Positions 1 to 64,000 of a DNA stretch of 64,000 nucleotides are shown piece by piece (position 1 is the stretch's first letter; every line of letters starts with the position of its first letter). The stretch is taken from positions 65,754-129,753 of the forward strand of contig CP011214.1 of assembly GCA_001029755.1 (NCBI GenBank). The letters are read 5' to 3'. The DNA is from Candidatus Woesebacteria bacterium GW2011_GWF1_31_35. GTDB taxonomy: Bacteria; Patescibacteriota; Microgenomatia; UBA8517. The notes beneath the pieces are model-generated. The model did not search any database. It had not been told where the DNA came from and saw only the letters and a program-made list of their open reading frames with translations. The position numbers were made by a program, and so were the translations under genes.

Positions 1-1477
1 TGAAGATACAGGTGGCATTCGTTGGTGTTGTGCCAGAAGCAACAACTGCAGTAGCAGTAGCACTATTAAAAGTACAGTTTGTACCAGATCCTGAATCAAA
101 TTCATATCCAAATACAGACGATTCAACTATAGAATGGCTTCCATTGGTAACATTAATGAATAAGACCTGACCACTAACATCTGTTGCTATGGTTGTTGTA
201 CCATCTAAAGTAAATGACCATTCTCCTATATTTGCATTGCTTTCAAAAATACCATTACCATCTCTATCCACCATCTTTGAAACGGTAATATCTGGTAATT
301 CAATTACTTGATTAGCAGGTACAGGAACATTTTGTTGTCCAGTTTGTTCAACCGCACCACCAGCAGGATTTAGCCTACTGTGTTGGGAAGATCCATTACA
401 TTGTCCTGCTTCATTTGAGAGTTTTAATTGATAATTTACTTCACCTTCGCCATCACTAGAACCAGATATATCAAGAGTAACCACCCATTCACCTCCTGTG
501 GCGGTTGGACCACTTACTTTTGTAATCGATGGAGTTGTGCCTGAAACATTATTTATTGATCCTAATTCGAAATAATTGTCAAAAAATAAACAAACTCCAT
601 CATCTTGACTAAATTGTATTTCAAGCTGTCCGCTTGCAGGAGAATTTTCAACTTTCGTGTTAAACCGAAAATTAATAGTTTGTCCCTCGGAATAGGAGGT
701 TATATTTCCAGCCGTCCATGAACCATCAGATTTTTGGCCCTCATGACTTTTAGCAGTAATCTTTGGTACACTATCCGTAAAAGTAACACTCGAAATAATT
801 ACACCTCCGCTTTTAACCTCAACTTTATAATCAGGTCTATAGGTTCCATCTAGCTGATAAGGATAAAATAAACCACCCGATTCATCTGAAGTTACTTTAT
901 CACTAAATTTAAAATTTCCTGTAGTTGAAGTTATTTCAATTGTATATTCTTTATTTGGAACAAAACCATTTCCAGTAATTAAAGCTGTGTCTGTTGGAGC
1001 ATAATCTGCCTTATCTGTTATTAATGTTGCACTTCCATCTTGTTGAATTGAAAAATCAAATTCATTAAGTGAAGTAGATTTTGTGTTATCTAAGATAATA
1101 GCATCAAGTTCTACATTTTCAGTTGTTACTGCTTTAACTTCTGGGGATGGAGAAGTAGTAGATGATGGTGAGGAACCTGTCGGTTCGTTTGTTTGAACTT
1201 GCTCTTCTTGTGTTTGTTGTGTTGGTTCTTGTGTTGGATTTTCTGTTGGTAAAATTGTTTCTCCTGGCACTTTAGTTGGTTCTGTTGTTGCTGAAATAGT
1301 TGCTTCTACTGTTGGTTCAGCTGATGGGCTTGCTGTTTCTTCAATGGTAGTAGGAGTAGGTTCAGAAGTTGGGGAAGCTTCTTGTGCCAATACTGCTAAT
1401 GGAGTAAAAAGAGAATTAAACAGCAAAGAAAACGTCGAAATAGCAGAAACCAAGCGTCTTAATAACTTCTCTTTCAT
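1..1477 (-). CDS. large secreted surface protein, N-terminal portion (C-terminus runs off the window start)
   Basis: Minus-strand ATG at 1477..1475 is followed by a signal-peptide-like N-terminus (MKEKLLRRLVSAISTFSLLFNSLFTPLAVLA). A Thr/Pro/Glu-rich linker and beta-rich repeats follow (e.g. MVDRDGNGIFESNANIGEWSFTLDG, SdrD-B/prealbumin-like in character). The frame stays open to position 1. It is absent from the ORF track because no stop lies inside the window. Confidence 0.5.
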   Translation of the reverse strand, partial: MKEKLLRRLVSAISTFSLLFNSLFTPLAVLAQEASPTSEPTPTTIEETASPSAEPTVEATISATTEPTKVPGETILPTENPTQEPTQQTQEEQVQTNEPTGSSPSSTTSPSPEVKAVTTENVELDAIILDNTKSTSLNEFDFSIQQDGSATLITDKADYAPTDTALITGNGFVPNKEYTIEITSTTGNFKFSDKVTSDESGGLFYPYQLDGTYRPDYKVEVKSGGVIISSVTFTDSVPKITAKSHEGQKSDGSWTAGNITSYSEGQTINFRFNTKVENSPASGQLEIQFSQDDGVCLFFDNYFELGSINNVSGTTPSITKVSGPTATGGEWVVTLDISGSSDGEGEVNYQLKLSNEAGQCNGSSQHSRLNPAGGAVEQTGQQNVPVPANQVIELPDITVSKMVDRDGNGIFESNANIGEWSFTLDGTTTIATDVSGQVLFINVTNGSHSIVESSVFGYEFDSGSGTNCTFNSATATAVVASGTTPTNATCIF

Positions 1478-1524
1478 TTTTTATCGGGCAATACCCGTGT
1501 TATATCATTTTACTATGAGTAAAG

Positions 1525-2151
1525 TCAAATTTTATTTGCTATTACAATTAACCTTTTTAAAGTTGTTCCTGGAGGATAACAAGTTTGAAGTGTTAAAGTT
1601 TCTGTATCTTTTAATTTTTTTAAATATTTTGTATCAGTAGCTACTACAACTTTTACTTCATCAACACTATATTTATATAAAACTTCTTTATAATAAACAT
1701 CAATTTCATCACCCTTTTTAAGTTTTCCTAAAAGGTAAAAAACAGCATTATAATTTCCAACATTATAAAAACTATCAGTAGAATGAGCAAAAATATAAAC
1801 ATTTCCTCCTTCACCAGGAAGTGATGAACCTTTAGCATGTGCAACTCCTTTTTTTAAAACTGGTATAAAAATATTTCTATTAAATGGATCCACATTTTTA
1901 AAAACTGGAGCTACGGCATCTATTTTTGGAATTACAATTGAAAAATCTTTATTTGGTGGTTCAATTTGTTTATTTTCTGTAACATTTCTTTTTGTATTAA
2001 TTTGATAATTTAATTCTTCTTTAAAAACTGGGTAGAAAATTAAATAAATAATAATTAGAGAAACAATAATTAGCAAATTCCCTATAAACTTATATAAATT
2101 ATAATTTTTACTAAAAATCTTTTTACTACTTTTATTACTTTTGGTAGCCAT
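1525..2151 (-). CDS. sortase family transpeptidase
   Basis: The C-terminal TLQTCYP motif is the sortase TLxTC catalytic-Cys signature, and an N-terminal TM anchor is present. The start was moved to the MATKSNK methionine to limit overlap with galE. The ORF track gives 1525..2187. Confidence 0.7.
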   Translation of the reverse strand: MATKSNKSSKKIFSKNYNLYKFIGNLLIIVSLIIIYLIFYPVFKEELNYQINTKRNVTENKQIEPPNKDFSIVIPKIDAVAPVFKNVDPFNRNIFIPVLKKGVAHAKGSSLPGEGGNVYIFAHSTDSFYNVGNYNAVFYLLGKLKKGDEIDVYYKEVLYKYSVDEVKVVVATDTKYLKKLKDTETLTLQTCYPPGTTLKRLIVIANKI

Positions 2152-3118
2152 TAGGATGAAGTTTATGCCAAGCAAAGGCTGTCTCAATAATTTTTGTTAA
2201 ATCATACTTAGGATTCCAACCTAAAACTTTTTTGATTTTGGTATTAGATGCAAAAAGTGCATTTGCATCTCCTTCTCTTCTTGGCCCAAATTTAACATTT
2301 ACTTTTAAATTTCCAAATCTTTCAACTTCCTGAATTACTTCTTTATTAGAATATCCTCTTCCAATTCCCATGTTATAGACATTACTTTCATTTTTTTCTT
2401 CTAATGATTTCAAAGCCAATGCGTGTGCATCTACTAAATCCAAAACATGTACATAGTCTCTAATACATGTACCATCAGTAGTTTCATAATCATTGCCAAA
2501 TATTTCTACTTCTTCATTTTTTAATGCTTTAATTATTATGTTTGGAATCAAATGACTTTCTTCAGGATGTGCTTCACCTATTGACCCATCTAGTGCTGCA
2601 CCTGCTGCATTAAAATATCTTAAAGAAATAAATTTGACTCCATATGCGCTGTCATAATCTTCTAACATTCTTTCCATTACGTATTTTGTTTCACCATATG
2701 GATTGAGTGGATTTTTAGGATCTGTTTCTTCAACTGGAAGTTTAATTGGATTACCATAAACTCCTGCAGAAGAAGAAAGAACTAATTTTTTACAATTACT
2801 TTCAACCATTACATCTAAAAGATTTAAAAATCCAATTACATTATTTTTGTAATACTTTGATGGATTAATAAAAGACTCTCCCATTTGAATAAAACTTGCC
2901 ATATGAACTACTGCGTCAAACTTTTCTGTTTGAAAAAGAGAAAATACTTTTTCTTTTTCCGTAACCAAATCAATTACCTTTAAATCAAAACCTTCAACGG
3001 CTTCTTTATGACCACAAGAAAGATTATCTAAAATCATTACTTCATGTCCATCACTTTTCAGTTTTCTAACCATGAAAGAACCAATATATCCTGCTCCACC
3101 TGTAACTAAAATTTTCAT
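2135..3118 (-). CDS. galE: UDP-glucose 4-epimerase (NAD-dependent epimerase/dehydratase)
   Basis: The N-terminal Rossmann motif MKILVTGGAGYIGS and GalE-like length and motifs are present (YNAAGA, catalytic Y-x3-K region). Confidence 0.8.
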   Translation of the reverse strand: MKILVTGGAGYIGSFMVRKLKSDGHEVMILDNLSCGHKEAVEGFDLKVIDLVTEKEKVFSLFQTEKFDAVVHMASFIQMGESFINPSKYYKNNVIGFLNLLDVMVESNCKKLVLSSSAGVYGNPIKLPVEETDPKNPLNPYGETKYVMERMLEDYDSAYGVKFISLRYFNAAGAALDGSIGEAHPEESHLIPNIIIKALKNEEVEIFGNDYETTDGTCIRDYVHVLDLVDAHALALKSLEEKNESNVYNMGIGRGYSNKEVIQEVERFGNLKVNVKFGPRREGDANALFASNTKIKKVLGWNPKYDLTKIIETAFAWHKLHPNGYQK

Positions 3119-3122
3119 ATTT

Positions 3123-3530
3123 TTATTTTAAATCAAATCTATTTGCAACTTCCTTTATTTTTTTTGGCATTTTAGAAATATTTCCCACAAGCCCAAATAC
3201 AAAAACCCCAGCCCCTATTGTATCAATAATAACATCCCTTAAATGAGGCTCTCTTCCTGGAGTAAAAGATTGATGAAATTCATCAGTTAATCCATATAAG
3301 AAAGCTATCAAAATTGAAAGCCATATTGCTTTTTTCTTTTCAATATCTGAATTAACCATTGCCCTATAGAGAAGAGTAGCTAAAATTCCATATTCAATTA
3401 CATGGGCTGTTTTTTTGATAATAAAATCTTTCCAATAAATTTCAGTTGCAGTTCCTACCTTAAAAGATGAAAAGGAAAAAATAACTAAACCCCAGAGGAT
3501 TGGGGGTAGCCAAAACTTAAGTATTTTCAT
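3123..3530 (-). CDS. VanZ-like family membrane protein
   Basis: A 135-aa polytopic membrane protein with VanZ-like composition (WKDFIIKKTAHVIEYGILA...DEFHQSF). Confidence 0.45.
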   Translation of the reverse strand: MKILKFWLPPILWGLVIFSFSSFKVGTATEIYWKDFIIKKTAHVIEYGILATLLYRAMVNSDIEKKKAIWLSILIAFLYGLTDEFHQSFTPGREPHLRDVIIDTIGAGVFVFGLVGNISKMPKKIKEVANRFDLK

Positions 3531-4347
3531 TACTACTATTATATTCTGTTTTCATTTTTTTATACAAATTTACTCCACCAACAGCTAATAACAATAATCC
3601 AGCAGCAATTAGAAAAATTGCAATAATTGGAGGTTTTAAAGTTGTTGATGCTCCTGCAACCATTCCTTCAGGAGTAGATCTATTGCTATTTTGACTAATT
3701 AGTGTTGGCATATTTGTAAAAGTTTCTTCTGTAGTTTCTGTAGGGCTTGGAATTGGTTTTATTGTTGGAGTTTTTGTTGGAGTTGGTTTAGGGGTTGGTG
3801 AAACGGTTGGAATAGTTGTTGGTGTCTTTGTTGGGGTAGAAGTTGGTTCTTGTGTAGGAACTTGTGTTGGTGATGGAGAAGAAGATGGAGTTGGTAATAA
3901 AATTATTATGGCAATTTCAGGTTTTAAAGTATCAACTGTACAAGTCGATCTAAACCTGTGTGCTTTGAGAATATGGTCACCATTAACAACATCTACGTCA
4001 CTACCAATTTTAAAATCGATAACATAAGTTCCATCAGAACTAATTTTCAAATATTTTGAACAAGTTTTATTAATTTCATCTCCACTTAGCGAGACTAGTT
4101 TTATCCAATCTATTCCGACTTTATTATACCCAACATAGCTACCGCCTTCGTCTATTCCAATTCTAAAATACGAATCTCCATTCGGTAAATCTGAAACCAC
4201 TAAAGTTGCAGAAACAACCTGTTCTTTATCAAAAATGGTTGAATTGGATATATTATCAATTGTGAATGAAAATGCTGCATTGATTTTTTGAGGGAAAATT
4301 AAAAAAATTAGAAAAGTTAAAAAAATATATTTTATTTTACTGGGCAT
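3517..4347 (-). CDS. secreted cell-surface protein with a Pro/Thr-rich stalk and C-terminal membrane anchor
   Basis: It has an N-terminal signal peptide, a beta-rich domain, a long PT-rich low-complexity linker (SPSPTQVPTQEPTSTPTKTPTT...), and a C-terminal hydrophobic segment followed by a KKMK tail. No LPXTG-type motif was seen. Confidence 0.45.
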   Translation of the reverse strand: MPSKIKYIFLTFLIFLIFPQKINAAFSFTIDNISNSTIFDKEQVVSATLVVSDLPNGDSYFRIGIDEGGSYVGYNKVGIDWIKLVSLSGDEINKTCSKYLKISSDGTYVIDFKIGSDVDVVNGDHILKAHRFRSTCTVDTLKPEIAIIILLPTPSSSPSPTQVPTQEPTSTPTKTPTTIPTVSPTPKPTPTKTPTIKPIPSPTETTEETFTNMPTLISQNSNRSTPEGMVAGASTTLKPPIIAIFLIAAGLLLLAVGGVNLYKKMKTEYNSSNENT

Positions 4348-4364
4348 GTAAATAGAAACTTAAT

Positions 4365-5474
4365 TTAATAATTTATATGTAAATAGTATGTATCGTATCC
4401 ATCATCCTGTTTTACCCTAACGTATCTTAATGTTCCCCCACCACAAGCAATTGCTCCTTTATATAAAACTCCTGGTTTTACAGCTTTCACTGTATAGTCA
4501 GAAATATTTATCATATCTACTCCAGTATGTGGGGCTCCGTTATAATAATTTAATTTTGCAGCATAATACGTCATTCCATATCCTTGTGTTATCCTAATAG
4601 GTTCATTTATGGGCCATTGCCACGAACCCGTAAATGAAAATGGACTATCAGGTGAGTTGTCCCAGATTACAGATCTGGAAGACAAAAAGCTTGCAGGATT
4701 TTGATGATTTTTATCTTTCACTACTTCAAAGTGAAGATGTCCACCAGAAGAACATGGAGAGGCACCTGATATTATACTTGCAATCCGAGATCCTTCATCT
4801 ATCTTTCCTGATTCAATTTCTTGACCTCTACCAACTAAAATGGACTGTATAGCCTCAAGTTCTGCTCTAGCTTTTGCAAGTAGTGATTGATATTTCTTTT
4901 CATCATTTTTGGTAATTTCTAATAGTTTTGCTTTTGATAACTTTTGAGAATTTAATTGTTTTTGTTGAGTTTCTAATTTAGCTTGTAAATCTTCTTGAGA
5001 AACTTTTTCTTCTTTATAGGTATCCTGCACTTTTTGTAATCTTTGGAGTAAACCTTTATCAGCCTCTTGAATCTTTTTTAGATAAGAATATCTTGAAAAC
5101 ACTTCACTTAAGTTAGATGAAGATATTAAAAGGAAAAATGGGTCTCCAACTCTTCCCATTTTATAAGTTTCAACTACTCTTTCCGAATAAGCACTCGTTA
5201 ATGATCCTAAAGAACCTTCTAATTGATCAATTCTTCCAGAAAGTAGTGAGATTTGTTCCTCCGTTTGAGTAATCTTTAATGTGGTCAGTCTAATCTGTGC
5301 ATCAAATTGATAAATTTGACTTGAAAGGGTTTTTGAAGAATTACCAAGTTTAGTTAAGTTTGATTCATAACAAGAAATTCTTTGATTTAAATCTCCTGTA
5401 CATTCTTGGGCTTTTACACCAAAGGTAAAAAATGCCAACAATGTTAAAAACAAAGAAAAAAAGAATGCTCTCAT
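4365..5474 (-). CDS. M23 family metallopeptidase with N-terminal coiled coil (EnvC/PcsB-like FtsEX partner)
   Basis: It has a signal peptide and a long coiled-coil region. The C-terminal LytM/M23 domain keeps HxH (GGHLHFEV) and a downstream His, so it appears catalytically intact. It lies immediately downstream of ftsE-ftsX. Confidence 0.75.
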   Translation of the reverse strand: MRAFFFSLFLTLLAFFTFGVKAQECTGDLNQRISCYESNLTKLGNSSKTLSSQIYQFDAQIRLTTLKITQTEEQISLLSGRIDQLEGSLGSLTSAYSERVVETYKMGRVGDPFFLLISSSNLSEVFSRYSYLKKIQEADKGLLQRLQKVQDTYKEEKVSQEDLQAKLETQQKQLNSQKLSKAKLLEITKNDEKKYQSLLAKARAELEAIQSILVGRGQEIESGKIDEGSRIASIISGASPCSSGGHLHFEVVKDKNHQNPASFLSSRSVIWDNSPDSPFSFTGSWQWPINEPIRITQGYGMTYYAAKLNYYNGAPHTGVDMINISDYTVKAVKPGVLYKGAIACGGGTLRYVRVKQDDGYDTYYLHINY

Positions 5475-6388
5475 TTTGCTTTTTTAAGAGATCTCTTAAC
5501 AGCAACTAAACTTCCCACTAAAGCTAAAGTAAAACCTACTAAAGTTTCGGTTCCTAAAATTATTGCAAACAATAAGAAATAAGTTATAGGACTCTTGGGA
5601 AGTATTGGAATTTCACCAAAATATGAAATAAGTGATGGAGAAACATAAAGCCACATTATAAAAGATGTCGTCCAACCAATTGCAACTCCTAGAATCGCAT
5701 AGATAATTCCTTCTAATACAATTGGACTACTAACAAACTTTGGTGTTGCTCCAATTAAACTTAATATTTCAATTTCCCCTTTTCTTGAAGTCATTCTCAT
5801 ACTAATAATTACTAGTAAAACCAAAAATGATGTGGCAGCTAATACTCCTACAAACACAATTCCCCCAAGTCTTAAATAATAACTTATCGTTTTTAGTCTT
5901 GTTACAACATCCCCTAGCGATTTCTCTCCTCCCAAATTAGCAGTAAAACCAACTTGGTCAACAATTGCCTCACTCCTTACTTCTTCTATTATTTTTTCAG
6001 CTAGTTTTAAATCAGTCACAGAAAATTCAAGTGATGCAGGAAAAATGGATGGAGACACAAGTTCTGCTAGTTGTGGGTTATCTTCTGTTGCTTTTTTGTA
6101 AATTGCTAAAGCTTCTTCTTTAGGAACAAATTTTACATCTTTAATGCGAATATCAATTGCAAGTTTATTTTGTAAGGCTGAAATTCCATCGGCTTTAGCA
6201 TCATCTTTTAAAAATGCAATTATCTGAGGTCTTGTTTCAAAATATGAAAGAGATTTATTTGATGCATAGACTAAAATTGCGACAGTAGTTGCAACAAAAA
6301 AAGTTAGGGCTAAAACAAAAATTGCAGACACAGCTTGAAACGGAGATCTTTTTATGGCTTCAATTGCAGTTTTGGTATGTATACTCAT
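5471..6388 (-). CDS. ftsX: cell division ABC transporter permease FtsX
   Basis: It has four TM helices, a large periplasmic loop and a C-terminal FtsX fold. There is a 4-nt overlap with the upstream ftsE-side gene order. Confidence 0.8.
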   Translation of the reverse strand: MSIHTKTAIEAIKRSPFQAVSAIFVLALTFFVATTVAILVYASNKSLSYFETRPQIIAFLKDDAKADGISALQNKLAIDIRIKDVKFVPKEEALAIYKKATEDNPQLAELVSPSIFPASLEFSVTDLKLAEKIIEEVRSEAIVDQVGFTANLGGEKSLGDVVTRLKTISYYLRLGGIVFVGVLAATSFLVLLVIISMRMTSRKGEIEILSLIGATPKFVSSPIVLEGIIYAILGVAIGWTTSFIMWLYVSPSLISYFGEIPILPKSPITYFLLFAIILGTETLVGFTLALVGSLVAVKRSLKKAK

Positions 6389-7033
6389 CTATACTTTTCC
6401 TTCCTTTAATTCTACACTTCTATGTTTACTATGTTTAATTAAACCTTGATGATGTGTTGCCATTATTATAGTTTTACCTTCTTTATTAATTTTTTCCAAT
6501 AGTTCCATTATTCCTGCTGCTGTATCCCAATCTAGGTTTCCAGTAGGTTCATCAGCTAAGATTAATTTAGGATTTACTACCAAAGCTCTTGCAAGTGATA
6601 CTCTTTGTAATTCCCCACCTGAAAGTTGAGATGGAAAAAGATTTGCTCTTTTAGAAAGGCCAACCAGTTTTAATACATGATCAACTCTTTTTTCCCACTC
6701 ATTTTCCTCAACTCCAGTTACAGCTAATGCAACTTCCACGTTTTCAGCTACAGTTCTTTCAGGTAATACTTTAAAATCTTGAAAAACTATCCCAATTTTT
6801 TGTCTTAGAAGTGGAACATCTTTTTCTTTAATTTGAGTTATATCCTCTTTATCAAAATAAACTTTTCCCGAATCAGGTAAATATTCCCTTAAAATCATCT
6901 TTAAAATTGTTGTTTTACCGGCTCCTGAAGGTCCTGTTAAAAAAACAAACTCTCCTTCTTTAATTTCAAAAGAAACATTTGATAGAGCTACGATTGAACC
7001 GAAGGATTTTGATACATTTTCGAATTTGATCAT
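6389..7033 (-). CDS. ftsE: cell division ATP-binding protein FtsE
   Basis: Walker A GPSGAGKTT, ABC signature LSGGELQR and Walker B ILADEPTGNLD are present. Confidence 0.9.
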   Translation of the reverse strand: MIKFENVSKSFGSIVALSNVSFEIKEGEFVFLTGPSGAGKTTILKMILREYLPDSGKVYFDKEDITQIKEKDVPLLRQKIGIVFQDFKVLPERTVAENVEVALAVTGVEENEWEKRVDHVLKLVGLSKRANLFPSQLSGGELQRVSLARALVVNPKLILADEPTGNLDWDTAAGIMELLEKINKEGKTIIMATHHQGLIKHSKHRSVELKEGKV

Positions 7034-7060
7034 ATAGTAAGGTTACTATATGAAAAGAAG

Positions 7061-7528
7061 TTAATCCACTACTTTGATTTTACCAACATCAATAAGCCAG
7101 CCTGCTTTTTTACCTGAAACAGTTTCTCCCCAAATTTGAACTTTTTTACCTACAAATGGACCCATATCAATAACTGATGAAGTAAGATATGCATACTGGC
7201 TAGGTCCACTTCCACGCACCAAATGATACATTCCTTCTCCACCAATTCCACCTTCAGTTAATACTCCGTCTGTAGTTGTACTAAATTTTGATTCATCGGC
7301 AATTCCTGCTTCATTTTCTGTAACTTTTATACTATCTCCAGATTTAATTAATTTTCCTCCACCCTTAACTCCAGAGAAAAGATATCCAGTTCCAATTCCT
7401 GCAAGAACTACTAGTACAGAAACTACACCTAAAATTAAATTTTTCTTTCCTGAGGTAGGATTACTAAATTTTCTAACAACAGAAGGAGCTACTTGTGGTT
7501 TTGGTTGTGGTTCAAGTACTTCTTGCAT
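7061..7528 (-). CDS. hypothetical membrane-anchored protein
   Basis: It has a single TM (ILGVVSVLVVLAGIGTGYLF) followed by a Gly-rich soluble domain. The start was chosen at MQEVLEP because the longer ORF (to 7564) overlaps the prfB stop. Confidence 0.35.
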   Translation of the reverse strand: MQEVLEPQPKPQVAPSVVRKFSNPTSGKKNLILGVVSVLVVLAGIGTGYLFSGVKGGGKLIKSGDSIKVTENEAGIADESKFSTTTDGVLTEGGIGGEGMYHLVRGSGPSQYAYLTSSVIDMGPFVGKKVQIWGETVSGKKAGWLIDVGKIKVVD

Positions 7529-7550
7529 ACATATAAAGTTATCACATGGC

Positions 7551-8642
7551 CTAAATGACTGCAAGTTTCAATTCGGCCTCAATGAATTCATCTAAGTCTC
7601 CATCTAATATTGAATCGGGATTTCCTGATTCAACTTCAGTTCTTAAATCTTTAACCATTTTATAAGGATGTAGCACATAACTTCTTATTTGGTTTCCCCA
7701 AGAAGCTGGTCTATATTCTCCTCTTATATCTTTAGCTTCTTTTTCTTCCATTTCTTTTTGCCTAATCCAAAGTTTTCCACGAAGTAGCCCTAAAGCTATT
7801 TTTCTATTTTGTTCTTGAAACCTTTCAGTTCTAGCATTAATTACAATCCCAGTTGGAATATGAGTTAACCTTACTGCTGTTGATACTTTATTTACATTTT
7901 GCCCACCATGGCCTCCTGCTCTTGTAAACTGCCAATCCAAGTCTTCATCTTTAATCGAAACTTCAGGTAAATCAGTTGCATCAAGCTCAGGTAATACTTC
8001 AACTAAAACAAATGAAGTTTGTCTTAAATTATCTGCATTAAAAGGAGATTGTCTTACTAATCTATGTGTTCCAGCCTCGCCTTTAAGGTATCCATATGCA
8101 TAAGATCCTTTAACTGTAAATGTTACACTTTTTAAGCCTGCTTCCTCTCCTTGAGTTGAATCAAAAACTTCTGTCTCCCATTCTTTTTTCTCACAATATC
8201 TTAAATACATTCTAAAAATCATGCTTGTCCAGTCCATTGCCTCGGTTCCGCCTTGACCTGCATGAATTGTTATTGTTGCATTTTTAATATCATATGGACC
8301 AGATAGAAATGATTTTAGTTCTAATTTAGCTAAAACTTTTTCAGCTTTATTAATTTCTTTTTCAAAACTTTCTTCTAAAACTCCGGCATCTGATAATTCT
8401 TTTAATGTATGTATTGTCTCTGAAATTTGGTTAAATTCTGAAAGTTCATCTTTTAGATTTGATAAACTTTGAAGTACTTTTTTGGCTGCATCTTGATCAT
8501 CCCAAAGTTTTGGATCAGATGAATCTGCCTCAAATTGTTTTAAATCATTTTCTTTTTTAGAAAGATCTAAAACATTTTTAAGTTTTTCCAAACGATTATT
8601 TAAATTGTCTACTCTTACCTTGAAGTCATTCATTGAATGCAT
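7551..8642 (-). CDS. prfB: peptide chain release factor 2
   Basis: It has the GGQ motif (GGHGGQNVNKVSTAVRLTHIPTG), the SPF tripeptide (RQSPFNA) and an RF2-like length. The frame is contiguous with no +1 frameshift site. Confidence 0.9.
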   Translation of the reverse strand: MHSMNDFKVRVDNLNNRLEKLKNVLDLSKKENDLKQFEADSSDPKLWDDQDAAKKVLQSLSNLKDELSEFNQISETIHTLKELSDAGVLEESFEKEINKAEKVLAKLELKSFLSGPYDIKNATITIHAGQGGTEAMDWTSMIFRMYLRYCEKKEWETEVFDSTQGEEAGLKSVTFTVKGSYAYGYLKGEAGTHRLVRQSPFNADNLRQTSFVLVEVLPELDATDLPEVSIKDEDLDWQFTRAGGHGGQNVNKVSTAVRLTHIPTGIVINARTERFQEQNRKIALGLLRGKLWIRQKEMEEKEAKDIRGEYRPASWGNQIRSYVLHPYKMVKDLRTEVESGNPDSILDGDLDEFIEAELKLAVI

Positions 8643-9088
8643 ATTATAGCTTTTATTTTTTTAATTTCAGTAGGATTTAAACTTTGTAAGATTTCTATTG
8701 CATCTTTCGCGGTAGGAGTACTAAAAGCATTTGATTTAGGTATTTCATCAGTAATACCTAATACATTAATTAATTTACTTCTCCCTAAATCAAGAGCTGT
8801 TTTAATAGGTTTAGGAGCATTTTTCCATCCTAAAACTTCGGTTATTGCTGTTTTACCACCAATTAATAAAAAACCTTCAAGAAGTAATGCTAATAAAAAT
8901 CCAAAAAAAAGTCCTATAAGTCCTCCTTTTAAAGACCATTTAACAAAATGTTTTCTAAAACTAGCCATTGAGACAACCAAAAGAAAAAGTAAAACAATAA
9001 TTGCCCCCACTTTTATATAAGATGGGGCAAAAGAAATATTTGTGACAAATGATAAAACAGTACCCCACAAATTTTTTAATAAACTCAT
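8630..9088 (-). CDS. hypothetical membrane protein
   Basis: A 152-aa protein with several hydrophobic helices and no recognisable motif. Confidence 0.35.
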   Translation of the reverse strand: MSLLKNLWGTVLSFVTNISFAPSYIKVGAIIVLLFLLVVSMASFRKHFVKWSLKGGLIGLFFGFLLALLLEGFLLIGGKTAITEVLGWKNAPKPIKTALDLGRSKLINVLGITDEIPKSNAFSTPTAKDAIEILQSLNPTEIKKIKAIICIQ

Positions 9089-9113
9089 ATAGAATAATTA
9101 TACCCTAAAAACT

Positions 9114-9773
9114 TTAAGGATTTGTTGTTGGAGAGGAAGAAGGTGAAGCTGTTGCACTAGGTTTTGGTGATGCTGTTCCTGATGCTTTTGGAGTTGCCGT
9201 TGTTGATGGTTTAGAAGTTTGTGTCCCTCTTAAACCAGTTACTATTAATATATCTACAGTTTGAGTTGAAGATGTTTTTACATTTACTGTCTTATAAATT
9301 TTCTCTAACTCTTTTTTAATCTCATCCTGAACAGTTTGAGGAGTAGTTTTTAAAAATGTCACTGTCGTTTCAGTATTATCAGTTGAACTAGCATTTCCAA
9401 CTTTAATATCAGAATAACCTAAAACTTTTAATTTTTCTTGTAAATAAGCTGCTTCTCCAGTTATTCCTGTTCCATTTTGAATTTCAATTGAAATTTCACT
9501 CTTTTTTACAGGAGCAGGAGTATTTGTAGGAAGAGGGGTTGAGGTTTCTTCATTTGTTACCTCAAAGGATGGAGTAGGAGTAGCTTCTTCTTTGTTACTT
9601 GATCTTGTAAAGAAAAATATCCCTGCACCACCCAAAATTAAAAGACCTATAAAAATTAATAACCATTTGGATTTACCACCCTTTGATTGAGGTTCGACGG
9701 TATAGCTAGTAGGCTGAGGTGGAGTGACTTGATTAACTTCATTAACTTCGGTTTGATTTTGTGTTTCTTCCAT
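9114..9773 (-). CDS. membrane-anchored LytR_C (LytR/CpsA/Psr C-terminal) domain protein
   Basis: It has an N-terminal TM, a PT-rich linker and a C-terminal LytR_C-like block (IEIQNGTGITGEAAYLQEKLKVLGYSDIKVGNAS...DILIVTG). Confidence 0.5.
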   Translation of the reverse strand: MEETQNQTEVNEVNQVTPPQPTSYTVEPQSKGGKSKWLLIFIGLLILGGAGIFFFTRSSNKEEATPTPSFEVTNEETSTPLPTNTPAPVKKSEISIEIQNGTGITGEAAYLQEKLKVLGYSDIKVGNASSTDNTETTVTFLKTTPQTVQDEIKKELEKIYKTVNVKTSSTQTVDILIVTGLRGTQTSKPSTTATPKASGTASPKPSATASPSSSPTTNP

Positions 9774-9809
9774 TGTGGTTCGGAGTATATCTACATTATA
9801 TATAGGATG

Positions 9810-10877
9810 TCAAGAGGTTAATTTTAATTTCTCCATAAGAATTGAATAAAAACGAAGATTATGGATGGTTGCAAGTCTTCCCGCAGTAAAATCTTTAATT
9901 TTAAAAAGATGTGCTAAATAACTTCTTGAATACTTTTTACAAGTTAAACAATCACAAGCTGTACTAATAGGACTAAGGTCATCTAAGTTTTTCCCTTTTG
10001 AAGGATCAAAATACGAATAAAAATTAGGTTTTCTAACATCTATTTCTTTAATTGTTTTGGCATTATAGACATAAAGTCTGCCATGTCTCGCATCGCGAGT
10101 CGGAAGTACACAATCAAAAATATCAAAACCCATTTTAACTAAATTAACTATTTCATGAGGTTTACCAACACCTAATCCATAAAGCATATAAGTCTTTGGA
10201 GAATTTTCACACATTACTTTAGCTACCTCATAATCAAATTCTCCATTTTCTTTTATTGGCCAACCACCGTAACCCAATCCATCAAACCCAATTTTAATAA
10301 GTTCTTCAATGCAATATTTTCTTAAATCTAAATATTTTCCACCCTGAACAACACCTAAAATAAAAGGCCTCTGACCTTTATTTAATTTTCTTTCTTTACA
10401 AATTTTTTCAAATTCTTCCTTGCCTTTTTTAGCCCAAAGAATAGTTCTATTAACAGATTCTAAAGCCTTTTTATAATCATCTGAAGGATCTGTAAAATCA
10501 TCTAAAACAACAACCATATCAACACCTAAATCCATCTGAAATCTAATTGATTTCTGTGGTGTTAAAAGTAATTTTTTCTCTCCTGATGCTTTAAAAGTTA
10601 CACCAATATTAGTAACCTTACCAAACTTTGGATTTTTTTTAATTAAACTCCCAACCTGAAAACCTCCAGAATCTGAAATTACTGAACCATTCCACCCCAT
10701 CATTTTCTTTATTCCACCATTTTTTCTAATTAAATCTGGCCCTAAATCTTTATAAAGATGATAAGTATTTACTAAAATACCTTGAGTTTTTGTATTTTCG
10801 ATGTCTGTTGTATCTAACGTTTTAACAACAGCACGGGTTGCATCAGGAAAAAAGATTGGGAATGGAGGAAGCTTCAT
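9810..10877 (-). CDS. tgt: queuine tRNA-ribosyltransferase
   Basis: It has the TIM-barrel TGT motifs (VNTYHLY, DSGGFQ) and the zinc site CDCLTC...H. Confidence 0.85.
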   Translation of the reverse strand: MKLPPFPIFFPDATRAVVKTLDTTDIENTKTQGILVNTYHLYKDLGPDLIRKNGGIKKMMGWNGSVISDSGGFQVGSLIKKNPKFGKVTNIGVTFKASGEKKLLLTPQKSIRFQMDLGVDMVVVLDDFTDPSDDYKKALESVNRTILWAKKGKEEFEKICKERKLNKGQRPFILGVVQGGKYLDLRKYCIEELIKIGFDGLGYGGWPIKENGEFDYEVAKVMCENSPKTYMLYGLGVGKPHEIVNLVKMGFDIFDCVLPTRDARHGRLYVYNAKTIKEIDVRKPNFYSYFDPSKGKNLDDLSPISTACDCLTCKKYSRSYLAHLFKIKDFTAGRLATIHNLRFYSILMEKLKLTS

Positions 10878-11551
10878 TTTTTACCAAGAGTAATAACGAC
10901 ATCAAAACTACTTGTTACAACCAAAGTCTTAGTTTCTTTTGCAACTTGATAGTTTTTCGATAAATCAGTTGTTAGAAGATTAATAAATTCCTTTTTAGCA
11001 TCTTTAATAGAAATTTCTGTTTCAGTAAAATCTGAAGCACTAGCATTTCCAGTATCAACATTTTTATAACCTAATCCTTCAAGATATGTTTTAGCTTTAC
11101 CTGCAGCTCCGGAAACTCCACTACCATTTAAAACTTGAATTTTTAGAGTATCTCTTTTTAAAGTCCCGGCAGAACTAGCAGTTGGGGAAGGTTCAGTTAT
11201 TGAAGTTCCAGAAGAAATTGGAGTAGGAGTAGAATTTTCTTTATTTAATTTTGAAACACCAGAAAAATAAGTAATAAGTCCTCCTACTAAGGCTCCAACT
11301 AAAAGGGCTGTTGGGATTATAATCCAGAGATAATTTGGTTTTTCAGTTTCAACTTTTTCTTTTTGGACCTCTTTAACAGAAACTTCTTCTTTTTTCTCTT
11401 CAATAACATCAGTTTCTTTTTTATCTTTTACATCTAAAGTTTCTGGTTCTTCTTTTTTGTTTTCATCTTTAACTGGAGTTGTCTCTTCGTCAGAAGCTAC
11501 TTCTTCTACAACCATAAGCTTTTTTGCTTTTTCTTCCTTATCTTTTGGCAT
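10874..11551 (-). CDS. membrane-anchored LytR_C domain protein (paralog of 9114..9773)
   Basis: It has an acidic N-terminus, one TM, and a LytR_C-like block (LKIQVLNGSGVSGAAGKAKTYLEGLGYKNVDTGNAS...VVITLG). Confidence 0.5.
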   Translation of the reverse strand: MPKDKEEKAKKLMVVEEVASDEETTPVKDENKKEEPETLDVKDKKETDVIEEKKEEVSVKEVQKEKVETEKPNYLWIIIPTALLVGALVGGLITYFSGVSKLNKENSTPTPISSGTSITEPSPTASSAGTLKRDTLKIQVLNGSGVSGAAGKAKTYLEGLGYKNVDTGNASASDFTETEISIKDAKKEFINLLTTDLSKNYQVAKETKTLVVTSSFDVVITLGKK

Positions 11552-11571
11552 ACATTAATTATACAACAAAT

Positions 11572-12111
11572 TTATTTATTATTTTTTTCTAAATATAATT
11601 CAAATAATTTAAATATTGTAATTGTTGGTCCATCTTTAATTTCACTATTTTTAATCATATTTTTAATTTCAGTTATATTTACTTTTTTAACTTTCATTCC
11701 TTCTTCATCTGGATCAGGTTTTTGACCTACAACTTTTAAATTAGTTGCTAAATAAACATGATATTCTTGAGTGTTATGTCCTGGAGCCAAAAAAAATCTA
11801 CCAATTTCTATAATATTTTCAGAAATTAATCCTGCTTCTTCTTCTAATTCATGTATTGCAGCTTCTTTAATGGATTTGTGATTCTCAAAGTGTCCTTGTG
11901 GAAATTCCCAAGAGTAAAGGTTAATTGGATATCTATATTGGCCAACAAGATAAAAATATTCTCCATCAAAAGGTATTATTCCAACAGCCTCACTTTTGTG
12001 TACAACTCCCCAAGTTAAATTAAGTCCATTATCTGTTGTTACTTCATCTTCAGTAACAGTCATATAAGGATTTTTATATACTTCTTTACTTGATTTTACT
12101 TTCCAAGCCAT
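11572..12111 (-). CDS. NUDIX hydrolase (ADP-ribose pyrophosphatase-like)
   Basis: It has a Nudix box, GHFENHKSIKEAAIHELEEEAGL. Confidence 0.75.
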   Translation of the reverse strand: MAWKVKSSKEVYKNPYMTVTEDEVTTDNGLNLTWGVVHKSEAVGIIPFDGEYFYLVGQYRYPINLYSWEFPQGHFENHKSIKEAAIHELEEEAGLISENIIEIGRFFLAPGHNTQEYHVYLATNLKVVGQKPDPDEEGMKVKKVNITEIKNMIKNSEIKDGPTITIFKLFELYLEKNNK

Positions 12112-12116
12112 AAAAG

Positions 12117-12587
12117 TTATTTTACTCCTAGAAGCTCAACTTCAAAAATTAATGTAGCGTTTGGAGGAATTACACCACCAGCACCCTGAGTTCCATAACC
12201 TAATTCAGATGGAATTGTTAATTTCCTTTTTCCTCCAACTTTCATACCAACGACACCCTGATCCCAACCTTTTATTACTTCCCCTGCCCCTAAATTAAAG
12301 GTAAATGGTTCTCCACGATCTTTTGAACTATCAAATTTAGTTCCATCAGTTAATGTTCCTGTGTAATGAACTGTTACCGATTTTCCACTAACAGCCTCCA
12401 CTCCAGTTCCGACAACCAAATCTTCAATTTTTAATTCATTTTGCACTTCATCATTTTGCACAACTACAGGTGTTTCTGCAACAGGCACTTTGTAATTTTT
12501 TAGAATATAGACAATTCCAAAAGTTACTACCCCTATTACAATTACATATCCTAATACGTTTAAAATGTTAAATTTGTCTTTACTCAT
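12117..12587 (-). CDS. FKBP-type peptidyl-prolyl cis-trans isomerase
   Basis: It has the FKBP domain ([18 protein letters not shown]...[18 protein letters not shown]...[10 protein letters not shown]) and an N-terminal TM anchor. Confidence 0.85.
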
Positions 12588-12661
12588 TAATAAATAACAA
12601 TATTACACTTTTTATAATCTTTTTAAAATGCTAAGAATTTAAATAAGTTAGACTCCTAAAT

Positions 12662-13477
12662 TTATTTCGTAAGAAAGTTTTGTTTTGTAACAATTGATCT
12701 CTTTAATCTTCTCTCCAACTTTCTTCTTGCTACCCCTGCAATTTCTCCACCATCTCCTGCATCTTTTTTTAACTTTTTAAACCCTTTTGAATCTTCAACT
12801 CTATGAATTTCAGTCGTAGACCTCTCGCCAAGCATAGTAAAAATTAATTCAAAATCATCCATATGATCTCTTAGATTTTGTCTTTTTAAACCTTTTAATT
12901 TCTTATATTGTGATGGTGTAACACCAAAAGTAGCTTTTGAAATTTCTGAAGTTAAAATTTTATAATCCAAATCTTTCTCAATACCTCTGTTTTTCCATTC
13001 ATTAGTTAATTCCTCACGAATAACAATACCGCGCATTCTTTTTTCTATCCATGAATCAGGATAACCTTTAGCTTTATACAAATATCTAGTTCTTTTTGTT
13101 GCTAGTTCTGGGTCTTCAATTTCCTGTATTCTTTCAAACCCAACTTTGGCCAACCAACGTTTAAAAGGTTCTGCTTTGGGAGAATTGACTGATTGAACTA
13201 ATCTAAATATACCTTCAGTATTCCAACAATACATTTTTTGTTTTCCACCAAGTGTATTCATCTGAAGCATAAGGGGTGGTACAAATTGTACCCCCCCTTT
13301 ATTTATCAATTTAGCAAGCTCTTTATCCCTACTTTTCATTTTTTTGAAGTATTGTGCAGGATCTTTGGATTCGATCAAAACTTGAATTACATCATTTATA
13401 ACAAACCACCATTCACCTTGATAAATTTTTCTTCTTATTCCTTTATTCCTGAATAATGCGATTTGAGTATCAGTCAT
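12662..13477 (-). CDS. Bro-N domain protein (DinD / phage antirepressor-like)
   Basis: The N-terminal FRNKGIRRKIYQGEWWFVINDVIQVLIESKDP matches the Bro-N fold signature, and the C-terminal half is basic. Local GC is slightly above the surrounding genes. Confidence 0.5.
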   Translation of the reverse strand: MTDTQIALFRNKGIRRKIYQGEWWFVINDVIQVLIESKDPAQYFKKMKSRDKELAKLINKGGVQFVPPLMLQMNTLGGKQKMYCWNTEGIFRLVQSVNSPKAEPFKRWLAKVGFERIQEIEDPELATKRTRYLYKAKGYPDSWIEKRMRGIVIREELTNEWKNRGIEKDLDYKILTSEISKATFGVTPSQYKKLKGLKRQNLRDHMDDFELIFTMLGERSTTEIHRVEDSKGFKKLKKDAGDGGEIAGVARRKLERRLKRSIVTKQNFLTK

Positions 13478-13523
13478 TAATTAACAATAATACGAATCAT
13501 TACCGAAGTCAATATTAACTCCA

Positions 13524-14243
13524 TCAGTTAAATTTTTGGAAATATCTAAACATGTCATCCATTTTCTTTATTACATCAGTATCGACCTTTATTTTATATG
13601 CACCAGCAACGTGTTTATGAGTAGCATACTCATACATAGTTGCGATACGAATAATATTGGGAGATACATATGCCAACATGCTTACCAAATACGGCACATG
13701 ATAAATAAGTCCCCAAACACTTATAACATTGTCACGAGATTCATCAGATAAACTATCAGGTGAAGGAATTTTATTTAGAGAGAAATTTTTATTAATCTGG
13801 TCAATAACATGAGAACGAACCCAATCAATTTGTGTTTTAGTTTCAAATGTACCATCACCCCAATATGAGCGAATCATGTATTTTAAAAATCCTGCCATGT
13901 CACCCAAAGATGATTTTAAATTTCCATCATTTTTTTCTAAAAAATAGGTTAGAAGTGTTGACGTTGTAAAAGGTTTAGAACTGTCTTTTTGTTTATACAT
14001 ATTTTCAATTTCATCTTTTATTGGTTCGTAATAATTAAAAATAGCCTCGTCGGAGAAAACATTCCCAATTTTAGGATGATGTTCAGAATAAAGTTGTGTA
14101 CCGGGAACAGCAACCATTTGTGTATTAGCCACGTTAATAACTGCCTGTATCTCATCGGGAATACGTTTATAAAAGATACCATACAATTTAAAAATTACTT
14201 CTTTATCTTTAAATGTATCAGATAAAATCTGTAAAGGTATCAT
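13524..14243 (-). CDS. hypothetical protein (downstream part of a single frame interrupted by one TGA)
   Basis: A 239-aa ORF. Its frame is continuous upstream for 34 sense codons, up to a single TGA at 14346..14348 that ends ORF 14346..14765. Confidence 0.4.
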   Translation of the reverse strand: MIPLQILSDTFKDKEVIFKLYGIFYKRIPDEIQAVINVANTQMVAVPGTQLYSEHHPKIGNVFSDEAIFNYYEPIKDEIENMYKQKDSSKPFTTSTLLTYFLEKNDGNLKSSLGDMAGFLKYMIRSYWGDGTFETKTQIDWVRSHVIDQINKNFSLNKIPSPDSLSDESRDNVISVWGLIYHVPYLVSMLAYVSPNIIRIATMYEYATHKHVAGAYKIKVDTDVIKKMDDMFRYFQKFN

Positions 14244-14345
14244 ACCTATATATTTTTCATCACCTGGAAAAACCTCTTCTTCTTTTATTGGTATTGCTAA
14301 AAGTTCTATAGCATCAACATCACTTAAATAATTCGTGCTTTTTTC

Positions 14346-14684
14346 TCAAACAACTGTTTTGTTTGGATTGTTTGAGTAAAATTTTTCAACCGAGGATTGT
14401 ATTACATCTAAATAAGGAAGATAGTTATCGTTACCTATTTCACCAGCTTCTTTAATCAAAGATTCTTCGATATTTAACGCATCCCTACTACCACTCATAT
14501 CCACCAAAGACGCTAGATTATTTGACATAAAGTTTAATGCTGTTATATTCTCATCTTTGTTTGGCAAAAAACTTCCAAAAAATAAAGCTCCTGTTCCAAT
14601 GGCAAACAATTTTAAAAAGTCTTTCCTTGATATTGAAATATTGTTTGGTACAACCTCGGGAATATTTATATCTTTTTTATCCAT
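14346..14684 (-). CDS. hypothetical secreted protein fragment (upstream part of the same interrupted frame)
   Basis: Start chosen at MDKKD (14684), 8 nt inside the secA stop. It has a signal-peptide-like SRKDFLKLFAIGTGALFFGSFLP and ends at TGA 14346..14348, in frame with 13524..14243. Confidence 0.35.
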   Translation of the reverse strand: MDKKDINIPEVVPNNISISRKDFLKLFAIGTGALFFGSFLPNKDENITALNFMSNNLASLVDMSGSRDALNIEESLIKEAGEIGNDNYLPYLDVIQSSVEKFYSNNPNKTVV

Positions 14685-17334
14685 ATTGTGGGTAGTGACA
14701 TCGTTTAAATTTTTTTCCGCTCCCACACCAACATGGATCATTACGTCCAATTTTAGGTTTGTCACTTTGTTTGTTGTTTATTTGTTTATTTGAATTGTCC
14801 TTTTCTACTAAACCAGTCATATCTGTTTTATCAATATTTTCAGTTGCAATATTAAGTGGAATTTCAGGTTGTGGAACATTAACCCCAATTCTAAATAGTC
14901 TTCTTGCAACTTCTTCATCAATTTTATTAAGAAGTGTTTCAAACATCTGATATGCTTCACCTTTAAATTCAACTAAAGGATCTCTTTGTCCATAAGCTCT
15001 TAGTCCAATTGCTTCTCTCAGGTCATCAATTGTATCAATATGGTCAATCCAATAATGATCAATTGAACCTAGGTAAGCATATTTTTCAATTTGGCGCATC
15101 ATGTTCTCACCTACTTGTGTTTCTCTTGCCTTATGCATATCCTTAAAAACGGTTTCTATAAATTCTTCAACTTCTTTAGAACTATTTCTTTTGGTAAGTT
15201 CATTTTTAAATTGTTTTGTAGAAGTTGGATCAAAAGGAACAACTTCTAAAAATCCAGCTACAACCGCATCATAGTCAATTGGAGTTATTTCACTTTGAGA
15301 TATTTTTTTAGCATGAATTCCAAGTTTCTCTAAAACTTCATCTTTTAAGTTTTTACTATCCAAAACTTTTCTTCTTAATGTATAAACTATCTCTCTTTGT
15401 TGATTAGCTACATCGTCAAATTCAACTAAACGTTTTCTAGTATCAAAATGAAATCCTTCTACTTTTACCTGAGATTGTTCAATAGCTCGACTTACCAATG
15501 GATTTTCAATTGGTTGATCTTCTGGAATTTTAAGTCTATCCATTAAGGATTTAATTTGTTCTCCACCAAAGATTCTCATTAAATCATCTTCCAATGAAAG
15601 ATAAAATTTTGAAGATCCAGGATCTCCCTGTCTTCCCGCACGACCCCTCAATTGATTATCAATTCTTCTTGATTCATGTCTTTCAGTCCCTATAACATGT
15701 AAGCCCCCTGTATCAATTACTTCTTTGTGAAGTTTTTCCCATTTTTCAATATCTTTTTTAGTATCAGGTTTAATACCACCCAAAATAATATCAACACCAC
15801 GACCAGCCATATTGGTGGCAACAGTTACAGCTTTTAATTTACCAGCATTTGCAATAATTTCAGCTTCCCTTTCATGATTTTTAGCATTTAATACATTGTG
15901 TGGAATTTTTCTTCTTTTTAAGTATTCAGAAATAATTACATTTTTTTCAATTGAAGTAGTACCAACCAAAACTGGTTGTCCATTTTTGTATTTTTCTTCA
16001 ATTGCATTAACAATTGCAGTATATTTTCCAGACAATGTTTTATAAATTGCATCTCCTTCATCAATTCTTATCATTTCTCTATTAGTTGGAATCGCAACAA
16101 CATCTAGTTTATAAATTTTTTTAAACTCTTCAGCCTCAGTTACTGCAGTACCTGTCATACCTGATAGGTGTTTATACATCCTGAAGTAATTTTGGAAAGA
16201 AATTGTTGCCAGTGTTTTACTTTCTTGTTGAATTGTTACCCCCTCTTTTGCTTCAACTGCTTGATGCAAACCATCTGACCAACGTCTACCTACCATTAGC
16301 CTTCCTGTAAATTCATCAACAATTATTACTTCATTATCTTTAACTACATAGTCTTTATCTTTAAGATAAAGACTTCTAGCTCTAAGTGCATTTTCAATAT
16401 GGTGAATACTTTCAAAATCTTTTTCATATAAATTATCAACTCCTAATACTTTTTCAACCTTACTAATACCATGTTCAGTTAAGGAAGCACTTTTACTTTT
16501 TTCATCAATTTTAAAATCAGTTTCAACATTTAATTTATCTACAATGCCTGCAAACTGATAATATTTTTGAGTAGGTTCCATGTCAGGCGCAGAAATAATT
16601 AATGGGGTTCTAGCTTCATCAATCAAAATTGAATCAACCTCATCAACAATTGCAAAATAATGACTTCTTTGACTCATTTCATCCAGGCTTTGAACCATGT
16701 TATCTCTTAAGTAATCAAAACCAAATTCATTATTAGTTCCATATGTAATATCAGTTTGGTAAGCTTCTTTTCTGGAAGCTGGTCTTAGGTGAGCCAGTCT
16801 TTCATCACCATGACTATTATCTGTAAATTTAGAATCAAATATAAATGATTTATTTTCCTGGACTATTACTCCAACCGAAAGTCCTAAAATTTCAAAAATT
16901 GGAGCATTCCAACCAGCACCAAGCCTTGCTAAAAAATCATTAACTGTTACCAAATGAACACCTTCTCCTTTTAGAGATCTTAGATAAAGTGCTGGAACTG
17001 CAGAAAGAGTTTTTCCTTCACCTGTTTTTTGTTCTACAATCTTTCCTTCAAAAAGTGCAATTGCTGCCATTAACTGAACATCATAATGTCGTTGGCCTAA
17101 AACTCTCCAAGAAGCTTCTCTTACTAAGGCATAGCTTTCAGGTAAAATTGATTCTAGAGTTTCACCTTTTTTAATTCTTTCTTTAAACTTTAAAGTTTCT
17201 TTCTTAAAATCTTCGATTTTAAATTTTTCATACTTACTAGAATGTTTATTAATCTCTACAACAGGTTTATTAAGTCTGTCTACTTCCTTTTGATTAAGGT
17301 CTAAAAATTTCGAAAAGAATTTAAACTTAAACAT
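14677..17334 (-). CDS. secA: preprotein translocase subunit SecA
   Basis: An 885-aa protein with DEAD-like motor motifs and a C-terminal zinc finger CWCGSGKKFKRCH. Confidence 0.95.
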   Translation of the reverse strand: MFKFKFFSKFLDLNQKEVDRLNKPVVEINKHSSKYEKFKIEDFKKETLKFKERIKKGETLESILPESYALVREASWRVLGQRHYDVQLMAAIALFEGKIVEQKTGEGKTLSAVPALYLRSLKGEGVHLVTVNDFLARLGAGWNAPIFEILGLSVGVIVQENKSFIFDSKFTDNSHGDERLAHLRPASRKEAYQTDITYGTNNEFGFDYLRDNMVQSLDEMSQRSHYFAIVDEVDSILIDEARTPLIISAPDMEPTQKYYQFAGIVDKLNVETDFKIDEKSKSASLTEHGISKVEKVLGVDNLYEKDFESIHHIENALRARSLYLKDKDYVVKDNEVIIVDEFTGRLMVGRRWSDGLHQAVEAKEGVTIQQESKTLATISFQNYFRMYKHLSGMTGTAVTEAEEFKKIYKLDVVAIPTNREMIRIDEGDAIYKTLSGKYTAIVNAIEEKYKNGQPVLVGTTSIEKNVIISEYLKRRKIPHNVLNAKNHEREAEIIANAGKLKAVTVATNMAGRGVDIILGGIKPDTKKDIEKWEKLHKEVIDTGGLHVIGTERHESRRIDNQLRGRAGRQGDPGSSKFYLSLEDDLMRIFGGEQIKSLMDRLKIPEDQPIENPLVSRAIEQSQVKVEGFHFDTRKRLVEFDDVANQQREIVYTLRRKVLDSKNLKDEVLEKLGIHAKKISQSEITPIDYDAVVAGFLEVVPFDPTSTKQFKNELTKRNSSKEVEEFIETVFKDMHKARETQVGENMMRQIEKYAYLGSIDHYWIDHIDTIDDLREAIGLRAYGQRDPLVEFKGEAYQMFETLLNKIDEEVARRLFRIGVNVPQPEIPLNIATENIDKTDMTGLVEKDNSNKQINNKQSDKPKIGRNDPCWCGSGKKFKRCHYPQYG

Positions 17335-17401
17335 AGATAAGTACTATTCTAACAGAATACATCCTGTGGTAAAATACGCTTTAGTAAACTTAACTAAGAA
17401 T

Positions 17402-18115
17402 ATGGAATTAGGAAAAGAAGATAAAGAAAACCCTCGACAACTTAAAGATGTAAATTTTTATATTGTCCCTGGAGGTATGTCTCCCACAATTCAAGAATGG
17501 CAAAATGATTTTGGAGAATTAATTAATAACATGGGGGTAAAAAAGGAAAATATTCATTTATCTCACCTTACAAATACAAATAAACCCAAAACATATTTTG
17601 GCCCATATAAAGATTGGAGAGAATCTTCAGATCTTCCAATTAATCCTGAAGAATCTAAAAATTCTGTTATTATTGCTCATTCAAGTGGAGCAGAACTTGC
17701 CATGATTTGGGCAGAACATCATAAAAATTTAGGTCTTATCCTTTTTTCACCATATGTAGACTCAAATGTTGGGCCTTTGGGAAATGGTTATTTAGAAAAA
17801 TATAGTGGAATGTTTAATAAAACTAATAAAGATGGAAAAAAAGTTAATAGAGAATTTAATTGGGAAAGAATTAGTAAAAACAGTAACTTTGTAATTATTG
17901 TCCATTCAGAAAATGACAAATTAGTACCAGCTCACCAAAGTTTTAATGTTTACAGAAGATTAAGAGGTGATACAGAAAATAAAAATATAATCTTTATTAA
18001 TTCAGAAAAAGGTGGACATTATCCAGTAAAAAGCCAATTCACGGAAGTTATGAAAACTGGAAAAATTTTTGAAAGTTTAGTCAAAAATAGTTTATTTTCT
18101 ACAAATAAACATTAA
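17402..18115 (+). CDS. alpha/beta hydrolase, YdeN/RBBP9-like serine hydrolase family
   Basis: It has the nucleophile elbow IIAHSSGAE and a downstream His/Asp. The ATG at 17402 is preferred over the GTG at 17366. Confidence 0.5.
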   Translation: MELGKEDKENPRQLKDVNFYIVPGGMSPTIQEWQNDFGELINNMGVKKENIHLSHLTNTNKPKTYFGPYKDWRESSDLPINPEESKNSVIIAHSSGAELAMIWAEHHKNLGLILFSPYVDSNVGPLGNGYLEKYSGMFNKTNKDGKKVNREFNWERISKNSNFVIIVHSENDKLVPAHQSFNVYRRLRGDTENKNIIFINSEKGGHYPVKSQFTEVMKTGKIFESLVKNSLFSTNKH

Positions 18116-18727
18116 GTTTGCTTGAGGATAAAAAAAATCAACTATTTTAAAATTTTGTTTTAATTTTTCTCCAAACTTTAAAGCATCTTTTCTATTATCT
18201 TTATAAAACAAACGGTTAAATATTACTAAACCATGATTTGACAAAATCTTTTTAATATTATTTAAAAACTTTTCACTTTCAAATTTTTTAGGAAATTTAT
18301 TTCCACAATAAGTATCAACAATTATTAAATCAAAAATTCCTTTTGTTAATTTAAAGGCATCTTGAATTTTTATATCAACTTTACTTTCTTCTAATCCTAA
18401 ATATGTATTTCCCAACTTAACCATCAAAGGATCTATCTCGACACCAACAATCTTTACATTAGGATATTTTTTTCTAATTAATTTAACTACTGTTCCACCA
18501 CCTAATCCTAATATTAAACAATTTTTAATATCTTTATTGTTTATTTTTTTTAAAGTGGATTTCCAAATTGATTCAACTACTCCCCCAGATTGTGTTAATC
18601 CATTAACTTGAATATATGTTCCAAAACCTAAACTTTTAACAACTTTAATATCTTTGTTAAACTTTGAATGTCTAACTTCTAATACTTTAGTACCAAACAT
18701 AAGACAATTGTAATACAATATCGTCAT
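18092..18727 (-). CDS. spermidine synthase-like class I SAM-dependent methyltransferase
   Basis: It has the Rossmann motif LILGLGGGTVVKLI and VGVEIDPLMV, typical of PABS-fold proteins. Confidence 0.5.
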   Translation of the reverse strand: MTILYYNCLMFGTKVLEVRHSKFNKDIKVVKSLGFGTYIQVNGLTQSGGVVESIWKSTLKKINNKDIKNCLILGLGGGTVVKLIRKKYPNVKIVGVEIDPLMVKLGNTYLGLEESKVDIKIQDAFKLTKGIFDLIIVDTYCGNKFPKKFESEKFLNNIKKILSNHGLVIFNRLFYKDNRKDALKFGEKLKQNFKIVDFFYPQANLMFICRK

Positions 18728-18908
18728 GACAGAAAATGTACCAAAGGGAATATCAAAAAAAGATATTAATCATAAATTAGACCAAGAGTTTTTAAGAAGG
18801 TTACAGGTAAACTTTATTGTAGAAGGATTTAAAGAAACTCAAGCTTTGGTTCAAAAAGCACAAGAGAAAAAAGATAGTAATTTAAAAAACAATAAAGCTA
18901 ATTCATAA
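18726..18908 (+). CDS. small hypothetical protein
   Basis: A 60-aa ORF directly upstream of rarA on the same strand with no motif, so it may not be a real gene. Confidence 0.2.
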   Translation: MTENVPKGISKKDINHKLDQEFLRRLQVNFIVEGFKETQALVQKAQEKKDSNLKNNKANS

Positions 18909-18912
18909 ATTT

Positions 18913-20061
18913 ATGCAGCCACTTGCAGAAACATTAAGACCTAAAACTTTAAAAGATTTTGTTGGACAAGATCATCTTGTTGGAAAAAGTGGAATAATAA
19001 CAAAACTTCTAGATATTCAAACTAAAAACTTTCCATCTTTAATTCTGTGGGGGCCTCCAGGATGTGGAAAAACAACACTAGCAAGAATCATTGCAAATAG
19101 TATTAAAAAACCATTTTTCGAATTATCTGCAGTTAATACTTCATCTAAGATGATTAATGAAATTGTTGAAAAAGAGGATTCTCCAATTATTTTTATCGAT
19201 GAAATTCATAGATTTAATAAATCTCAACAATCAAGACTTTTGCCATATGTAGAAAATGGAAAAATATTATTTATCGGTGCTACAACTGAAAATCCATCTT
19301 TTGAAGTTATAGCTCCACTTCTTTCAAGAACCAGGGTATTACTTTTCAAAAATTTAGATAATGAGGAATTAAAAAAAATTATTAAAAAAGCTTTAAAACA
19401 TTTAAAGGTAAAAATTAAAAATGACGCAGAAAACTTTTTAATAGATTCCGCAAGTGGAGACGCTAGAATAATTATTAATGTTTTAGAAATTGCCAAAAGC
19501 TTAAGCAGGAAGCCAACTTTAAAAATAAAAGATATTGAAGAAGCACTACAAAAAAAACAACTTGCATTTGATAAACATGGAGATAACTTTTATGACACCA
19601 TTTCTGCATTTATTAAATCTTTAAGAGCTAGTGATGTCAATGCAGCTATCTACTACCTTGCAAGAATGGTAGAAGCAGGACAAGACCCGCTTTATATTGC
19701 TAGAAGAATGGTAGTATTTGCCTCAGAGGACATTGGAATGGCACAACCTACTGCTTTAGTAGTTGCTAATGATGTTTTTAGGGCTTGTGAAACTATTGGT
19801 TACCCCGAATGTCAAGAAAATTTAGCACACGGTGTTGTATATTTAGCTACAGCCAAAAAAGATCGATCAAGTTACAATGCTTATATGGAAGCATTATCAG
19901 ATGTTAGAAAATTAGGTAATCTTCCAATTCCTTTAAAGATTAGAAATCCTGTTACAAAATTAATGGGAGAAATAGGTTATGGAAAAAATTATAAAAAATA
20001 TGATGTAGAAAGTTATTTACCAGAAAGACTAAAAGGGAAAAAGTATTACAATAAACAATAA
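18913..20061 (+). CDS. rarA: replication-associated recombination protein A (AAA ATPase, RarA/MgsA family)
   Basis: It has Walker A GPPGCGKTT, Walker B IIFIDEIHRF and the MgsA C-terminal helical domain. Confidence 0.8.
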   Translation: MQPLAETLRPKTLKDFVGQDHLVGKSGIITKLLDIQTKNFPSLILWGPPGCGKTTLARIIANSIKKPFFELSAVNTSSKMINEIVEKEDSPIIFIDEIHRFNKSQQSRLLPYVENGKILFIGATTENPSFEVIAPLLSRTRVLLFKNLDNEELKKIIKKALKHLKVKIKNDAENFLIDSASGDARIIINVLEIAKSLSRKPTLKIKDIEEALQKKQLAFDKHGDNFYDTISAFIKSLRASDVNAAIYYLARMVEAGQDPLYIARRMVVFASEDIGMAQPTALVVANDVFRACETIGYPECQENLAHGVVYLATAKKDRSSYNAYMEALSDVRKLGNLPIPLKIRNPVTKLMGEIGYGKNYKKYDVESYLPERLKGKKYYNKQ

Positions 20062-20063
20062 GA

Positions 20064-20573
20064 ATGAATGAATTAGATAAATATAAAGAAAAAATAAAAG
20101 AACCATTAAGACAAGCTACTCTCATGTTTTTAATTAAAGATAACAAGATATTACTAGCATTGAAAAAACGAGGTTTTGCTGTAGGTAAATGGAATGGAAT
20201 GGGTGGTAAACCAGAACCAAAAGACAAATCAATTATAGAAACTGCAATTCGTGAAACACTTGAGGAAGTTAATGTAACACCTATAAATCCAATACGTGTT
20301 GCAACTTTGAATTTTTATTTTCCAGAAAATCCAGTTTGGAGTCAGCAAGTAGCTGTGTTTTTAGCTAAACAGTGGTCTGGAGAAGCGACAGAAACAGACG
20401 AAATGATGCCAAAGTGGTTTAATGTAAATGAAATCCCATTTGAAAAAATGTGGGAAGATGATAAATTTTGGTTACCTCAAATAATAAATGGAACTTTTAT
20501 AGAAGCTGACTTTTTACTTGATAATAATCAGAGAATGATTGAGAAAAATATAAGAGAAATCACCTTACATTAA
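20064..20573 (+). CDS. NUDIX hydrolase (MutT-like)
   Basis: It has a Nudix box, GGKPEPKDKSIIETAIRETLEEVNV. Confidence 0.7.
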   Translation: MNELDKYKEKIKEPLRQATLMFLIKDNKILLALKKRGFAVGKWNGMGGKPEPKDKSIIETAIRETLEEVNVTPINPIRVATLNFYFPENPVWSQQVAVFLAKQWSGEATETDEMMPKWFNVNEIPFEKMWEDDKFWLPQIINGTFIEADFLLDNNQRMIEKNIREITLH

Positions 20574-21798
20574 TCTTTTCTTTACCCATCCATTTTTGAA
20601 GTACTAATGGAATTGAAATTGAACCATCTTCATTTTGAAAATTTTCATAAATTGCAATTACAGTCCTACTCGTTGTAACGATTGTTCCGTTAAGTGTATG
20701 GACAAAAACATTTTCACCATCCATCTTTGTTTTAATATTTAATCTTCTACTTTGAAAATCAGTGGTGTTGCTGGCACTTGTAATTTCTCTATATTTATTT
20801 TGTGATGGCATCCATGCTTCTAAATCATATTTTTTAGTTGCAGCGTTACCAAGATCTCCGGAAGTCATTTTTACAACTTGATAAGGTATACCCAGTTCTT
20901 GATAGATTTCTTCTTCAATTGCTAATAGTTCTTCATGAATTTTTGTAGAATCTTTTGGATCACAAAAAACAACCATCTCTACTTTTTTAAATTCATGAAC
21001 TCTTAAAATTCCTCTTACATCTTTTCCGTAACTTCCAATTTCTTTTCTATAACAACTAGAAAGTCCTACATATTTTAGTGGTAATTTAGAAGATTCAATC
21101 ATTTCATCAGTGTGCATTCCAACTAAGGTAATTTCTGCTGTTGCAATTAAATCAAGATCTTCATCTTCCAAGTGATAAATTTGTCTTTCTTTATCACTTC
21201 TTGCTTGAAATCCACAACCTACAATATTTCGCTCTTTTGCCACATTTGGAGTAATAACAGGAATAAATCCTTTTGAAATTAATTTTTCAAATGCAAACTG
21301 TTCTAATGCTAATTCAAGTAATACTGCATCATTTTTAAAATAGAAAAAACCTGACTGGGCAACTTTTGCTCCTCTTTCTAAATCAATTGTGTCAGTTATA
21401 ATTCCTAAATCTACATGATCTCGTACATTGAAAGAAAATTCTGGTAGCTCACCTACTTTTTTAATAACTTCATTTTCGTCAGCATTTCCTACTTTAACAT
21501 CAGATGCAGAAGGATTTGGAATTTTAAACATAAGTGTATTAAATTCTTCCTCAATCTTTTTTAAATCATCCTCGACTTCTTTTAATTCTGTTTTTAAATC
21601 TTTACCCCTACTTGATGATTCGTGGCTTTTACTTAATTCATTTCTTTCTGCCCTTAATTTTTCAGATTTTAAAATCGAATCTCTTCTTTTCTCATCAACT
21701 TTCAGAAGTTTATCAACCACGTTTTCATCAAAACCTTTGTCTTTGGTAGCTTTTTTTATAAAATCACTATTTTCTCTAATAAACTTAATATCTAACAT
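20560..21798 (-). CDS. serS: seryl-tRNA synthetase
   Basis: It has an N-terminal coiled-coil arm and the class II core with SerRS motifs, at 412 aa. Confidence 0.9.
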   Translation of the reverse strand: MLDIKFIRENSDFIKKATKDKGFDENVVDKLLKVDEKRRDSILKSEKLRAERNELSKSHESSSRGKDLKTELKEVEDDLKKIEEEFNTLMFKIPNPSASDVKVGNADENEVIKKVGELPEFSFNVRDHVDLGIITDTIDLERGAKVAQSGFFYFKNDAVLLELALEQFAFEKLISKGFIPVITPNVAKERNIVGCGFQARSDKERQIYHLEDEDLDLIATAEITLVGMHTDEMIESSKLPLKYVGLSSCYRKEIGSYGKDVRGILRVHEFKKVEMVVFCDPKDSTKIHEELLAIEEEIYQELGIPYQVVKMTSGDLGNAATKKYDLEAWMPSQNKYREITSASNTTDFQSRRLNIKTKMDGENVFVHTLNGTIVTTSRTVIAIYENFQNEDGSISIPLVLQKWMGKEKINVR

Positions 21799-21833
21799 AT
21801 AAAGTTATTATAAACTAAGTTTACAGGCTTTGC

Positions 21834-22388
21834 CTATAACCCAAGTTCAGAAGAAATTCCTTGCATAGATTTTAAAACGATTTCTATGAACTGATTTAAA
21901 GGTATTCCAAGTTTTTCTTCACACAAACTAATTTGTTCTCTACTAACTCCTTTTGCAAAAGATTTTTCAGGCCATTTTTTTAATACATTTTCAACTGTTA
22001 CAAAAGATAATTTTTTCTCAGGTCTGACAAGTGCAACAGCTACAATTAATCCTGTTAATTCATCGCAACAATACAAACTCCATTCTAATTTTGTGGTAGG
22101 TTCTGGTAGACCATCTCTATATTGCCATGCATGAGTTTTAATAGCGTTAATTAAAACTTTATCTTCTTTTCTTTTTTTCAATTCTTCAATCAAAAATAAT
22201 GGATGAGTATCTGGATGTTTTTCATAATCAGCATCATGAATTAAACCTACAATTTTCCACAGATTATTATCTTCCTTAAAATAATCAGCTAATCCTCTCA
22301 TAGCAGCTTCGACTGCAAACATATGTTTAACTAAATTTTTGTTTTCAGTTTGAGAAGTAACTAAATTAAAAGCCTCTTCACGAGTCAT
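21834..22388 (-). CDS. HD domain phosphohydrolase
   Basis: The H...HD motif is present (LIHDADYEKHPDTHPLF). Confidence 0.65.
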   Translation of the reverse strand: MTREEAFNLVTSQTENKNLVKHMFAVEAAMRGLADYFKEDNNLWKIVGLIHDADYEKHPDTHPLFLIEELKKRKEDKVLINAIKTHAWQYRDGLPEPTTKLEWSLYCCDELTGLIVAVALVRPEKKLSFVTVENVLKKWPEKSFAKGVSREQISLCEEKLGIPLNQFIEIVLKSMQGISSELGL

Positions 22389-22690
22389 TTTTTCTTTGAA
22401 GCAACTGTCTTTGGAGAAAGTTGTTTTCGAAGTCTAAAGATTATCACACTGCGAACAAGGTTACAAATTAAGGTTAATAGCCAATAAACGGTTGGTACTA
22501 TAATTATCGCTTGCATTATTTTTAAAGATGATGCTTTGTATGGATCAATTATTTTAGGAAAAACTGATGGAGCTCCAATAAAAAGAAGTAGAGACAAAAT
22601 TGAAATTGAAATTGATTCTGTAGCACAATGAACGATATCTTTCTTCAATCCTTTAATCTCGTGCAAAATTTGTTCTTTATCTTTTTTCAT
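22385..22690 (-). CDS. small membrane protein
   Basis: A 101-aa protein with two predicted TM helices, translationally coupled between lysS and the HD gene. Confidence 0.35.
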   Translation of the reverse strand: MKKDKEQILHEIKGLKKDIVHCATESISISILSLLLFIGAPSVFPKIIDPYKASSLKIMQAIIIVPTVYWLLTLICNLVRSVIIFRLRKQLSPKTVASKKK

Positions 22691-24111
22691 ATTTCAGGTC
22701 TTAATAAAGGAAATAATACAGTTTCTTTTATAGGCTTGTCAACAAGGAAAGAGAAAAGACGCTCAGAAACACCAAATCCTGAGACTGGTGGCATACCATA
22801 TTCTAATGCTCTTACAAAATCCCAATCATTCATTTGTGCTTCTAAATCCCCGCTATCTCGAAGTTTTTGTTGTTCTTTAAATCTTTCAGCTTGATCAATA
22901 GGATCATTTAATTCTGAATATCCATTGCCCATTTCACTCCCTGCAATAATTACTTGATATCTTTCAACATTTTCTGGTTTACTTTCAATTCTTTTAGCAA
23001 GTGGTGAAACTTCAACAGGATGTCCCACTAAAAAGACTGGGCCTACAATTTCTTTTCTTACATGTTTCCAGAGTAAATCAATTAACCTAGATTTTGAAAG
23101 ATTTTTATCATAATCAGTCTTTAAGTCTTTTAGTTTTGTTTCAATTTCTTTAATTGTAGCTTTACTTATATCAATCTTAATTTTTTCATTTATAGTTTCT
23201 GTATAGTCAATTTTTTCCCAGTTTCTTTCTAAATTAACAGACTCTCCACCTATTTCAAATTTTAATTTTCCAAAAGTCTCTTTAGCAACAAATTTATACA
23301 TCTCCTCTACTAATTTCATTGAATCTTCATAATTAACGTAAGCCCAGTAAAATTCCATTTGGGTATAATCTTGAAGATGTTCACGACTTAGGCCTTCATT
23401 CCTAAATTGTCTACCTATCTCAAATGTTTTGTCAAAACCTGCAACCATTAATCTTTTCTGCCAAAGTTCTCCCATTGAAATTCGAAGATAAAGATCGATA
23501 TCTAATGCATCATGATGAGTAATAAACGGTTTTGCATCCGCTCCTCCTGCAGTATTTTCTAAAACTGGAGTCTCAACTTCTAAAAATCCTTTTTCAATCA
23601 AAAAATTTCTCATACTATTCCAGAATATTGATTTTTTAATAAAAATGTCACGAAGTTCATCGTTTAACAGCAAATCAACATATCTTTGTCTGTATCTTTC
23701 TTCTGTATCTTTTAAACCATACCAGGTACTTGGAAGTTGTTTTATGGATTTAGTTAATATTTGAAAATCCTCTACTGAAACTGTAATTTCTCCTGCTTGA
23801 GTTTTAATTACTGAGCCATTGACTGCCAAGAAATCCCCAGTATCTATTAAACTTAATATTTCAAATTTTTCATTTAATGTCTTTTTCTGAAATAAGATTT
23901 GGATAATTCCACTAGAATCTTTTAAATCAGCAAAGATAACTCCACCATGAACTCTTAAGGACCATACTCTACCTGTAATTAAGACCTCTTTGTCCATTGA
24001 TTCACGAGCAATAGATATTAAAATATGCTTTCCTTTTAGATTAATTTTTGAAGGATAAGGATTAATTCCTAAACTCTTTATCTTTTCTAATTTTTCGAGT
24101 TTATCGTCCAT
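22687..24111 (-). CDS. lysS: lysyl-tRNA synthetase (class II)
   Basis: It has an OB anticodon-binding N-terminus and class II motifs 1-3 (e.g. GGADAKPFITHHDALDIDLYLRIS, GFGVSERL), at 474 aa. Confidence 0.9.
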   Translation of the reverse strand: MDDKLEKLEKIKSLGINPYPSKINLKGKHILISIARESMDKEVLITGRVWSLRVHGGVIFADLKDSSGIIQILFQKKTLNEKFEILSLIDTGDFLAVNGSVIKTQAGEITVSVEDFQILTKSIKQLPSTWYGLKDTEERYRQRYVDLLLNDELRDIFIKKSIFWNSMRNFLIEKGFLEVETPVLENTAGGADAKPFITHHDALDIDLYLRISMGELWQKRLMVAGFDKTFEIGRQFRNEGLSREHLQDYTQMEFYWAYVNYEDSMKLVEEMYKFVAKETFGKLKFEIGGESVNLERNWEKIDYTETINEKIKIDISKATIKEIETKLKDLKTDYDKNLSKSRLIDLLWKHVRKEIVGPVFLVGHPVEVSPLAKRIESKPENVERYQVIIAGSEMGNGYSELNDPIDQAERFKEQQKLRDSGDLEAQMNDWDFVRALEYGMPPVSGFGVSERLFSFLVDKPIKETVLFPLLRPEI

Positions 24112-24137
24112 TTCGTATATTAAGTATAAAGCGAGGG

Positions 24138-24602
24138 TTATTCTATAGCAAGAATCTCATATAAAACTTTACCTGCAGGAGCTTCAACTTCTAATTTTTC
24201 TCCTACTTTTTTTCCAATTAAAGCAGAACCTAAAGGAGAAGTTGGAGATATCTTTCTATTAACAGGATCTGCTTCCCATTCTCCAACTATTTCAAAAGTA
24301 TTTTTAATTCCATTTACTCTAACTGTAACTTTTGCACCAACTCCAGCTCCACTTCCTGATTTTGGTAAAGAAGCTACAATTTTTGCATTTTTAATAACAT
24401 CATTTAATTCATCGATTCTTCCTTCCAAAAATCCTAATTCTTCTTTAGCATTTTGATAATCACTATTTTCAGACAAATCTCCCTGTGATCTCGCATTAGA
24501 AAGTCTTTCTATTAATTGTGGTCTTTTTGTTTCCAGCAAAACCACTAACTCATCCTTAAGAGCTTTGAATCCTTTTTCTGTAAGTTGTATTTGTTTCGCC
24601 AT
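24138..24602 (-). CDS. greA: transcription elongation factor GreA
   Basis: It has a coiled-coil N-terminus with acidic tip (SENSDYQNAKEE) and an FKBP-like C-terminal domain. Confidence 0.9.
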   Translation of the reverse strand: MAKQIQLTEKGFKALKDELVVLLETKRPQLIERLSNARSQGDLSENSDYQNAKEELGFLEGRIDELNDVIKNAKIVASLPKSGSGAGVGAKVTVRVNGIKNTFEIVGEWEADPVNRKISPTSPLGSALIGKKVGEKLEVEAPAGKVLYEILAIE

Positions 24603-24749
24603 ATATCTATCGAAAAAAATATCCCTCCTTTTTGGAGAGAAATAATACTAACCGGTCTAGATTCTACCCCCTATTAACATCCAATGTCAAGAAATCAGAA
24701 AGTATCAAAATATAATCATTTTTGATAGAATATAAGATTATAAAGTTAT

Positions 24750-24822
24750 GGCCCCATCGTCTAGTGGCCTAGGACACCAGATTCTCATTCTGGGAACCTG
24801 GATTCGAATTCCAGTGGGGTCA
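24750..24822 (+). tRNA. tRNA-Glu (anticodon CTC)
   Basis: A hand-folded cloverleaf: acceptor GGCCCCA/TGGGGTC, D-arm GTC..GAC, anticodon stem CCAGA/TCTGG with loop TTCTCAT, T-arm CTGGA-TTCGAAT-TCCAG, discriminator A. CCA is not encoded. Confidence 0.8.
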
Positions 24823-25088
24823 CATATATCGCAAGGTTCAGCGCGACCCGTTGGCCTGCGCTGAAAAGCCCGATACTGCTTGTTAATTTTTGATCGAATT
24901 GTTCGAAATGTCGTTTTAGATCCTGTAATACGCAAATTCCCCTCTACTTTTTCCTTGCATTTAAGCCACGAGAAGAACACCTATCCTAGGTGTTGAGGCT
25001 ATTTTTGAATTGTTATCGCCCTTTTTGACAGAATAAACTTCGTTTTGATGAATGAAAGTGCTTCCTGTCTTTCCTCGGCAGTTCCGAT

Positions 25089-25460
25089 CTAAAGTATGTG
25101 TAAGAGATAGTTTTTTGTCATCTCATTTTTATCTGCTGAAGTTTGAGGAATTCTGTTGAATTCAGCTAGATGTCCATCTATAAATTCCTGATGGAGTACT
25201 TGGGTTTTGAGCCGGTGGTACCGTTCAATATCTTCTTGAATTTTTCTTGTTACTCCGGTGTGATTAAATTTGATTTTGTCGATATTGGCAATTAGTTGTT
25301 TTACCAAGTCGTCTTCAGTAATGTATGGCTCATCGCACTCGTAATTTAATGATCGGCCACAGTGATAATAGGTATGTTTGGCATATCCACCATGTTTTAG
25401 TTTTCTGATTTTTTCCTGAACTTCTTTCAGCCTTTCTTTTATCTCGTCTTCCTTTTTCAT
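25089..25460 (-). pseudogene. serine recombinase C-terminal fragment (remnant)
   Basis: This 123-aa ORF aligns to the zinc-ribbon/C-terminal region of the large serine recombinase at 36670..37989 (HTYYHCGRSLNYECDEPYITEDDLVKQLIANI vs HIYYHCARPLSKCTEPYISEDKLIKQILRYI). The N-terminal resolvase catalytic domain is missing. It lies 266 nt from tRNA-Glu in a GC-elevated segment. Confidence 0.55.
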
Positions 25461-25858
25461 TTCAATTTTTTTAGTAGTTCCTTTGGCGTTTTAACAATTT
25501 CTCTAAAAAGAATCTTTCGTGCATACTCTTCATCTTTGTCTGAAAGAGCATAAACTGGTTTGCCTAGTGCTACTGCGTATCCAATTTCTTGAGTAGTGCT
25601 ATTTCCACAATATCCATCTTTGTTAAAAACAAAAACTACATCAGCATTTTTTATCTTTTGAAAATGGTCAAATGTTAAACCTGCGACTACTTTTTCTTTA
25701 TACGTTTCTGATAGACCCTGGAATTCCTTAATTAATTTTGGTTCACGAAGTGGAAATGGTGGTTCAAACACGACAACACCCAGCTTTCTAAGTTCTGCTG
25801 CAAATTTTATGACTTCTGTTTTGAATCTTCCGCTTCCGCAAATAACAACACTTTTCAT
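25457..25858 (-). CDS. nucleoside 2-deoxyribosyltransferase-like (DNPH1/Rcl-fold) protein
   Basis: A 133-aa protein with MKSVVICGS..., FNKDGYCGNSTTQEIGYAVALGKPVY matching the NDT-family Glu-containing motif. Confidence 0.5.
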   Translation of the reverse strand: MKSVVICGSGRFKTEVIKFAAELRKLGVVVFEPPFPLREPKLIKEFQGLSETYKEKVVAGLTFDHFQKIKNADVVFVFNKDGYCGNSTTQEIGYAVALGKPVYALSDKDEEYARKILFREIVKTPKELLKKLK

Positions 25859-25862
25859 AATT

Positions 25863-26249
25863 TTATTTTAGTCTTTTTACTAGTTCCTTTGGAGTTTTAA
25901 TAATTTCATCAAAGAGAACATTTCTACAGGGTTCATCTTTATCTTCACTAAATACATATATTGGTTTCCCTAAGGCTTCAGCAAATCCCAACTCCATTGT
26001 TCCACTATTGCCCATATAACCATCTTTGTTAAAAATATAAACCACTTCTGACTTTCTAATAAAACTAAAGTGGTGGTGAGTTAACCCCAAGAACGAATAT
26101 CTTTTCAAGTTTGGTGGAAGATCATCTATTCTTCTGTCTTGGTTTAATATTGGTTCATGCACGGTCACTCCAAGTGCCTTGAGGTCTTTGCTAAATTTTC
26201 TGATTTCCTTTTCAAACCTTCTTGAACCACAAATTACAACACTTTTCAT
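25863..26249 (-). CDS. nucleoside 2-deoxyribosyltransferase-like protein (tandem paralog)
   Basis: A 128-aa protein about 50% identical to 25457..25858, with the same FNKDGYMGNSGTMELGFAEALGKPIY motif. Confidence 0.5.
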   Translation of the reverse strand: MKSVVICGSRRFEKEIRKFSKDLKALGVTVHEPILNQDRRIDDLPPNLKRYSFLGLTHHHFSFIRKSEVVYIFNKDGYMGNSGTMELGFAEALGKPIYVFSEDKDEPCRNVLFDEIIKTPKELVKRLK

Positions 26250-26294
26250 TGGGCAAATTGTACCACAATTTTACGATAGAAATTATTAAGATAT

Positions 26295-27182
26295 TTGATG
26301 GTTTGGTATACTTCAGTTGTGCTAAACAATAGAGGTCAAACTTTTAAACTTAAAGACGGAAGAAAATTAGGGTATGTCGAATATGGAGATCCAAAAGGTA
26401 AGCCTGTTTTCTTTTTTCATGGTTGGCCGGGATCTCGTTTTGCAGGGAAAGAGGCAGACAATGCTGGCAAAAAGTTAGGTGTAAGAATAATTTCAACAGA
26501 TAGACCGGGAATTGGATTATCGGATTTCAAAAAAGACAGGAGACTTCTTGATTGGCCAGACGATATTGTTGAGTTAGCAAACTATTTGAAAATAAAGAAG
26601 TTCTCTTTAATGGGAGTTTCTGGTGGTGGGCCATATGTTGCTGTGTGTGCATACAAAATTCCTGAAAGGATAATAAAAGCTGGTATAGTTGTCGGTCTAG
26701 CCCCCATAACTAAAAAGAATTTAGAAGGAATGTCGTCTCGAGGGAACGTTGGTTGGGCAAACTATCATAGATTTCCTTGGTTAAGAACACTTTCAGCCTT
26801 AAATTCGGCAATTCTTTTTAAATACGTTCCTTTTCTTGGCAATCTTCTCGCCTTTCCGACTAAACAAGATCATTTAGCGTATATCGAAGCTGTCAAAAAT
26901 AAAGCAGGAGAAGAATCCAGTGTTAAAGAAGCATTCAATCAAGGGATAAAAGGCCCAAGCGAGGAATTGAGGGTTTATACTGACAACTGGGGTTTTAAAG
27001 TGAAAGATATTAAAGGAAAAGTATATCTTTGGTATGGAGCAAAAGATAAATGTGTTTCCTTAAACATGGCCAGGTATTATGAATCTCAGATCCCAAACAG
27101 TAAATTATTTATTGATAAAGATGGAGGTCATCTTGCAAGGTACAACTTTGAAGAAAGAATATTAAAGACGCTAACACTATAA
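26295..27182 (+). CDS. alpha/beta hydrolase (proline iminopeptidase / epoxide hydrolase-like)
   Basis: It has the HGWPGS oxyanion region, the nucleophile elbow GVSGGG and a C-terminal GGH. Confidence 0.65.
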   Translation: MMVWYTSVVLNNRGQTFKLKDGRKLGYVEYGDPKGKPVFFFHGWPGSRFAGKEADNAGKKLGVRIISTDRPGIGLSDFKKDRRLLDWPDDIVELANYLKIKKFSLMGVSGGGPYVAVCAYKIPERIIKAGIVVGLAPITKKNLEGMSSRGNVGWANYHRFPWLRTLSALNSAILFKYVPFLGNLLAFPTKQDHLAYIEAVKNKAGEESSVKEAFNQGIKGPSEELRVYTDNWGFKVKDIKGKVYLWYGAKDKCVSLNMARYYESQIPNSKLFIDKDGGHLARYNFEERILKTLTL

Positions 27183-27689
27183 ATGATTGAAAAACACCCA
27201 TTCGGGAATTTTGTTCCTAAGAAACCAAAATATCTAATGTTGGGCAGTTTCGTAACCAAGCCGTCAAACCCATACGAATGGTTTTATGCCAACGGTAGAA
27301 ACCAATTCTGGCCAATAATGGGGGAGGTTTATACTTCTAACTTCAGCACCAAAGAAAAACAACAAAAGCTTTTTATACAACTAGAGATGGCTCTTGCGGA
27401 CATAATTTTATCTTGCGAAAGAAAGAAAAATAGTAATTTAGACATAAATCTGTTTAACATTGTCTATAATACGAAAGCAATAACGACCATTATTGACAAA
27501 TACAACATAAAGAAGATATTTTTCACTAGTCGGTATGTAGAAAACCTATTTAGAAAACAATTTAAAGGTCTTATCGAACAACATCCTAAAGTAGAATTGG
27601 TTACATTACCCTCACCTTCACCTCGTTACGCCATGGTTACCAAGTTGGAAAAGGTGGCTAAATATAAGGAGTTGCTGCCAAGACTCTAG
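27183..27689 (+). CDS. uracil-DNA glycosylase superfamily protein (family 6 / HDG-like)
   Basis: Motif A-like LMLGSFVTKPSNPYEWFYANGRNQFWPI (GSxPS...YY..NxFW) and motif B-like LPSPSPRYA are present. Confidence 0.5.
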   Translation: MIEKHPFGNFVPKKPKYLMLGSFVTKPSNPYEWFYANGRNQFWPIMGEVYTSNFSTKEKQQKLFIQLEMALADIILSCERKKNSNLDINLFNIVYNTKAITTIIDKYNIKKIFFTSRYVENLFRKQFKGLIEQHPKVELVTLPSPSPRYAMVTKLEKVAKYKELLPRL

Positions 27690-27693
27690 TTAA

Positions 27694-27826
27694 TATATCA
27701 AACTACATTATTATCATTTGAGACACCCTTTTTATAGTGTCTCATTTGTCTCATTTAGCCTTGATATGATACACTACGAAAGTTACTGGTTATGGGACTA
27801 AAGGGTTCCAGACCCGTATGGCTCAC
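27694..27826 (+). repeat. conserved about 133-nt non-coding element, copy 1 (tandem GTCTCATTT 9-mers plus hairpins)
   Basis: It aligns with 48009..48142. The first 15 nt (tatatcaaactacat) and a 46-nt core (ttttatagtgtctcatttgtctcatttagccttgatatgatacact) are shared with only 2 mismatches. The flanking stretches are about 70% identical, with hairpin GGGT-tccag-ACCC here versus GGT-ctcg-ACC in copy 2. Confidence 0.7.
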
Positions 27827-27896
27827 TATTTTAAACTATAACTTCAACAATCTTTATTTTTTAATGATGAGGTGATAAAGTCCTTCAATATGCAAT

Positions 27897-28256
27897 ATGA
27901 TTGAGAATAATAAAAATATACCTCCAGTGGAGACGGGGAATTTATTGGTCATGATTAGGGAAGCCACAAAAAGTGATTTAATTATTGCGAACTGGGATGA
28001 ATATGATAAATCATTTAATGATTTTACAAATGGATTTAAGGCCTCTGGTCATTTAGTTTTCGGATATCTTGATGGTAATAATGAATTTTATCCAGCAAAT
28101 TCTAATAAAGACATCTTCTATTCATATGATCTTACAAAAAGTATCAAAATAATTTCATGTAATCCTCAACCAATTATTCAAAAATTTAAAATTGAGGGTT
28201 ATGACAAAAATACAGGGAAAATAATTTTTGAAACAAACAACACTTCAAATAATTAA
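27897..28256 (+). CDS. hypothetical protein
   Basis: A 119-aa AT-rich ORF with no motif. Confidence 0.3.
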   Translation: MIENNKNIPPVETGNLLVMIREATKSDLIIANWDEYDKSFNDFTNGFKASGHLVFGYLDGNNEFYPANSNKDIFYSYDLTKSIKIISCNPQPIIQKFKIEGYDKNTGKIIFETNNTSNN

Positions 28257-28272
28257 ATGAGTATTAATTATT

Positions 28273-28815
28273 TTAACTCTTTTTTATTACCCCAAATTCT
28301 TTAATAAAACTTTCTTTTGTATGATAAAAAAGTGAAAGTGGTTGAGGTATTGATAGTTCATCAAGTTTTGGAGCTCCAATAATAGTTTTATCATGTGCTC
28401 TTATTAAATCTGGATCGTCTATAAATTGGTGAGTTTCAAATCCATGTCTTTCACCCCATTTAGTAGAGAGTGTACATAAACCCCAAATCTCATTAATTTT
28501 AATTAACCGAGAATCATTTTGAAGTTTAACTGCTAAATCGTTTAAATCAGTCTTTAAATTTTTAAAAAAAATCTTCATTAATTCTAGAGGTTTAGAATTA
28601 AGTTTATTTAATTCTTCCAAACCTTCTCGAAAATGAATAGATATAATTCCACAAGAATCATGAATAAAAATTGATAAATGTTTTCCAATTGGAATTGCTT
28701 TATCTTTCAACTCTTCATAATGTGTCCCTTCAATAAAAAGGTATTGTCCTAATGCAATTCTCTTCTCGTTATCCATACTAATTTTAAAATTAAAATTTAT
28801 TATTTTATCGGCCAA
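28273..28815 (-). CDS. hypothetical protein
   Basis: A 180-aa ORF immediately downstream of lon, overlapping its end by 16 nt. Confidence 0.3.
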   Translation of the reverse strand: MADKIINFNFKISMDNEKRIALGQYLFIEGTHYEELKDKAIPIGKHLSIFIHDSCGIISIHFREGLEELNKLNSKPLELMKIFFKNLKTDLNDLAVKLQNDSRLIKINEIWGLCTLSTKWGERHGFETHQFIDDPDLIRAHDKTIIGAPKLDELSIPQPLSLFYHTKESFIKEFGVIKKS

Positions 28816-31154
28816 GATTTTAAAGCATGCGACAAAACATCTTCAATTTCACTTGCAAAAATAAACTTAATATCATTTTTAACTTTTGTAGGTACGTCTT
28901 CCATATCCTTTTTATTATCTTTAGGAAGGATTATTGTTTTTAATCCCGCACGATGTCCTGCAATTGTCTTTTCTTTTACCCCACCTATTTCCATAACTTT
29001 TCCTCTTAAAGAAATTTCACCAGTCATTCCAGTATCTCTTCTTACTGGAATTTTAGTTAAAGCAGAAACCAATGCTGTAGTAATAGCAGTTCCTGCAGAT
29101 GGTCCATCTTTAGGTACTGCTCCTTCTGGAACATGAATATGAATATCTAATTTTTGAGAAAATGTCGCTTTTAATCCAAGTTCTTTATAATGAGCTCTTG
29201 TCCAAGTGAATGCAGCTTGAGCTGATTCTTTCATTACATCTCCCAATTGCCCTGTTAAAGTAAGTCTTCCACGCCCCGGCATTAAAGAAACTTCAATAAA
29301 TAGTATTTCTCCACCTGCGGAAGTTACTGCCAAACCTGTCGACATTCCTACTTCATCTTTTTTCTCTGCGATTAAAGATGAATATTTATATGGTCCTAAA
29401 AACTTTCTAACATTAATTTGTTTAATTATTTTAGGATATTTTTTCTTTTCAGCAACAAGTCTTGCAGTTTTTCTGCAAATTGCAGCTAAGTTTCTTTCCA
29501 AATTTCTAACTCCTGCTTCTCTTGTATACTTTGAAATAACTTCTTTTAAGGCACTGTCTGAAATTTTTATATCTTTACCATCCAATCCATGAGCTTTGAG
29601 TTGTTTATTCCAAATAAACTTTTTAGCAATTTCAAATTTTTCCTCTTCTGTATAACCTGCAAAATTAATTACTTCCATTCTATCGCGTAAGGCATTTGGA
29701 ATTGTATCTAATACATTTCCTGTTGTTATAAAAAATACTTCTGATAAATCAAAGGGCACTTCTAAATAATGATCTGAAAATTCTCTATTTTGTTCAGGAT
29801 CCAGTGCTTCTAAAAGTGCCGAAGATGGATCTCCTCTAAAATCTGCTCCTACCTTATCAATTTCATCAAGCATAAAAACAGGATTTCTTGTTCCTGCTGT
29901 TTTAATTCCCTGTAAAATTCTTCCTGGAAGCGCTCCAACATAGGTTCTTCTGTGCCCTCTTATTTCTGCTTCATCTCTAATTCCACCTAAAGAGATTCTT
30001 GCAAATTTTCTACCTAAAGCTTCTGCAATTGCTTTTCCAATCGAAGTCTTTCCGACTCCAGGTGGACCAATGAAACATAATATGGTTGGTTGATAATTAC
30101 TTTCTTTACCAGCTTTTTTCTTTAAAGATAGAAGTTTCATTACAGAAAGATATTCCAAAATTCTTTCTTTGGTTTTTTTCAAACCATAATGCCTTTCATC
30201 CATAATTTTTCCAGCTTTTAAAATTGAAACATTATTAGTACTTAAGGTACTCCAAGGCATATCGCAAAGCCAATCAAGATAATTTCTTAAAAATCCTGAT
30301 TCAGGATTAAAACTACTCATTTTAGAAAGTTTATCTAATTCTTTTTCTGCCTTTTCTCTTACATCTTCTGGCATTTTGGCATCAATAATTTTTTTCTTGT
30401 ATTCTTTTACTTCCTCTGACGCAATTTCTCCTTCTTCTCCTCCAATTTCTCCCAATTCTTTATCAATTGCTCTTTTCCTTTCTCTTAATATGTTTTTCTT
30501 CATTGCGTCATCAAACTGTTTTTGTGTATTTGAATTAATAGTTTTTTCAATCTCTAAAACAGTTATTTCTCTTGAAAGAAGTTCATATACTTTCTTCATT
30601 CTTTCAATTAATGGAAATGTTTCTAGAATTAACTGTTTTTCAATTGGTTTAATATCCAAAACTGAAGCTACTTGATCAGTTAATTCAAATGGGTTTGAAT
30701 TTTCAGAGATTAACTTAACAACTGTCATTACCTCTACCATTTTCCCTAATGCTAAGGCTTTTTTAAAGGCTTCGGCTAATTTTTTAGATAATGCTGAAAC
30801 TTCAGTTGAATCATCATTTTGGTCAGGTAATTCTTCAACATTTCCTACTAAAAAGGGACTTCCAGAAACAATTTGTGAAAGTTTTACTCTTACTTGACCT
30901 CTTACTAATGCATGTGTTCCTTCATCTACAGACATCATTTGAGTAATAGTTGCAAGAGTTCCAATTTCATATAAATCAGATTTTAAAGGTTCATTTATGC
31001 GTGAATCTTTTTGAGTAAAGATTGCAACTAATCTGTCTTTCCCGAATGCTTCATCAGCAGCAGAAACTGATTTAGATCTTACAAATGAAAGTAATGTATC
31101 TGTGTGTGGAAACACTACTGACCCTCGAATTGGTATTATCGGTACAGTTCTCAT
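28800..31154 (-). CDS. lon: ATP-dependent Lon protease
   Basis: It has the LON N domain, an AAA+ module (GPPGVGKTS, Walker B) and a C-terminal S16 protease with PKDGPSAGTA (catalytic Ser) and a downstream Lys. Confidence 0.95.
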   Translation of the reverse strand: MRTVPIIPIRGSVVFPHTDTLLSFVRSKSVSAADEAFGKDRLVAIFTQKDSRINEPLKSDLYEIGTLATITQMMSVDEGTHALVRGQVRVKLSQIVSGSPFLVGNVEELPDQNDDSTEVSALSKKLAEAFKKALALGKMVEVMTVVKLISENSNPFELTDQVASVLDIKPIEKQLILETFPLIERMKKVYELLSREITVLEIEKTINSNTQKQFDDAMKKNILRERKRAIDKELGEIGGEEGEIASEEVKEYKKKIIDAKMPEDVREKAEKELDKLSKMSSFNPESGFLRNYLDWLCDMPWSTLSTNNVSILKAGKIMDERHYGLKKTKERILEYLSVMKLLSLKKKAGKESNYQPTILCFIGPPGVGKTSIGKAIAEALGRKFARISLGGIRDEAEIRGHRRTYVGALPGRILQGIKTAGTRNPVFMLDEIDKVGADFRGDPSSALLEALDPEQNREFSDHYLEVPFDLSEVFFITTGNVLDTIPNALRDRMEVINFAGYTEEEKFEIAKKFIWNKQLKAHGLDGKDIKISDSALKEVISKYTREAGVRNLERNLAAICRKTARLVAEKKKYPKIIKQINVRKFLGPYKYSSLIAEKKDEVGMSTGLAVTSAGGEILFIEVSLMPGRGRLTLTGQLGDVMKESAQAAFTWTRAHYKELGLKATFSQKLDIHIHVPEGAVPKDGPSAGTAITTALVSALTKIPVRRDTGMTGEISLRGKVMEIGGVKEKTIAGHRAGLKTIILPKDNKKDMEDVPTKVKNDIKFIFASEIEDVLSHALKSWPIK

Positions 31155-31651
31155 CGATTTAGCAGTCTAACAAAGTGTTTGCTAGATGTCAATTGTGAAA
31201 TTATAACTCCAATAACAGCGCCCCCGAAAATATCAATAGGATAATGAACATGGGCCATAATTCTAGCAACTCCAACCAAGCCTGCCATGATTAAGTAAAG
31301 TATCCCAATCTTTCTGTCGTGCTTTAATATCGTAGTTGCAAGAGCAAAAGCCAAAGCTGTGTGTCCTGATGGAAATGCTCCATCCCCTGGAATTGTTAAT
31401 GTTAAGGGAATTAAATTTTGAGACTGAAAGGGCCTTAGTGTTGGAAAAATAATTTTTATTGTTTCAGCTATCCCCCAAGCTAAGGCGCATGAAAAAATTG
31501 CATGAATTACGGTTTCTTTTTTAATCTTTCCATCGATTACCCAAAGAACTAGTAAACCAAAACACATGAGCCAAATTAAAATACTTGCTAGAAATGTAAC
31601 CATTACAAATAATGATATACTAAATTTACTATGATAAACAAAGTTTGTCAT
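31151..31651 (-). CDS. PAP2 family phosphatase (undecaprenyl-diphosphatase-like)
   Basis: PAP2 motifs are present (KIIFPTLRP, PSGHT, downstream H in RIMAHVHYPID), on a polytopic membrane protein. Confidence 0.7.
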   Translation of the reverse strand: MTNFVYHSKFSISLFVMVTFLASILIWLMCFGLLVLWVIDGKIKKETVIHAIFSCALAWGIAETIKIIFPTLRPFQSQNLIPLTLTIPGDGAFPSGHTALAFALATTILKHDRKIGILYLIMAGLVGVARIMAHVHYPIDIFGGAVIGVIISQLTSSKHFVRLLNR

Positions 31652-32004
31652 ATATTACATATATGATAAAAAGTTTTTTAAACGCATTTAGAGGAGTATC
31701 TGATGCCGTTAAAAGTGAGCACAATTTAAGAATTCACTTTCTAGCCTCAATCATAGTATTTGTCTTTGCTTATTTTTTAAAATTTTCACCCCAAGAATTT
31801 GCAATTTTAACTTTGACAGTATTTTTAGTAATTATCTTAGAATTAATTAATACCATGATTGAAAAGGTAACTGATATTATTTCTCCTGAAATTTCTGAAA
31901 GGGCAAGAGTTATAAAAGACATTTCAGCTAGTGTAGTTTTATTTGGAGCAATTGCATCAATAATTGTTGCTATATTTTTGTTTGTCCCAAAAATATGGGG
32001 TTAA
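31645..32004 (+). CDS. dgkA: diacylglycerol/undecaprenol kinase DgkA family
   Basis: A small 3-TM protein with the ELINTMIE motif typical of DgkA. Confidence 0.65.
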   Translation: MSYITYMIKSFLNAFRGVSDAVKSEHNLRIHFLASIIVFVFAYFLKFSPQEFAILTLTVFLVIILELINTMIEKVTDIISPEISERARVIKDISASVVLFGAIASIIVAIFLFVPKIWG

Positions 32005-32693
32005 AAAAAAATAAAAATCTTAATAAAGGCTTTATACTTATTGAATTACTTATAGTCTTAACAATAGTTGGAGTAATTTCAGTCTTTTCTGCAGTGAATG
32101 GCCCCACACAACTTCAAAAAGTAAGAGACGCTGTAAGAAAATCCCAAATTGATAGAGTTAAAAAAGCAATTGAAGAATATCACCAAGATACGAATTGTTA
32201 CCCTCAAACAATTCCAACCTGCACAAATAGTATTAATAATGAAGAGTTGGTTTATCTTGACAAAATTGGTTGTGATCCTAAAACAAAACTTTCCTACACC
32301 TATGTTTCAGAAATTAGTGAATGTCCTAAATGGTATCAACTTTATGGCAATTTGGAATATACATTAGATAAAATTATAGACAAAATTGGCTGTCGTGAGG
32401 GTTGCGGACCAGACTGTAGATTTAATTATGGAGTTTCATCTTCTAACCAAAACTTGGATCCATATTGTAAATATCTAACTGCATCTCCAGTTCCAGGAGG
32501 CGGTACTCCTGGACCAACAACAATCCCTGAACCTCCATTACAATATGTTTGTGCACCAAATGGTGCTTGTGAGGTTTTTGAAAATCCTAATTTATCAGGT
32601 TGTCCTGATATTTATATAAATGATCCTTTATGCCAAGGAGCATGCGATAAAAAGGTAAACACTTGCCATGATGACAGAGGAAAAACAAATTAA
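31995..32693 (+). CDS. type IV pilin-like protein with a Cys-rich C-terminal domain
   Basis: It has the prepilin N-terminus KGFILIELLIVLTIVGVIS (class III signal with a Glu at +5 equivalent) and about 14 Cys in the C-terminal 150 aa. Confidence 0.6.
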   Translation: MGLKKNKNLNKGFILIELLIVLTIVGVISVFSAVNGPTQLQKVRDAVRKSQIDRVKKAIEEYHQDTNCYPQTIPTCTNSINNEELVYLDKIGCDPKTKLSYTYVSEISECPKWYQLYGNLEYTLDKIIDKIGCREGCGPDCRFNYGVSSSNQNLDPYCKYLTASPVPGGGTPGPTTIPEPPLQYVCAPNGACEVFENPNLSGCPDIYINDPLCQGACDKKVNTCHDDRGKTN

Positions 32694-32701
32694 ATATTTA
32701 A

Positions 32702-33589
32702 CTATTTAGACAAAACATAGATTAATCCAGTTTTGTCATCAGATATAAAAAGTTTTCCATTTTTATCAAAGATTAAATCTGTTGGTCTTCCTAAGACTTC
32801 ACCACTTCCTTGAATAAATCCTGTAACAAAGTTGGTCATGTTTTGAACAGATCCTGCAAACATGACAAATCTTAATATTTTATTATCTGTGGAAACTAAT
32901 AAATTACCATCACCATCGTAGGTAAGACCTAATGTTGAATCCAAACTTATTATTTTACCAGTTTCATCAAAAGTAAAAAAACTTGATTTTGATTGAACTT
33001 TTTCGAAAACTTTCAGGTCAGTACCATCTAAATTTGACTCTAAAATTTGAGAATTAAAAGGATCTGAAATATATAATTTATTATCTTTTATTTTTAATGT
33101 TCTAGGTAAATTACCCCCATCATCTGGAAACTCAATAATATTTTCTTTTGTACCCACTTCAAAAGAATAAGGATCATACTGGTACCTTGAAACTTTATTA
33201 GATTCAGTTACATATAAATATTGTCCATTAAATATTAATCCATGTGGTTTTTTAAGTCCTTTTAATACCTCAATTCTTTCATCCATTTTTAAATTTCCAT
33301 CATAATCAGGAAGCGCCACAACTCTTCCAGCACTAGTAATTGATGCAAAAAGTGTTCCATTACTATCGAATGCTAAAACTCTAGGCAATTCTCCTTTTAA
33401 ATCTGCAAATAAACTCAAATTATAACTTGAAGGAATTTTGATAGGAGAAAAAGTCTTGTCGTTTAAAGGCAAATATAGTTTTATATTTTTACTAGGTAAA
33501 ATTAAATAAGGATAATAATTTTTTAAAATATAAAAAGCTCCACCACCAATAATTATCAAAAACAGTAAAAATCCAACCAACCTTTTCAC
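32702..33589 (-). CDS. secreted beta-propeller (NHL/SMP-30-like) protein
   Basis: It has a signal anchor and repeated beta-strand blades (GKLFISDDKTGLIYVL, GNLLVSTDNKILRF). Confidence 0.4.
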   Translation of the reverse strand: MKRLVGFLLFLIIIGGGAFYILKNYYPYLILPSKNIKLYLPLNDKTFSPIKIPSSYNLSLFADLKGELPRVLAFDSNGTLFASITSAGRVVALPDYDGNLKMDERIEVLKGLKKPHGLIFNGQYLYVTESNKVSRYQYDPYSFEVGTKENIIEFPDDGGNLPRTLKIKDNKLYISDPFNSQILESNLDGTDLKVFEKVQSKSSFFTFDETGKIISLDSTLGLTYDGDGNLLVSTDNKILRFVMFAGSVQNMTNFVTGFIQGSGEVLGRPTDLIFDKNGKLFISDDKTGLIYVLSK

Positions 33590-33635
33590 CTTAATTCATT
33601 ATATATCAACTATGTAGTAAAATAGCAGTTATCAT

Positions 33636-33709
33636 TGCGGGGTCGTATAACGGCAGTACACATCCCTCTGGAGGATGTTATCTTGGTTCAAATCCAAGCC
33701 CCGCAGCCA
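33636..33709 (+). tRNA. tRNA-Gln (anticodon CTG), CCA encoded
   Basis: A hand-folded cloverleaf: U1-A72 acceptor TGCGGGG/CCCCGCA (as in bacterial tRNA-Gln), anticodon stem CATCC/GGATG with loop CTCTGGA, T-arm CTTGG-TTCAAAT-CCAAG, discriminator G, then CCA. Confidence 0.8.
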
Positions 33710-33865
33710 AGACGTGCAAGTTTGGAACGGTGCCCTCAACATTCACACCTTTAATTTGTGGGTACCTTTAGAATATGGTTGGTTCCTTTTGCTTACTCTG
33801 TCATTTAGGATTCAAACGACAACTCATTTCTCGTAGAGAAGGCCTGTAAGTGATACAATATTGCC

Positions 33866-34561
33866 ATGCTTAGCCTTAAAACATTGGATGTAGACCAGAG
33901 AACGGTTCTTATAATAAAACTCTTACAAGAACAGGTTGTCGATCAACGAAAAAAACTTGCGTATTGGAGAGATCTTACCAAACAACCATCTCAGATAGAC
34001 ACGGGTTATATCTCACAATATTTGCTTAGCTTAATTACATCCATATATGGTGGACTAATGAGAGGTAAAGGAACAGATCTTGATGATGGTTCAGAAATTA
34101 AAGCAGCAAACTTTTTAGATTCTTTAGATAAAAAGGGTGCCACAGCGCCCAGATGGAATTTATCGTCAAATAACTTAAAAACAATGGAGTCCTTCTTATC
34201 ATTCCCGGCTCTATACTTGGTGTCAATGGATCTTAACCCCGCTGGTAAATTTAGAACTCGAGTTTGGAAACTTGACCCAAATAAACACATTCTATTTAGA
34301 AAAAGGTATCTAGAATGGATGGAAAAATTGGGTAAGGTTAAACTTGGAGATCCGGGAAGGCCAGGTATAAATTTTCAATTATTTCCACCTCATAATAAAA
34401 CAGATGAAAGTTTCGCCAGACATGGAAATGGTAGAACAAATGGCTTTTCTCCAATTAAAATCGAACTTGAAGGTGTTCAGGGAGCAAAGAAAATACTACA
34501 TGCAGAAGAGAATAACGGTGTTATAGAAGTTATTTACCTAGATTCCAACATTACTGTATAA
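33866..34561 (+). CDS. putative type II restriction endonuclease (PD-(D/E)xK-like), partner of adjacent methyltransferase
   Basis: A 231-aa protein with the acidic cluster GTDLDDGSEIK (D...ExK). It converges on, and overlaps by 24 nt, the 3' end of an N6-adenine methyltransferase. The assignment rests mainly on genomic context. Confidence 0.3.
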   Translation: MLSLKTLDVDQRTVLIIKLLQEQVVDQRKKLAYWRDLTKQPSQIDTGYISQYLLSLITSIYGGLMRGKGTDLDDGSEIKAANFLDSLDKKGATAPRWNLSSNNLKTMESFLSFPALYLVSMDLNPAGKFRTRVWKLDPNKHILFRKRYLEWMEKLGKVKLGDPGRPGINFQLFPPHNKTDESFARHGNGRTNGFSPIKIELEGVQGAKKILHAEENNGVIEVIYLDSNITV

Positions 34562-36637
34562 ATTTTCGAACAGCAATTTAATATTTCTGTTTGCGTCATA
34601 TTTTTTCTCCTCATAATTCTTTATTTTTTCAGCAATCTTAAGCAGTTCTTGTTCGCTAGAACTATTCTTTTTGGGCCATGGAAGTTTGATATCCATTAGC
34701 TCAGAATCCTTAATTCTATTATGCGAGGATGACGTGCCAGAGGTTAATGATAAAACTTGTTTTAAAACAATATCAGTTAAGAGTAGTGTCTTAAGTAAGT
34801 AAGTATACTTTTCTTCATATGGCTTAATAATTTCAAATTCGCTAGAGCAGGTTAGGATTATGTTTGTATCAAACACTACAGTTACTCTTGGAATTCGTGG
34901 GTTAATCTTAGAAAACAATATGTCACCTGGGTAGCACTCTCTACCTGGAGAAATAGGATTGTATTTCATAACTTCATCTACTTTGATCGTAGAGTCTTCA
35001 TTAATATGTAAAATGCTTATATGCTTGACCGTATCAGAAGCAGATTTCTTTTTTCTATTTTTTGTACAAAACTCAGCGATCTTTTTTAGGGGAATGATTT
35101 CAAATTCCTCTGAGTTAATTTTTTGGAAATTCGACACCGTATGTAATCTATCTGCACTATAGAAATTAGCATTCCATTTCCCATTAATGAGTTGTTCAAA
35201 CGGGAATATTACCACTGAGGGCTTCGTACTTAAAACCTTAATTCCGTGATGTTCCTTTGCTGAATTATATAATTCAGCAATTGTTTCCAAGTCATTAGTT
35301 CCAGAATAAATTTTGGTTGCAGTTCCTACCTTTTCTTTAACTTCATAACCTATATCGCTTGCTGTGGCCATAAATATTCCATTTTGTTGAAATTTTTGCT
35401 CATATGGCTTCTGAATATACAAAATAGAGCATTTAGTTCTAGTTCCTGCTTGCGCAAAAGTAACCGCTGGTAAATCAATAACTCCTCGCAAAATAAACCT
35501 TGTCGATAAAAGGTCTCTATAAACCTCATTCATTCCTTTCGATGACACTATTCCATCTGGAACAACTATTAAAAGTCTTCCGCCTGGCTTAAGAAGTTTC
35601 AAACATCGATCAAGCATGATTAGTTCTGAATAGAGAGTTTTAACATTGGAGTATTCTTTAATTTCTGAAAGAAATTCGTATTTATCAGATTCGGAAATAA
35701 TTTCGTCTATATTAAATTCGGCACCAAAAGGTGGGTTTGTAAGAATTAAATCAACCTTACCCACGTATTGATCTATGAAAGAATCCCCCAATATACTATT
35801 CCCTTGTTGAACCAGTTCAGGATTAAGCCCAGATAACAAATAGTTTATTTTAGACATCCTGACCATCCGGTCGACTTTGTCTTGACCTATGAATCCATTA
35901 TTTTTTCTTAAAGAAATTATTTTGCCTTTATTTTTAATATTCGAAGATTCAATAACTTCGACCAATTTTTTATATGAGTAGATAAGAAATGAACTGACAC
36001 CACTTGTTGGATCAAGAACTATAAACGAATCAGGGTTTTCAGATAAAAGGTTGTCGTAAGAAGACTTGTCGTTTTTAATATCTTTAAATGCAATCTCGAT
36101 AGCTGTGTTCACGACTTCCACCGGGGTCATGTATTGGGCGTCTTCTTTATGGTTTCTAAAGTTATCTCGAACAAAATGTCCAAAAGCTTCATTTAATATA
36201 TCTATATTTTTATTTGTGCCTCCATTCTCTGTAAGATTAATGTTATTAATGACTTTAATAATTTTTATCGCAAAGTCATTATCAGTAGTCTGAATATTGA
36301 GGTGGGCGTTTGATCCAAAAACGTTAGAACCGTCTTTGTTAATGAACATCTTATTTTCAGCTATGTCGGAAAACACAGATTGGAGGGCATTTGCAATGTT
36401 TTTCTTATCCCCAAATTTGGCTAGAGCAACCTTTTCTAAATGGGCTAGATCTAGAGAACTAGAGTTATTTTTAAGATCAAAGTATTTAATAACGAGCAAT
36501 TTAAGTATCTCATCAAGCTTCGTGTTGGCGTCATCATACCGCCCTGTTTTGTGAAATTCTTCTTTTAACTCATCCAGGGCAGTATTAAAATTGTCTAGAA
36601 GAATTTCGTTAGATGGTTTTAGGGTAAGTTGAGTCAT
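34538..36637 (-). CDS. N6-adenine DNA methyltransferase (gamma-class, HsdM-like catalytic domain with fused C-terminal target-recognition region)
   Basis: It has motif X-like AQYMTP, motif I DPTSGVSSFL and motif IV LILTNPPFG. The C-terminal 300 aa are non-catalytic. Total length is 699 aa. Confidence 0.75.
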   Translation of the reverse strand: MTQLTLKPSNEILLDNFNTALDELKEEFHKTGRYDDANTKLDEILKLLVIKYFDLKNNSSSLDLAHLEKVALAKFGDKKNIANALQSVFSDIAENKMFINKDGSNVFGSNAHLNIQTTDNDFAIKIIKVINNINLTENGGTNKNIDILNEAFGHFVRDNFRNHKEDAQYMTPVEVVNTAIEIAFKDIKNDKSSYDNLLSENPDSFIVLDPTSGVSSFLIYSYKKLVEVIESSNIKNKGKIISLRKNNGFIGQDKVDRMVRMSKINYLLSGLNPELVQQGNSILGDSFIDQYVGKVDLILTNPPFGAEFNIDEIISESDKYEFLSEIKEYSNVKTLYSELIMLDRCLKLLKPGGRLLIVVPDGIVSSKGMNEVYRDLLSTRFILRGVIDLPAVTFAQAGTRTKCSILYIQKPYEQKFQQNGIFMATASDIGYEVKEKVGTATKIYSGTNDLETIAELYNSAKEHHGIKVLSTKPSVVIFPFEQLINGKWNANFYSADRLHTVSNFQKINSEEFEIIPLKKIAEFCTKNRKKKSASDTVKHISILHINEDSTIKVDEVMKYNPISPGRECYPGDILFSKINPRIPRVTVVFDTNIILTCSSEFEIIKPYEEKYTYLLKTLLLTDIVLKQVLSLTSGTSSSHNRIKDSELMDIKLPWPKKNSSSEQELLKIAEKIKNYEEKKYDANRNIKLLFENLYSNVGI

Positions 36638-36669
36638 AAATAGATTATTATCTCATTTTCAGATTAAAA

Positions 36670-37989
36670 TCAACTATAACTATCTGCATCAACCTTTTGT
36701 TCTTGATATGCAGATATAAAGCGATCCTTAATACACAACTGTGTATTTAAAGCTTTTACGAGATCTCTTTTTTCTTGAATTGTTCCACTAGTAAGAATAT
36801 ACTTGGCGAAATTTACAGGGTCTAAAGGTCTACTGTTTGGATTAATATCTTGTTCATAAAGTATCTCTTCCCTTATAGATAAATATGAGGATGCGCTTGT
36901 TTTTAGCACTTCAGTAAACTTTAGAAAATTTGGATGGGCAATATTCATAAAGTTTATATATCGCAAAATCTGTTTTATCAGTTTATCCTCACTAATATAT
37001 GGTTCAGTACACTTACTAAGTGGACGTGCACAATGATAGTAAATATGTCTTCTTGGTTCTGCCCATTTTCTCTTTCTCAGTCGATCCTCCCCAATAATAT
37101 TTGATCCGCAATTGCCACACTTAAATAAACCTTTAAATGTAATCACTTTTTCTCCCCAGCCTGATTTTGGGTATGTAATTAACTGTTCTTGTACTTTATC
37201 GAATACTCCTTTAGTAACTAAGGGTGGATGTTTTCCTTGATACCACACTCCACCTCCGACAGGGTATTCAAATCTCCCATAATAGAAGGGGTTTTTGAGC
37301 ATCTGGTAAATCTGACTGAGCGCGACTCCTTTTCCTTTCCGTGTTGTTATCTTAATCTGATCAAACCATCTTTTGATCGTTCTTCCACTATCACCATTCT
37401 TTGCAACCCTCTCAAACATCTCGGTAATAATGTAGCCTCTGTCTGGATCGACAATAATGTCCTTCAATCCACCCATAGCACGGTTGTAGTAGCCGATTGG
37501 AGGTGGCCCAGGTCTCCACCCCATTGAACATTTTGCTCGGATACCTCTTTTAACATTAATCCCTTTCTGGTCGTTCTCAAGCTTTGCTTGCGAGCAGAGA
37601 ATCATAAGTAAGAACTTTTCATTCGGATTATTTGAGAAACTTTGCGAGAAAGTTTTGATTTGATGTAGTTTCTCTTGATCCATAAGATCCACAAGCATTC
37701 CGAGATCTCCGGCGTTTCTACTAAGTCTGTCTGGTGCCCAAGTCAGTATGCCTGTAAACATTCCAGCTCTTATGTCAGTAATAAGCTGACTAAACACTGG
37801 TCTCTGCCCTGACATTTTTGCTGAATGACTTTCTTTGCGGATTTCTTTTATGAAGAAATTTTCTCGTACTGCCATTTCGCTCATCTCTTTAATCTGGGAA
37901 TCTATCGACATTGCTTGACGCTCATCGTCCTCACTCGATTTTCTGGCATAGAGACAGTACTCGGTTGATGTTACTAAGTTTGGTTCCAT
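36670..37989 (-). CDS. large serine recombinase (integrase)
   Basis: The N-terminal resolvase domain has the catalytic Ser context YARKSSEDDERQAMSIDSQ. The recombinase domain, zinc ribbon CGNCGSN...YYHCARPLSKC and C-terminal coiled-coil follow. Confidence 0.85.
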   Translation of the reverse strand: MEPNLVTSTEYCLYARKSSEDDERQAMSIDSQIKEMSEMAVRENFFIKEIRKESHSAKMSGQRPVFSQLITDIRAGMFTGILTWAPDRLSRNAGDLGMLVDLMDQEKLHQIKTFSQSFSNNPNEKFLLMILCSQAKLENDQKGINVKRGIRAKCSMGWRPGPPPIGYYNRAMGGLKDIIVDPDRGYIITEMFERVAKNGDSGRTIKRWFDQIKITTRKGKGVALSQIYQMLKNPFYYGRFEYPVGGGVWYQGKHPPLVTKGVFDKVQEQLITYPKSGWGEKVITFKGLFKCGNCGSNIIGEDRLRKRKWAEPRRHIYYHCARPLSKCTEPYISEDKLIKQILRYINFMNIAHPNFLKFTEVLKTSASSYLSIREEILYEQDINPNSRPLDPVNFAKYILTSGTIQEKRDLVKALNTQLCIKDRFISAYQEQKVDADSYS

Positions 37990-38135
37990 TTGTTTAGAAA
38001 TCTCTTAAATTTATCTGCTTGTTTAAAGAACTTTCCGCAATATTCGCCATCCTTAGTAAGGGCGTACTTATAGAAGTAGTACATACACATGTGGAGGTGT
38101 TTGAGAGCCTTTTGCTTTTGATCCTGATTATTCAT
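37974..38135 (-). CDS. small Cys/His-containing ORF overlapping the recombinase start (candidate accessory/directionality factor)
   Basis: A 53-aa hand-translated ORF (MNNQDQKQKALKHLHMCMYYFYKYALTKDGEYCGKFFKQADKFKRFLNKWNQT), co-directional with the recombinase and overlapping its start by 16 nt. It is below the ORF-track cutoff. Confidence 0.2.
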   Translation of the reverse strand: MNNQDQKQKALKHLHMCMYYFYKYALTKDGEYCGKFFKQADKFKRFLNKWNQT

Positions 38136-38189
38136 CAGGTACAAGGTACCGCAAAGGTGGTGGAAGTCTAGCCCTCAAAAATACTATAG

Positions 38190-38399
38190 CTAGGAGATAT
38201 CTATGGAGATTTTCAAAATACGAGCGATCTTGCTCAAAACTTCTAGGGAGGGGCCGTTTCTGCCTTGCTCTATATAGCCCATATACGCTCGACTTATACC
38301 AACCTTATCCGCAAGTTCTTCTTGGGTTAGCCCAATTTGATTGCGTCGTTTCTGGATTTTCTTTCCCAATACCTTTGGTAATTTTGCATTCTTGCGCAT
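38190..38399 (-). CDS. XRE family helix-turn-helix transcriptional regulator (Cro/CI-like)
   Basis: The HTH IGLTQEELADKVGISRAYMGYIEQGRNGPSLEVLSKIARIL is present, and the protein is 69 aa. Confidence 0.8.
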   Translation of the reverse strand: MRKNAKLPKVLGKKIQKRRNQIGLTQEELADKVGISRAYMGYIEQGRNGPSLEVLSKIARILKISIDIS

Positions 38400-38435
38400 G
38401 TGTTAATTGTCGAAAACATTGAACTCATAGTCCAC

Positions 38436-38497
38436 TTAGCCACAGTTAGCAAATAGCCTTGAAAGAAGCTTGATTTTATGCTAAATGTAAGTTAGCA
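38436..38497. promoter_or_regulatory. candidate operator region: TTAGC(A/C) half-sites including palindrome TGCTAA-N7-TTAGCA (38479..38497)
   Basis: It lies in the divergent intergenic region between the XRE gene and 38526..39377. Half-sites sit at 38436, 38446 and 38492, and there is a perfect 6-bp inverted repeat. Confidence 0.3.
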
Positions 38498-38525
38498 TTC
38501 AGGATATAAGAAAGGAGGTGAAAAT

Positions 38526-39377
38526 ATGAAAAAACTACTATTAATTATCGGAGGAGGATTCCTGTTAATAATCTTTCTAGGTCTAGTTGGCAAGAACTCC
38601 CCAAGCGAACAGTCAAACGGCCAAACAGAGGTCAAAGAGCAAAAAGAAGCAAAGCTGGCGTTTGTTTTCGATGTTCCAAGCCTTATGGGCAAGAATATAG
38701 ATGAAATCAAGAAAGATCTTGATTCCTATAAAAAGAAGTCCTTGGAACCAACTTCGGATCAAATGAAGCTGGGGGTTAAAGAATGGGAGGTTGAGTTTGA
38801 GAAGGACGGAAAGAGCCTATTGGTGACGTACGACATCGCTACTAAAAAGGTTAAGGACTTCTTTATTAGTTCTGATGATCCTTCTGGGAAGACTAAGGAC
38901 AAAAATCACCTATTGGAGCTCGGAAATCTCAAAGAGAACGATTCAAGATATAAAGTCGAATTTGTTAAAACTCTTAAAGATCCTTCATTCTTTACAGGAG
39001 TGAAAATAAGCCCGACTCTAAAATATGAATATGAAATACTCTCACGAGTTGAAGGAAAAACGGATGAGAATATTAGTATTCTGATCAAAGTTGGAGAAGC
39101 TGATCCACAAGGAATCGCTACTGAGGTTCAGAAAAGTTGTAAAAAGCAATGCAACATAAGCCTTTTTGATGATAAAAAGGCATTCGAGTTAGATGCTGAA
39201 TATACCAATAAAATACTTAGTTACGACGTAACCGTAGCTGAGAGAGAGGCTTGGAAGAAAAAGAACACCGTATTCCTAGCTGATCACCTAGTTGCAACTG
39301 TTGGATACAGTTTCGGACCTTACGCAGAATATCCACTTAAGGACTCTTACTACAGAGAGCTTAAGGGCGAGAAATAA
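38526..39377 (+). CDS. hypothetical secreted/membrane-anchored protein
   Basis: It has an N-terminal signal anchor MKKLLLIIGGGFLLIIFLGLVG and a Lys/Glu-rich soluble domain. A strong SD (aaggagg) sits upstream. Confidence 0.4.
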   Translation: MKKLLLIIGGGFLLIIFLGLVGKNSPSEQSNGQTEVKEQKEAKLAFVFDVPSLMGKNIDEIKKDLDSYKKKSLEPTSDQMKLGVKEWEVEFEKDGKSLLVTYDIATKKVKDFFISSDDPSGKTKDKNHLLELGNLKENDSRYKVEFVKTLKDPSFFTGVKISPTLKYEYEILSRVEGKTDENISILIKVGEADPQGIATEVQKSCKKQCNISLFDDKKAFELDAEYTNKILSYDVTVAEREAWKKKNTVFLADHLVATVGYSFGPYAEYPLKDSYYRELKGEK

Positions 39378-39414
39378 ATTACAACAGAAAGATCGAGAGG
39401 TCTTTCTGTTGTGC

Positions 39415-40944
39415 CTAGAACTTCATATCGAGCATTCCGGCAGTGATAGGCTTTGACAGGTCTCTATATTCTCCAAACATGTCCATTCCCCAGTGTGAGA
39501 CTGGTGGTCTTGGTGGCCCAGCGGATTTGTAAGTCGGTCTATCTGACTCCAAAATTTTCAAAATAATGATAGTAAAGGCATCTACGAGGTCATCGTGTTT
39601 CTCTATACCAAAATTAACAATTTGGCTGATAAGATTCTCTGCTCCGTGTTGAGGGAATAAGACTTTCCCTTGGCGAATGTAAGGGGTGGCCATCTCCAAC
39701 CTGGTCTGCTTATTCATTCCAGAGATTGGTACTGCTTCAGCCATTACTTTTTCGAGGGTAAGCTGTTGGACTAAAGAAACCTGATAATTTACATTTTCTA
39801 CATAGGCTGTAGGCACTCTTTTGAAGTCTTGATTTAATAAATCACAAACCCGTTTTATTTCTACGATAGTATCGGTGAAATTAATTCGTTTGTTTACGAT
39901 GTATGGCAAGATATAAATCTTCAAGTCGTCACCGTAGCCAGTTACTATAAAGGGAATGAGGGCTGTAAAATCGGCTGTACTTTTTTCTGAGATGGCAAGA
40001 TCCACGCCAATCCCAAGCAACCAATAATTTCGCAAATCAGGTAACACTTCGTAATACTTTGGCCAGCTTCTTTGGACAATTCGCTTGTCGTCGGAAATAA
40101 ATTTCAATAAATACTCTCGGTACCAAGCGGATTCGTCGGCTACCTGTCGTCTCTTGGTTTCTATATGCATCATGGATGGATACTTGCCCGGCCAAGCAAT
40201 ATTGTCGTTCTTATCCAAAAGAGGGTACTCTCGGTAAACTCCATCCATTTTTCCAGAGTTAATGCTCTCTTTAAGTCGCATCATGAGAGAATCTTCGTGT
40301 AAGAGGTTTCCCACGATAACTATTTTTGTATTCATTTCGCCAATAGGCATGGCTTCTCCGGTATACCAGTTCCACAGCTTATCTCGACCCTCTCTGGTTT
40401 TGACCGATTCTAAGTCCTCTACGTCGTCAATGACGATAAGGTCAGGCCTGTATTGGTAGTGGCGAAGCCCTCGGATACTTTCGCTTTGGGAAATGGCCGA
40501 GATTCTTGCATTGTATTGAGGGATAACAAACGAATTAGATCGCCACTCATCAGCAACCTCGGTAAATGGCCCAAAGTCTCTTATTAGTAGCTCATTGGAA
40601 GAAAGCTCTTGCTTAATGTTGGTCAAGATCTGTTTGGAAAGGTCTTGGGTTTGACTCACAACCAGCGTATATTTTTTGGCTGGCCTGCCAAGCATTGCCC
40701 AGATAGGGTAAGCCAGAGTGGCAATGGTGGATTTAGCTGAACCTCGAAAAGCCGTTATCACAACCTTTAAGATCCCTTCGTTTTGAAGGAGGTTAAATAT
40801 TTCTTTTTGGAACGGAGCTGTAGGACAGGTTATGTAGTGGGTAAAATACGTGACAAAGAACCACGAGAAGCTCTCCCTTGTGAGCGCTCTCCTAAAATTA
40901 GGGTCTATTTGAATTAGTTTGATTATTTCTTGATGGTCATTCAT
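39415..40944 (-). CDS. terL: phage terminase large subunit
   Basis: The N-terminal ATPase has the Walker A-like AFRGSAKST and Walker B LIVIDDVED. The C-terminal RNase-H-like nuclease has acidic residues (GVDLAISEKSTADF, KHDDLVDAF). Length is 509 aa. Confidence 0.75.
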   Translation of the reverse strand: MNDHQEIIKLIQIDPNFRRALTRESFSWFFVTYFTHYITCPTAPFQKEIFNLLQNEGILKVVITAFRGSAKSTIATLAYPIWAMLGRPAKKYTLVVSQTQDLSKQILTNIKQELSSNELLIRDFGPFTEVADEWRSNSFVIPQYNARISAISQSESIRGLRHYQYRPDLIVIDDVEDLESVKTREGRDKLWNWYTGEAMPIGEMNTKIVIVGNLLHEDSLMMRLKESINSGKMDGVYREYPLLDKNDNIAWPGKYPSMMHIETKRRQVADESAWYREYLLKFISDDKRIVQRSWPKYYEVLPDLRNYWLLGIGVDLAISEKSTADFTALIPFIVTGYGDDLKIYILPYIVNKRINFTDTIVEIKRVCDLLNQDFKRVPTAYVENVNYQVSLVQQLTLEKVMAEAVPISGMNKQTRLEMATPYIRQGKVLFPQHGAENLISQIVNFGIEKHDDLVDAFTIIILKILESDRPTYKSAGPPRPPVSHWGMDMFGEYRDLSKPITAGMLDMKF

Positions 40945-41356
40945 GTTCTTCCTTTTCCTGTGGGGCTAACGCCACCATTTCTAATGCTTTATTTAATAAT
41001 TCTTTTTGTTCGTCGGTTAACTCAATATCTTGGTTTTTATTTGAAGCCATGATTTCTATTTTGGTGGCATAGGCGGGGTGGTGATGTTTAAGCCAGAAAA
41101 TTATGGCCGTCATGTTTTTGTCCTTAATGGCACTCATCATTTGAGACTCGGCCATGTCATTAACAAGCAGGTTGCCATCTAACAATGCCTGGTCACTGGC
41201 TTGAGCAAATTCAGAGTGATTCTTGCGCCAACGATAGTAGGTTGCCCTACTAATATTTGCTTTTTCACAGGCTATCTGAACGATCGGAGTTTTCTTCAAG
41301 ATCTCCAAAAGTTGCTCTTTATTTTTAGATTGGCGTTTTACAATTGATTTATCCAT
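40937..41356 (-). CDS. HTH protein, putative terminase small subunit
   Basis: The N-terminal HTH is IACEKANISRATYYRWRKN. Its position immediately upstream of terL is typical of terS. Confidence 0.45.
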   Translation of the reverse strand: MDKSIVKRQSKNKEQLLEILKKTPIVQIACEKANISRATYYRWRKNHSEFAQASDQALLDGNLLVNDMAESQMMSAIKDKNMTAIIFWLKHHHPAYATKIEIMASNKNQDIELTDEQKELLNKALEMVALAPQEKEEHE

Positions 41357-42668
41357 AGATTTTTTTGGCTTTCTGACTTGTAAGTTTTTCCCAACGCTTT
41401 ATGATTACTTCCGTATATACAGGAGACTTTTCCATGATGTAGCATCGTCGTTTCATTTTGGTTGCTGCAATGAGGGTTGAGCCTGACCCCCCAAAGGGCT
41501 CGACAATTAAATCGCCACGCTTGGTAAGCATCTTTATGTATGGAATGAGGATCTCTACTGGCTTGGTGCCAAACACAACGCCTTGGCCCGAATGTTTCTC
41601 GTCTGAAGCATTAAACTCTATAAAATCGGTTGGTTGATTCTTCTTTCCATGTTCATAGCCTTCCCAGTGTGGCTTACCTGATGTTGCATATAATGCAGTC
41701 TCGTATTCGTTTTGCAAAAGCTCTTCTTCCGCATCTTTATTGATTTGTTTACCCTCACTCGTTCCAACTATAGCTATATCGTATTTTGAGAAAAATTTAA
41801 ACTTTGCCGAGAAACCTTGATGCCTGTTGGGTAATCTCCATATCAACATGTTGCGCACCTTCCAATACTTCTCGATCTCGTCCCACATGGCCCGGGTGTT
41901 CTTCCAATTTTCGTACGAGATGATACTGAAGTCTGGTTTTGCTACCTTAGCGATATTTGCCATCCAAAGAGATATAAAGTTGTCTGGCAAAACATCAGTC
42001 TCTAAATAGCGACGGTTGCGCTTGGCCCCGAAACCCGTTACGGGTTTTCCGTGACGTTTTGCGCCAACGTAATCGAGCAAATAAGGTTCATCTGTCAGAC
42101 ACATATCCGCTTTTTCACCATTCATAAGTTTTAAAATATCTGCTTCTATGGTGGAATCACCGCACATCAGGCGATTTTCGCCAAGAGCGTAAGTATCACC
42201 TTTCTTTGTATTAATCTGATGGATATTCAACTTTAGAAGCTCCTTTTCAAGACTAAATTCTTCGGGAACATCGACATCGAAAATACCGTCAAGTTCCCCA
42301 CTGGAAAAACCAATATCTGCAAGGAACGACTCATCGAACTTAGCCAACAAGTCCCAATCGAATTCTCCAACATTTTTATTACTCCGGATGTTATATTCAG
42401 TAAACTCACCATTTGTAAGTTTCCTATTTGGAAGTCTTACATCAATTTCTTCCTCGCCCCTTCCTAAAAGCATCATTATTTTTATTCGCTGGTGGCCAGC
42501 CACAATTTTATTGTCAGTATCAATGGCAGGAATTTCGACTAAATTGAATTTGTTTAGACTGTCTTTTAACTTCTCTGCTTGCTCATTAGATAATTTACGC
42601 GGATTTGATTCATAAGGAACCAATTCCTTAACCTTCCGCTTTTCTGTGTGCCAAATTAGATTTCCCAT
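41349..42668 (-). CDS. ParB-like nuclease domain fused to DNA methyltransferase (N4/N6 class)
   Basis: It has an N-terminal ParB/Srx motif region (KELVPYESNPRK...AGHQRI). The methyltransferase motifs are a DPPY-like TDEPYLL and a C-terminal VEPFGGSGST, an arrangement common in phages. Confidence 0.7.
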   Translation of the reverse strand: MGNLIWHTEKRKVKELVPYESNPRKLSNEQAEKLKDSLNKFNLVEIPAIDTDNKIVAGHQRIKIMMLLGRGEEEIDVRLPNRKLTNGEFTEYNIRSNKNVGEFDWDLLAKFDESFLADIGFSSGELDGIFDVDVPEEFSLEKELLKLNIHQINTKKGDTYALGENRLMCGDSTIEADILKLMNGEKADMCLTDEPYLLDYVGAKRHGKPVTGFGAKRNRRYLETDVLPDNFISLWMANIAKVAKPDFSIISYENWKNTRAMWDEIEKYWKVRNMLIWRLPNRHQGFSAKFKFFSKYDIAIVGTSEGKQINKDAEEELLQNEYETALYATSGKPHWEGYEHGKKNQPTDFIEFNASDEKHSGQGVVFGTKPVEILIPYIKMLTKRGDLIVEPFGGSGSTLIAATKMKRRCYIMEKSPVYTEVIIKRWEKLTSQKAKKIYG

Positions 42669-42756
42669 ATAGGGTTATTCTGGGCTTCTTTAGGAATCAT
42701 TAAAACGGGAATGGAGGAGGAAAATGAGGGGAATTGGAGGAAATATGGAGGAAAAA

Positions 42757-43287
42757 CTAGTGTGTTACAACACTAATGTTTATGAGCTTAGATCCATGAC
42801 CTCTTGTACGTCTCATTTTTACAACAAAGCCATCTTGCTTCAGGGCTTTAATGAAATCTTTCCTTATATATCCGACCCCCTTAGCATCATCTGCAACTTC
42901 AATTTGCTCTTTAACTATCTTATCGCTAACAAAATTATCTTCGCTTGTAAGCAAAAGTTGAAAGTATTTACCCGCTTTAGTACCAAGATTTATACGACCA
43001 AGTATATTGACCGCCTGGTATACAAATGTACCCTCCACTGTAATCTTAAATCCAAAATTCTCCGGGGATGAGTAGTTGACGAGATCAACATTATCCATTT
43101 CCTTCGAATATTTCGATATACTGCTAACTGGTAAATTGATATCTAGCTTTGGAAGCAAAAGGTTTGGAATTGTCATTATGCCTGCAAAGTTCTGAAGGAT
43201 TTCCTGCACAGGAGCAAAGATATTGGGCAAGAGCTCCAATTTTTCAAAATCAGTATCAGTCAGTTTTGTGTTTCCTAGTCTAGGCAT
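42757..43287 (-). CDS. hypothetical protein
   Basis: A 176-aa protein immediately downstream of the LexA-like gene, with no motif. Confidence 0.3.
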   Translation of the reverse strand: MPRLGNTKLTDTDFEKLELLPNIFAPVQEILQNFAGIMTIPNLLLPKLDINLPVSSISKYSKEMDNVDLVNYSSPENFGFKITVEGTFVYQAVNILGRINLGTKAGKYFQLLLTSEDNFVSDKIVKEQIEVADDAKGVGYIRKDFIKALKQDGFVVKMRRTRGHGSKLINISVVTH

Positions 43288-43288
43288 A

Positions 43289-43903
43289 TTATTCAGATAA
43301 TTTTCCTAAAACTTTTCCCTGGATCATAATTTCCCTGGCAATTATCGGTTTGTATTCAGAATTATGACTCTCAGGCAGGAGAACTACATATTCACTCATC
43401 TTTTTAAACCTTTTTAGGGTTGCTGTCTCTTCGTTAGGGTTGAACGCCACTACAATATCGCCATTGTCAGGCACTGGTTGTGGAACAACTATGACTATAT
43501 CTCCAGTGTTGAGGCCAGCCTTGGACATACTGTCTCCTTTGACTCGTAGTAAAAACGCATCACTTCGGCCATGGAGTTCAGATTTTGAAACATCACGATA
43601 GCCTTCGATGTTTTCCTGAGCGAGGGCTGGTTGACCAGCTCTAATCTCGCCAACCAAGGGTAGGTTTATTACTTCCTGATCTGGGAGAGGAGCGAGTAGA
43701 ATCTTTATAGCTCTACGAGCCTGTTTGTCACGATGTATATATCCTAAATCCTGTAATTTCTCTAACTGAATGGATACGCCTCGAATAGATTTAATCTGAG
43801 TTGCCCTCATTATTTCGGGTATCGATGGCGAGTAGCCATTCTCTGATTGAAACTTAGTGACAAAAGAAAAAACTTTCCTGACGTTGTCGGTGAGATTATT
43901 CAT
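43289..43903 (-). CDS. LexA-like repressor (wHTH plus S24 peptidase)
   Basis: It has the N-terminal LexA DNA-binding fold (ENGYSPSIPEIMRATQIKSIRGVSIQLEKLQDLGYI) and a cleavage-site-like AGQP. It also has the catalytic Ser in GDSM and Lys in LKRF. The start was taken at the MNNLTDN ATG (43903) because the ORF track's start is a TTG. Confidence 0.75.
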   Translation of the reverse strand: MNNLTDNVRKVFSFVTKFQSENGYSPSIPEIMRATQIKSIRGVSIQLEKLQDLGYIHRDKQARRAIKILLAPLPDQEVINLPLVGEIRAGQPALAQENIEGYRDVSKSELHGRSDAFLLRVKGDSMSKAGLNTGDIVIVVPQPVPDNGDIVVAFNPNEETATLKRFKKMSEYVVLLPESHNSEYKPIIAREIMIQGKVLGKLSE

Positions 43904-43923
43904 AGTGGTAATTAATTCTACCA

Positions 43924-43952
43924 TTGACAATTCTACTTAGCAAGTATATAAA
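43924..43952 (+). promoter_or_regulatory. near-consensus sigma70-type promoter TTGACA-N17-TATAAA
   Basis: The -35 TTGACA is at 43924..43929 and the -10 TATAAA at 43947..43952, with exact 17-nt spacing, about 50 nt upstream of the DUF2188 gene. Confidence 0.4.
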
Positions 43953-43964
43953 TAATGTTAGACT

Positions 43965-43983
43965 GCCTCCTAATATAGGAGGC
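43965..43983. promoter_or_regulatory. perfect palindrome GCCTCC-N7-GGAGGC (candidate operator)
   Basis: It has 6-bp inverted arms and a 7-nt AT spacer, and sits just downstream of the predicted -10 (TSS region). That places it between the LexA-like gene and the DUF2188 cassette. Confidence 0.35.
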
Positions 43984-44003
43984 TTATTAGTAAGGAAACA
44001 ATT

Positions 44004-44243
44004 ATGGCAAACTACAACGTAACAAAAAATTCGGATGGAGGGTGGGACGCAAAGCGAGATAATGCCCAAAGATCGAGCTTCCATGGAAATACCCAACGTG
44101 AGACGGAGACTGTAGCTAAACAATTTTCAAAAAACTCCTGCGGAGGAGAAGTTAGAATCCAAGGTAGAGACAATAAATTTAGGGACAGCGACACTGTTCC
44201 TCCAGCTCATGACCCCAATCCTCCCAGAGACAAGAGACACTAA
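44004..44243 (+). CDS. DUF2188 family small protein
   Basis: It matches the DUF2188 consensus over its full length (NSDGGWDAKRDNAQRSS...GNTQRETETVAKQFSKNSCGGEVRIQGRDNKFRDSDTVPPAHDPNPP). An SD (aagga) is upstream. Confidence 0.6.
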   Translation: MANYNVTKNSDGGWDAKRDNAQRSSFHGNTQRETETVAKQFSKNSCGGEVRIQGRDNKFRDSDTVPPAHDPNPPRDKRH

Positions 44244-44244
44244 T

Positions 44245-45306
44245 ATGGCATACGAAATAGACTATATACCAGTAGGCGATGGAGAAAAAAGCGGAGACGC
44301 TATTTTACTTCGTTTTGGAAATCTAATTGGCCCGCGTTCTGAGCAAACGGTGGTTGTTATTGATGGAGGTTTTAAGGATTCTGGAGAAAAAATTGTCGAA
44401 CACTTGAGTACATACTACGGCACAACTGAAGTCGACCTAGTGGTGTCGACTCACCCAGACGCGGATCATGCCTCCGGTCTATCCGTCGTCTTAGAGAACT
44501 GTACAGTAACCAACTTACTCATACACAAACCGTGGGAACACGCGGAAGACATTAAAAGTCTCTTTAAAGATGGCCGAATCACGGCGTCGGGGTTAGAAGA
44601 GAAGCTGGAAAAGTCTTTGCAGCATGCAAGTGATTTAGAAGCGATGGCAAGAGAAAAGGGCATTAAGATTGTTGAGCCCTTCCAGGGGGTCACCGGATTC
44701 TCAAACGTAATGCTGGTATTGGGTCCCTCTCAAGAATATTATGAAGGGTTACTTGCCCTATTCCGATCTACTCCAAGTCCAATTGAGTCATTAGCTAAAT
44801 TATTGGCACCAGTACAGAAAGCTGCTGAAGAAGTGATTAATTGGCTAGAGGACACTTTCGAAATAGATTTACTTAATGATGACGATGACACTACCTCAGC
44901 AGAAAATAATTCCAGCGCAGTCATTCTTTTTACTATTGATGGACACAAACTCTTATTCACTGGAGACGCTGGAAAGACGGGGCTGTTGTCGGCGGCAGAA
45001 TATGCTGAGGGTCAAGGTATTGCCCTTACAGACCTCAGCTTCCTTGACGTTCCCCATCATGGTAGTAAAAGGAATTTAAGTAGTAAGGTCTTAGCCAAAA
45101 TTAAAGCCGGTACAGCTTTTGTCTCCGCCGCTGAAGGTTCCCCAAAACATCCAGCAAAAAAAGTCACAAATGCTCTTAAAAAACATGGTGCTCGAGTTTA
45201 CGTCAATAATAAGGGAAACACCATACAACACGGACACAATGCCCCAGATAGATCCAATTGGGGTCCGGCACCGGAGGAAATTTTCCATAGCAGGGTTGAG
45301 GAATAA
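44245..45306 (+). CDS. MBL-fold metallo-hydrolase (ComEC C-terminal domain-like)
   Basis: It has the N-terminal YIPVGDGEKSGDAILL (VGxGDs..I), the metal motif VSTHPDADHASG (HxHxDH), and a late FLDVPHHGSKRN. The start follows the DUF2188 stop by 1 nt. Confidence 0.7.
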   Translation: MAYEIDYIPVGDGEKSGDAILLRFGNLIGPRSEQTVVVIDGGFKDSGEKIVEHLSTYYGTTEVDLVVSTHPDADHASGLSVVLENCTVTNLLIHKPWEHAEDIKSLFKDGRITASGLEEKLEKSLQHASDLEAMAREKGIKIVEPFQGVTGFSNVMLVLGPSQEYYEGLLALFRSTPSPIESLAKLLAPVQKAAEEVINWLEDTFEIDLLNDDDDTTSAENNSSAVILFTIDGHKLLFTGDAGKTGLLSAAEYAEGQGIALTDLSFLDVPHHGSKRNLSSKVLAKIKAGTAFVSAAEGSPKHPAKKVTNALKKHGARVYVNNKGNTIQHGHNAPDRSNWGPAPEEIFHSRVEE

Positions 45307-45307
45307 T

Positions 45308-46003
45308 ATGAAATTTGATAGATACGATATCTTTGCGCGAGCTCTTCCAGCAGTTCTTGCGTCGGTACCATTTTTTATCCTCCACTACTTTTTATTTAGC
45401 CCAGCTTTAGGCGCATTTTGGGGAGAACTTCTTGGACTCAAAGTTGCCTCTGATGTCACATTTGTTTTTGCCTTACTATTTTTGGCGATGCAGTTTAATC
45501 GCATTGTATCGAAGGAAGTCTTTGAAAAAAGAATGTATGGTGACGGATTAAAATTTCCTACAACTAATTTCCTTCTTCATCTTGATTCATATTTTTCATC
45601 TGACTACACCCAAAAGATCCACAATCGGATCGAGTCTGACTTTAGTATAAATATCCCTACTCGTTACAGTGAAACAAAGGATGAAGACAAATCGAGGAAG
45701 CTTATAGCTGAAGCAATTAGCCACATTCGCGTAAAGGTTGGTAAAGGAAACTTGCTTGGACAACACAATCTGGAATATGGTTTTGTACGTAATTTCTCCG
45801 GTGGCAACGTTCTTGCAAGTGCTGTATCTATGTTGGATATAATTATTTTTAAGTGGATTTACCCAAACAATACGGCACTCTCCGTTTCGATTGTTAGCTT
45901 TTTTATCTACTTCACTCTTAGCCTCCTTGCAGGAAAGATGATAGAAAGCGTTGGTAGAAGTTATGCCAAGGTTCTGATTCAAGAGTATATGGCTCTGCAA
46001 TGA
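45308..46003 (+). CDS. hypothetical membrane protein (2+2 TM helices flanking a soluble core)
   Basis: The start is 1 nt after the MBL stop. TM segments are found at the N-terminus (ALPAVLASVPFFILHYFLF, VTFVFALLFLAMQF) and C-terminus. Confidence 0.4.
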   Translation: MKFDRYDIFARALPAVLASVPFFILHYFLFSPALGAFWGELLGLKVASDVTFVFALLFLAMQFNRIVSKEVFEKRMYGDGLKFPTTNFLLHLDSYFSSDYTQKIHNRIESDFSINIPTRYSETKDEDKSRKLIAEAISHIRVKVGKGNLLGQHNLEYGFVRNFSGGNVLASAVSMLDIIIFKWIYPNNTALSVSIVSFFIYFTLSLLAGKMIESVGRSYAKVLIQEYMALQ

Positions 46004-46004
46004 T

Positions 46005-46586
46005 ATGTTTCTATCTGATAAAGCGATTCAAGAGTTTAAGGACATAGTTAAAAAGGAAAAAGGGGTTGAGTTATCAGATGCCGAAGCTCGGGATCAGGGA
46101 GAAAGACTTGTTTCATTTTTCGAAATATTAATGGAGGTTTCTCAGGTAGAGCTTAGACGAAAGAAAAGACTCGAGAAAGAACCGGAAGGTTTTCATTTAA
46201 ATGAAGGTGAGGGCCCGTATAACTGTCGGGTTTGTTATGAATCTGTATCGGGAAAAGGGGTGTGGTGGGACTTAAATGGTATTAAATGCCTAGATTGCCA
46301 AAGAAATATAAACGAAAGCATTATCCCAGCCGAAATATGTGATAACGACAAATTATGGATAAAAGACTGGCAATTTCAGTCTGATTATGACATTCATCCT
46401 TCAACAAGAAGAAAACTCATCAGAACAGGCTTATTACATGGCCGCGATCTAAAAAGAGACAATGGATCAATATACTATACTGTTTATCTGGTAAACGAGA
46501 ATTTGGAGTTCTTGAAAAAATATCCTAAAAAAAGAAAAGAAAATGTAGAGTTTATCGCAGTTGGGAAAAATAAGGTTCAACTATGA
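46005..46586 (+). CDS. hypothetical zinc-ribbon protein
   Basis: It has CRVCYES...CLDCQ (four Cys) and a basic C-terminus, and is translationally coupled to its neighbours. Confidence 0.4.
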   Translation: MFLSDKAIQEFKDIVKKEKGVELSDAEARDQGERLVSFFEILMEVSQVELRRKKRLEKEPEGFHLNEGEGPYNCRVCYESVSGKGVWWDLNGIKCLDCQRNINESIIPAEICDNDKLWIKDWQFQSDYDIHPSTRRKLIRTGLLHGRDLKRDNGSIYYTVYLVNENLEFLKKYPKKRKENVEFIAVGKNKVQL

Positions 46587-47305
46587 TCGACATGGCAAAG
46601 TACTGGTATTCTCCAGCCTACGTAATCCATATGGCTGAGGAAATAATTAAAGTGTATGGTCAAGAGAATATAGACAAAGATACTCTTTTTCAGAAGGTTG
46701 GAGAAATGAAATGTGCAGCAATCATGTTACTTGGTTTACATAAAGCATTTGGTACACATTTTTTCATGCAGTCTTCTCTAGATCAGTTCCCTGATGTGTG
46801 GACGCTTTATCAGGAGGAAATTCCAGACAAAAATGTTGATACAAAATATCAAACCGTTGAAGTAGTCACATACGAAACACATACCAGCATTCCAGTAGTC
46901 GACTTTATCTTAAAAAATAAGCTGGTAAATCCCAAGAAGGCATACGATGAAGAAACAATAATACTTTGTTATATAAGAAAAGCTGGTACTTTTATTGACT
47001 TTGACCTTCTCTATAAAAAACTTGGACAGCATAAATTCAAACCAAGTAGAGTTTTTGTCATAGGTAATAAAATGGAAAATCCTCAAATATTTAAATTAAC
47101 CCAAGTTTGGCCAGTTATTCATCATGAGGATATAGACTATGTTGAGGCAACAAAGGCATACCCTCTGCCTCACAGAAGGTTTTTCAAAAAAGGTATATCA
47201 AAAAAGATTAATAACAAATTTGCTACTTCTAGAGTAAGACCTAACCCCTATGAGGTTTTTAACCTCGGTGAACAGTTATTAAAGAAGAAATATAATGTTC
47301 ACTAA
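46583..47305 (+). CDS. hypothetical protein
   Basis: A 240-aa ORF overlapping the previous gene by 4 nt, with no motif. Confidence 0.35.
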   Translation: MIDMAKYWYSPAYVIHMAEEIIKVYGQENIDKDTLFQKVGEMKCAAIMLLGLHKAFGTHFFMQSSLDQFPDVWTLYQEEIPDKNVDTKYQTVEVVTYETHTSIPVVDFILKNKLVNPKKAYDEETIILCYIRKAGTFIDFDLLYKKLGQHKFKPSRVFVIGNKMENPQIFKLTQVWPVIHHEDIDYVEATKAYPLPHRRFFKKGISKKINNKFATSRVRPNPYEVFNLGEQLLKKKYNVH

Positions 47306-47315
47306 AACGAATAGC

Positions 47316-47972
47316 TTAAGGAGTAGGAACATCTGACCAACCCTCTTTACCCTGAGTGAATTCTCTTCCGTCTGGTGCCACACATCTTCTTATTCCTGTT
47401 CTCTCGTAATATTGTTCTGAGGAGAGTTGACCGCCATCGCGGCCAATGGCTTTAGCGCAATCTTCGTATTTTTTAACCCATGAGTATTTTTCTTTGAGTG
47501 TAGGTGCTAAATCGCCACCAGGAAGAAGTTCAGGATCAAAACTACTGTCAGGACATCCATGGTTGCAGGAGTTGCGTTCACCTTCATTTAGTAATACATC
47601 TGCAATTTGCCAAGCAGTCATACTCTGAGAAATCATATATCTAGCTTCTCGGTCAATGGTGTTACTGCCAATGGTAAGAGCATTCCCTTTGCCTGAAGTA
47701 TTGTCTTTTGTGTGCTCTAAAGCGTATTTAAAAGCTTCTTCGTCTTTAACGAATCCGTAATAGCGAAGATCGCCAGCTACAGCCGTTAAGGTTTTATCTT
47801 TACTAATCGTAAATCCAATTGATTGAGTATTTTGTCTTGGAGCCCCAAACTTACTTTGCCAATTTCTATACCAGAGAGTAGACGCGAAGATTGCAACTAT
47901 TACAAGGACTGCCAAGTATATGAGCCAGCGTGGGAATGATTTAGTCTTTTTTGGCATATAGTATCTAATCAA
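47316..47972 (-). CDS. membrane-anchored protein with MltG/YceG N-terminal-like domain plus Cys-rich tail (island copy)
   Basis: It has an N-terminal TM and LRYYGFVKDEEAFKYALEHTKD...TAWQIADVLLN, which is paralogous to 48303..48821. The sequence is GC-rich. Confidence 0.4.
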   Translation of the reverse strand: MIRYYMPKKTKSFPRWLIYLAVLVIVAIFASTLWYRNWQSKFGAPRQNTQSIGFTISKDKTLTAVAGDLRYYGFVKDEEAFKYALEHTKDNTSGKGNALTIGSNTIDREARYMISQSMTAWQIADVLLNEGERNSCNHGCPDSSFDPELLPGGDLAPTLKEKYSWVKKYEDCAKAIGRDGGQLSSEQYYERTGIRRCVAPDGREFTQGKEGWSDVPTP

Positions 47973-48008
47973 GTATAGAACGTACCGCTAATTAGTTCCA
48001 CAGGCAAG

Positions 48009-48142
48009 TATATCAAACTACATCAGTATCAATTTGTGAAACAGCCTTTTATAGTGTCTCATTTGTCTCGTTTAGCCTTGAAATGATACACTTAGCTTGC
48101 AGGGTTATAAGGATCTAATGGGTCTCGACCTGTATGCTCAGC
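48009..48142 (+). repeat. conserved about 133-nt non-coding element, copy 2
   Basis: See copy 1. The tandem 9-mers here are GTCTCATTT and GTCTCGTTT, at 48056..48073. Confidence 0.7.
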
Positions 48143-48302
48143 AAGTATATGCACCCCTAGTGACCCGGGTGCCTCGAATAGCCCGTGTTTTCCGTCTAAA
48201 GAGTCATTTTGGAAAGTGAGAATTATAACCATCACCTACCCTCAAAAATCCTTCGTTCGAATCCCTACTTTGTTTGAGTTTATGGGATATAATTGACTAG
48301 AT

Positions 48303-48821
48303 ATGATCAAAAAGCTTCTCAAAAACAGATATTTGATTGTCGGCGGGGTTCTTCTGGTTCTTGGGGTTTCAGTGTTTCTCCTGTCTGAGAAACAACCGAA
48401 TATGGATAATTTCAAAGCCCCAGGAAGGAGTTGGAACTCTTCCAAAAAAGTAGAGGACTATTTTATTGAAAAATTGAGAATGACCCCCCAAGAAGCATCT
48501 GAAATAAGATCAAAACCAGGAGTTGATGGAACTATTGATTTAAGGATAACCACAAATACCACTTTAGGTGGAGTTATTGGAAATCTTTATTATTATGGTT
48601 TCATTAGAGATGAAAATTCTTTCCGCTATGCATTAGATCACACAAAAGACACGACTCCCAGCGATAAGGCAATTAAAGTTGATGTAAATAAAACAATTGA
48701 CACTAATGCAGAATACAGGATTTCAGAAGAGATGAGTGCATGGCAAATTGCTGACATTTTATTAAATAGACCTTCCGGACATTTCGCTTTTGATGAATAT
48801 AATTATTTCTTTATGCCCTGA
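48303..48821 (+). CDS. membrane-anchored protein with MltG/YceG N-terminal-like domain (host-side paralog)
   Basis: It has an N-terminal TM and LYYYGFIRDENSFRYALDHTKD...SAWQIADILLN. The first 150 nt or so are GC-richer than the rest of the gene. Confidence 0.4.
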   Translation: MIKKLLKNRYLIVGGVLLVLGVSVFLLSEKQPNMDNFKAPGRSWNSSKKVEDYFIEKLRMTPQEASEIRSKPGVDGTIDLRITTNTTLGGVIGNLYYYGFIRDENSFRYALDHTKDTTPSDKAIKVDVNKTIDTNAEYRISEEMSAWQIADILLNRPSGHFAFDEYNYFFMP

Positions 48822-48916
48822 TTTTGTTAAAAGTATTACTCAGAAAATATCACTAATAATTTCCTAATTTGCTCCAAATGATCAATAAAATTAAAATCGT
48901 ATGTTAAAATCAGATA

Positions 48917-49426
48917 ATGCTTACAAAAGATGAAATAGATTTTCTAGAAAAAATTCCAGCAAATAAAAAAGTATATATTTATCTATTTAATCCTCAAATT
49001 ATTAAAATTGTCAGAAATTTAATCCAATTAATAAATAATTCCAATCCAGACCTAGAGATCAAACACATGGGATCTGCTGCATTAAAAATTTCAGGACAAA
49101 ATGATATCGATATTTATGCATTTTCAAATCCAAAAAATTTTAGTAAATATCTTCCCCAATTAATTAAACTTTTTGGAGAACCACTTCATAGACATGAGAC
49201 ATTCATTGAATGGAAATTTAAAAAAGATAAGTTTGACATTGAATTTTATTTAACTTCTAAAAATTCGGAGACAATGAAAAAACAAATTAAAGTTTTCGAA
49301 ATACTTAAAAAGAATAAAAACATTCTTAATGAATATGAAAAATTAAAAGAATCAATGAATGGAAAACCATTTAAAGAATATCAAGAAAAAAAATATAATT
49401 TCTATCACAAAATTATAGATAATTAA
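48917..49426 (+). CDS. GrpB family nucleotidyltransferase-fold protein
   Basis: It has HMGSAALKISGQNDIDIY, the GrpB/UPF0157 signature. Confidence 0.6.
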   Translation: MLTKDEIDFLEKIPANKKVYIYLFNPQIIKIVRNLIQLINNSNPDLEIKHMGSAALKISGQNDIDIYAFSNPKNFSKYLPQLIKLFGEPLHRHETFIEWKFKKDKFDIEFYLTSKNSETMKKQIKVFEILKKNKNILNEYEKLKESMNGKPFKEYQEKKYNFYHKIIDN

Positions 49427-49501
49427 ACTTAATAATTTATTCCAAAAATAGTTCCAAGTGATCAGACAAAAAAATATTAATGCTACAATATAGAATAGAC
49501 A

Positions 49502-49666
49502 ATGTCTTCAAAATCAATAATTATGTTAGGAATGGTTACAGGATCAATTATTGGTGGATATATACCTACAATTTTTGGAGTAACATTTTTATCAATGTGG
49601 TCCCTTTTTGGAAGTTTTATCGGAGGAATTCTTGGCATCTGGATTACCTATAAACTAGTTATCTAA
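49502..49666 (+). CDS. small two-TM membrane protein (54 aa, below ORF-track cutoff)
   Basis: A hand-translated ORF: MSSKSIIMLGMVTGSIIGGYIPTIFGVTFLSMWSLFGSFIGGILGIWITYKLVI. It ends 1 nt before the next gene. Confidence 0.3.
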   Translation: MSSKSIIMLGMVTGSIIGGYIPTIFGVTFLSMWSLFGSFIGGILGIWITYKLVI

Positions 49667-49667
49667 T

Positions 49668-50141
49668 ATGATTTATTATTTATTTCGTCATGGCCAAACC
49701 TTTTTTTCAAAATATCACCTTAAATATGGAAAAAAGAACGACACGGCAGAAATTATTCCTGAAGGTATACCAAAAATTATAAATATTGCTACAAAATTAA
49801 AAGAAGAGAAAGTTAAAGTTATTTATTCTTCCCCTATTAAAAGATGTGTTCAGACAGTGGAAATTATCAAAAAAGAATTCCCAACTATAAAAATCATTTA
49901 TTATCAGAATCTTGAGGAAGAGAAAGTATCAAGAGGTTTGGAAACATTTAAAGACCAAACCGAAAGAATTAAAAAATTTTTAGATGAAATTAAAGAAAAA
50001 AAACTTGAAAAAGTTGCAATTTGTTCTCATGGATGGCCAATTGCGGTAATGATTGCACTTCTTAAAAATAAACATGTTAATAGACTAAGTCTATTAAACT
50101 ATCCAAAATGTGGTGTAATAGTCACAATTGATGCTAGATAA
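49668..50141 (+). CDS. histidine phosphatase family protein (phosphoglycerate mutase-like)
   Basis: It has the N-terminal LFRHGQT (RHG catalytic motif) and a downstream His. Confidence 0.6.
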   Translation: MIYYLFRHGQTFFSKYHLKYGKKNDTAEIIPEGIPKIINIATKLKEEKVKVIYSSPIKRCVQTVEIIKKEFPTIKIIYYQNLEEEKVSRGLETFKDQTERIKKFLDEIKEKKLEKVAICSHGWPIAVMIALLKNKHVNRLSLLNYPKCGVIVTIDAR

Positions 50142-50385
50142 ATTTATGTATTTTGTTTACATTTTGGAATGTATAGACGGAAGCTATTACACAGGTTCTA
50201 CAAACGATATTACAAAAAGATTTAAAAATCATATCAATGGCAAAGGTGGAAGATATACAAGAAGTCATAAACCTATAAAGGTTATTTATAAAGAAAACTT
50301 TAAAACAAAGTCAGATGCTTTAAAACGAGAAGTTCAAATTAAAAAACTTAATAAAAAAGAAAAATTAATATTAATAAATACTTGA
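50128..50385 (+). CDS. GIY-YIG nuclease domain protein (UPF0213/YhbQ-like)
   Basis: It has YFVYILECIDGSYYTGSTNDITKRFKNH and a conserved R/E downstream. Confidence 0.75.
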   Translation: MMLDKFMYFVYILECIDGSYYTGSTNDITKRFKNHINGKGGRYTRSHKPIKVIYKENFKTKSDALKREVQIKKLNKKEKLILINT

Positions 50386-50419
50386 ATTATTATCTTCTTA
50401 AAGAATATAATAAACATAT

Positions 50420-50638
50420 ATGAATTTTAAATGGTTTGAAGGCTTAGAATTGTTACTATTAATTCCATTTTTGGTATTTGATTTAATTTTAAGAGGAATC
50501 GCCCTTTGGAAATCAGCCAAAAGTGGTCAAAAGGTTTGGTTTGTTGCTCTTTTAATCGTAAATTCAATTGGAATCTTACCTTTAATTTATTTATTACTTC
50601 AACACTGTTGTCCAACACCTTCTAATAAGAAAAAGTAA
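50420..50638 (+). CDS. small membrane protein
   Basis: A 72-aa protein with two hydrophobic helices. Confidence 0.3.
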   Translation: MNFKWFEGLELLLLIPFLVFDLILRGIALWKSAKSGQKVWFVALLIVNSIGILPLIYLLLQHCCPTPSNKKK

Positions 50639-50666
50639 CTCAAAGTTGTAAATCCTATAGTAGCAA

Positions 50667-50695
50667 TTGACATTAGTGTATATTGCTGTTACTAT
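50667..50695 (+). promoter_or_regulatory. candidate sigma70 promoter TTGACA-N17-TACTAT upstream of DEAD-box helicase gene
   Basis: It has a consensus -35 and a 4/6 -10 with 17-nt spacing. It would give a roughly 70-nt leader. Confidence 0.3.
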
Positions 50696-50772
50696 ATTGA
50701 AATCGATTCGAAAGACTGCTTTAAGTTCTAATCCACTTTTAGATGGTTTCTCCAATTGAGACAATTTAATTT

Positions 50773-51999
50773 ATGTACAAACAATTTAACAGTAGATCTC
50801 GTGGTGACCGTGGAAATTTTCAATCCAGGGGGAGTTTTCGTGCACAAAGAAAAGGTTTTGGAGGCAGAAGATCAGGAGCCGGTAGAGTTGCAAAATTTTT
50901 TGACCCTACTAGTGTAATTTTCTCTCAAAAAACTTCAAGTACTGTAATTGAAAAATATATAAATATAAATTCGTTTTCTGATTTTAAAATTGACGAAAAA
51001 TTAAAAAGAAATGTATTAGACAGACATTATGGTGCCCCCACACCTATTCAAGATCAATCAATTCCACAAATACTAGAAAACAAAGATTTAATTGGAATTG
51101 CAAATACCGGAACAGGTAAAACAGCAGCCTTTTTAATTCCACTTTTAGATAAAGTTATAAAAGATAGATCCCAAAAAGTATTAATTGTTGCTCCAACCAG
51201 AGAACTTGCGTCCCAAATTAGAGATGAATTTTTTACATTCTCTAGAGGACTTGGAATCTTTTCTGCACTTTGCATTGGTGGAGAAAATATTAATAGACAA
51301 AAACAGGAACTTCGAAGAAATCCCAATTTTATAATAGGAACACCAGGAAGACTTTTGGATCATGTGGATTCAAGAAGTTTAAGACTTGATGATTGCGCTT
51401 CAGTTGTACTAGACGAAGCAGATCATATGGTAGACATTGGATTTTTAAAAGATATTAAATACATAATTTCCCTTCTTCCTAGAGTTAGACAATCATTATT
51501 TTTCTCAGCAACAATTGATGGAAAAGTAAAAGAAGTTTTAAATAGTTTTGTCAAAGATCCTGTTACTGTTTCTGTAAAAACTAGAGATACTGCAGAAAAT
51601 GTTAAACAAGAAGTAATTAAGGTTGGACATCAAGGTCAAAAAATAAACATGCTTCATGAACTTTTAATTAAACAGGAATTTGAAAAAGTATTAATTTTTG
51701 CCAGAACAAAACATGGAGTACAAAATCTTTCCGATGAATTAATTAAAAGAGGATTTAAAGCTGATGCAATTCATGGAAATAAAAGACAAAGCCAAAGACT
51801 TAAAACGTTAGATAAATTTAAAAGAAGTTCTATTAATATTTTAATTGCAACTGATGTAGCCTCTCGTGGACTTGATATCCCTAATGTAAGTCATGTAATC
51901 AACTTTGACCAACCTGAAAGCTATGATACTTATATTCATAGAATAGGTAGAACCGGAAGAGCTGATAAAAGTGGTGTTGCCTTGACCTTTGTTTCTTAA
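50773..51999 (+). CDS. DEAD-box ATP-dependent RNA helicase with N-terminal RGG-like tail
   Basis: It has the Q motif, Walker A ANTGTGKT, DEAD (VLDEAD), SAT and HRIGRTGR, plus an Arg/Gly-rich N-terminus. Confidence 0.9.
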   Translation: MYKQFNSRSRGDRGNFQSRGSFRAQRKGFGGRRSGAGRVAKFFDPTSVIFSQKTSSTVIEKYININSFSDFKIDEKLKRNVLDRHYGAPTPIQDQSIPQILENKDLIGIANTGTGKTAAFLIPLLDKVIKDRSQKVLIVAPTRELASQIRDEFFTFSRGLGIFSALCIGGENINRQKQELRRNPNFIIGTPGRLLDHVDSRSLRLDDCASVVLDEADHMVDIGFLKDIKYIISLLPRVRQSLFFSATIDGKVKEVLNSFVKDPVTVSVKTRDTAENVKQEVIKVGHQGQKINMLHELLIKQEFEKVLIFARTKHGVQNLSDELIKRGFKADAIHGNKRQSQRLKTLDKFKRSSINILIATDVASRGLDIPNVSHVINFDQPESYDTYIHRIGRTGRADKSGVALTFVS

Positions 52000-52053
52000 A
52001 AAATAAATTTAATTTATAAAAATTAAATAGAAAAAATTTCTAACTAAGCTTTT

Positions 52054-53019
52054 TTATTTCGTAAAAATAATTGCATTAGGAATTGCTCTACCCGGACCAA
52101 CTTTATAACCCCCATACCAAAGCGCTGTTGAACCACCATTATCTAAATTCATTGCATTATCCATCCCCAAGGCTTTTAAAGCTATTGCACTTTCAGCAAC
52201 CGTCGCTGAGTGAACAACTCCAATATATACAGTGTTTCCCCTACTAGCTACAAAACTTCTTGACCCTTTACTTCCTTTTTTAGGATCACCATCCCCACCA
52301 AAGCTAATATTTCCATTAAAGACTAAAAGTGGATAATTCATTATTACTCCATTAACTCCAGTATCTCTTCCCCATTGGCTTGCAGCAGAAACAAATCTTA
52401 TATATCCAGATCCAAAAATAACTGCTGGATTTGTACTATAGACATTATTTCCAGAATTAAAATAATATTTATCTTTATTCATAACTAAAAGGTCAAAAGA
52501 ATTTTCTTTACCTACACAAGTTGAATAATCTTTAGGACAAAAATATGTTCCATTAACTCCTGCAAATCCACCATTTCTTGAAACATAATCAGAAAGGGAA
52601 AGAGCTGGACAATTACTACTACAATCAGAGGTAGATGCAGTATCAACTATTACACGAGTTGATCCAATATCCGCTGCAATCAAACTTATTGTAAATGTCC
52701 CCGAATCTGTTTTTACACTTTGTCTAGAATATCCTGCTCCAGGTGGAACATTATTAATAATTGGTACAGGAGTAGGAGCTCTTGTAGCTTTAACTGTTGC
52801 AGAAGTTGTTGGAGTAGTAGTAGGAATAATTGTAGGTGTAGCTGAAAGAGTTGGGGAAGGAGTAGCTATTAAAGTAGGAATTATTGAAACCAAAGCATTT
52901 TCATCAATCTTTTTTATTGGAAAAAATGCTGAAACAATAAAAATTACAATAAAAAGAGTAGAAGCTAAAATTGGAATTATTAAATCAATATATCCTTTAT
53001 CATTTTTATTCATAGGCAT
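52054..53019 (-). CDS. secreted phosphodiester glycosidase family (DUF2233) protein
   Basis: It has an N-terminal TM, a PT-rich linker, VNGTYF and a C-terminal NLDNGGSTAL, resembling the DUF2233 NLDGGGS signature. Confidence 0.45.
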   Translation of the reverse strand: MPMNKNDKGYIDLIIPILASTLFIVIFIVSAFFPIKKIDENALVSIIPTLIATPSPTLSATPTIIPTTTPTTSATVKATRAPTPVPIINNVPPGAGYSRQSVKTDSGTFTISLIAADIGSTRVIVDTASTSDCSSNCPALSLSDYVSRNGGFAGVNGTYFCPKDYSTCVGKENSFDLLVMNKDKYYFNSGNNVYSTNPAVIFGSGYIRFVSAASQWGRDTGVNGVIMNYPLLVFNGNISFGGDGDPKKGSKGSRSFVASRGNTVYIGVVHSATVAESAIALKALGMDNAMNLDNGGSTALWYGGYKVGPGRAIPNAIIFTK

Positions 53020-53040
53020 TTCTAGTATACTTCAAAACTA

Positions 53041-54600
53041 ATGGCAAATTTAAATATAAATGGAACTAATTTAGTTAAAGAAATTCTTTTAGCCAGTAAA
53101 TACAAGGAACAAGAAAAGGAAGAGGTCATAAAAACCACCAAAACAGCTTCAGCTTTAGCTTTTGTTTATGAAAAAGCTAGAAATGCTGTTGAATTTAGGG
53201 CAGACCATTTAATAAGACAGGCAGCAATTGAAAGAATACTTCGAAGGAGGCTTTTTTTGAATCAAGATAGTGAAAAAATCGCACTTTTATTAGTTAGGGA
53301 ACTTTCCTGGGCAAAATATTTAAATAAAGAATCAATTTCTTCTTCAAAGGTTACTCTACTCACCGGAATTATTGAAAAATACAGATTAGTTTTAAAATCT
53401 GCAGATCAAAACCTAAAAGATACTCTTGTTGGACTTTGTTCTTGCGAAATAGAAGAAAACGTAAGCTTTAATCCAATTAACCAAATACTTATTAATTTTG
53501 TATCCTCATCAATTTTACCTAGAATTGATTTTGGTGAAGATGACAAATCTACCAAAAGTATGCAAGTTTATATTGCCACTGAAAGAAGCTTTGCAAAAAA
53601 TAGCGAGATACTAATAAGTTTTAGATTATTAAAAGTATTAGACCCAGATTGGAAAGGACCTAAAGAAAGTCTTTTGGAAAATGATATCAGTAAACTTTTT
53701 CAAACCCTAACAATTATTGATAATCATCTAAATTATAAATATAAAGACTTATTACGTAGAAAAGTTACACAAATGACACCCCCATTTAATCTAATTCGAG
53801 AATTAGTTGAAAATTCACCAGAAAGTTTTGAAAAGATAACTTCAAATTTAAGTTTACTTGAAGAGAAAGCAACAGAAATATTGGAAATTAGATATAGACA
53901 GACTCAAGATAAAGTCATGAGAGCTTCAAAACGAAGCATTGTATATATATTTTTAACCAAAATGGTTCTAGCAATTTTAATTGAAGTACCGTTTGATATA
54001 TTTTTTGGAAAAGTAAATTATTTAGTACTCGGAATTAATATTATATTTCCCCCATCACTTATGTTTTTATTAAATTCAAGCGTTAGGCTTCCAGAAAAAA
54101 CTAATACCGATTTAATTATTGAAAAGGTAAATGAATATCTATATCTTAATGAAGAAGATCTAAAAACAGAAAAAGTTAAAACAATTTTATATAAAGGGAA
54201 GGCAGAAAAAGTTTTTTACTATACATTTTTATTTACATCCATATTGATACTATTAGGCCTCCTTTGGATTTTAAATTTGTTGCATTTTAATCCAATAAGC
54301 CAAATTATTTTTCTCTTCTTTTTGTGTGTTGTCTCATTTTTTGCATTTCGCGTTAGAGAGATATCAAAAGATTATCTGATTAAAGATAGTGAAAGAGAGT
54401 CTTTTTTTGAAACTCTTTTGGATTATTTATTTTTACCAATTGTAAAAATTGGGCAGTGGCTTTCAAACCAGATTGCAAAAATTAATATATTAAGTTTTAT
54501 ATTTGATTTTATTATTGAAGCTCCATTAAAAACCTTCTTGGAAATATTAGAGGATTGGCTTCATTTTGTGAGAGTCAAGAAGGAAGAGATCCTTAGTTAA
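53041..54600 (+). CDS. hypothetical protein with C-terminal multi-TM region
   Basis: A 519-aa protein with a soluble N-terminal 300 aa followed by about 4 TM helices. No motif was found. Confidence 0.4.
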   Translation: MANLNINGTNLVKEILLASKYKEQEKEEVIKTTKTASALAFVYEKARNAVEFRADHLIRQAAIERILRRRLFLNQDSEKIALLLVRELSWAKYLNKESISSSKVTLLTGIIEKYRLVLKSADQNLKDTLVGLCSCEIEENVSFNPINQILINFVSSSILPRIDFGEDDKSTKSMQVYIATERSFAKNSEILISFRLLKVLDPDWKGPKESLLENDISKLFQTLTIIDNHLNYKYKDLLRRKVTQMTPPFNLIRELVENSPESFEKITSNLSLLEEKATEILEIRYRQTQDKVMRASKRSIVYIFLTKMVLAILIEVPFDIFFGKVNYLVLGINIIFPPSLMFLLNSSVRLPEKTNTDLIIEKVNEYLYLNEEDLKTEKVKTILYKGKAEKVFYYTFLFTSILILLGLLWILNLLHFNPISQIIFLFFLCVVSFFAFRVREISKDYLIKDSERESFFETLLDYLFLPIVKIGQWLSNQIAKINILSFIFDFIIEAPLKTFLEILEDWLHFVRVKKEEILS

Positions 54601-54885
54601 TAATTTAATTTCTTTTTTAATGATTTTTTTCATATCTTTTTTAGTTTTTTCATCTAAATATTCTAATAACTTTTCATCATATGGAGCATTGTGAAATTTC
54701 TCCAAAAATTCACAATGATGTTCACTAGGTAAATTATCTAAACAACATCCCAACACTTTATGATGAATTATTTCCTCAACTAATTGCCAAAATTCCTGTC
54801 TTTCTTCATTTGAAGAAGATATCTTTTTTATTTTTCTATCTATTTTGTCTAAAACAATTAATTTATCAAAAAATAATATACTCAT
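54547..54885 (-). CDS. hypothetical protein
   Basis: A 112-aa ORF coupled to 54882..55814. Confidence 0.3.
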   Translation of the reverse strand: MSILFFDKLIVLDKIDRKIKKISSSNEERQEFWQLVEEIIHHKVLGCCLDNLPSEHHCEFLEKFHNAPYDEKLLEYLDEKTKKDMKKIIKKEIKLLTKDLFLLDSHKMKPIL

Positions 54886-55814
54886 ATTTGTATTAAAGAT
54901 TCACTAGAAATATTTAACTTATTATATTCTACAGGACCTAAGGAAATTTTATTTTCTGGATCATCAATGAAAAAAATTAATACTGCCCCTTTTTTATAAC
55001 GTGGTCCTCCTAAATATTCCATAACTTCAGGACTTCCTCCAAAATGTTTACCTGTCCAAGCAGCGGGTCCTGAATCAGCAATTGAAGCAACAACACTATT
55101 ACCATTTTTTGTATTTACTATTAACACTTTTCTATATTTATACCAATCTCTTAAATATGGTTGTCGACTAGACCAATCAGGTAGATATAACGTTTGAACT
55201 ACTGCATACCATTTTTCAGTATCAACAAGATTGGTAGTTAATTCACCTTTTGAATGAGCAAAATAACCCCAAGCTCCAAGACCTGGAGCTATACCCTCTT
55301 TATAATAGGGACCATGGTTTTCCAAAATATCGCCAGGATATCTTTTCAAATGTTGTTCAGCTCCAATGTATCCATATGTAGTGTTTAAATGTTCTCCCTC
55401 AAGTGATGCTTTAGCTGGAATATTTGTAATATCTTTAATTAATTGTTCCAATCTTTTTTCTTCGTCACGAGCTAAAGGTCTGACAACTTCAGGTAACATA
55501 GATTTTAAATTATCTATTAATAATTTTTGAGGAATCTCTTGTGTTTTATTATCTTTCAAATTCTCAACACTTTTAATAATTTCTGAGGGAGTAGGAAGTT
55601 GTCCTGATCCAGTAGGGGGAGCTAAAAGAAGAGTTCCTGTTAAAGCTCCCGCCCCTATTAATCTTGCAGAATGTTGTCTAATTTTTCCAAGTTCAATGCC
55701 TTTTTCTAAGAAGAATTTGTGTGCTTCGGGGAACTTTTCCTTAAAACTATTTTGAACTTCAATATTTTTAAGTTTTAACTTCTCTCGAAAATTATCAGTG
55801 GCAGTATTTTTCAT
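54882..55814 (-). CDS. hypothetical secreted protein, possible 3D (MltA-like) domain
   Basis: It has a TM anchor. The C-terminal VASIADSGPAAWTGKHFGGSPEVMEYLG resembles 3D-domain Asp-containing motifs. Confidence 0.35.
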   Translation of the reverse strand: MKNTATDNFREKLKLKNIEVQNSFKEKFPEAHKFFLEKGIELGKIRQHSARLIGAGALTGTLLLAPPTGSGQLPTPSEIIKSVENLKDNKTQEIPQKLLIDNLKSMLPEVVRPLARDEEKRLEQLIKDITNIPAKASLEGEHLNTTYGYIGAEQHLKRYPGDILENHGPYYKEGIAPGLGAWGYFAHSKGELTTNLVDTEKWYAVVQTLYLPDWSSRQPYLRDWYKYRKVLIVNTKNGNSVVASIADSGPAAWTGKHFGGSPEVMEYLGGPRYKKGAVLIFFIDDPENKISLGPVEYNKLNISSESLIQI

Positions 55815-55826
55815 CTTTTTAATAAA

Positions 55827-57155
55827 TTATTCCATTTTATTAAGTCTTTTAATTGTTTCTTCCTTTCCTAAAATAATAATTGAATCATTAATAGGAGGCG
55901 TAAATTTAGTACCAGTTAAAGAAATTCTCAAACTCATAAAAAAATCTCCAATTTTAAAATTATTTTTGGTAACCTCATTCATTAAATCGCTATTTAAGGT
56001 TTCCAGATCCCAACCTTTTATATTTTTTAAAACTAAAAGAGCCGATTCTATGTGTTTTTTATAATCTATTCCAAACAATTTATTATCAACCTTAGGTTCT
56101 TCAAAGAAAAAATTAGCTAAAGAATCAAAATCTGATATTTTTTTAATTCTTTCTTTGACTAATTTTGTAATTTGAATTTTTTTATCTTTATCCATTTTCT
56201 TAAAATCAGAATTTTGAATTTCAAATTTTTTACATAAATTGCTATTAGAAATTTTTCGAATATATTCTCCATTAAACCAATCAAGTTTATCTCTATTAAA
56301 GATAGGGTTCGCTTTTTGAAACCCTAGTGGATCAAATAAATTAACAAATTCTTTTAAAGTAAACAATTCTTTGTTATCTTTTGGAGCCCAACCTAAAAGA
56401 ATAACAAAATTAAATAACGCTTCTGGAAGATAACCTTCGTTAATTAATCCATCAACTGAAGTACTTCCCTTTCTTTTTGACAATTTTCCCCCATCAGGAT
56501 CCATGATATCAGTTAAGTGCCCAATTTCAGGAACAGTAAATTCTAAATATTTGTAAACCAATAAATGTATCGGAGTTGAAGGCATCCAATCATGGCCTCT
56601 TAATGCATGAGATATTTTCATATCATTATCATCAACCACTACAGCTAAATGATACGTTGGAAAACCATCTGACTTAAGAAGTGTCGCATCTCCAACCGTT
56701 GAAGTATTCCAAGATATCTTCTTCTTTAAGACATAGTCAGTAAATTCTATATTTTCCTTATCAGGTACTTTAAGTTTTATGGCTCCACTTTTTAAATCTT
56801 TATCTCTACATGGATCTCTTAATTCCTTTGAAAATCCATCCTCTTTAGCATTTTTTGCTTCACACTGACAATAAAACGCGTGGCCATCAGAAACCAACTT
56901 CTTTGCAATTTTATTGTATATCTCTAACCTTTGAGATTGAACACAATATTCATCCCATTTAATATTAAAAATTTTTAAAAGTCTTTTAATATCCTCAACT
57001 CCACCCATCTTTTCTCTTTTTTTATCGGTATCTTCAATTCTTAAGATAAAATCTCCTTTATTGTGTTTTGCTAATGCGTAGGCATAAAAAGCAGTTCTTA
57101 AGTTTCCAATATGCATCGATCCAGTTGGACTTGGAGCAAATCGAGTTCGAATCAT
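55827..57155 (-). CDS. gltX: glutamyl-tRNA synthetase
   Basis: The class I signature PSPTGSMHIGNLRTA (HIGH) and KLSKRKGS (KMSKS) are present, at 442 aa. Confidence 0.9.
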   Translation of the reverse strand: MIRTRFAPSPTGSMHIGNLRTAFYAYALAKHNKGDFILRIEDTDKKREKMGGVEDIKRLLKIFNIKWDEYCVQSQRLEIYNKIAKKLVSDGHAFYCQCEAKNAKEDGFSKELRDPCRDKDLKSGAIKLKVPDKENIEFTDYVLKKKISWNTSTVGDATLLKSDGFPTYHLAVVVDDNDMKISHALRGHDWMPSTPIHLLVYKYLEFTVPEIGHLTDIMDPDGGKLSKRKGSTSVDGLINEGYLPEALFNFVILLGWAPKDNKELFTLKEFVNLFDPLGFQKANPIFNRDKLDWFNGEYIRKISNSNLCKKFEIQNSDFKKMDKDKKIQITKLVKERIKKISDFDSLANFFFEEPKVDNKLFGIDYKKHIESALLVLKNIKGWDLETLNSDLMNEVTKNNFKIGDFFMSLRISLTGTKFTPPINDSIIILGKEETIKRLNKME

Positions 57156-57198
57156 AATTGAATTGTATCATTTCACAGGTTAAACTTAAAAGTATTAT

Positions 57199-58245
57199 AT
57201 GACCACACTGACCCAAGCATCCATAGGTTCTAGAAAAATAATTCGTTATTCTATTTATCTAATAATTTTTTTAATAATTGGAAGGATTGTACTGATTGCT
57301 GGAATAGGAATTTATAAAAAAGTCTTTCCACCAGCTCCAACTCCAGCCACCGTATCATTTGGTAGACTTTCAAAGCTTCCATTTCCTGAAAAACAAAAGT
57401 TTGCATTAAATTTTACAGTGGAGACTCCAGAAGGAGGAATTCCAAATTTTCCTCCTCAATCAAAAGTCTTTTTCATGCCTAAAATTTCGTCAAATTTATT
57501 ATCTTTAGATTTTGCAAAAGAAAAGGCAGAAAAATTAAATTTCAATCCAGACCCTCAAAAAATAACTGAATCTATATATAAGTTTTACCATAAATTTGCC
57601 CCAGCAGTACTTGAAACTGACATCATAACTGGGGCTTTTTCAATTAGCTATGATCTTAAAATTGACCCAACTCCTCTTTCTGTTAGACCAAACCAGCCAG
57701 AAGTTTCTGCTTCAACCATAAGATCATTTCTTTCAAATGCAGGATTATTACCAAGTGATTTAACAGGTCAAATTGAATATCAATACTTAAAAACAAAAGA
57801 CGGAGTCTTTGTTCCGGCACTTTCATTATCAGATGCCAATATAATTAGAGTTAATCTTTTTAGGAAATCGTATGATAACCTACCTGTTATTTCAAATTCC
57901 TTTAAAGAATCAAATATTTGGTTTCTAGTAAGTGGTTTAAGAGAAAGAGGAAAAGATGTCATAGCTGGGGAATATCATTATTTTCCAGTTGACGAAAGTC
58001 AATCAGCAACTTATCCAATTAAAACAGGTGATGTAGCTTGGCAAGAATTTTCAAGTGGAAATTATTATCCAGAGTCCCTTGGAGCAACTGTAGAAAATGA
58101 AAATATAAAAATAAGGAAAATATATTTAGCATATTATGATCCAGGAGTTTACACAGAATTTTTGCAACCTGTTTTTGTTTTTGAGGGAGACAAAAACTTT
58201 GTAGGGTTAGTTCCTGCTATAACTCCAGACTATTATGGTGAATAG
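57199..58245 (+). CDS. hypothetical membrane-anchored protein
   Basis: It has an N-terminal TM (IYLIIFLIIGRIVLIAGIGIY) and a 300-aa extracytoplasmic domain. Confidence 0.4.
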   Translation: MTTLTQASIGSRKIIRYSIYLIIFLIIGRIVLIAGIGIYKKVFPPAPTPATVSFGRLSKLPFPEKQKFALNFTVETPEGGIPNFPPQSKVFFMPKISSNLLSLDFAKEKAEKLNFNPDPQKITESIYKFYHKFAPAVLETDIITGAFSISYDLKIDPTPLSVRPNQPEVSASTIRSFLSNAGLLPSDLTGQIEYQYLKTKDGVFVPALSLSDANIIRVNLFRKSYDNLPVISNSFKESNIWFLVSGLRERGKDVIAGEYHYFPVDESQSATYPIKTGDVAWQEFSSGNYYPESLGATVENENIKIRKIYLAYYDPGVYTEFLQPVFVFEGDKNFVGLVPAITPDYYGE

Positions 58246-59144
58246 GTAACTTTTTCCCAAGAATAGTTACTATAAATCCAATCAATCAATTCTTTTGTTT
58301 CACCAAATCTATCTGAACTTCCTAGAACAACGATCATTACTTTTTTTCCATTTCTATCAATATATGTAACAAGATTTTCTCTAGCATTTTCAGTCCATCC
58401 AGTTTTAACACCTAAAACTCCATCTACACTTCCTAATAATTTATTTATATTTACTAATTTATGAGACATTTTTCCATTTACACTCTTAACTAATTCCTCT
58501 TTTGTTCCTACAATTTTTGAAAAAACAGGATCCTTCATTGCCACTTTTGAAATTGTTATTAAATCTCTAGCGGTTGAATAATGGTTAAATTCATCCAATC
58601 CAGAGGGATTTGAAAAATGAGTATTATTAAGTCCTAAATCTTTAGCCTTTTTATTCATTAAAGCTATAAAAAGTTCTCTTCCACCTGGATGATTATTAGC
58701 TAAAACTTCAGCAGCATCATTTGATGAGTAAATTAAAAGTCCTTTTAAAAGATCTATAAATTTTATTTCTTCTCCCCAAACTAATCCCATTTTTTGACCA
58801 ACTATATTAATTTTTCCTACCTTTAAAACTTGATCTGAACTGTAGGTATCAAGTGAAACCAATGCTGTCATTATCTTTGTAGTAGATGCAGGAAAAAGGG
58901 TCTTTTGTGGATCTTTTTCATAAAGATAAACTCCTGATATTAAATCAACCGCTAAAACAGATTGGGCAGAAAGTATTGGATAATTAACACCTTCTTTTAA
59001 TACAGGAATATCTGAAAAGGCCTGGGTTTTAGCTATTGGATAGATATTTGGAATAATATCTCTAAATCCAGAATTTAATGAAATTGCTGAAGTTGAAATT
59101 AAAATAAACGACAATAATGATAAATAGAGAAGATTAATTTTCAT
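58233..59144 (-). CDS. D-alanyl-D-alanine carboxypeptidase (S11 penicillin-binding protein)
   Basis: It has a signal peptide and the motifs SxxK (ASTTK), SxN (SSND) and KTG (KTGWT). Confidence 0.75.
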   Translation of the reverse strand: MKINLLYLSLLSFILISTSAISLNSGFRDIIPNIYPIAKTQAFSDIPVLKEGVNYPILSAQSVLAVDLISGVYLYEKDPQKTLFPASTTKIMTALVSLDTYSSDQVLKVGKINIVGQKMGLVWGEEIKFIDLLKGLLIYSSNDAAEVLANNHPGGRELFIALMNKKAKDLGLNNTHFSNPSGLDEFNHYSTARDLITISKVAMKDPVFSKIVGTKEELVKSVNGKMSHKLVNINKLLGSVDGVLGVKTGWTENARENLVTYIDRNGKKVMIVVLGSSDRFGETKELIDWIYSNYSWEKVTYSP

Positions 59145-60525
59145 TTACTTTAATTCCGAGTTCTTTTAGCTGGTCTTTGGAAGTTTCACTTGGCGCATCC
59201 AATACTGAAGTCTGACCAGACGATGAAGTTGGATATGCCATAACTTCCCTTACACTTGGTTCATTTAAAATAGCCATCATAAATCTATCAAGTCCTGGGG
59301 CAATTCCACCATGAGGAGGAACACCGAATGTAAAGGCCTTCAACATATGTTCAAATTGATCCTTTTGTTTCTCTGAAAATCCAATAAGCTTAAATATTTT
59401 TTCCTGAACCTTTGGATCACTTATTCTAATACTCCCACCACCAACTTCAAGGCCGTTTAAGACCATATCATGTTGTAAACCTCTCACTTTTCCAGGATCT
59501 GTTTCCAATAAATTTAAATCATCAGGATGAGGAGACGTAAACATATGGTGAGATGGTGCCCATTTTGCTTGTCCTGAACCATAAAAAAAATCTTCTTTTG
59601 ATTGTTCTGTAAAGAGTGGAAAATCCAAAACCCAACAAAATGCTAATTCGTTTGGATCATTTTTATCCTTTCGAAGATCAGGTTTGTCATTACCATATTT
59701 TTCTTTAGCCTCTTTATGAGAAATTCTTGGCCAAGGACTTTGAAAAATCTTTTTTTCAGGAAATATTTCTTTAACAAGTTCGGAAAACATCTTTTCGGCT
59801 AAATTTAAAATATCTTCTTGTTCCACAAAGGACATTTCCATATCAAGTTGTGTAAATTCACCATAAGCTCTATCTTTTCTAGGATCTTCATCTCTAAAAC
59901 ATCTAGCAAATTGAAAATATCTCTCCATTCCAGCAACCATTAAAAGTTGTTTATATTGTTGTGGAGATTGGGGAAGAGCATAAAATTTACCTTGTTGTAA
60001 TCTTGAAGGTACTAAAAAGTCTCTAGCTCCCTCAGGAGTAGTTTTAGTTAAAATAGGTGTTTCGATTTCTACAAAATCATTATTAGTTAGCCAATTTCGT
60101 AAAAACTGTGTAACTTTAGAACGAATTCTAATATTTCTGGTCATTCTTGGTCTTCTTAAATCAAGATATCTATATTTGTTTCTTATTTCCTCATCAATTT
60201 CATATCCATCACCATCTATTGGTAAAGGTAGTTCCTGAGCTAGAGAAATAACATTTAATTTTTCCATTTGAATCTCAATTTTGCCTGTATCAATATTGGC
60301 ATTTACTAATTTTTCCGGTCTTTTTACAACCTTCCCTTCAATCTCAATAACACTTTCTGTTGTAACTTTTGCTAAATTTGTCCCCACACACTGAATTATT
60401 CCTGTTCTATCACGAAGATCTATAAAAGTAATCTTTCCATGATCTCTAATTGTTGATACCCAACCTTCAAGCTTGACCTTTTCATCTACATTTTTAATAG
60501 TATCCACAACCAATGTTCTTTGCAT
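59134..60525 (-). CDS. aspS: aspartyl-tRNA synthetase (compact, GAD-domain-less type)
   Basis: It has an OB N-terminus and class II motifs (FRDED, GLDR). Its 463 aa, with no GAD insertion, are consistent with a non-discriminating archaeal-type AspRS. Confidence 0.9.
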   Translation of the reverse strand: MQRTLVVDTIKNVDEKVKLEGWVSTIRDHGKITFIDLRDRTGIIQCVGTNLAKVTTESVIEIEGKVVKRPEKLVNANIDTGKIEIQMEKLNVISLAQELPLPIDGDGYEIDEEIRNKYRYLDLRRPRMTRNIRIRSKVTQFLRNWLTNNDFVEIETPILTKTTPEGARDFLVPSRLQQGKFYALPQSPQQYKQLLMVAGMERYFQFARCFRDEDPRKDRAYGEFTQLDMEMSFVEQEDILNLAEKMFSELVKEIFPEKKIFQSPWPRISHKEAKEKYGNDKPDLRKDKNDPNELAFCWVLDFPLFTEQSKEDFFYGSGQAKWAPSHHMFTSPHPDDLNLLETDPGKVRGLQHDMVLNGLEVGGGSIRISDPKVQEKIFKLIGFSEKQKDQFEHMLKAFTFGVPPHGGIAPGLDRFMMAILNEPSVREVMAYPTSSSGQTSVLDAPSETSKDQLKELGIKVNEN

Positions 60526-60698
60526 ATATTATGTATTGTAAATTTAAGATTAACTCTTGACAAGGAGCATATGTATTTCATAATATACAAATTGTTCCTA
60601 AAAAAATTAAGATGAAGCTTATTAATCAAATTAAAACAATTAATTTCCTCTTTATTAAATAAAGGGGTTTGTTTTATTTGAAATTTATAAAAAAATAC

Positions 60699-60727
60699 AA
60701 ACCTCTTAAAAAAAGAGGTTTTTTTAT
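60699..60727. terminator. bidirectional rho-independent terminator-like hairpin
   Basis: ACCTCT-taaaaaaa-AGAGGT has a T-run on the plus strand (60720..60726) and an A-run upstream, which is a T-run on the minus strand. It sits between recJ/small ORFs and aspS. Confidence 0.4.
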
Positions 60728-60944
60728 TGAAAAAATATAAATATGGATAATGAACAAAAATTAAAAGCCGAATCCTATATGTTCGAATTGCAAAAAAAAA
60801 TAGCAAACCCAGGTCAAAAGATTGATCTAACTTTATGGTCAATTGTCGAAGATCGTGATGGTAAAATTTGGATCAAAAAAGAAAGTCCCGATGGAATAAA
60901 CGGGACAATGTATCCAGTACTATTGACAAGGGGGTGAATAATAT

Positions 60945-61145
60945 ATGACAGAAAAATATTTATTAGGAGTTAACACAGAAATATTAATTAAACCTGTCAA
61001 ACCAGGTCTTTATACAGTAGCCGACCAGGCCAGAGGGTTTGGTGTTCCAGAAACAGAATTAACAACTGATAAAGAAAATGCTGTTCCTCCAGCAGGTTTA
61101 CCTGAGAAATTTTGGGAAAGTTTAGGAATAGGTAAAAAAAATTAA
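60945..61145 (+). CDS. small hypothetical protein
   Basis: A 66-aa ORF with a good SD (gggggtga) 7 nt upstream. It overlaps the recJ stop convergently by 4 nt. Confidence 0.3.
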   Translation: MTEKYLLGVNTEILIKPVKPGLYTVADQARGFGVPETELTTDKENAVPPAGLPEKFWESLGIGKKN

Positions 61146-62776
61146 GTTATATTAATATCTTTAATTTTTAGTTGGATTAAAGACCTATTATTCCAAGTAT
61201 TTTCTTCTGTGGTGTAGGCAATATCAATCAATTTTGTTTTTTGATTTATTTTTGATAAATCATAATTAAACCATACGGCATCTAAAGTGATTTTGCTTTG
61301 TCTAATTTTTAATTTTAGATGTTTCCCATCTGACCCTATTGATTTACTTTCTATTATTTCTGCCTTTTTAGTCATAAAAACAGGTTGAAAATTTCCATAA
61401 CCTGTTGGTTCAAATTTTTTTAACAAATCAATAAGTTTTTGATCTATTTGCCTAAAATCAAGACTCATATCAATTTTTAATTTTTTAGATAAAATTCCAT
61501 CAGTTAATAAGGGTTTTGATATTTTAATTAACTTTTTAGTAAATTCCTCAATTTTTTCAGTCTTAATTGAAAATCCAGCAGCCATTGGATGTCCTCCACC
61601 TTCTAAAATAAGTTTTGTAGATTTAATTACTTCAATAATATTGAATCCGTAAATTGATCTTGCTGATGCTTTAGAAATTTCTTTATTAATTGAAAAAACA
61701 ACTGAAGGTCTATAATATTTTTCAGTAACTTTACCAGAAGCAAGTCCAATTACCCCTTCATTATAATCTCCTGAAATAACGATAATTTCATTACTTTCTA
61801 CCTTTACTTGTTTTAGAGCTTTATTTAATACCTCATCAACAATTTTTTGTCTTTGAACATTTGTTTCACCTAATATCTTCGCTAAATCAAATGCTTTTTT
61901 AGAATCTTTTGTACAAAGAAGTCTTAATGAATCTAGGGCATTGGCAAGCCTTCCCATTGCATTAATTCTAGGAGCTAAAATATAACCTATTTCATAAACA
62001 CCAACTTTAGTTAATTTTGATTCATTAATCAAAGCTTTCAGACCAATTCTCCCCGTCTTACTTAATTCTTCAAGTCCCCACTTTACAATTGATCTATTAA
62101 CACCAATAAGTTGCATTTGGTCTGAAATAGTTCCAATAGCCGCTAATTCCAATCCCTTTATTTTTTTACTAAATTGACTAGATAAAACGTATGCAAGCGC
62201 TGATCCACAAATCTTTGTTGAATGAAGGATAAATTTTGTAGTAAGTTTCTTATCACCTAAAGTATGATGATCACAAACAATAACATCAATTCCTAAGTCT
62301 TTAGCTTTTGAAATTGCATCATATGCAACAATTCCATTATCGACAGTGATTATTAATTTTATTGGAGAACTTTTTTTATCTTCTTCATATTTTTCTTTTA
62401 ATTTATTTATACTTTCAACTTTAATACCATATCCTTCAGAAAACCTATTGGGAATATATGGTAAACAATCAAAACCTAATGAATATAGATTTTCCCAAAG
62501 AATTGCAGTAGCGCATATTCCATCACAATCATAATCTCCAAAAATTACTATTCTTTCATTTTTCTTTTTAGCTTCTTTTAATCTTTTAACAACTTCTTTT
62601 AATTTGTTTTTGTTAATTCCAAATTCTTCCAAAGAAATATCAAGGGGATTTCTAGGTTTTAAAAAATCTTCTTTTTCTTTTTTTGACTTTATTCCCCTAT
62701 TATCAAGAAGAGTTTTTGTAATGTCTTTAGATTCACTTAATATCTGCCATTTCATACTGGTATAATAATATAACAT
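61142..62776 (-). CDS. recJ: single-stranded-DNA-specific exonuclease RecJ
   Basis: It has the DHH motifs (GDYDCDGICATAIL, DHH), a DHHA1 domain and a C-terminal OB region. Confidence 0.9.
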   Translation of the reverse strand: MLYYYTSMKWQILSESKDITKTLLDNRGIKSKKEKEDFLKPRNPLDISLEEFGINKNKLKEVVKRLKEAKKKNERIVIFGDYDCDGICATAILWENLYSLGFDCLPYIPNRFSEGYGIKVESINKLKEKYEEDKKSSPIKLIITVDNGIVAYDAISKAKDLGIDVIVCDHHTLGDKKLTTKFILHSTKICGSALAYVLSSQFSKKIKGLELAAIGTISDQMQLIGVNRSIVKWGLEELSKTGRIGLKALINESKLTKVGVYEIGYILAPRINAMGRLANALDSLRLLCTKDSKKAFDLAKILGETNVQRQKIVDEVLNKALKQVKVESNEIIVISGDYNEGVIGLASGKVTEKYYRPSVVFSINKEISKASARSIYGFNIIEVIKSTKLILEGGGHPMAAGFSIKTEKIEEFTKKLIKISKPLLTDGILSKKLKIDMSLDFRQIDQKLIDLLKKFEPTGYGNFQPVFMTKKAEIIESKSIGSDGKHLKLKIRQSKITLDAVWFNYDLSKINQKTKLIDIAYTTEENTWNNRSLIQLKIKDINIT

Positions 62777-64000
62777 ATGAATTTTACTCTTCCAGAAGCT
62801 GTTTTAGAAACACTAGACAAATTTGATTCAAAAGGATTTGAAATTTACATTGTAGGTGGTGCTATAAGAGATCTTTTAATGGGAAAAATAGTATCTGATT
62901 GGGATTTTACAACTAATGCTACCCCAGAACAAATTTTAAAAATTATTCCCGATGGATTTTACGATAATATATTCGGTACTGTAGGAATTACAATTGAAGG
63001 TTTTACCAAACCATTTGAAATAACCACCTATAGAACTGAATACGGGTATTCTGATAATAGAAGACCAGATAAGGTTTCTTGGGGTAAAATATTAGAAGAA
63101 GATCTTAAAAGACGTGATTTTACAATTAACGCCATGGCTATAGATAAAAATCTTAAAATTATTGATCTATATGATGGACAAAAAGACTTAAAAAATAAAT
63201 TAATTAGAGCAGTTGGTGATCCAAACGAAAGATTTAGGGAAGATTCTCTTAGAATGATGAGAGCTGTAAGAATTGCTGGGGAATTAGAATTTACAATTGA
63301 AGAAAAAACTTTTGAGGCAATTATTAATAATGCTAGTTTAATTAATAAAATTGCTAAAGAGAGGATAAAAATTGAACTCTTTAAAATTTTAAAATGTAAT
63401 AATCCTTACAAGGCAATTTTACAATTTAAAGAAAGTGGACTAATGGAAGAATTGTTACCAGAACTTATTAAATGTTTTGGAGTAGAACAAAAATCTCCCA
63501 GTAGACACCATATTTATGATGTTGGAAATCACCTTTTAATGGCCTTAAAAGAATGCAAATCAGATGATCCAGTAGTAAGATTTGCAACACTAATTCACGA
63601 CATAGGAAAACCACAGACTTATAAAAAACTCTCTACCGGGGTAATTACTTTTTACAATCATGAAATGGTTTCTACTAAAATTGCAATTAATATTGCAGAT
63701 AGACTTAAATTTTCTGCCAAGGAAAGAGATAAATTTGTAATTTTAGTTCGTTTTCATCAATTTACTGTTGATGAAAATCAAACAGATTCTGCAATTAGAA
63801 GATTTATTAAAAACACAGGAATTGAAAACATCGAAGATATGCTTTCTTTAAGAGTTGCGGATAGACTTGGTGGTGGAGCTTCTGAAACTTCTTGGAGACT
63901 AGAAGAATTTAAAAAAAGATTGACTGAAGTTCAAAAACAACCTTTTTCAATTAAAGATTTAAAAATTAATGGAACTGACATAATGAAAACTCTAAATATT
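62777..64000 (+). CDS. cca: CCA-adding tRNA nucleotidyltransferase with HD domain (C-terminus beyond window)
   Basis: It has the N-terminal IVGGAIRDLLMGK and polymerase-beta fold motifs, a neck region and an HD domain (HDIGKP). It stays open to position 64000. Confidence 0.8.
   Translation, partial: MNFTLPEAVLETLDKFDSKGFEIYIVGGAIRDLLMGKIVSDWDFTTNATPEQILKIIPDGFYDNIFGTVGITIEGFTKPFEITTYRTEYGYSDNRRPDKVSWGKILEEDLKRRDFTINAMAIDKNLKIIDLYDGQKDLKNKLIRAVGDPNERFREDSLRMMRAVRIAGELEFTIEEKTFEAIINNASLINKIAKERIKIELFKILKCNNPYKAILQFKESGLMEELLPELIKCFGVEQKSPSRHHIYDVGNHLLMALKECKSDDPVVRFATLIHDIGKPQTYKKLSTGVITFYNHEMVSTKIAINIADRLKFSAKERDKFVILVRFHQFTVDENQTDSAIRRFIKNTGIENIEDMLSLRVADRLGGGASETSWRLEEFKKRLTEVQKQPFSIKDLKINGTDIMKTLNI

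Follow-up and report, generated by a model that had tools for sequence, protein, structure and literature searches.

A probable relic of a large serine recombinase element at the 3' end of tRNA-Glu(CUC) in a Woesebacteria genome

The 3' ends of tRNA genes are the textbook target of tyrosine integrases; the described serine integrases, to our knowledge, have protein-coding or intergenic targets. A large serine recombinase (LSR) normally requires about 50 bp of attachment sequence. The Ccr serine recombinases of SCCmec insert at the 3' end of rlmH, and pseudo-SCC forms lack the ccr genes. The mobile elements of the uncultured Woesebacteria and other Microgenomates are poorly known. Knowledge of serine-integrase targets among ICEs has been called scarce (PMC4701971).

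The window analysed here is a stretch of 64,000 nucleotides from Candidatus Woesebacteria bacterium GW2011_GWF1_31_35, and all coordinates refer to it unless another contig is named. Positions 24824-27826 are very likely the relic of a 9-14 kb, LSR-encoding, phage-like element that lies at the extreme 3' end of tRNA-Glu(CUC). Both ends of the element and four cargo genes survive in the relic, and its own machinery is lost. Features of the island are listed in Table 1.

Table 1. Features of the island next to tRNA-Glu(CUC), in window coordinates.
Feature	Coordinates	Strand	Evidence
tRNA-Glu(CUC)	24750..24823	+	ARAGORN call; Rfam 56.5 bits
P' arm, left junction (attL), conserved, non-coding	24824..24931	+	22 distinct copies
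Spacer, poorly conserved, from P' arm to original recombinase stop	24932..24998	.	22-copy alignment
LSR gene relic, last ~139 codons	24999..25415	-	Translation through the stop; homology to L095
123-aa ORF as called, hybrid	25089..25460	-	15 foreign codons plus recombinase relic to nonsense codon
Recombination breakpoint between strains, inside relic	25254..25255	.	Window compared with L126
NDT-like gene a, 133 aa	25457..25858	-	PF05014, 8e-07, 29.6 bits (cut-off 28.8)
NDT-like gene b, 128 aa	25863..26249	-	PF05014, 3e-06, 27.8 bits, just below cut-off 28.8
Alpha/beta-fold hydrolase	26295..27182	+	PF00561, 8.8e-17
UDG family 6-like hypoxanthine-DNA glycosylase	27183..27689	+	TIGR04274, 1.4e-17, 64.2 bits (cut-off 80)
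P arm, predicted right junction (attR), copy 1 of the 133-nt element	27694..27826	+	12 copies aligned

The original prediction described a GC-elevated segment 3' of tRNA-Glu, made up of a recombinase-like ORF, cargo genes and a copy of a repeated element in a particular order and orientation, and every one of these parts is present in the sequence. GC content across 24824-27830 is 35.8%, as against 30.6 +/- 1.4% (maximum 33.4%) in 150 background windows of 3 kb, a rise that is modest but real. The segment was said to begin with the ORF. The ORF is there, but the island itself starts with a conserved non-coding arm of 108 nt. Host relatives lack the island. Woesebacteria and other Microgenomates with LysRS proteins 60-81% identical keep the arrangement lon..tRNA-Glu(CTC)..greA-lysS, and none of the island genes occurs in L006, L010, L011, L016, L033 or L037, all of which have lon and greA-lysS, so that the segment is not conserved at this position. 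Within the species, the island is present in 24 of the 24 contigs read; neither an unoccupied tRNA-Glu site nor an excised circle was found, nor any polymorphism for presence or absence.

The putative chromosomal attachment site of the element is the 3' end of tRNA-Glu(CUC), where junction alignment places a shared core, TCAC, at 24820-24823. The P' arm follows directly on TCAC, starting with ATATATCGCAAGGTTCAGCGCGACC and running 108 nt to CCTGTAATAC; in the alignment of 22 copies, conservation stops after CCTGTAATA. Each of these 22 distinct copies is flanked by the 3' end of an LSR gene on one side and by a tRNA on the other, and the order at the left junction (tRNA-Glu, TCAC, P' arm, LSR 3' end) is the order in intact relatives. 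The P' arm region is 90.5% identical over 201 nt to that of metagenome contig L095. RNAalifold found no consensus RNA fold in the arm (-2.2). At the other end, the segment closes with copy 1 of a 133-nt repeat, as had been noted; copy 2 lies at 48009-48140, and the two share a core with 96% identity over 46 nt, falling to 88% over 84 nt. This repeat is, as its sequence and placement indicate, the P arm of the attachment site. Its last 24 nt (27803-27826, GGTTCCAGACCCGTATGGCTCAC) resemble the T-arm and acceptor 3' strand of a tRNA and contain the TCAC core at 27823-27826. The terminal GGCTCAC, ending at 27826, is the same in L097 and L113. In L097 the P arm occupies the far end of the complete element, in L003 and L005 that of relics, and it is found in IMG/VR contigs L090 and L091 as well. 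Both arms and their exact ends are established, as is an attP-type junction in other contigs: P and P' are contiguous in L112 (1636-1853) and L122 (134-444), which represent circles or tandem junctions.

Acceptor strands at attL fit the tRNAs of their own hosts (TGGGGTC, TCGGCTC, TAGGGTC), and the acceptor 3' strand of tRNA-Glu here pairs with the 5' strand of the same host tRNA, which would put the crossover 3' of the acceptor stem. The conserved arms, 133 and 108 nt, far exceed the roughly 50 bp that an LSR normally requires, and they must serve some further role besides recombination. Two marks of a tRNA-targeting tyrosine-integrase island are not seen at this locus. The distal repeat of the tRNA 3' segment is missing, in that the 24-nt tRNA 3' end, with three mismatches allowed, is matched nowhere else in the window, and Pfam searches found no tyrosine integrase among the island ORFs or among the seven large ORFs of L097.

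The 123-aa ORF had been proposed to be homologous to the C-terminal part of the serine recombinase of a second island in the window, island 2 (36670..37989), and to lack the catalytic resolvase domain. Pairwise alignment with residues 301-383 of that protein gives 31% identity over 84 aa (E = 2e-13), and neither the resolvase catalytic domain PF00239 nor the Recombinase domain PF07508 is found in the ORF. The relic matches the C-terminus of a full-length LSR in L095 with 97.9% amino acid identity over 140 residues, and the DNA of the region is 87.5% identical to L095 over 666 nt, a match that takes in the P' arm and the tRNA and breaks off at 25415. In the L095-type LSR, the homology begins near residue 312, and DNA homology to ten intact or partial relatives stops sharply at 25415-25417. 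This match and this sharp end show that the relic descends from an LSR gene, and the 123-aa ORF from the gene's 3' third. What survives starts midway through the zinc ribbon and takes in the coiled-coil region and the C-terminal tail. Codons 1-15 of the ORF (25416-25460) did not come from the recombinase. At its other end, the ancestral frame continues in translation past an in-frame TAG at 25089-25091, where relatives have Gln, as far as 24999. The match of the ORF to the zinc ribbon (PF13408) scores 16.9 bits (E = 0.0083), below the cut-off of 25.3; two of the four zinc ligands are left, the second Cys pair (YYHC...EC), and the CxxC pair is lost. Searches by tblastn with two full-length LSRs detected no N-terminal remains in 24600-28400 at E < 0.8. 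The original prediction had pointed to 24823..25088 as the place for such remains. That region lies downstream of the relic, not upstream, and N-terminal remains are impossible there because it consists of the P' arm and the last 30 LSR codons.

Could the ORF instead belong to a distinct family of small proteins? This is ruled out by its homologues: all 15 database proteins are fragments, of 77-185 aa, and full-length LSRs with the same C-terminus exist, as in L095. The 15 fragments have at least four distinct truncation points and carry foreign N-termini (HAD-like sequence, a ParB fragment, a secreted protein). A near-complete LSR copy with one frameshift occurs in L001.

Two marks of decay are seen in the relic, the TAG at 25089 and, in same-strain contig L004, a 33-bp in-frame (11-codon) deletion in the 123-aa ORF; proteins flanking the deletion are 100% identical. 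The relic is a mosaic between strains. Against sister strain L126, the window shows 2 mismatches in about 2060 nt across the cargo and the distal relic, and 56 mismatches in the 254 tRNA-proximal nucleotides from 25254 to 25000 (22% diverged); the cargo of the two strains is 100% identical. The dN/dS of the relic relative to L126, 0.05, fits recent refreshment from functional copies, and selection on the fragment would fit too. In the latter case the ORF might be a domesticated small protein that interferes with incoming recombinases (superinfection exclusion) or acts as a regulator. Its start codon and the stop codon of the NDT-like gene upstream overlap (ATGA), which makes operon translation possible, and many relic ORFs of other genomes are open to the native stop. 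We regard domestication as very improbable, however. The nonsense codon here cuts off the 30 C-terminal residues, which are conserved better than any other part of the family; the same-strain contig has lost 11 codons; each lineage has its own truncation point and fused N-terminus; half of the zinc ligands are gone; and the low dN/dS is accounted for by allele replacement from functional genes. Decay of an LSR gene remains the preferred reading. The mosaic relic, together with stacked scars at the tRNA in L003, L010 and L110, bears out the earlier proposal of repeated integration followed by erosion, and a series of stages can be followed from complete element through 3-kb relic to 170-nt scar.

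Seventeen further loci pair an LSR with a tRNA that follows it on the opposite strand, namely Glu(CTC) in seven, Glu(TTC) in eight and Lys(TTT) in two, and in most of them the P' arm lies between the two genes. A preference for tRNAs with C34, proposed earlier, does not hold: the same LSR clade is also found at tRNA-Glu(UUC) and tRNA-Lys(UUU), so C34 is coincidental and no rule. L097 carries a complete element of 9.5 kb, with tRNA-Lys and P' on one side and, on the other, the P arm and, beyond it, a perfect terminator hairpin, apparently the displaced native trailer. Two LSR genes are recognized by Pfam among its seven large ORFs. The LSRs of intact relatives have resolvase, recombinase and zinc-ribbon domains. 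In L095, L097 and L100, genes for a ParB-methyltransferase, a small terminase and a large terminase lie upstream of an LSR of the type found in the present island. Small, terminase-bearing LSR elements of Woesebacteria and other Microgenomates seem to insert at the last bases of tRNA-Glu and tRNA-Lys genes, and tRNA-Gln genes are probably further targets. The tRNA-mimicking arm varies together with the C-terminal domain of the recombinase, and the LSR would be the enzyme that integrated the element.

Island 2 belongs to the same family, as had been suggested. The N-terminal halves of the two types of recombinase are 65% identical, the 133-nt arm and the ParB/terminase context are shared, and in L003 the relic is fused to a ParB fragment that shares 80% identity with its island-2 counterpart. 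Among the ten island-2 proteins scanned, none matched a capsid, portal or tail family. A single PHROG match to a 'tail protein' among island-2 proteins is doubtful.

The cargo was correctly described as two tandem NDT-like genes, an alpha/beta hydrolase and a glycosylase of the UDG superfamily, names that come from matches to PF05014 (one just above and one just below the cut-off), PF00561 and TIGR04274 (below the cut-off). The NDT-like genes are paralogous, about 50% identical to each other, and have a GC content of 33.7% as a pair; they occur in no other copy of the element, nor in IMG/VR. The alignment of 27183..27689 to TIGR04274 (DNA-deoxyinosine glycosylase) is full-length although it scores below the cut-off, and the protein has no Pfam match. 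Its homologues number more than 800, mostly in Microgenomates, and the source databases name them hypoxanthine-DNA glycosylase. Hydrolase, glycosylase and P arm are linked in L127 and L128 also (86% amino acid identity), where the block adjoins a LexA-like/DUF2188 module resembling that of island 2.

We infer that the four cargo genes arrived with the element. Part of the cargo could be a later acquisition, since the NDT-like genes are in no other copy and the glycosylase is widespread in Microgenomates. In another reading, the relic and the two arms alone would be element-derived, and four genes of host or other origin would have replaced the interior, for example by recombination between the conserved arms of different strains. 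We think this unlikely. The glycosylase, with its many close homologues, does look like a common repair gene, the lack of the NDT-like genes elsewhere points the same way, the junction between cargo and relic is a clean break, and the cargo between the conserved ends is wholly different in L003 and L005. Yet all four genes lie strictly between attL and attR, their GC content of 33.7-36.9% is above every background window, and the nearest species lack them at this locus; moreover, hydrolase, glycosylase and P arm stand together in L127/L128 beside a regulatory module like that of island 2.

In the window, as in L003 and L005, the P arm is followed by 2.2-2.8 kb of differing cargo, an LSR relic and P'. 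This shared plan raises another reading, in which the island is a non-autonomous cargo cassette that could be excised or moved in trans by the LSR and directionality factor of an intact relative, much as with pseudo-SCC elements without ccr genes. The ends seem well enough preserved: over its final 30 nt the P arm departs from the family consensus once, in a variant that L005 shares, and the P' arm agrees fully with the intact copy in L102 for its first ~33 nt. The reappearance of the hydrolase-glycosylase-P arm block in another genome context would also suit a cassette. We nevertheless consider it quite unlikely, as neither a second insertion site nor a circle or an empty site was seen for this cassette, and truncation points vary among genomes in the manner expected of independent deletions rather than of one spreading cassette. 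The sole LSR in the window, that of island 2, shares just 31-33% identity over its DNA-binding C-terminal part, and its P arm has a different end; it is probably unable to act on the present island.

More broadly, there is a slim chance that the relics are parts of a working system, either arm-bounded cargo cassettes moved in trans or a trap that gives passive immunity against the element's own family. If they are a trap, the retained 400 nt of LSR 3' homology beside the tRNA would delete a new integrant by homologous recombination and leave a refreshed relic, and the mosaic seen against L126 would be the expected trace of such a deletion. On either version the long arms (133 + 108 nt) would hold cis functions.

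If the island is the relic of an integrated LSR element, as we prefer, its history may be reconstructed as follows. The intact ancestor would have been a temperate phage-like element of about 9-14 kb encoding the LSR, a ParB-methyltransferase, small and large terminases and repressor-type regulators. Its attP would have consisted of the 133-nt P arm, ending in a tRNA 3'-end mimic (...GGCTCAC), and then the P' arm just downstream of the LSR gene. The LSR would have recombined attP with the extreme 3' end of tRNA-Glu(CUC), with crossover past the acceptor stem on its 3' side, in or beside the shared TCAC(A), leaving the tRNA intact and exchanging the trailer alone. The product would have read tRNA, P', LSR, cargo, P and old trailer. 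A later internal deletion or replacement would have taken the LSR gene from codon ~312 through the accessory region, so that the final third of the LSR gene came to adjoin an NDT-like gene. A nonsense codon would afterwards have arisen in the relic, with one strain also losing 33 bp. A related element would have visited the same tRNA at least one further time, and homologous recombination in the LSR 3' region would then have swapped the tRNA-proximal 254 or more nucleotides of the relic, in this lineage or in its sister. We infer this order of events from the junctions and alignments.

For this genome, the analysis settles the origin of 3 kb of foreign DNA, makes the island ends base-exact and explains the 133-nt repeat as an attachment-site arm. 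More widely, it exposes a family of small, terminase-bearing, tRNA-inserting LSR elements in the Woesebacteria and Microgenomates of the candidate phyla radiation. The finding is unusual for a recombinase class rarely tied to tRNA targets, in what is classic tyrosine-integrase territory. Integrase bioprospecting could draw on this naturally occurring series of recombinases matched with their attP sites and tRNA targets, and the series from complete element to relic to scar illustrates how islands erode.

Several known systems resemble the element in part. PICI-like phage satellites, a lead taken from their description, are likewise about 10 kb in size, with an integrase, a CI/LexA-type repressor and a small terminase, and without recognisable structural genes; here, unlike there, a large terminase is also encoded, the integrase is a serine recombinase and no helper phage is known. 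Phages with large serine integrases (phiC31, Bxb1, A118, TP901-1 type) share the resolvase/recombinase/zinc-ribbon architecture of the intact relatives, the position of the integrase gene beside attP and hence at one end of the integrated element, and the very short shared core without a long direct repeat. The elements described here differ from them in targeting the extreme 3' end of a tRNA gene, in having arms of 133 and 108 nt rather than about 50 bp, one of which mimics the tRNA 3' end, and in being just 9-14 kb long, without capsid, portal or tail matches in the ten island-2 proteins. With tyrosine-integrase tRNA islands and 'grounded' prophages the relic has in common its site directly 3' of a tRNA, its raised GC content, its absence from relatives, the loss of mobility genes with retention of cargo, and serial occupation of a tRNA with stacked remnants, as in L003, L010 and L110. 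In contrast to those islands, it has no tyrosine-integrase match (among its own ORFs or the seven large ORFs of L097) and its distal end carries no copy of the tRNA 3' segment, and element DNA does not replace tRNA sequence. Compared by description with SCCmec and pseudo-SCC, the element family belongs to another host phylum, has a tRNA rather than a protein gene as its target, and carries terminase and ParB-methyltransferase genes rather than resistance cargo. It resembles them in LSR insertion at the very 3' end of a conserved gene that is left active, in tandem accumulation, in the presence of two LSR genes in some relatives (L097), as in SCCmec, and in the persistence of recombinase-less remnants with intact ends.

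Island 1, the segment directly 3' of tRNA-Glu(CTC), is best rated a decayed integrative element, in itself nothing extraordinary, of a variant that is unusual and apparently undescribed. The genome GC in the window is about 31%, of Woesebacteria/Microgenomates type, and the nearest public genomes by LysRS comparison are Patescibacteria and Woesebacteria MAGs at 60-81% identity. The rise in GC noted after the tRNA is real: 24824-27830 has 35.8%, versus 30.6 +/- 1.4% (maximum 33.4%) in 150 background 3-kb windows. Arms and junctions of an attachment site, described below, bound the island, which therefore runs from 24824 to 27826, the limits originally proposed. An Rfam search of the window found only tRNA-Glu and tRNA-Gln above thresholds. 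An 80-aa ORF antisense to the tRNA and the P' arm was rejected as spurious; its apparent protein conservation elsewhere is conservation of DNA only.

Coordinates of features in the window and in contigs from other genomes and metagenomes
Sequence	Feature	Position	Strand
Window	80-aa ORF (spurious)	24738..24980	-
Window	tRNA-Glu(CTC)	24750-24823	
Window	P' arm	24824-24931	
Window	123-aa ORF with recombinase relic	25089..25460	-
Window	TAG in relic frame	25089-25091	
Window	NDT-like gene a	25457..25858	-
Window	NDT-like gene b	25863..26249	-
Window	P arm (133-nt element, copy 1)	27694-27826	
Window	Promoter-like site in P arm	27711-27738	
Window	orf119 and orf180	27897-28815	
Window	tRNA-Gln(CTG)	33636-33709	
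Window	Island 2	33710-48140	
Window	MamI-like and N6-methyltransferase genes	33866-36637	
Window	Paralogue flanking copy 2	47316..47972	-
Window	133-nt element, copy 2	48009-48140	
Window	Paralogue flanking copy 2	48303..48821	+
L001	Split recombinase gene	9219-10537	
L003	Gene pair and 565-aa recombinase	12025-13941, 17076-18799	
L010	Tandem tRNA-Glu 3' ends	5575-5868	
L091	Contig with direct repeat unit	1-14480	
L097	Second full-length recombinase	1125-2450	
L110	tRNA-Glu(CTC) with joined arms	17982-18209	

The 123-aa ORF had been described as a recombinase remnant without its catalytic part. Residues 301-383 of the island-2 large serine recombinase (LSR) align with it at 31% identity (E = 2e-13). 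Neither a resolvase nor a recombinase domain is present in the ORF, and of the zinc ribbon just the second Cys pair is left. A homologue search of a collection of 5.8 billion proteins found 15 homologues. All 15 are short (77-185 aa), with start points that vary along the recombinase sequence. The ORF is a relic of a recombinase gene and does not represent a distinct small-protein family. Several have unrelated N-termini, among them HAD-like sequence, a secreted protein and a ParB fragment. The ParB fragment, fused to the relic in contig L003, is 80% identical to the island-2 ParB-methyltransferase; this fusion is exactly what an internal deletion in an island-2-like element would give.

A metagenome scan returned full-length LSR genes from the same clade as the relic. 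The recombinase of contig L095 has all three domains, and over its C-terminal 140 residues it shares 97.9% identity with window 25421..25002, the stop being read through; DNA identity is 87.5% over 666 nt, a span that takes in the tRNA and the non-coding spacer. DNA homology of the relic to its LSR relatives stops within 25415-25417 in ten comparisons, and therefore the first 15 codons of the ORF come from elsewhere. At the other end, the window has TAG where relatives have Gln, and the relic frame stays open beyond it as far as 24999, over 30 conserved codons. In L004, a contig from the same strain, the relic has a 33-bp in-frame deletion, and the flanking proteins are all 100% identical. The N-terminal two-thirds of the LSR left no trace anywhere in 24600-28400; a search for remains had been proposed for 24823..25088, where there are none, and that segment lies on the wrong side of the gene. 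In contig L001, a single-base deletion (CCTTTC to CCTTC) splits a near-complete LSR of island-1 type, and the same split recurs in one NCBI and one Logan assembly; either decay is at an early stage here, or the sequences share an error.

Seventeen further loci have an LSR gene followed by a tRNA, Glu(CTC) in seven, Glu(TTC) in eight and Lys(TTT) in two, and the P' arm was detected between gene and tRNA in most of them. C34, suggested as the feature common to the targets, fails in that role because LSR loci of the same type also occur at tRNA-Glu(TTC) and tRNA-Lys(TTT). Among the seven large ORFs of the complete 9.5-kb element in contig L097, a Pfam scan recognized two LSRs and a ParB-methyltransferase, tblastn recognized the small and large terminase, and two had no match; none matched a tyrosine integrase in Pfam. 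With LSRs present and no such match in this copy, the LSR is thus the only candidate integrase. One LSR of L097 adjoins P', and the second, full-length at 441 aa with all three domains, adjoins the P arm.

The P' arm, which is non-coding, occurs in 22 distinct copies, each flanked on one side by an LSR gene's 3' end and on the other by a tRNA encoded on the opposite strand. Twelve copies of the P arm were aligned. It lies at the far end of L097, and in the relics of L003 and L005 it is separated from the recombinase fragment by 2.7 kb whose genes are entirely different. In contigs L112 and L122 the two arms are directly joined as ...GGTTCCAGACCCGTATGGCTCAC|ATATACATCAAGGTT..., which is the P-core-P' order expected of attP, in a free circle or between tandem copies. 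The left junction of island 1 reads tRNA ...CCAGTGGGGTCAC|ATATATCGCAAGGTT... and the right junction ...GGTTCCAGACCCGTATGGCTCAC|TATTTTAAAC...; both have the appearance of recombinant junctions. In every attL, the acceptor 3' strand corresponds to the 5' strand of its own host's tRNA (TGGGGTC in the window, TCGGCTC in the tRNA-Lys of L097, TAGGGTC in L115). This strand is therefore host DNA, with the exchange 3' of the acceptor stem, and we infer a crossover inside TCAC(A) or adjoining it.

Over its last 24 nt, the P arm looks like a T-arm and acceptor strand. This stretch matches the 3' end of the L097 tRNA-Lys at 16 of 24 positions, and the final GGCTCACA is identical. A perfect terminator hairpin follows the P arm in L097, as expected of a displaced native tRNA trailer. 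No second copy of the tRNA-Glu 3' end was found at the far end of the island or elsewhere in the window, in line with a very short core. For this species we found no unoccupied site, circle or polymorphism, and a lookup of orf119 led to island-bearing contigs only.

The cargo is as first described: a pair of NDT-like paralogues, an alpha/beta hydrolase, and a hypoxanthine-DNA glycosylase resembling UDG family 6 (TIGR04274, 1.4e-17). All four genes lie strictly within both junctions, at 33.7-36.9% GC, above all background windows. In contigs L127 and L128 the hydrolase, the glycosylase and the P arm are linked in one block (protein identity 86%, arm 89%), downstream of a LexA-like/DUF2188 module resembling that of island 2. 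The NDT-like genes were seen in no other copy of the element, and a search of IMG/VR gave no relatives of the glycosylase or of NDT-like gene a. Part of the cargo could conceivably have been acquired after integration. The glycosylase family is very common in Microgenomates; a PDB sequence search with the island protein gave nothing significant, and PADLOC, run on the cargo with a defence function in mind, gave a single marginal TIR-like match, to NDT-like gene b (E = 6.5e-4). Going by family names, one may guess that the cargo perhaps serves nucleoside salvage or base repair.

Relatives do not share the island. Contigs L006, L010, L011, L016, L033 and L037 keep lon and greA-lysS without island genes, and their lon-greA interval holds 0.2-7 kb of unrelated content; tRNA-Glu(CTC) lies between lon and greA in all of these except L037, where it is not shown. 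Repeated integration followed by erosion, as originally suggested, finds support in a mosaic relic in the sister-strain contig L126 and in stacked scars in L003, L010 and L110. L126 shares its hybrid junction and cargo with the window, the two differing at 2 positions over about 2060 nt. The 254 nt that run from 25254 towards the tRNA hold 56 mismatches, most of them synonymous (dS 0.69, dN 0.037), and this tRNA-proximal allele shows about 78% identity to each of the other available copies. In the simplest reading, a second related element would have entered the same tRNA, and homologous recombination in the LSR 3' region would then have removed it, leaving a chimeric relic.

L003, L010 and L110 represent the same history at different stages. 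In L003, a new LSR of 565 aa is placed between the tRNA and the old relic. L010 has three tandem tRNA-Glu 3' ends about 84 nt apart, the last followed by a P' arm, and no trace of a recombinase; serial integrations seem to have left these scars in a stack. In L110, a P' arm of 113 nt directly joins tRNA-Glu(CTC) to the final ~40 nt of a P arm, a whole element reduced to a scar of ~170 nt. An older relic lies 7.6 kb from this scar. In L003, the 3' end of the 565-aa LSR overlaps tRNA-Glu(CTC), and between it and the old relic lies a gene pair with weak to faint Pfam matches to OLD-like TOPRIM and AAA-ATPase. In the window, the interval from attR to lon contains orf119 and orf180, which have a GC content of 27% and lack homologues in L006, L011 and L016; they may represent one more lineage-specific insertion at this hotspot.

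Membership of islands 1 and 2 in one element family, also suggested, is upheld by LSR N-terminal kinship, by terminase and ParB-methyltransferase genes in relatives, and by a common P-arm family. The LSR of island-1 type is 65% identical to the island-2 enzyme over the N-terminal 230 residues, versus about 33% in the C-terminal DNA-binding part. In L095, L097 and L100, genes for the ParB-methyltransferase and the small and large terminase lie upstream of the LSR; those of L095 are up to 94%, 73% and 64% identical, respectively, to their island-2 counterparts. The terminal 133-nt repeat noted earlier is present in both islands, and its copies differ in the last ~25 nt. Copy 2 and the L127a P arm end in ...GTATGCTCAGCA..., resembling the tRNA-Gln 3' end ...CGCAGCCA. 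Directly 3' of tRNA-Gln, the window exceeds its nearest species, L006, by about 15-17 kb. We infer that island 2, restriction-modification genes included, integrated at tRNA-Gln like island 1, a reading less well supported than that for island 1.

A PHROGs search with ten island-2 proteins recognized small and large terminases, the ParB-methyltransferase, a CI/LexA-like repressor and an HTH regulator, and no capsid or portal; the only tail protein match, to an MBL-fold protein, is doubtful. Complete element copies span only 9-14 kb. For island 2, and also for L087, L097 and L100, a phage satellite seems a closer match than a full prophage. Between tRNA-Gln and the recombinase lie genes for a MamI-like restriction enzyme and for a 699-aa N6-methyltransferase fusion, both probably cargo situated between the LSR and P'; beyond the LSR, a methyltransferase-like gene occurs in L087 and L089 as well. 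Two diverged paralogues stand back to back across copy 2, one in the high-GC island and one in host-like DNA. Contig L091 (IMG/VR UViG_3300020195_001307), with a direct repeat unit of 9117 bp, encodes terminases and two methyltransferases and has the P-arm core without an LSR; by eye only, its ORFs include a large one resembling a ribonucleotide reductase, a kinase-like one and a NUDIX-like one. The contig may be a circular genome that the assembly went through more than once; alternatively, it may be a relative that does not integrate.

Both arms are far longer than an LSR needs. A structured RNA in the P' arm was rejected, as RNAalifold on the 22 copies gave -2.2, essentially without a consensus helix; this arm is conserved at the level of sequence, with no consensus fold. 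A relaxed Rfam search of 27650-27880 for a known RNA in the P arm returned nothing below E = 0.99. All 12 aligned P arms (copy 1 and 11 others) have an invariant TTTTATAGTGTCTCATTTGTCTC core, which holds two direct TGTCTCATT repeats, an inverted GAGACA upstream and ATGATACAC downstream. The first gene of the element points away from the P arm in three of four cases examined (island 2, L003, L005), and in L097 the first inner gene is likewise directed away. The P arm may be an operator or promoter. Counts of promoter-like sites (17, versus 13.9 expected) and terminator-like sites (3, versus 2.2) in the island are uninformative; one promoter-like site uses the P arm's invariant TATAGT and is a lead only.

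In the literature consulted, tRNA 3' ends are associated with tyrosine integrases, and protein-coding targets with serine integrases (PMC4701971). Within an incomplete literature coverage, no account turned up of elements with serine recombinases at tRNA genes in bacteria of the candidate phyla radiation, and this silence is weak evidence of novelty. The island family matches the large serine integrases of phages in enzyme architecture and in the placement of the gene next to attP, and it matches tyrosine-integrase islands in its location at tRNA 3' ends, its stacking and its decay.

Follow-up and report, generated by a model that had tools for sequence, protein, structure and literature searches.

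A tandem-box element next to tRNA-mimicking island ends in Patescibacteria, read as a probable attachment-site-proximal control region

Two intergenic segments of this Woesebacteria contig, copy A (27694-27826) and copy B (48009-48142), resemble each other closely, and each has a tRNA gene upstream on its own strand (tRNA-Glu 2.9 kb from copy A, tRNA-Gln 14.3 kb from copy B). Positions are those of the window, by which we mean the whole stretch of 64,000 nucleotides that was analysed. What kind of element is repeated in this way, and how does it relate to the DNA between it and the tRNA? We argue that it is probably an attR/attP-proximal control region of tRNA-targeting integrative islands of Patescibacteria. 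The islands themselves are best read as prophage-like or satellite-like, often with defence cargo, and as inserting beside tRNA 3' ends.

One element, two copies and a wide family

A sequence-only reading of the window had described the two segments as related, and that description holds. In a global alignment 110 of 139 columns are identical (79%), and the identity control, A against shuffled B, gave 76 ± 3.9 with a maximum of 87. A 46-nt core (27730-27775 in A, 48047-48092 in B) is 96% identical, with two mismatches; a 35-mer of this core, searched with up to three mismatches, matches the window only at the two copies (0 matches expected from 100 shuffles), and the shared 15-mer TATATCAAACTACAT occurs exactly in the window only at 27694 and 48009. 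Also present are the AGTGT...ACACT arms, the tandem GTCTCATTT units and a small hairpin, which reads GGGT/ACCC in one copy and GGGT/ACCU in the other. Both copies are intergenic and lie 5' of plus-strand ORFs that are unrelated to each other (27897-28256 after A, 48303-48821 after B).

The element is not private to this genome. Its 20-mer GTGTCTCATTTGTCTCNTTT, searched with N at position 17, is present in at least 119 stretches of a species-representative genome set, nearly all labelled Patescibacteria and drawn from many classes, and also in several viral contigs; all family statistics below derive from loci chosen by this exact 20-mer. In the literature, a 14-mer was not found on either strand, and keyword searches returned no description of these elements in the Candidate Phyla Radiation (CPR).

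The repeated unit is a 9-bp box, AATGAGACA, present as two tandem copies (seg2 and seg2') accompanied by inverted copies (seg1 and seg3). Allowing up to two mismatches to AATGAGACAC, seg1 is found in 77 of 127 unique elements and is absent in 39%; its GAGACA core is 91-100% conserved, and the base that pairs with the first G of seg2 is variable in 35%. A seg3 that resembles AATGAGACA is present in about 33 of the 127 and absent in about 74%, and shows no compensatory pattern relative to seg2'. The spacers of seg1 cluster at 10-12 and 18-20 nt, and in 49 of 127 elements a TATA is found no more than 14 nt upstream of the 20-mer. Taken over all boxes, spacer length varies between 8 and about 31 nt, more loosely than a simple dimeric operator would lead one to expect. 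At least ten box variant classes exist (GT-NNN-ATTT, twice), and in most of them all copies, the inverted and second tandem ones included, change together.

Around the boxes, the copies share features with narrower sets of relatives (Table 1). The block TTTAGCCTTGATATGATACACT is fixed across the subfamily to which A and B belong, and a sequence related to the 15-mer, ATCAAACTA(C/T)ATCA, occurs in five other loci (L196, L197, L199, L100 and L011). At the position of copy A's TTATGGGAC, the alignment of long-form relatives shows a promoter-like TGGAMA-N17-TAnAAT; a simple promoter scan detected no promoter around the -10-like region of copy B. The GACC-N6-CCTCRAA motif downstream of copy B recurs 3' of the 20-mer in long-form elements, after the tRNA-like block M3 in L196, and after the putative attL tRNAs of L092, L095, L070 and L115.

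Two narrower interpretations of the boxes were tried and rejected. Their variable triplet is not an anticodon tied to the target tRNA, as the CTC class adjoins Ser, Gln, Lys, Arg, Asp, Glu and Met tRNAs; nor is the minus-strand sequence GACACTATA a T7/SP6-like promoter, as its TATA falls in the variable spacer and is absent from many members. To our knowledge, NrdR, CIRCE and LexA-type operators match the boxes in neither spacing nor sequence.

Table 1. Positions of element parts, tRNA genes and island genes in the window
Feature	Position	Strand	Remarks
Copy A, upstream 15-mer TATATCAAACTACAT	27694-27708	+	Subfamily-specific conserved block
Copy A, inverted box seg1 TTTGAGACAC	27717-27726	+	
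Copy A, 10-nt spacer CCTTTTTATA	27727-27736	+	Contains TATA; directly after seg1
Copy A, tandem boxes seg2 + seg2' (20-mer) GTGTCTCATTTGTCTCATTT	27737-27756	+	
Copy A, degenerate inverted box seg3 TATGATACA	27765-27773	+	Within fixed block TTTAGCCTTGATATGATACACT
Copy A, TTATGGGAC	27790-27798	+	Degenerate form of the subfamily -10-like TTATAAGGA; alignment of 15 subfamily members
Copy A, M3 (tRNA-3'-end mimic) GGGTTCCAGACCCGTATGGCTCAC	27803-27826	+	Proposed attR arm
Copy B, upstream 15-mer TATATCAAACTACAT	48009-48023	+	
Copy B, degenerate inverted box seg1 TGTGAAACAG	48035-48044	+	More than 2 mismatches
Copy B, tandem boxes GTGTCTCATTTGTCTCGTTT	48054-48073	+	
Copy B, inverted box seg3 AATGATACA	48082-48090	+	
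Copy B, -10-like TTATAAGGA	48105-48113	+	Alignment of 15 subfamily members
Copy B, M3 (tRNA-Gln-type 3'-end mimic) GGGTCTCGACCTGTATGCTCAGCAAG	48120-48145	+	Proposed attR arm
Second partial-site-like motif GTGACCCGGGTGCCTCGAATAGCCC	48160-48184	+	GACC-N6-CCTCRAA; downstream of copy B
tRNA-Glu(CTC)	24750-24823	+	ARAGORN and Rfam; proposed attL side of island A
tRNA-Gln(CTG)	33636-33709	+	ARAGORN and Rfam; proposed attL side of island B
Serine recombinase remnant, 123 aa	25089-25460	-	Island A; weak Zn_ribbon_recom hit; clusters with full-length recombinases of other loci
Large serine recombinase, 439 aa	36670-37989	-	Island B; Pfam Resolvase, Recombinase and Zn_ribbon_recom
LexA/S24 repressor	43289-43930		Island B
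Zn-ribbon protein	46005-46586	+	C-terminal domain with weak winged-helix (excisionase/MerR-type) fold matches; candidate box binder

tRNA mimicry at the island ends

Across the family, M3 has the geometry of a tRNA from T-loop to CCA. The distance from the T54-like T to the A76-like A is exactly 23 nt in 23 of the 28 elements with an encoded CCA, and the reverse-complement control gave three hits, none of them at 23 nt. M3 is neither a true tRNA fragment nor the 3' half of a tRNA-like RNA that has an acceptor stem, as its T-stem and acceptor partners are unconserved and ARAGORN finds no gene there, and it is not an exact copy of the resident tRNA 3' end, the match being limited to the last few bases. 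Those bases follow the neighbouring tRNA. The type of M3 tail tracks the type of tRNA for Gln, Ser, Lys, Arg and Asp; tails ending in ..CTCAGC(C)A recur with an upstream same-strand tRNA-Gln (in L082, L143 and the window), and M3 of copy A ends in ..TCAC, as does tRNA-Glu (..GGGGTCAC). At the other loci, a manual count from the table of loci gave about 24 upstream tRNAs on the same strand as the element versus two on the opposite strand.

Similarity between relatives stops where M3 stops. In the close relatives L197 and L199, resemblance to the window ends directly after ..CTCAGCA, and in three unrelated contexts (L011, L078 and L102) the sequence is identical from the inverted box to ..GGTGCTCCGC and diverges completely beyond; the flank 3' of M3 in copy A bears no relation to the flanks of other copies. 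In several relatives the tRNA end and the M3 end form a direct repeat, which in L092 extends over 35 nt without mismatch (tRNA-Ser end and flank versus M3 end and flank) and in L166 over 14 perfect nt with tRNA-Lys. The repeats are shorter elsewhere (8 nt in L070; 7 nt each in L095, L181 and L115), and the longest word common to the tRNA end and the M3 end averages 6.6 nt, compared with 4.8 nt for mismatched pairs. The window's own repeats are weak, comprising only TCAC for island A and, for island B, CAGC(C)AAG and, after it, a GGTGCC.TC.A block of loose similarity. A BLAST search of the flanks after the tRNAs and after M3 against all fetched loci gave 0 hits.

Gene content divides at the same border. 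Genes upstream of the element are mobile-element genes, among which the Zn-ribbon family (29 loci), large serine recombinases (13) and ParB-methylases (11) recur, and those downstream are heterogeneous, non-clustering and host-like. Recombinase homologues occur in 21 element-bearing loci, and in 20 of these the element lies on the other strand. Mini-islands of 3-4.5 kb (L091, L072 and L070) reduce the plan to a tRNA, one to three genes, a recombinase and the element, in that order. Some tRNA-to-element intervals contain ordinary-looking metabolic genes, and islands form arrays in L069, L119 and L198. Exact-protein look-ups with the genes flanking both copies returned source contigs every one of which, among those shown, carries islands. 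The suggestion that the element marks a terminal recombination site of a mobile-element family thus draws support from the mobile genes upstream, the end of similarity after the 3' block and the tRNA-end repeats in relatives.

For the window itself, we propose that M3 of copy A is the right end of a 3-kb island remnant that begins after tRNA-Glu, and that M3 of copy B is the attR arm of a 14.4-kb island that begins after tRNA-Gln and carries the recombinase, a terminase-like ATPase, methylases, the LexA/S24 repressor and the Zn-ribbon gene. The sequence-only reading had both islands elevated in G+C from the tRNA onwards. This is so for 37-48 kb, which is strongly raised (0.39-0.44 against a background of about 0.30), and the remainder is weak: 24-28 kb is raised only slightly (0.34-0.37), and 33.7-37 kb, which adjoins tRNA-Gln and holds restriction-modification genes, is near background. 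If the crossover position is as we infer, the empty site of island B (attB) would join tRNA-Gln ...CCCCGCAGC to AAGTATATGCACC..., and the circle junction (attP) would join ...CCTGTATGCTCAGC to CAAGACGTGCAAG...; neither predicted junction was matched in a metagenome collection that may not contain this organism.

Proposed box binding and recombination, and comparison with known systems

The element has three parts. The first is the box array, with two tandem 9-bp boxes and one or two inverted ones placed around the TATA spacer and overlapping promoter-like hexamers. A DNA-binding protein encoded by the element most likely binds to the boxes, a reading that rests on the box statistics, the variant classes and a co-occurring protein with a weak excisionase-like fold match. 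The earlier proposal of iteron-like protein-binding repeats is therefore favoured as regards protein binding and unsupported in its replication-origin sense. That co-occurring protein, the Zn-ribbon protein, is the best candidate for the binder. It accompanies the element in four of four unbiased loci, and three of six distinct viral loci were without adjacent boxes; its weak fold matches include the AlpA, Xis and RdfS excisionases, with BldC among them, and sequence-profile searches of the family against Pfam, PHROGs, NCBIfam and PDB sequences returned nothing meaningful. A box binder would control a divergent promoter, which in many relatives would be that of the recombinase or Zn-ribbon gene, and/or would give the recombination complex its shape, in the manner of Xis, Cox, TorI or AlpA in a P arm. 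The second part is a rightward promoter-like block pointing across the junction, from which transcription may fire. The third is M3, about 25 nt with T-loop-to-CCA geometry, whose last bases match the target tRNA and which would serve as the element-borne arm (P). After integration, an intact tRNA would lie at the left island end, and M3 joined to host DNA would form the right end (attR).

Several known systems share parts of this arrangement. Tycheposons of Prochlorococcus are cargo-carrying or satellite-like integrative elements at tRNA genes that leave a partial tRNA at the far end, pile up in tandem by tRNA, and use a large serine recombinase in a minority of cases (27 of 937; Hackl et al., bioRxiv 10.1101/2020.12.28.424599). 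The islands described here likewise run from a tRNA to a tRNA-like piece, have defence or metabolic genes as cargo and occur in arrays. They differ in belonging to another host phylum with no shared genes detected, in having a conserved box array before the tRNA-like end, and in having a recombinase of the serine type in every case found. Moreover, instead of copying the resident tRNA, the partial tRNA is here a conserved mimic (GGTTCNAGACC...); agreement with the target is confined to its final 4-14 nt together with up to about 30 nt of flank.

The box array has parallels in P arms, where the lambda Xis sites X1-X1.5-X2, the P2 Cox boxes and the KplE1 TorI sites are short repeated sites for a small winged-helix recombination directionality factor, placed tens of base pairs from the core on the attR arm. 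The Cox boxes are direct and 9 bp long. Excisionase sites in lambdoid and P2-type P arms double as operators for a neighbouring promoter, as we propose here; the TorI sites of KplE1 overlap the intS promoter (PMC2951348). These lambdoid and P2-type systems use tyrosine integrases with arm-type sites, whereas the recombinase linked to our element is a large serine recombinase, and our candidate factor, at about 190 aa, has an extra N-terminal helical hairpin and a Zn ribbon. Known directionality factors of large serine recombinases bind the enzyme rather than DNA. Very short boxes in mixed direct and inverted arrays also recall the heptad or tandem-repeat operators of ribbon-helix-helix or BldC/Xis-like proteins (omega of pSM19035, MetJ and BldC), in which boxes of 7-9 bp form mixed direct and inverted arrays at promoters and are bound cooperatively head to tail; box sequence and spacing rules differ from ours, and the binder here is a candidate only.

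The window recombinase has the Resolvase, Recombinase and Zn-ribbon architecture of the phiC31, Bxb1, A118, SPbeta and SCCmec enzymes and, as in prophages and islands that use such enzymes, the recombinase gene of relatives lies near one element end, beside the proposed attachment region. In large serine recombinase systems attP covers about 50 bp, its half-sites being imperfect inverted repeats on either side of a 2-bp crossover; it is seldom found in a tRNA gene, and the enzymes normally need only 2-bp identity. In contrast, repeats here reach 35 nt, and no inverted copy of M3 was found in the window, including the left island ends, nor could a consistent dyad be made out by eye at the break points of L078 and L092. 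Half-sites of about 20-25 bp, inverted around a central dinucleotide, are thus not seen at M3, which lowers our confidence that M3 is a canonical attP of this enzyme class but leaves its role as an attachment arm unaffected. The 35-nt repeat of L092 resembles more closely the identity block of a tyrosine integrase. Because the known biology of large serine recombinases, the lack of an inverted M3 partner and this repeat all fit the pairing imperfectly, we infer only that the serine recombinase may act at M3.

Alternative readings and implications

The best-surviving alternative, which we nevertheless consider unlikely, is a small RNA gene or RNA-level switch with a plus-strand transcript running from the boxes to the CCA-like end, either as a tRNA-like RNA or as an immunity RNA resembling P4 CI or P1 C4, in which a repeat pairs with complementary stretches on either side of it within one transcript, with the variable triplet setting immunity specificity. 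The exact T-loop-to-CCA geometry, the promoter-like hexamers upstream of M3 in long forms and the intrinsic terminators 20-60 nt past GCCA in Saccharibacteria minimal forms are in keeping with such a transcript, but the M3 tail changes according to the tRNA nearby, which is what an attachment site would do, and the terminators are accounted for if they belonged to the target tRNA and were displaced. Pairing within the RNA could account for the co-variation of tandem and inverted boxes between variant classes, for changes that preserve seg2'/seg3 pairing in L107 and L198b (a variant copy with a double change), and for the variable loop lengths, which hairpins tolerate. Against it, 39% of elements lack seg1 and 74% lack seg3, U-U mismatches in L004 and L172 are uncompensated, the acceptor-like strand lacks a consistent partner, and in the M3 'hairpin' the 5' half is unconserved whereas GACC is conserved.

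Tests of structure gave no signal for the structured small RNA or leader that had also been suggested. Folded singly, copy A is more stable than its shuffles (z = -2.75), but copy B is not (z = +0.88). RNAalifold found 0 pairs in 15 subfamily members and no consensus structure in minimal, short or long forms, the long forms giving just a 3-bp hairpin. Helices drawn by hand pair in 64.6% of cases versus 64.4% after shuffling, with covariation of 0.109 versus 0.101; the compensatory substitutions expected of a conserved RNA were therefore not found, a result that counts against the RNA reading only. Minus-strand G-U pairs, at first suggestive, failed to hold across the family. Rfam recognized the two tRNAs alone in the whole window at the gathering threshold, and at E <= 10 copies A and B and the L011 element drew only sub-threshold, chance-level hits. 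P4 CI and P1/P7 C4 RNAs do resemble our element in having a short repeated sequence with same-strand complementary copies upstream and downstream, and specificity variants that co-vary. They are RNAs with defined stems, processed by RNase P, that work through seqA/B/C and a/b sites; no comparable structure or covariation signal is seen here, and Rfam, which includes C4, gave no match.

A bolder form of the RNA reading, to which we assign still less probability, joins the box array and the tRNA-like block into one RNA-level device, a P4-CI-like programmable switch native to Patescibacteria islands. Its transcript might carry two tandem 9-nt units (GU-NNN-AUUU) followed by a T-loop/NCCA module that recruits tRNA-processing enzymes, and might act in trans or in cis on AAAU-N'N'N'-AC copies to give immunity or to set excision versus maintenance, with the triplet as the code. 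The structure tests, made on sequences selected for an invariant 20-mer, found no signal and weaken this proposal.

It is similarly improbable that the box array is a replication origin, with iterons and an AT-rich spacer or with a rolling-circle hairpin and nick site, or a pac/cos site bound by a small terminase, its proximity to the island end being coincidental. Short direct and inverted repeats do surround an A+T-rich spacer, and the variant classes resemble incompatibility groups, but the tandem 9-mers number only two, and typical iterons are both longer and more numerous. Several islands carry terminase-like and HTH genes, and L011 resembles a circle of 9.1 kb (its assembly being a 2.9-copy concatemer) and has one element copy in each unit; yet no Rep/HUH or other initiator family recurs beside the element, and the 3-4.5-kb mini-islands, which have just a recombinase and one to three small genes, contain neither terminase nor initiator. 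An origin also does not explain the fixed orientation of the element relative to M3, the island end and the recombinase gene, which an attachment and control region explains. Least probable is an autonomous MITE-like short repeat or a duplicated promoter or 5' UTR unlinked to integration: the ends of the element are discrete, its copies in unrelated contexts (L011, L078 and L102) are about 100% identical, assemblies break within it (L193 ends at about window position 27772) and both window copies precede plus-strand genes, but terminal inverted repeats and target-site duplications are absent, each locus has just one to three copies, the downstream genes are unrelated, and the tRNA-end repeats and the tight linkage to certain upstream gene families and to recombinase orientation set it apart. 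Nor is the element a 5' UTR belonging to a duplicated gene.

More broadly, a large part of bacterial diversity belongs to Patescibacteria (CPR), which have tiny genomes, almost no genetic tools and poorly described mobile elements. Read as a control region next to the attachment site, a tRNA-end mimic preceded by the 20-mer or one of its GT-NNN-ATTT variants forms a DNA signature of the right-hand island border, a marker that would help to delimit islands in fragmented metagenome bins and would account for breaks in assemblies, for instance that of the contig ending within copy A. The islands so bounded carry restriction-modification, Abi/HEPN, SIR2-like, STAND and metabolic genes, and the same island family adjoins tRNA genes for no fewer than six amino acids (Gln, Ser, Lys, Arg, Asp and Glu). 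The box variant classes suggest an immunity or specificity system and, if the RNA reading were true, the element would represent a new kind of programmable regulatory RNA. Should the linked serine recombinase prove to act on the tRNA-mimicking arm, CPR research would have in it a natural candidate tool for site-specific integration in these bacteria.

Two window copies and a wider family

The two segments paired in the sequence-only reading are indeed similar. Global alignment of copies A and B gives 110 identical columns of 139, compared with 76 ± 3.9 identities when copy B is shuffled, and their 46-nt core differs by the 2 mismatches originally described. The shared 15-mer TATATCAAACTACAT is exact at these two sites only, and a core 35-mer, with 3 mismatches allowed, has 2 occurrences only, with 0 expected. 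Both copies are intergenic, as claimed, with a same-strand tRNA some distance upstream and unrelated plus-strand ORFs on the 3′ side. The proposal that they end G+C-raised islands was partly supported: the rise is clear at 37–48 kb and slight at 24–28 kb, but 33.7–37 kb is at background. The MamI-type restriction endonuclease and N6 DNA methylase located between tRNA-Gln and the recombinase have this background composition, unlike the rest of island B, and thus may have been acquired separately as cargo.

More broadly, a 16-mer of the core retrieved several viral contigs in which likeness reaches well past the seed. The 20-mer GTGTCTCATTTGTCTCNTTT, comprising the tandem boxes, matched at least 119 stretches in a one-genome-per-species collection, whose size predicts ~4 chance matches. 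Among the matches listed, nearly all record labels are Patescibacteria of many classes, and a minority are given as Gammaproteobacteria, Dehalococcoidia or other. Titles of several MAGs with the element read ‘uncultured Gammaproteobacteria’ (for example among loci L066, L076, L077 and L095), and a few name Dehalococcoidia, Terriglobia or Bacteroides. Copies labelled Dehalococcoidia (L101, L105, L109, L127, L128) overlap ORFs and appear to have a different setting, with multiple copies. Duplicate removal left 127 distinct elements as the base of family counts, all with tandem boxes by search design.

Positions of features in the window or, where named, in loci of relatives
Feature	Position	Strand
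GTTGGT-rich direct repeats	1209-1340; 3752-3871	
tRNA-Glu	24750-24823	
Island A, tRNA-Glu end to copy A end	24823-27826	
M3-like stretch past tRNA-Glu	24833-24861	
Two 2-deoxyribosyltransferase-like genes	25457-26249	minus
Copy A	27694-27826	
tRNA-Gln	33636-33709	
Island B, tRNA-Gln end to M3 end	33709 to ~48145	
MamI-type endonuclease and N6 methylase	33866-36637	
LexA/S24-type repressor	43289-43930	minus
DUF2188 gene	44004-44243	plus
Zn-ribbon gene	46005-46586	plus
Copy B	48009-48142	
Long-form-like module	48160-48290	
GTTCGAATCCC within module	48255-48265	
ORF directly 3′ of module	48303-48821	
Box arrays in L069 (examples)	4924, 5528, 5630	minus
Box arrays in L119 (examples)	1079, 1170, 1240, 1354	minus

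Boxes, variable middle and tRNA mimic

An upstream inverted box, AATGAGACAC (at most 2 mismatches), accompanies the 20-mer in 77 of 127 elements, at spacers that cluster at 10–12 and 18–20 nt. Its GAGACA core is 91–100% conserved, and the base that would pair with the initial G of the 20-mer is variable (in 35%). A second inverted box lies downstream in ~33 elements, and TATA occurs within the last 14 nt 5′ of the 20-mer in 49. The tandem boxes read GT-NNN-ATTT twice and fall into at least 10 variant classes (CTC, AAC, GCC, TGC, TCC, CAG, CGC, CCG, CTT, CCC), in most of which the upstream inverted copy is altered in step with them. Two 8-kb genome loci, L069 and L119, each carry four or five differing arrays a few kb apart (CTC, TGC, TCC, CAG and CTT classes), each with its matching inverted box, as if elements of different specificity had inserted one after another at a single hot spot.

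The second tandem copy also varies across classes, usually without a partner, so a single protein that recognizes all boxes explains the pattern more simply. Pairing of the boxes at the RNA level is a less likely rival, though the variable spacing and individual examples, among them L107 and L198b, would fit it. Rfam returned nothing for the element, and RNAalifold found no consensus pairs in the minimal, short or long groups save a 3-bp hairpin. For 15 subfamily members we drew helices joining the inverted box to the first tandem box and the second tandem box to the downstream box, together with the M3 hairpin. These were shuffle-like, both in standard pairs (64.6% of cells versus 64.4% in shuffles, with 216 of 500 reaching the observed value) and in covariation (0.109 versus 0.101; 101 of 500).

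The middle of the element is nearly missing in Saccharibacteria ‘minimal’ forms (13 nt), short in the copy A/B subfamily (TTTAGCCTTGA.ATGATACACT ... TTATAAGGA), and ~85 nt and well aligned in ‘long’ forms, where a rightward TGGAMA-N17-TAnAAT block reads as promoter-like. The 3′ block, M3, is typically laid out as GG-TTCNAGA-CC, ~4 nt, ~7 nt, one base and CCA. Of 28 elements that encode CCA, 23 place a T54-like T and an A76-like A exactly as far apart as in tRNA; a control on the reverse complement produced 3 matches, 0 of them at that distance. Within the M3 hairpin, GACC is conserved, whereas the 5′ half shows little conservation.

M3 and the island border

M3 marks the probable junction between island and host. 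From the inverted box through ..GGTGCTCCGC, the viral contig L011, L078 (Woesebacteria) and L102 (Paceibacterota) have the same sequence and are unrelated beyond it, and L197 and L199, near relatives of the window copies, diverge directly past ..CTCAGCA. Proteins downstream of the element form no clusters and resemble typical host gene products; upstream, Zn-ribbon (29 loci), large serine recombinase (13) and ParB-methylase (11) families recur, along with terminase-like genes, HTH genes and defence-type cargo.

Where an upstream same-strand tRNA is present, the M3 tail resembles its 3′ end: ..CTCAGCCA goes with tRNA-Gln and ..CCCGCCA with tRNA-Ser, and Lys, Arg and Asp follow the same rule. 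The longest word shared by tRNA and M3 ends reaches a perfect 35 nt in locus L092, where 4 nt belong to the tRNA and 31 nt to the flank. L166 shares 14 nt, L070 8 nt and three other loci 7 nt each, and the mean is 6.6 nt versus 4.8 nt in mismatched pairs. The T-loop-like part of M3 differs from the resident tRNA's T-loop and is conserved among elements, and so is carried by the element. Intrinsic terminators directly 3′ of GCCA in minimal forms would be explained if the target tRNA's former terminator now lies 3′ of M3. The motif AGTATCGR ... GACC-N6-CCTCAAA follows tRNAs at these positions, is missing after unrelated tRNAs, and recurs 3′ of the 20-mer in long forms and 3′ of M3 in copy B and L196; we read such motifs as putative additional partial sites or relics of earlier insertions. 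In loci L125 (601-676) and L085 (+183 to +272 from the 20-mer), a tRNA gene begins 3–30 nt past the M3 end, which puts the mimic in a row with genuine tRNA genes, as if it occupied a slot in a tRNA cluster.

In the window, island A is a 3-kb remnant, and the right end of island B may reach ~48184, given that L196 shares the GACC...CCTCGAAT motif that follows. The expected flanking repeats of both islands are weak, and scans of a metagenome collection recovered neither the predicted empty site nor the circle junction of island B, so the window-specific claim rests mainly on family evidence.

Several further observations concern these islands. Directly past tRNA-Glu, AAGGTTCAGCGCGACCCGTTGGCCTGCGC resembles copy A M3 (GGTTCCAG-ACCCGTATGGCTC) and is followed by AAAAGCCCGATACTGCTTG, similar to the promoter-like block of long forms; this stretch may be a leftover of an earlier insertion. 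Past copy B, GACC-N6-CCTCGAAT, TGGAAA ... CCCTCAAAAATCC and then GTTCGAATCCC make up a degenerate module of long-form type that includes a T-loop-like piece. The adjacent 2-deoxyribosyltransferase-like paralogues of island A (nucleoside type; 133 and 128 aa) share 64 nt at 80% identity in their 3′-terminal coding regions, at the low-coordinate ends. The GTTGGT-rich repeats (30-nt family D1, 6 copies), in long ORF regions, are probably repetitive coding sequence. L011 (IMGVR_UViG_3300020195_001307, 26,245 nt) consists of ~2.9 tandem repeats of a 9,117-bp unit that is probably a small circle, with one element per unit and genes for a terminase-like ATPase, two methylases, NUDIX, ribonucleotide reductase and PfkB kinase, without a recombinase. 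Other samples of this population gave assemblies that break at the islands: L193 (ENA ERZ28564009 scaffold_77) ends inside the copy A core (~27772 in the window), and L194 and L195 start inside island B, which fits either assembler confusion by the 46-nt repeat or strain heterogeneity at the islands.

Recombinase, candidate box binder and meaning

Island B encodes a large serine recombinase of 439 aa, and island A a 123-aa remnant. By tblastn, 21 loci with the element have homologues, and in 20 the recombinase and the element lie on opposite strands. In loci L091, L072 and L070, the tRNA-to-M3 interval spans just 3–4.5 kb, comprising the recombinase and one to three genes, with the recombinase start 72–190 nt from the 20-mer. 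A canonical serine-integrase site is disfavored by the long repeats and by the lack of any detected inverted partner of M3. An unsystematic look at element loci encountered no tyrosine integrase.

Excisionase-type proteins typically bind direct repeats beside attachment sites and repress neighbouring promoters. The Zn-ribbon protein is a candidate box-binding protein; its family matches no profile and has 92 homologues at E ≤ 1e-5. Four homologues chosen on long contigs blind to the DNA motif are all followed on their own strand by a short-form element, directly past the stop codon in 2; 3 of 6 distinct viral loci carry the gene without adjacent boxes. The LexA/S24-type repressor of island B, divergent from the DUF2188 gene, is an alternative candidate regulator. 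This pair recurs in L198, and the repressor also in L197.

Our literature search found no published description of the element. Tycheposons, which are tRNA-targeting islands, also bear a partial tRNA at their far end, accrete in tandem and occasionally use serine recombinases, and the concept of P arms with excisionase sites likewise matches; by contrast, the conserved tRNA mimic, variable-triplet box array, serine recombinase and host phylum set the element apart. The concept is already known from tRNA-targeting islands and the element is not a new category; its use lies in marking island borders and in offering a lead towards an integration system for CPR bacteria.

Follow-up and report, generated by a model that had tools for sequence, protein, structure and literature searches.

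The chromosome of Candidatus Woesebacteria bacterium GW2011_GWF1_31_35, a CPR bacterium with a tiny genome, carries a 14.4-kb island abutting a tRNA-Gln(CUG) gene within the 64,000-nucleotide stretch analysed here (the window, whose coordinates are used throughout). Junctions derived from related loci and from a relative with an unoccupied site set its extent at 33710-48143 ± 3 bases (14,434 bp), within a few bases of the limits proposed by an earlier sequence-only reading (33636-48142). The genes which that reading had named, a serine recombinase, a restriction–modification (RM) pair, a terminase and a LexA repressor, are all present among the following features, listed with a second element found upstream in the same window.

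24824..27826, no strand: second element of the same family, decayed, behind tRNA-Glu(CUC) (comparison with L034)
33636..33709, plus: tRNA-Gln(CUG), integration target, with encoded CCA (ARAGORN and Rfam)
33710..33865, no strand: element-side arm (P') beside the tRNA, AAGACGTGCAAG..AACGGTGCCCTCAACATTCACACC (junction comparison)
33866..34561, plus: MamI-family type II restriction endonuclease (RE_MamI), cargo (PF09567, E 1.2e-47; PADLOC REase_II)
34538..36637, minus: N6-adenine DNA methyltransferase whose C-terminal region is specificity-like; cargo, paired with the endonuclease (PF02384, E 2e-26)
36670..37989, minus: large serine recombinase (LSR), the integrase (Resolvase, Recombinase and Zn_ribbon_recom domains)
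38190..38399, minus: Cro/CI-type HTH_3 regulator, conserved in the family (PF01381, E 8e-17)
38526..39377, plus: 283-aa protein whose N-terminus has a hydrophobic segment; fills the TerL-HTH slot (L007 and L023 have homologues)
39415..40944, minus: terminase large subunit (TerL), full length (phrog_38, E 3.6e-84; PDB terminase matches)
40937..41356, minus: terminase small subunit (TerS) (phrog_309, 4044 and 4102)
41349..42668, minus: ParB-N domain fused to an N6/N4 DNA methyltransferase (PF01555; phrog_498, E 6.5e-70; phrog_620; synteny)
42757..43287, minus: 176-aa protein between LexA and the methylase (38%-identical homologue in the same slot of L013)
43289..43930, minus: LexA-family repressor (TIGR00498, 160.9 bits, above the equivalog cut-off of 110.95; PF00717, PF01726)
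43925..43985, plus: predicted promoter-like TTGACA-17-TATAAA and, behind it, the palindrome GCCTCCTAATATAGGAGGC, in front of the DUF2188-MBL operon (read from sequence)
44004..44243, plus: DUF2188 protein, PADLOC candidate PDC-S16 (PF09954; PDLC04941, E 7e-17)
44209..45306, plus: metallo-beta-lactamase-fold (MBL) protein, PADLOC candidate PDC-M48B (PDLC04676, E 6.3e-87, full-length; PF00753)
45308..46003, plus: 231-aa hydrophobic protein (gene call in L006; hydrophobic stretches in translation)
46005..46586, plus: 193-aa protein, helical, with Cys4 zinc-ribbon and winged-helix-like parts (92 homologues; AF2 pLDDT 89)
46583..47305, plus: 240-aa protein (51 homologues; AF2 pLDDT 84.5, pTM 0.86)
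47316..47972, minus: YceG-N-like membrane protein, terminal gene of the element (weak PF02618 match; tblastn)
48009..48143, plus: conserved non-coding far-end motif of ~130 nt ending ...GACCTGTATGCTCAGC, element-side arm (P) of attR (comparison)

The computed GC profile is not uniform. Against a host baseline of 43 windows of 1 kb (mean 0.307, sd 0.024, maximum 0.365), the eleven 1-kb windows between 37 and 48 kb average 0.401 (range 0.359-0.444), and the genes of the island core (GC 0.400, GC3 0.376) stand apart from those of the host (0.308 and 0.155). The jump in composition from host to island that had been read from the letters is thus real, but it does not come immediately after the CCA of the tRNA as had been stated: there is a brief spike to 0.40 at 33.6-34.0 kb, tRNA included, the RM segment (33710-36669) has a GC of only 0.343 (0.34 for the MamI-type endonuclease gene, unlike the island core) and the sustained rise starts at ~37.0 kb, within the 3'-terminal third of the recombinase gene, to end at 48.2-48.6 kb. 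Codon usage is shifted in the direction that had been claimed, with CAG accounting for 0.38 of the island's Gln codons versus 0.17 in the host and GAG 0.39 of Glu codons versus 0.14, while A-ending codons remain the majority within the island. In the right flank, the gene at 48303-48821 and the YceG-N-like gene that ends the island are paralogues.

Comparison with L011, L024, L010 and L021 places the attL junction at the CCA end of tRNA-Gln, where it reads ...CCCCGCAGCC|AAGACGTGC.... The P' arm is also found behind tRNA-Gln in L011 and L024 and after the far-end motif in L010 and L021. By comparison, the arm of the element mimics the 3' end of the tRNA. The far-end motif, which is 96% identical over 46 nt to 27730-27775, occurs in L010, L013, L016, L021-L024 and IMG/VR loci; it has no match in Rfam, and its predicted RNA fold is no better than that of shuffled sequences (z -0.42). 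A close relative, L034, whose host backbone is 93% identical, is missing both islands of the window: no element stands behind its tRNA-Gln, the sequence to the right of 48143 resembles what follows that tRNA, and this empty site puts the crossover at the CCA end. Site-specific integration of a foreign element at the 3' end of tRNA-Gln, as originally suggested, is therefore borne out by its mobile-element genes and by the junction comparisons. No match was obtained when JGI metagenomes were scanned for an empty attB or IMG/VR for a circular attP junction.

The second copy, behind tRNA-Glu(CUC) (24750-24823; ARAGORN and Rfam), is cleanly missing in L034, so that attB (GGGGTCAC|CATTTTAAAC), attL (GGGGTCAC|ATATATCGC) and attR (ATGGCTCAC|TATTTTAAAC) can be read directly. 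It retains cargo genes, the same end motif (27694-27826) and a C-terminal remnant of the recombinase (25089-25460), a 123-aa fragment 98% identical to the L022 recombinase. Elsewhere, relatives of the LSR at 42-84% identity adjoin convergent tRNA genes: for 46 informative LSR ends, tRNAs within 4 kb downstream of the LSR 3' end are convergent in 16 cases out of 16 (12 of them within 1 kb), the other 30 having no tRNA in the sequence available. Comparison thus shows that this LSR family uses the CCA end of tRNA genes as its insertion site.

The sequence-only reading had wondered whether the two tRNAs, both with a C34 anticodon, are associated with the element rather than being host targets. This idea is not supported, because tRNA-Glu(CUC) is base-for-base identical in L034, which is without the neighbouring island, and because the tRNAs adjoining the wider family are varied (Ser-GCU, Glu-UUC, Gln-UUG, Asp-GUC, Arg-GCG and Ser-GGA, besides C34 species); the tRNAs are integration targets. 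One loose end leans the other way: the body of tRNA-Gln is only 70% identical to that of L034, while the upstream flank is 94-98% identical.

The terminase genes claimed for the island are there, with TerL and TerS both identified by profile matches. The ATPase and nuclease acidic (catalytic) motifs of TerL are invariant in alignment A4, and its dN/dS (0.011 at a dS of 0.77, versus L007) and that of TerS (0.05-0.07) show that both are under strong purifying selection. In the family, the ParB-methylase gene is always immediately upstream of TerS.

Pfam, PHROGs and NCBIfam gave no match in the island to any portal, capsid, tail or lysis family. As a positive control, in phages L084 and L099, whose TerL shows 40-44% identity, TerL is followed by a portal (phrog_2662, E 1e-119 and 4e-96), a protease and a major head protein; more generally, a TerL of 35-45% identity in a true phage immediately precedes genes for portal, protease and capsid. 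When the structural proteins of L084 and L099 were used in tblastn, homologues were found only in L080, L083, L084, L086, L088 and L098-L103, and in neither the window nor any LSR-bearing locus. The view that virion structural genes are missing is thereby sustained, and no cryptic capsid or portal fold was found in the 193-aa and 240-aa proteins. The predicted structure of the former has no significant match in the PDB, and that of the latter weakly resembles PD-(D/E)XK nucleases (MspJI, Mrr, UL24) in Foldseek searches (best E 6e-3 in PDB and 1e-2 in BFVD), rather than a capsid or portal protein. The 176-, 231- and 283-aa ORFs were examined by sequence profiles: the 283-aa protein and the ORF overlapping the 231-aa gene have no family match, and the 176-aa protein has neither a family nor a PDB match. 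Family profiles likewise recognized no replication module (primase or Rep) in the island.

Of the two regulators, the HTH_3 protein is 79-93% identical in L007, L024, L038 and L039 (dN/dS 0.04). The translation of the LexA-type repressor has an Ala-Gly cleavage site (VGEIRAGQP), the serine of GDSM and the lysine of LKRF, and its slot also holds LexA-like genes in L013, L024, L029 and L075; in L024 and L029 they are paired with DUF2188 genes. The cassette had been described as LexA-controlled; repressor gene, promoter-like site and palindrome are indeed in place, but no LexA box was recognizable, and such control can only be inferred.

The order ParB-methylase, TerS, TerL, (cargo) and LSR, with no portal behind, recurs in ~60 loci from Patescibacteria genomes and IMG/VR, where TerL identity drops to ~40%. 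The LSR follows the three genes in L009, L013, L022, L023, L024, L029, L032 and L035, and among 56 IMG/VR loci with a co-oriented triad, 48 of which are informative downstream, a co-oriented LSR is found in 38, lying within 340 bp of TerL in 18 (gaps of 70-340 bp are frequent in the family). In a rough neighbour-joining tree, built without support values, portal-less TerLs form one clade beside those of portal- and capsid-bearing phages, which suggests a single origin. The conserved core consists of the ParB-methylase/TerS/TerL operon and the small HTH regulator, of the LSR at one end and, at the other, of the 193-aa/240-aa gene pair (the 193-aa gene being present in L010, L022, L025-27 and L035), the YceG-like gene (78% identical in L010 and L022; dN/dS 0.09) and the ~130-nt motif. 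Cargo varies in two slots. Here, it comprises the MamI-type RM pair, whose methyltransferase is matched by the PADLOC MTase and Specificity_I models, the DUF2188 and MBL defence candidate (the MBL protein having weaker matches to LmuA and Avs1a MBL) and the 283-aa protein. In relatives, the cargo includes RM systems of types I and III, Shedu SduA_C and Sie-like genes; their TerL-HTH slot is taken by Sie-like lipoproteins (phrog_4980, phrog_8545 superinfection exclusion) or DUF4352 proteins. Comparison thus shows that the portal- and capsid-free layout is old and conserved.

Since the packaging enzyme is complete and the genes for a virus shell are missing, the element most likely travels inside the particles of another phage. 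The island is, in our judgement, probably a helper-dependent, satellite-like element with its own packaging genes that also carries defence genes. Of the options initially raised, the satellite or PICI-like one is favoured by the gene order in dozens of loci, the TerL dN/dS and the TerL clade. A LexA-type and/or HTH repressor would keep the element silent until induction by DNA damage or infection by a helper phage, the recombinase would excise it together with a putative directionality factor, and its TerS/TerL would package its DNA into procapsids from a helper of a related phage lineage.

It is unlikely, but conceivable, that this is instead a non-transducing integrative defence island which spreads by another route, its terminase being a decoy or poison against the packaging of invading phages or processing the element's own DNA. 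The cargo is rich in defence types (RM pair, PDC-S16, PDC-M48B and those of the relatives), neither replication nor capsid-remodelling genes were recognized, and TerL is present as two tandem paralogues in six IMG/VR loci, an odd arrangement if its role were simply packaging. However, TerS, TerL and the upstream ParB-methylase stay together exactly as in the true phage L088, and both TerL motifs are invariant, which fits a working packaging motor. Interference and self-packaging are in any case not mutually exclusive, because both coexist in known satellites.

Even less probable is a defective prophage, a temperate phage at tRNA-Gln that lost its portal-to-lysis genes and left an inert, decaying remainder. 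Decay does occur: the tRNA-Glu copy retains only a fragment of its recombinase, in L026 the TerL is truncated and the recombinase split, and in L004, a variant that co-occurs, a deletion of 156 bp spans the TerS/TerL junction, so the terminase module can be lost; L088 also shows that true phages have the same gene order. Nevertheless, the recurrence of the same layout at dozens of loci that occupy different chromosomal sites and across divergent TerLs, the tight TerL-recombinase spacing, the intact island ORFs of the window, the selection on TerL and the single TerL clade disfavour this already at the family level, and the heavily reduced prophage once proposed finds no support as a case of recent decay. 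Finally, that there is no mobile element, but an oddly composed host region or a block acquired from a relative richer in GC in a single event of homologous recombination, is very improbable: although the window differs from L034 at tRNA-Gln by a replacement rather than a clean insertion (from tRNA position 12 to 49470, where L034 has 2.65 kb of other genes) and the flanking gene is a paralogue of the island's last gene, there is a full recombinase with matching arms at both ends, elements of this type are also found in other genomes and beside other tRNAs, the insertion of the tRNA-Glu copy is clean and site-specific, and the att-site comparisons contradict it, as does the lack of synteny between related loci.

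As a satellite-like element, the island resembles PICIs such as SaPIs in its small size (~14 kb), its position by a conserved host gene with the integrase at one end, its repressor-type regulators, its own TerS, its accessory or defence cargo and its lack of capsid, tail and lysis genes (PICI core components as in PMC10085698). It differs in its CPR host, its integrase (a large serine recombinase), its regulator (a LexA-type autocleavable repressor rather than Stl, AlpA or MerR), its full TerL alongside TerS where PICIs are without TerL, and in showing neither the primase-replicase of known PICIs nor a capsid-morphogenesis gene. Capsid-forming PICIs (cfPICIs) are satellites that, like the island, encode both TerS and TerL (PMC10085698). 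They also encode capsid, protease, portal and head-tail adaptor/connector proteins, none of which was found here by PHROGs, Pfam or tblastn. The phiRv1 and phiRv2 elements of Mycobacterium tuberculosis are similar to the island, being prophage-like, ~10 kb long, integrated by a large serine recombinase and in possession of a terminase gene, but they have capsid and prohead protease genes as well, and their integration site is a repeated element instead of a tRNA gene; to our knowledge, they have no ParB-methylase/TerS/TerL operon. Temperate Caudoviricetes are known in CPR bacteria, e.g. a ~27-kb Roizmanbacteria prophage (PMC6509639). These and the IMG/VR phages L084, L088 and L099 have related TerLs (35-45% identity), but in their genomes genes for portal, protease, major head and tail come next, whereas the island has its recombinase in the position of the portal. 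Defence hotspots of P4-like satellites and prophages similarly have variable slots in which RM and other defence systems vary from one otherwise related element to the next, although their core genes are unrelated, their integrases belong to another family and their hosts to another phylum. The island belongs to a large family in Patescibacteria that appears to be undescribed so far.

The window is cellular chromosome, with genes for SecA, Lon and GreA and for a number of aminoacyl-tRNA synthetases, and exact protein look-ups assign it to Candidatus Woesebacteria bacterium GW2011_GWF1_31_35 / RIFOXYC1_FULL_31_51. The island behind its tRNA-Gln(CUG) gene can be assigned with high confidence to a conserved, selected family of elements that combine a large serine recombinase (LSR) with a terminase. 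A second, decayed member of this family lies behind tRNA-Glu(CUC).

Features of the two elements, in window positions; genes without coordinates are placed by their neighbours
24750-24823, tRNA-Glu(CUC)
24824-27826, decayed element of the same family (3.0 kb), defined by its junctions against the island-free relative L034
33636-33709, tRNA-Gln(CUG)
First gene from tRNA-Gln, RE_MamI endonuclease (E 1.2e-47)
Adjoining RE_MamI, N6 methylase (N6_Mtase) with a specificity-like tail
36670-37989, LSR (PF00239, PF07508 and PF13408, all above cut-off)
After the LSR, reading from the tRNA, HTH_3 regulator
Between HTH_3 and TerL, 283-aa protein with a hydrophobic N-terminal segment
Terminase subunit TerL, full length (phrog_38, E 3.6e-84)
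Terminase subunit TerS (phrog_309, 4044, 4102)
After TerS, reading from the tRNA, ParB-N6/N4 methylase
Between the ParB-methylase and LexA, 176-aa protein of unknown function
LexA-family repressor (TIGR00498, 160.9 bits against a cut-off of 110.95; PF01726 and PF00717)
Divergent from lexA, DUF2188 protein (PADLOC PDC-S16)
After DUF2188, metallo-beta-lactamase (MBL)-fold protein (PADLOC PDC-M48B, E 6.3e-87, full length)
After the MBL gene, 231-aa hydrophobic protein
After the 231-aa gene, 193-aa zinc-ribbon protein
After the 193-aa gene, 240-aa protein
47316-47972, on the strand opposite to the DUF2188-to-240-aa run, YceG-N-like membrane protein, last gene of the element

The sequence-only reading had placed a jump in GC content immediately after the CCA of tRNA-Gln. 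The shift itself stands, with a mean of 0.401 in the 37-48 kb windows versus 0.307 for the host (1-kb windows; sd 0.024, maximum 0.365), but the lasting rise begins only at about 37.0 kb, in the 3' third of the LSR gene. Island core genes have a GC of 0.400 and a GC3 of 0.376, host genes 0.308 and 0.155, and the restriction-modification (RM) pair beside tRNA-Gln a GC of 0.340. The ends proposed from the sequence agree with the junctions derived here, which delimit an element of 14,434 bp at 33710-48143 (+/- 3 bases) from the comparison with L034, a conserved end motif and arm junctions in relatives. A comparison with a relative free of the insertion, also proposed at that stage, was possible with L034, a JGI metagenome contig that matches the host backbone at 93% identity on either flank and has neither island, and clean att sites could be read at tRNA-Glu. 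There attB is GGGGTCAC/CATTTTAAACTATAAC, attL GGGGTCAC/ATATATCGC and attR ATGGCTCAC/TATTTTAAAC (the slash marks the junction), TCAC being the sole sequence common to all three; a short common core with no long direct repeats is the pattern expected of a serine integrase, to which this copy appears to conform. The insertion swaps the encoded CCA of tRNA-Glu (TCACCA becomes TCACAT). A search for a displaced 3' piece of the tRNA, of the sort that tyrosine-integrase islands have at their far end, was negative, no tRNA 3' duplicate being present in the window, and a candidate tRNA at 48250-48270 was discarded (no ARAGORN call; the GTTCGAATCC string there, judged by eye, is unlike a T-arm).

At tRNA-Gln, L034 carries a different 2.65-kb segment with ABC transporter genes, homology returning only at window position 49470, and the sequence directly behind the tRNA (AGCAGTGCACCCACATGACCGAG..AAAAGCCC) resembles that to the right of 48143 in the window. 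The arm that follows the tRNA-Gln CCA in the window (AAGACGTGCAAG..CCCTCAACATTCACACC) also follows tRNA-Gln in the related loci L011 and L024, and in L010 and L021 it stands directly behind the end motif, which is an attP-type junction. The predicted attP junction of this copy runs from ...GACCTGTATGCTCAGC to AAGACGTGCAAG..., and the predicted attB junction from ...CCCCGCAGCC to AAGTATATGCACCCC...; the empty attB (TCCAAGCCCCGCAGC N0-3 AGTATATGCACCCCTAG) had no match in JGI metagenome contigs, nor the circular attP junction in IMG/VR. Within long contigs, L010 (17160-17290), L013 (12440-12525), L021 (2560-2600) and L026 (4346-4365) have the end motif followed by the tRNA-side arm, cargo and recombinase, an arrangement that could reflect tandem element arrays or assembly through circular forms. 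The flank upstream of tRNA-Gln is 94-98% identical between the window and L034, the tRNA body itself (33636-33709 vs 9881-9954) only 70% identical, with a break at tRNA position 12. Window 48144-49469, which encodes a YceG-like paralogue and GrpB, is missing from L034, where the ABC transporter genes stand instead. The difference between the two genomes at this site looks like a replacement polymorphism at a hotspot. The YceG-N-like gene of the element (47316-47972) and the first gene of the flank (48303-48821) are head-to-head paralogues (51% over 80 aa) of very different GC.

At the end of each element lies a conserved non-coding sequence of about 130 nt, the end motif (27694-27826 in the decayed element, 48009-48143 in the other). 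Its copies are 96% identical over 46 nt, and the motif also occurs at the far end of related elements. Its last bases mimic the end of the target tRNA, GCTCAGC against CCGCAGCC for Gln and GGCTCAC against GGGTCACC for Glu. An RNA gene was considered and rejected (no Rfam match; fold energy no better than that of shuffles, z -0.42), and a simple scan found neither a sigma-70 promoter nor a terminator; the motif is treated as a DNA site. Among 46 informative ends, all 16 tRNAs lying within 4 kb downstream of the LSR 3' end are convergent with it, 12 of them within 1 kb. The targets comprise Gln-CUG, Gln-UUG, Glu-UUC, Glu-CUC, Lys-CUU, Ser-CGA, Ser-GCU, Ser-GGA, Asp-GUC and Arg-GCG. A bias towards C34 anticodons, present in a first small sample, vanished in the larger one, and the sequence of tRNA-Glu(CUC) is identical in L034. 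Since there is no clear C34 rule and this tRNA is unchanged where the island is missing, the tRNAs are targets rather than cargo, and the proposal that C34 tRNAs are associated with the element is not supported. According to PMC7192596, tRNA targeting was not known for serine integrases; the junctions here show site-specific insertion at the tRNA CCA end by an LSR-type element.

The gene content begins with an adjacent endonuclease and methyltransferase, as in type II RM, predicted to be a cognate pair. The LSR has three domains (resolvase catalytic, Recombinase and zinc ribbon) and a YARKSS motif in its translation, and is predicted to be catalytically active. LexA keeps the Ala-Gly site and the Ser/Lys dyad (RAG, GDSM and LKRF in translation); its gene is part of the element and is missing at the corresponding locus in L034. 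The lexA-DUF2188 intergenic region (43925-43985) holds a promoter-like TTGACA-17-TATAAA site followed by a perfect palindrome, GCCTCCTAATATAGGAGGC, and no recognizable LexA box. The PDC-M48 A component had no model match among the neighbouring ORFs tested, while the B component was matched over its full length. A 'tail protein' annotation of the MBL gene (phrog_7043) was rejected, as only the internal MBL-like part of that 1077-position profile is covered and PDC-M48B explains the gene better.

The absence of virion genes, suspected from the sequence, was borne out by sequence profiles (Pfam, PHROGs and NCBIfam), which matched no portal, capsid, tail or lysis family. Nor did any island ORF match a replication family, primase, helicase or Rep in whichever of Pfam, PHROGs, NCBIfam and PADLOC it was compared with. 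The 240-aa protein is the only soluble ORF of unassigned function large enough to conceal a capsid fold; a structural search for a hidden capsid or portal, another of the early suggestions, gave a confident model (pLDDT 84.5). Its best matches, which are weak, are to PD-(D/E)XK nucleases, and the predicted fold is unlike a capsid or portal. The model of the 193-aa protein combines helices, a zinc ribbon and a winged-helix-like domain, with no match in the PDB.

GTDB genomes, IMG/VR (where 'viral' status is a prediction) and exact-protein look-ups supplied relatives of the recombinase and of TerL. The family order is a protein of about 240 aa, ParB-MTase, TerS, TerL, a small reverse ORF (Sie-like, DUF4352 or SHOCT), HTH_3, optional cargo and LSR, and it is present in L009, L013, L022, L023, L024, L029, L032 and L035, with TerL identities from 86% down to 40%. 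A co-oriented ParB-MTase/TerS/TerL triad was found in 56 IMG/VR loci; a co-oriented LSR follows in 38 of the 48 that are informative downstream, at no more than 340 bp from the TerL stop in 18 of these 38. Cargo varies by locus and includes type I, II and III RM, Shedu SduA_C, efflux and redox genes, and LexA-like plus DUF2188 pairs. By name, the hosts belong to Woesebacteria, Levyibacteria, Roizmanbacteria, Beckwithbacteria, Saccharibacteria and 'Patescibacteria group'; a further label, uncultured Gammaproteobacteria, is attached to four related records and may come from faulty binning or labelling. A scan of GTDB species representatives gave no 100% match to the window's recombinase (best 77%), and the representative of the host species may lack the island or be another assembly. 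Six IMG/VR loci (L044, L045, L047, L051, L053 and L097) have two tandem TerL paralogues placed between TerS and the recombinase gene; these share about 45-48% identity with the TerL in the window, and the two copies fall in separate tree groups. The contig L028/L092 (IMGVR_UViG_3300020195_001307) is an exact tandem repeat of 9,117-bp period, each unit encoding two methylases, TerS and a 401-aa TerL alongside the end motif and genes for RNR, PfkB and NUDIX. It resembled a packaged concatemer but was not used as evidence, its TerL being truncated and lying beside the RNR, PfkB and NUDIX genes.

True phages provide a control. In 11 IMG/VR loci whose TerL is 35-45% identical to the window's, a portal homologue lies downstream of TerL in every case, several also having protease and major-head homologues, and the phage L088 shares the ParB-MTase, TerS, TerL order of the element. 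The same methods detect portal and major head proteins in the phages L084 and L099, and tblastn with phage portal, protease and capsid proteins found no match in the window or any LSR-bearing locus. In a rough neighbour-joining tree, which has no support values, the portal-less TerLs all fall in one clade beside phage TerLs, and the capsid-less layout thus seems to date from a single old event with wide diversification afterwards. Between the window and the related locus L007, TerL has a dS of 0.77 and a dN of 0.009 (ratio 0.011); dN/dS is 0.05-0.07 for TerS, 0.04 for HTH, about 0.10 for the ParB-methylase and 0.09 for the YceG-like gene. Given these low ratios and the invariance of the ATPase and nuclease motifs in the TerL alignment (identity down to 49%), these are taken to be working genes. 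Comparison across the family shows a conserved terminase operon under purifying selection, together with an absence of virion genes and variable defence cargo.

The decayed element retains a 123-aa ORF (25089-25460), which is what remains of the C-terminal part of a recombinase (98% identical to the L022 enzyme). It also holds two paralogous genes for nucleoside 2-deoxyribosyltransferases, one for an alpha/beta hydrolase, and the end motif. The two paralogues are in tandem (25457-25858 and 25863-26249) and share a 64-nt stretch near their 3' ends that is 80% identical. The near-identical co-occurring variant GCA_000989165.1 (L004), otherwise 100% identical, is without 40820-40975 (156 bp, spanning the TerS 3' end and the TerL 5' end) and 27597-27727 (131 bp, beside the decayed element's end motif). 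A pair of scaffolds in one ENA assembly both stop in the lexA-DUF2188 intergenic region. Where contigs of two assemblies break within the island, they do so at the lexA/DUF2188 palindrome and at the TerS/TerL deletion site; these breaks are read as assembly effects and not as excision.

Among known systems, PICIs carry an integrase at one end, tyrosine and serine types being treated as exchangeable (PMC10085698), and the island's LSR at 36670-37989 corresponds to it, as TerS does to their small terminase subunit. Where PICIs are regulated by alpA, merR or stl homologues, the island has HTH_3 and LexA-type proteins instead (MerR/HTH_17 in some relatives). Unlike PICIs, it has no primase-replicase module detectable in the Pfam, PHROGs, NCBIfam and PADLOC scans of its ORFs, and it encodes a full-length TerL, whereas PICIs have no phage structural or packaging genes besides TerS. 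Judged by its genes, the element would work most like a PICI while departing from the definition on these last two points. It shares TerL and TerS with cfPICIs, but Pfam, PHROGs and tblastn revealed no capsid, protease, portal or head-tail adaptor/connector, and the same searches found none of the portal, major capsid, tail and lysis genes of a functional temperate tailed prophage. Known PICIs contribute TerS only, and cfPICIs a whole capsid (PMC10085698); complete prophages exist in CPR bacteria, only a few having been reported (PMC6509639).

A helper-packaged, satellite-like element, as suggested from the sequence, is the reading we favour, with moderate confidence. The element would be silenced by the LexA-type and/or HTH protein and induced through DNA damage or helper infection; it would then excise via the LSR and some directionality factor, and its own TerS/TerL would recognize and package its DNA into procapsids of a helper phage of related lineage. 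Alternatively, the terminase may have a role in defence only. Random decay of a prophage fits the tRNA-Glu copy, the related locus L026 and the 156-bp deletion in L004, but it does not fit the family-wide pattern. A non-mobile origin of the island is contradicted by the att comparisons. The extension of the helper-packaging reading to a widespread Patescibacteria satellite family (at least in Microgenomates lineages) is more tentative: its members would have a full terminase and ParB-methylase, no capsid and LSRs that insert at the CCA end because the attP arm imitates the tRNA 3' end, and would shuttle defence systems in stolen CPR-phage procapsids.

The literature searched, which is incomplete, yielded no description of the element family. 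The junctions, known at base resolution, give testable attP/attB pairs for a group of LSRs of interest as genome-engineering tools. If the satellite reading is true, no satellites would have been described from CPR bacteria before these, and they would provide a clear example of serine integrases that target tRNA ends; a conserved, selected, capsid-less element equipped with a full packaging motor would represent a satellite of new design. In CPR/Patescibacteria, whose genomes are very small, the movement of genes is poorly understood, and the element family would indicate a main path for the spread of defence systems through the CPR radiation.
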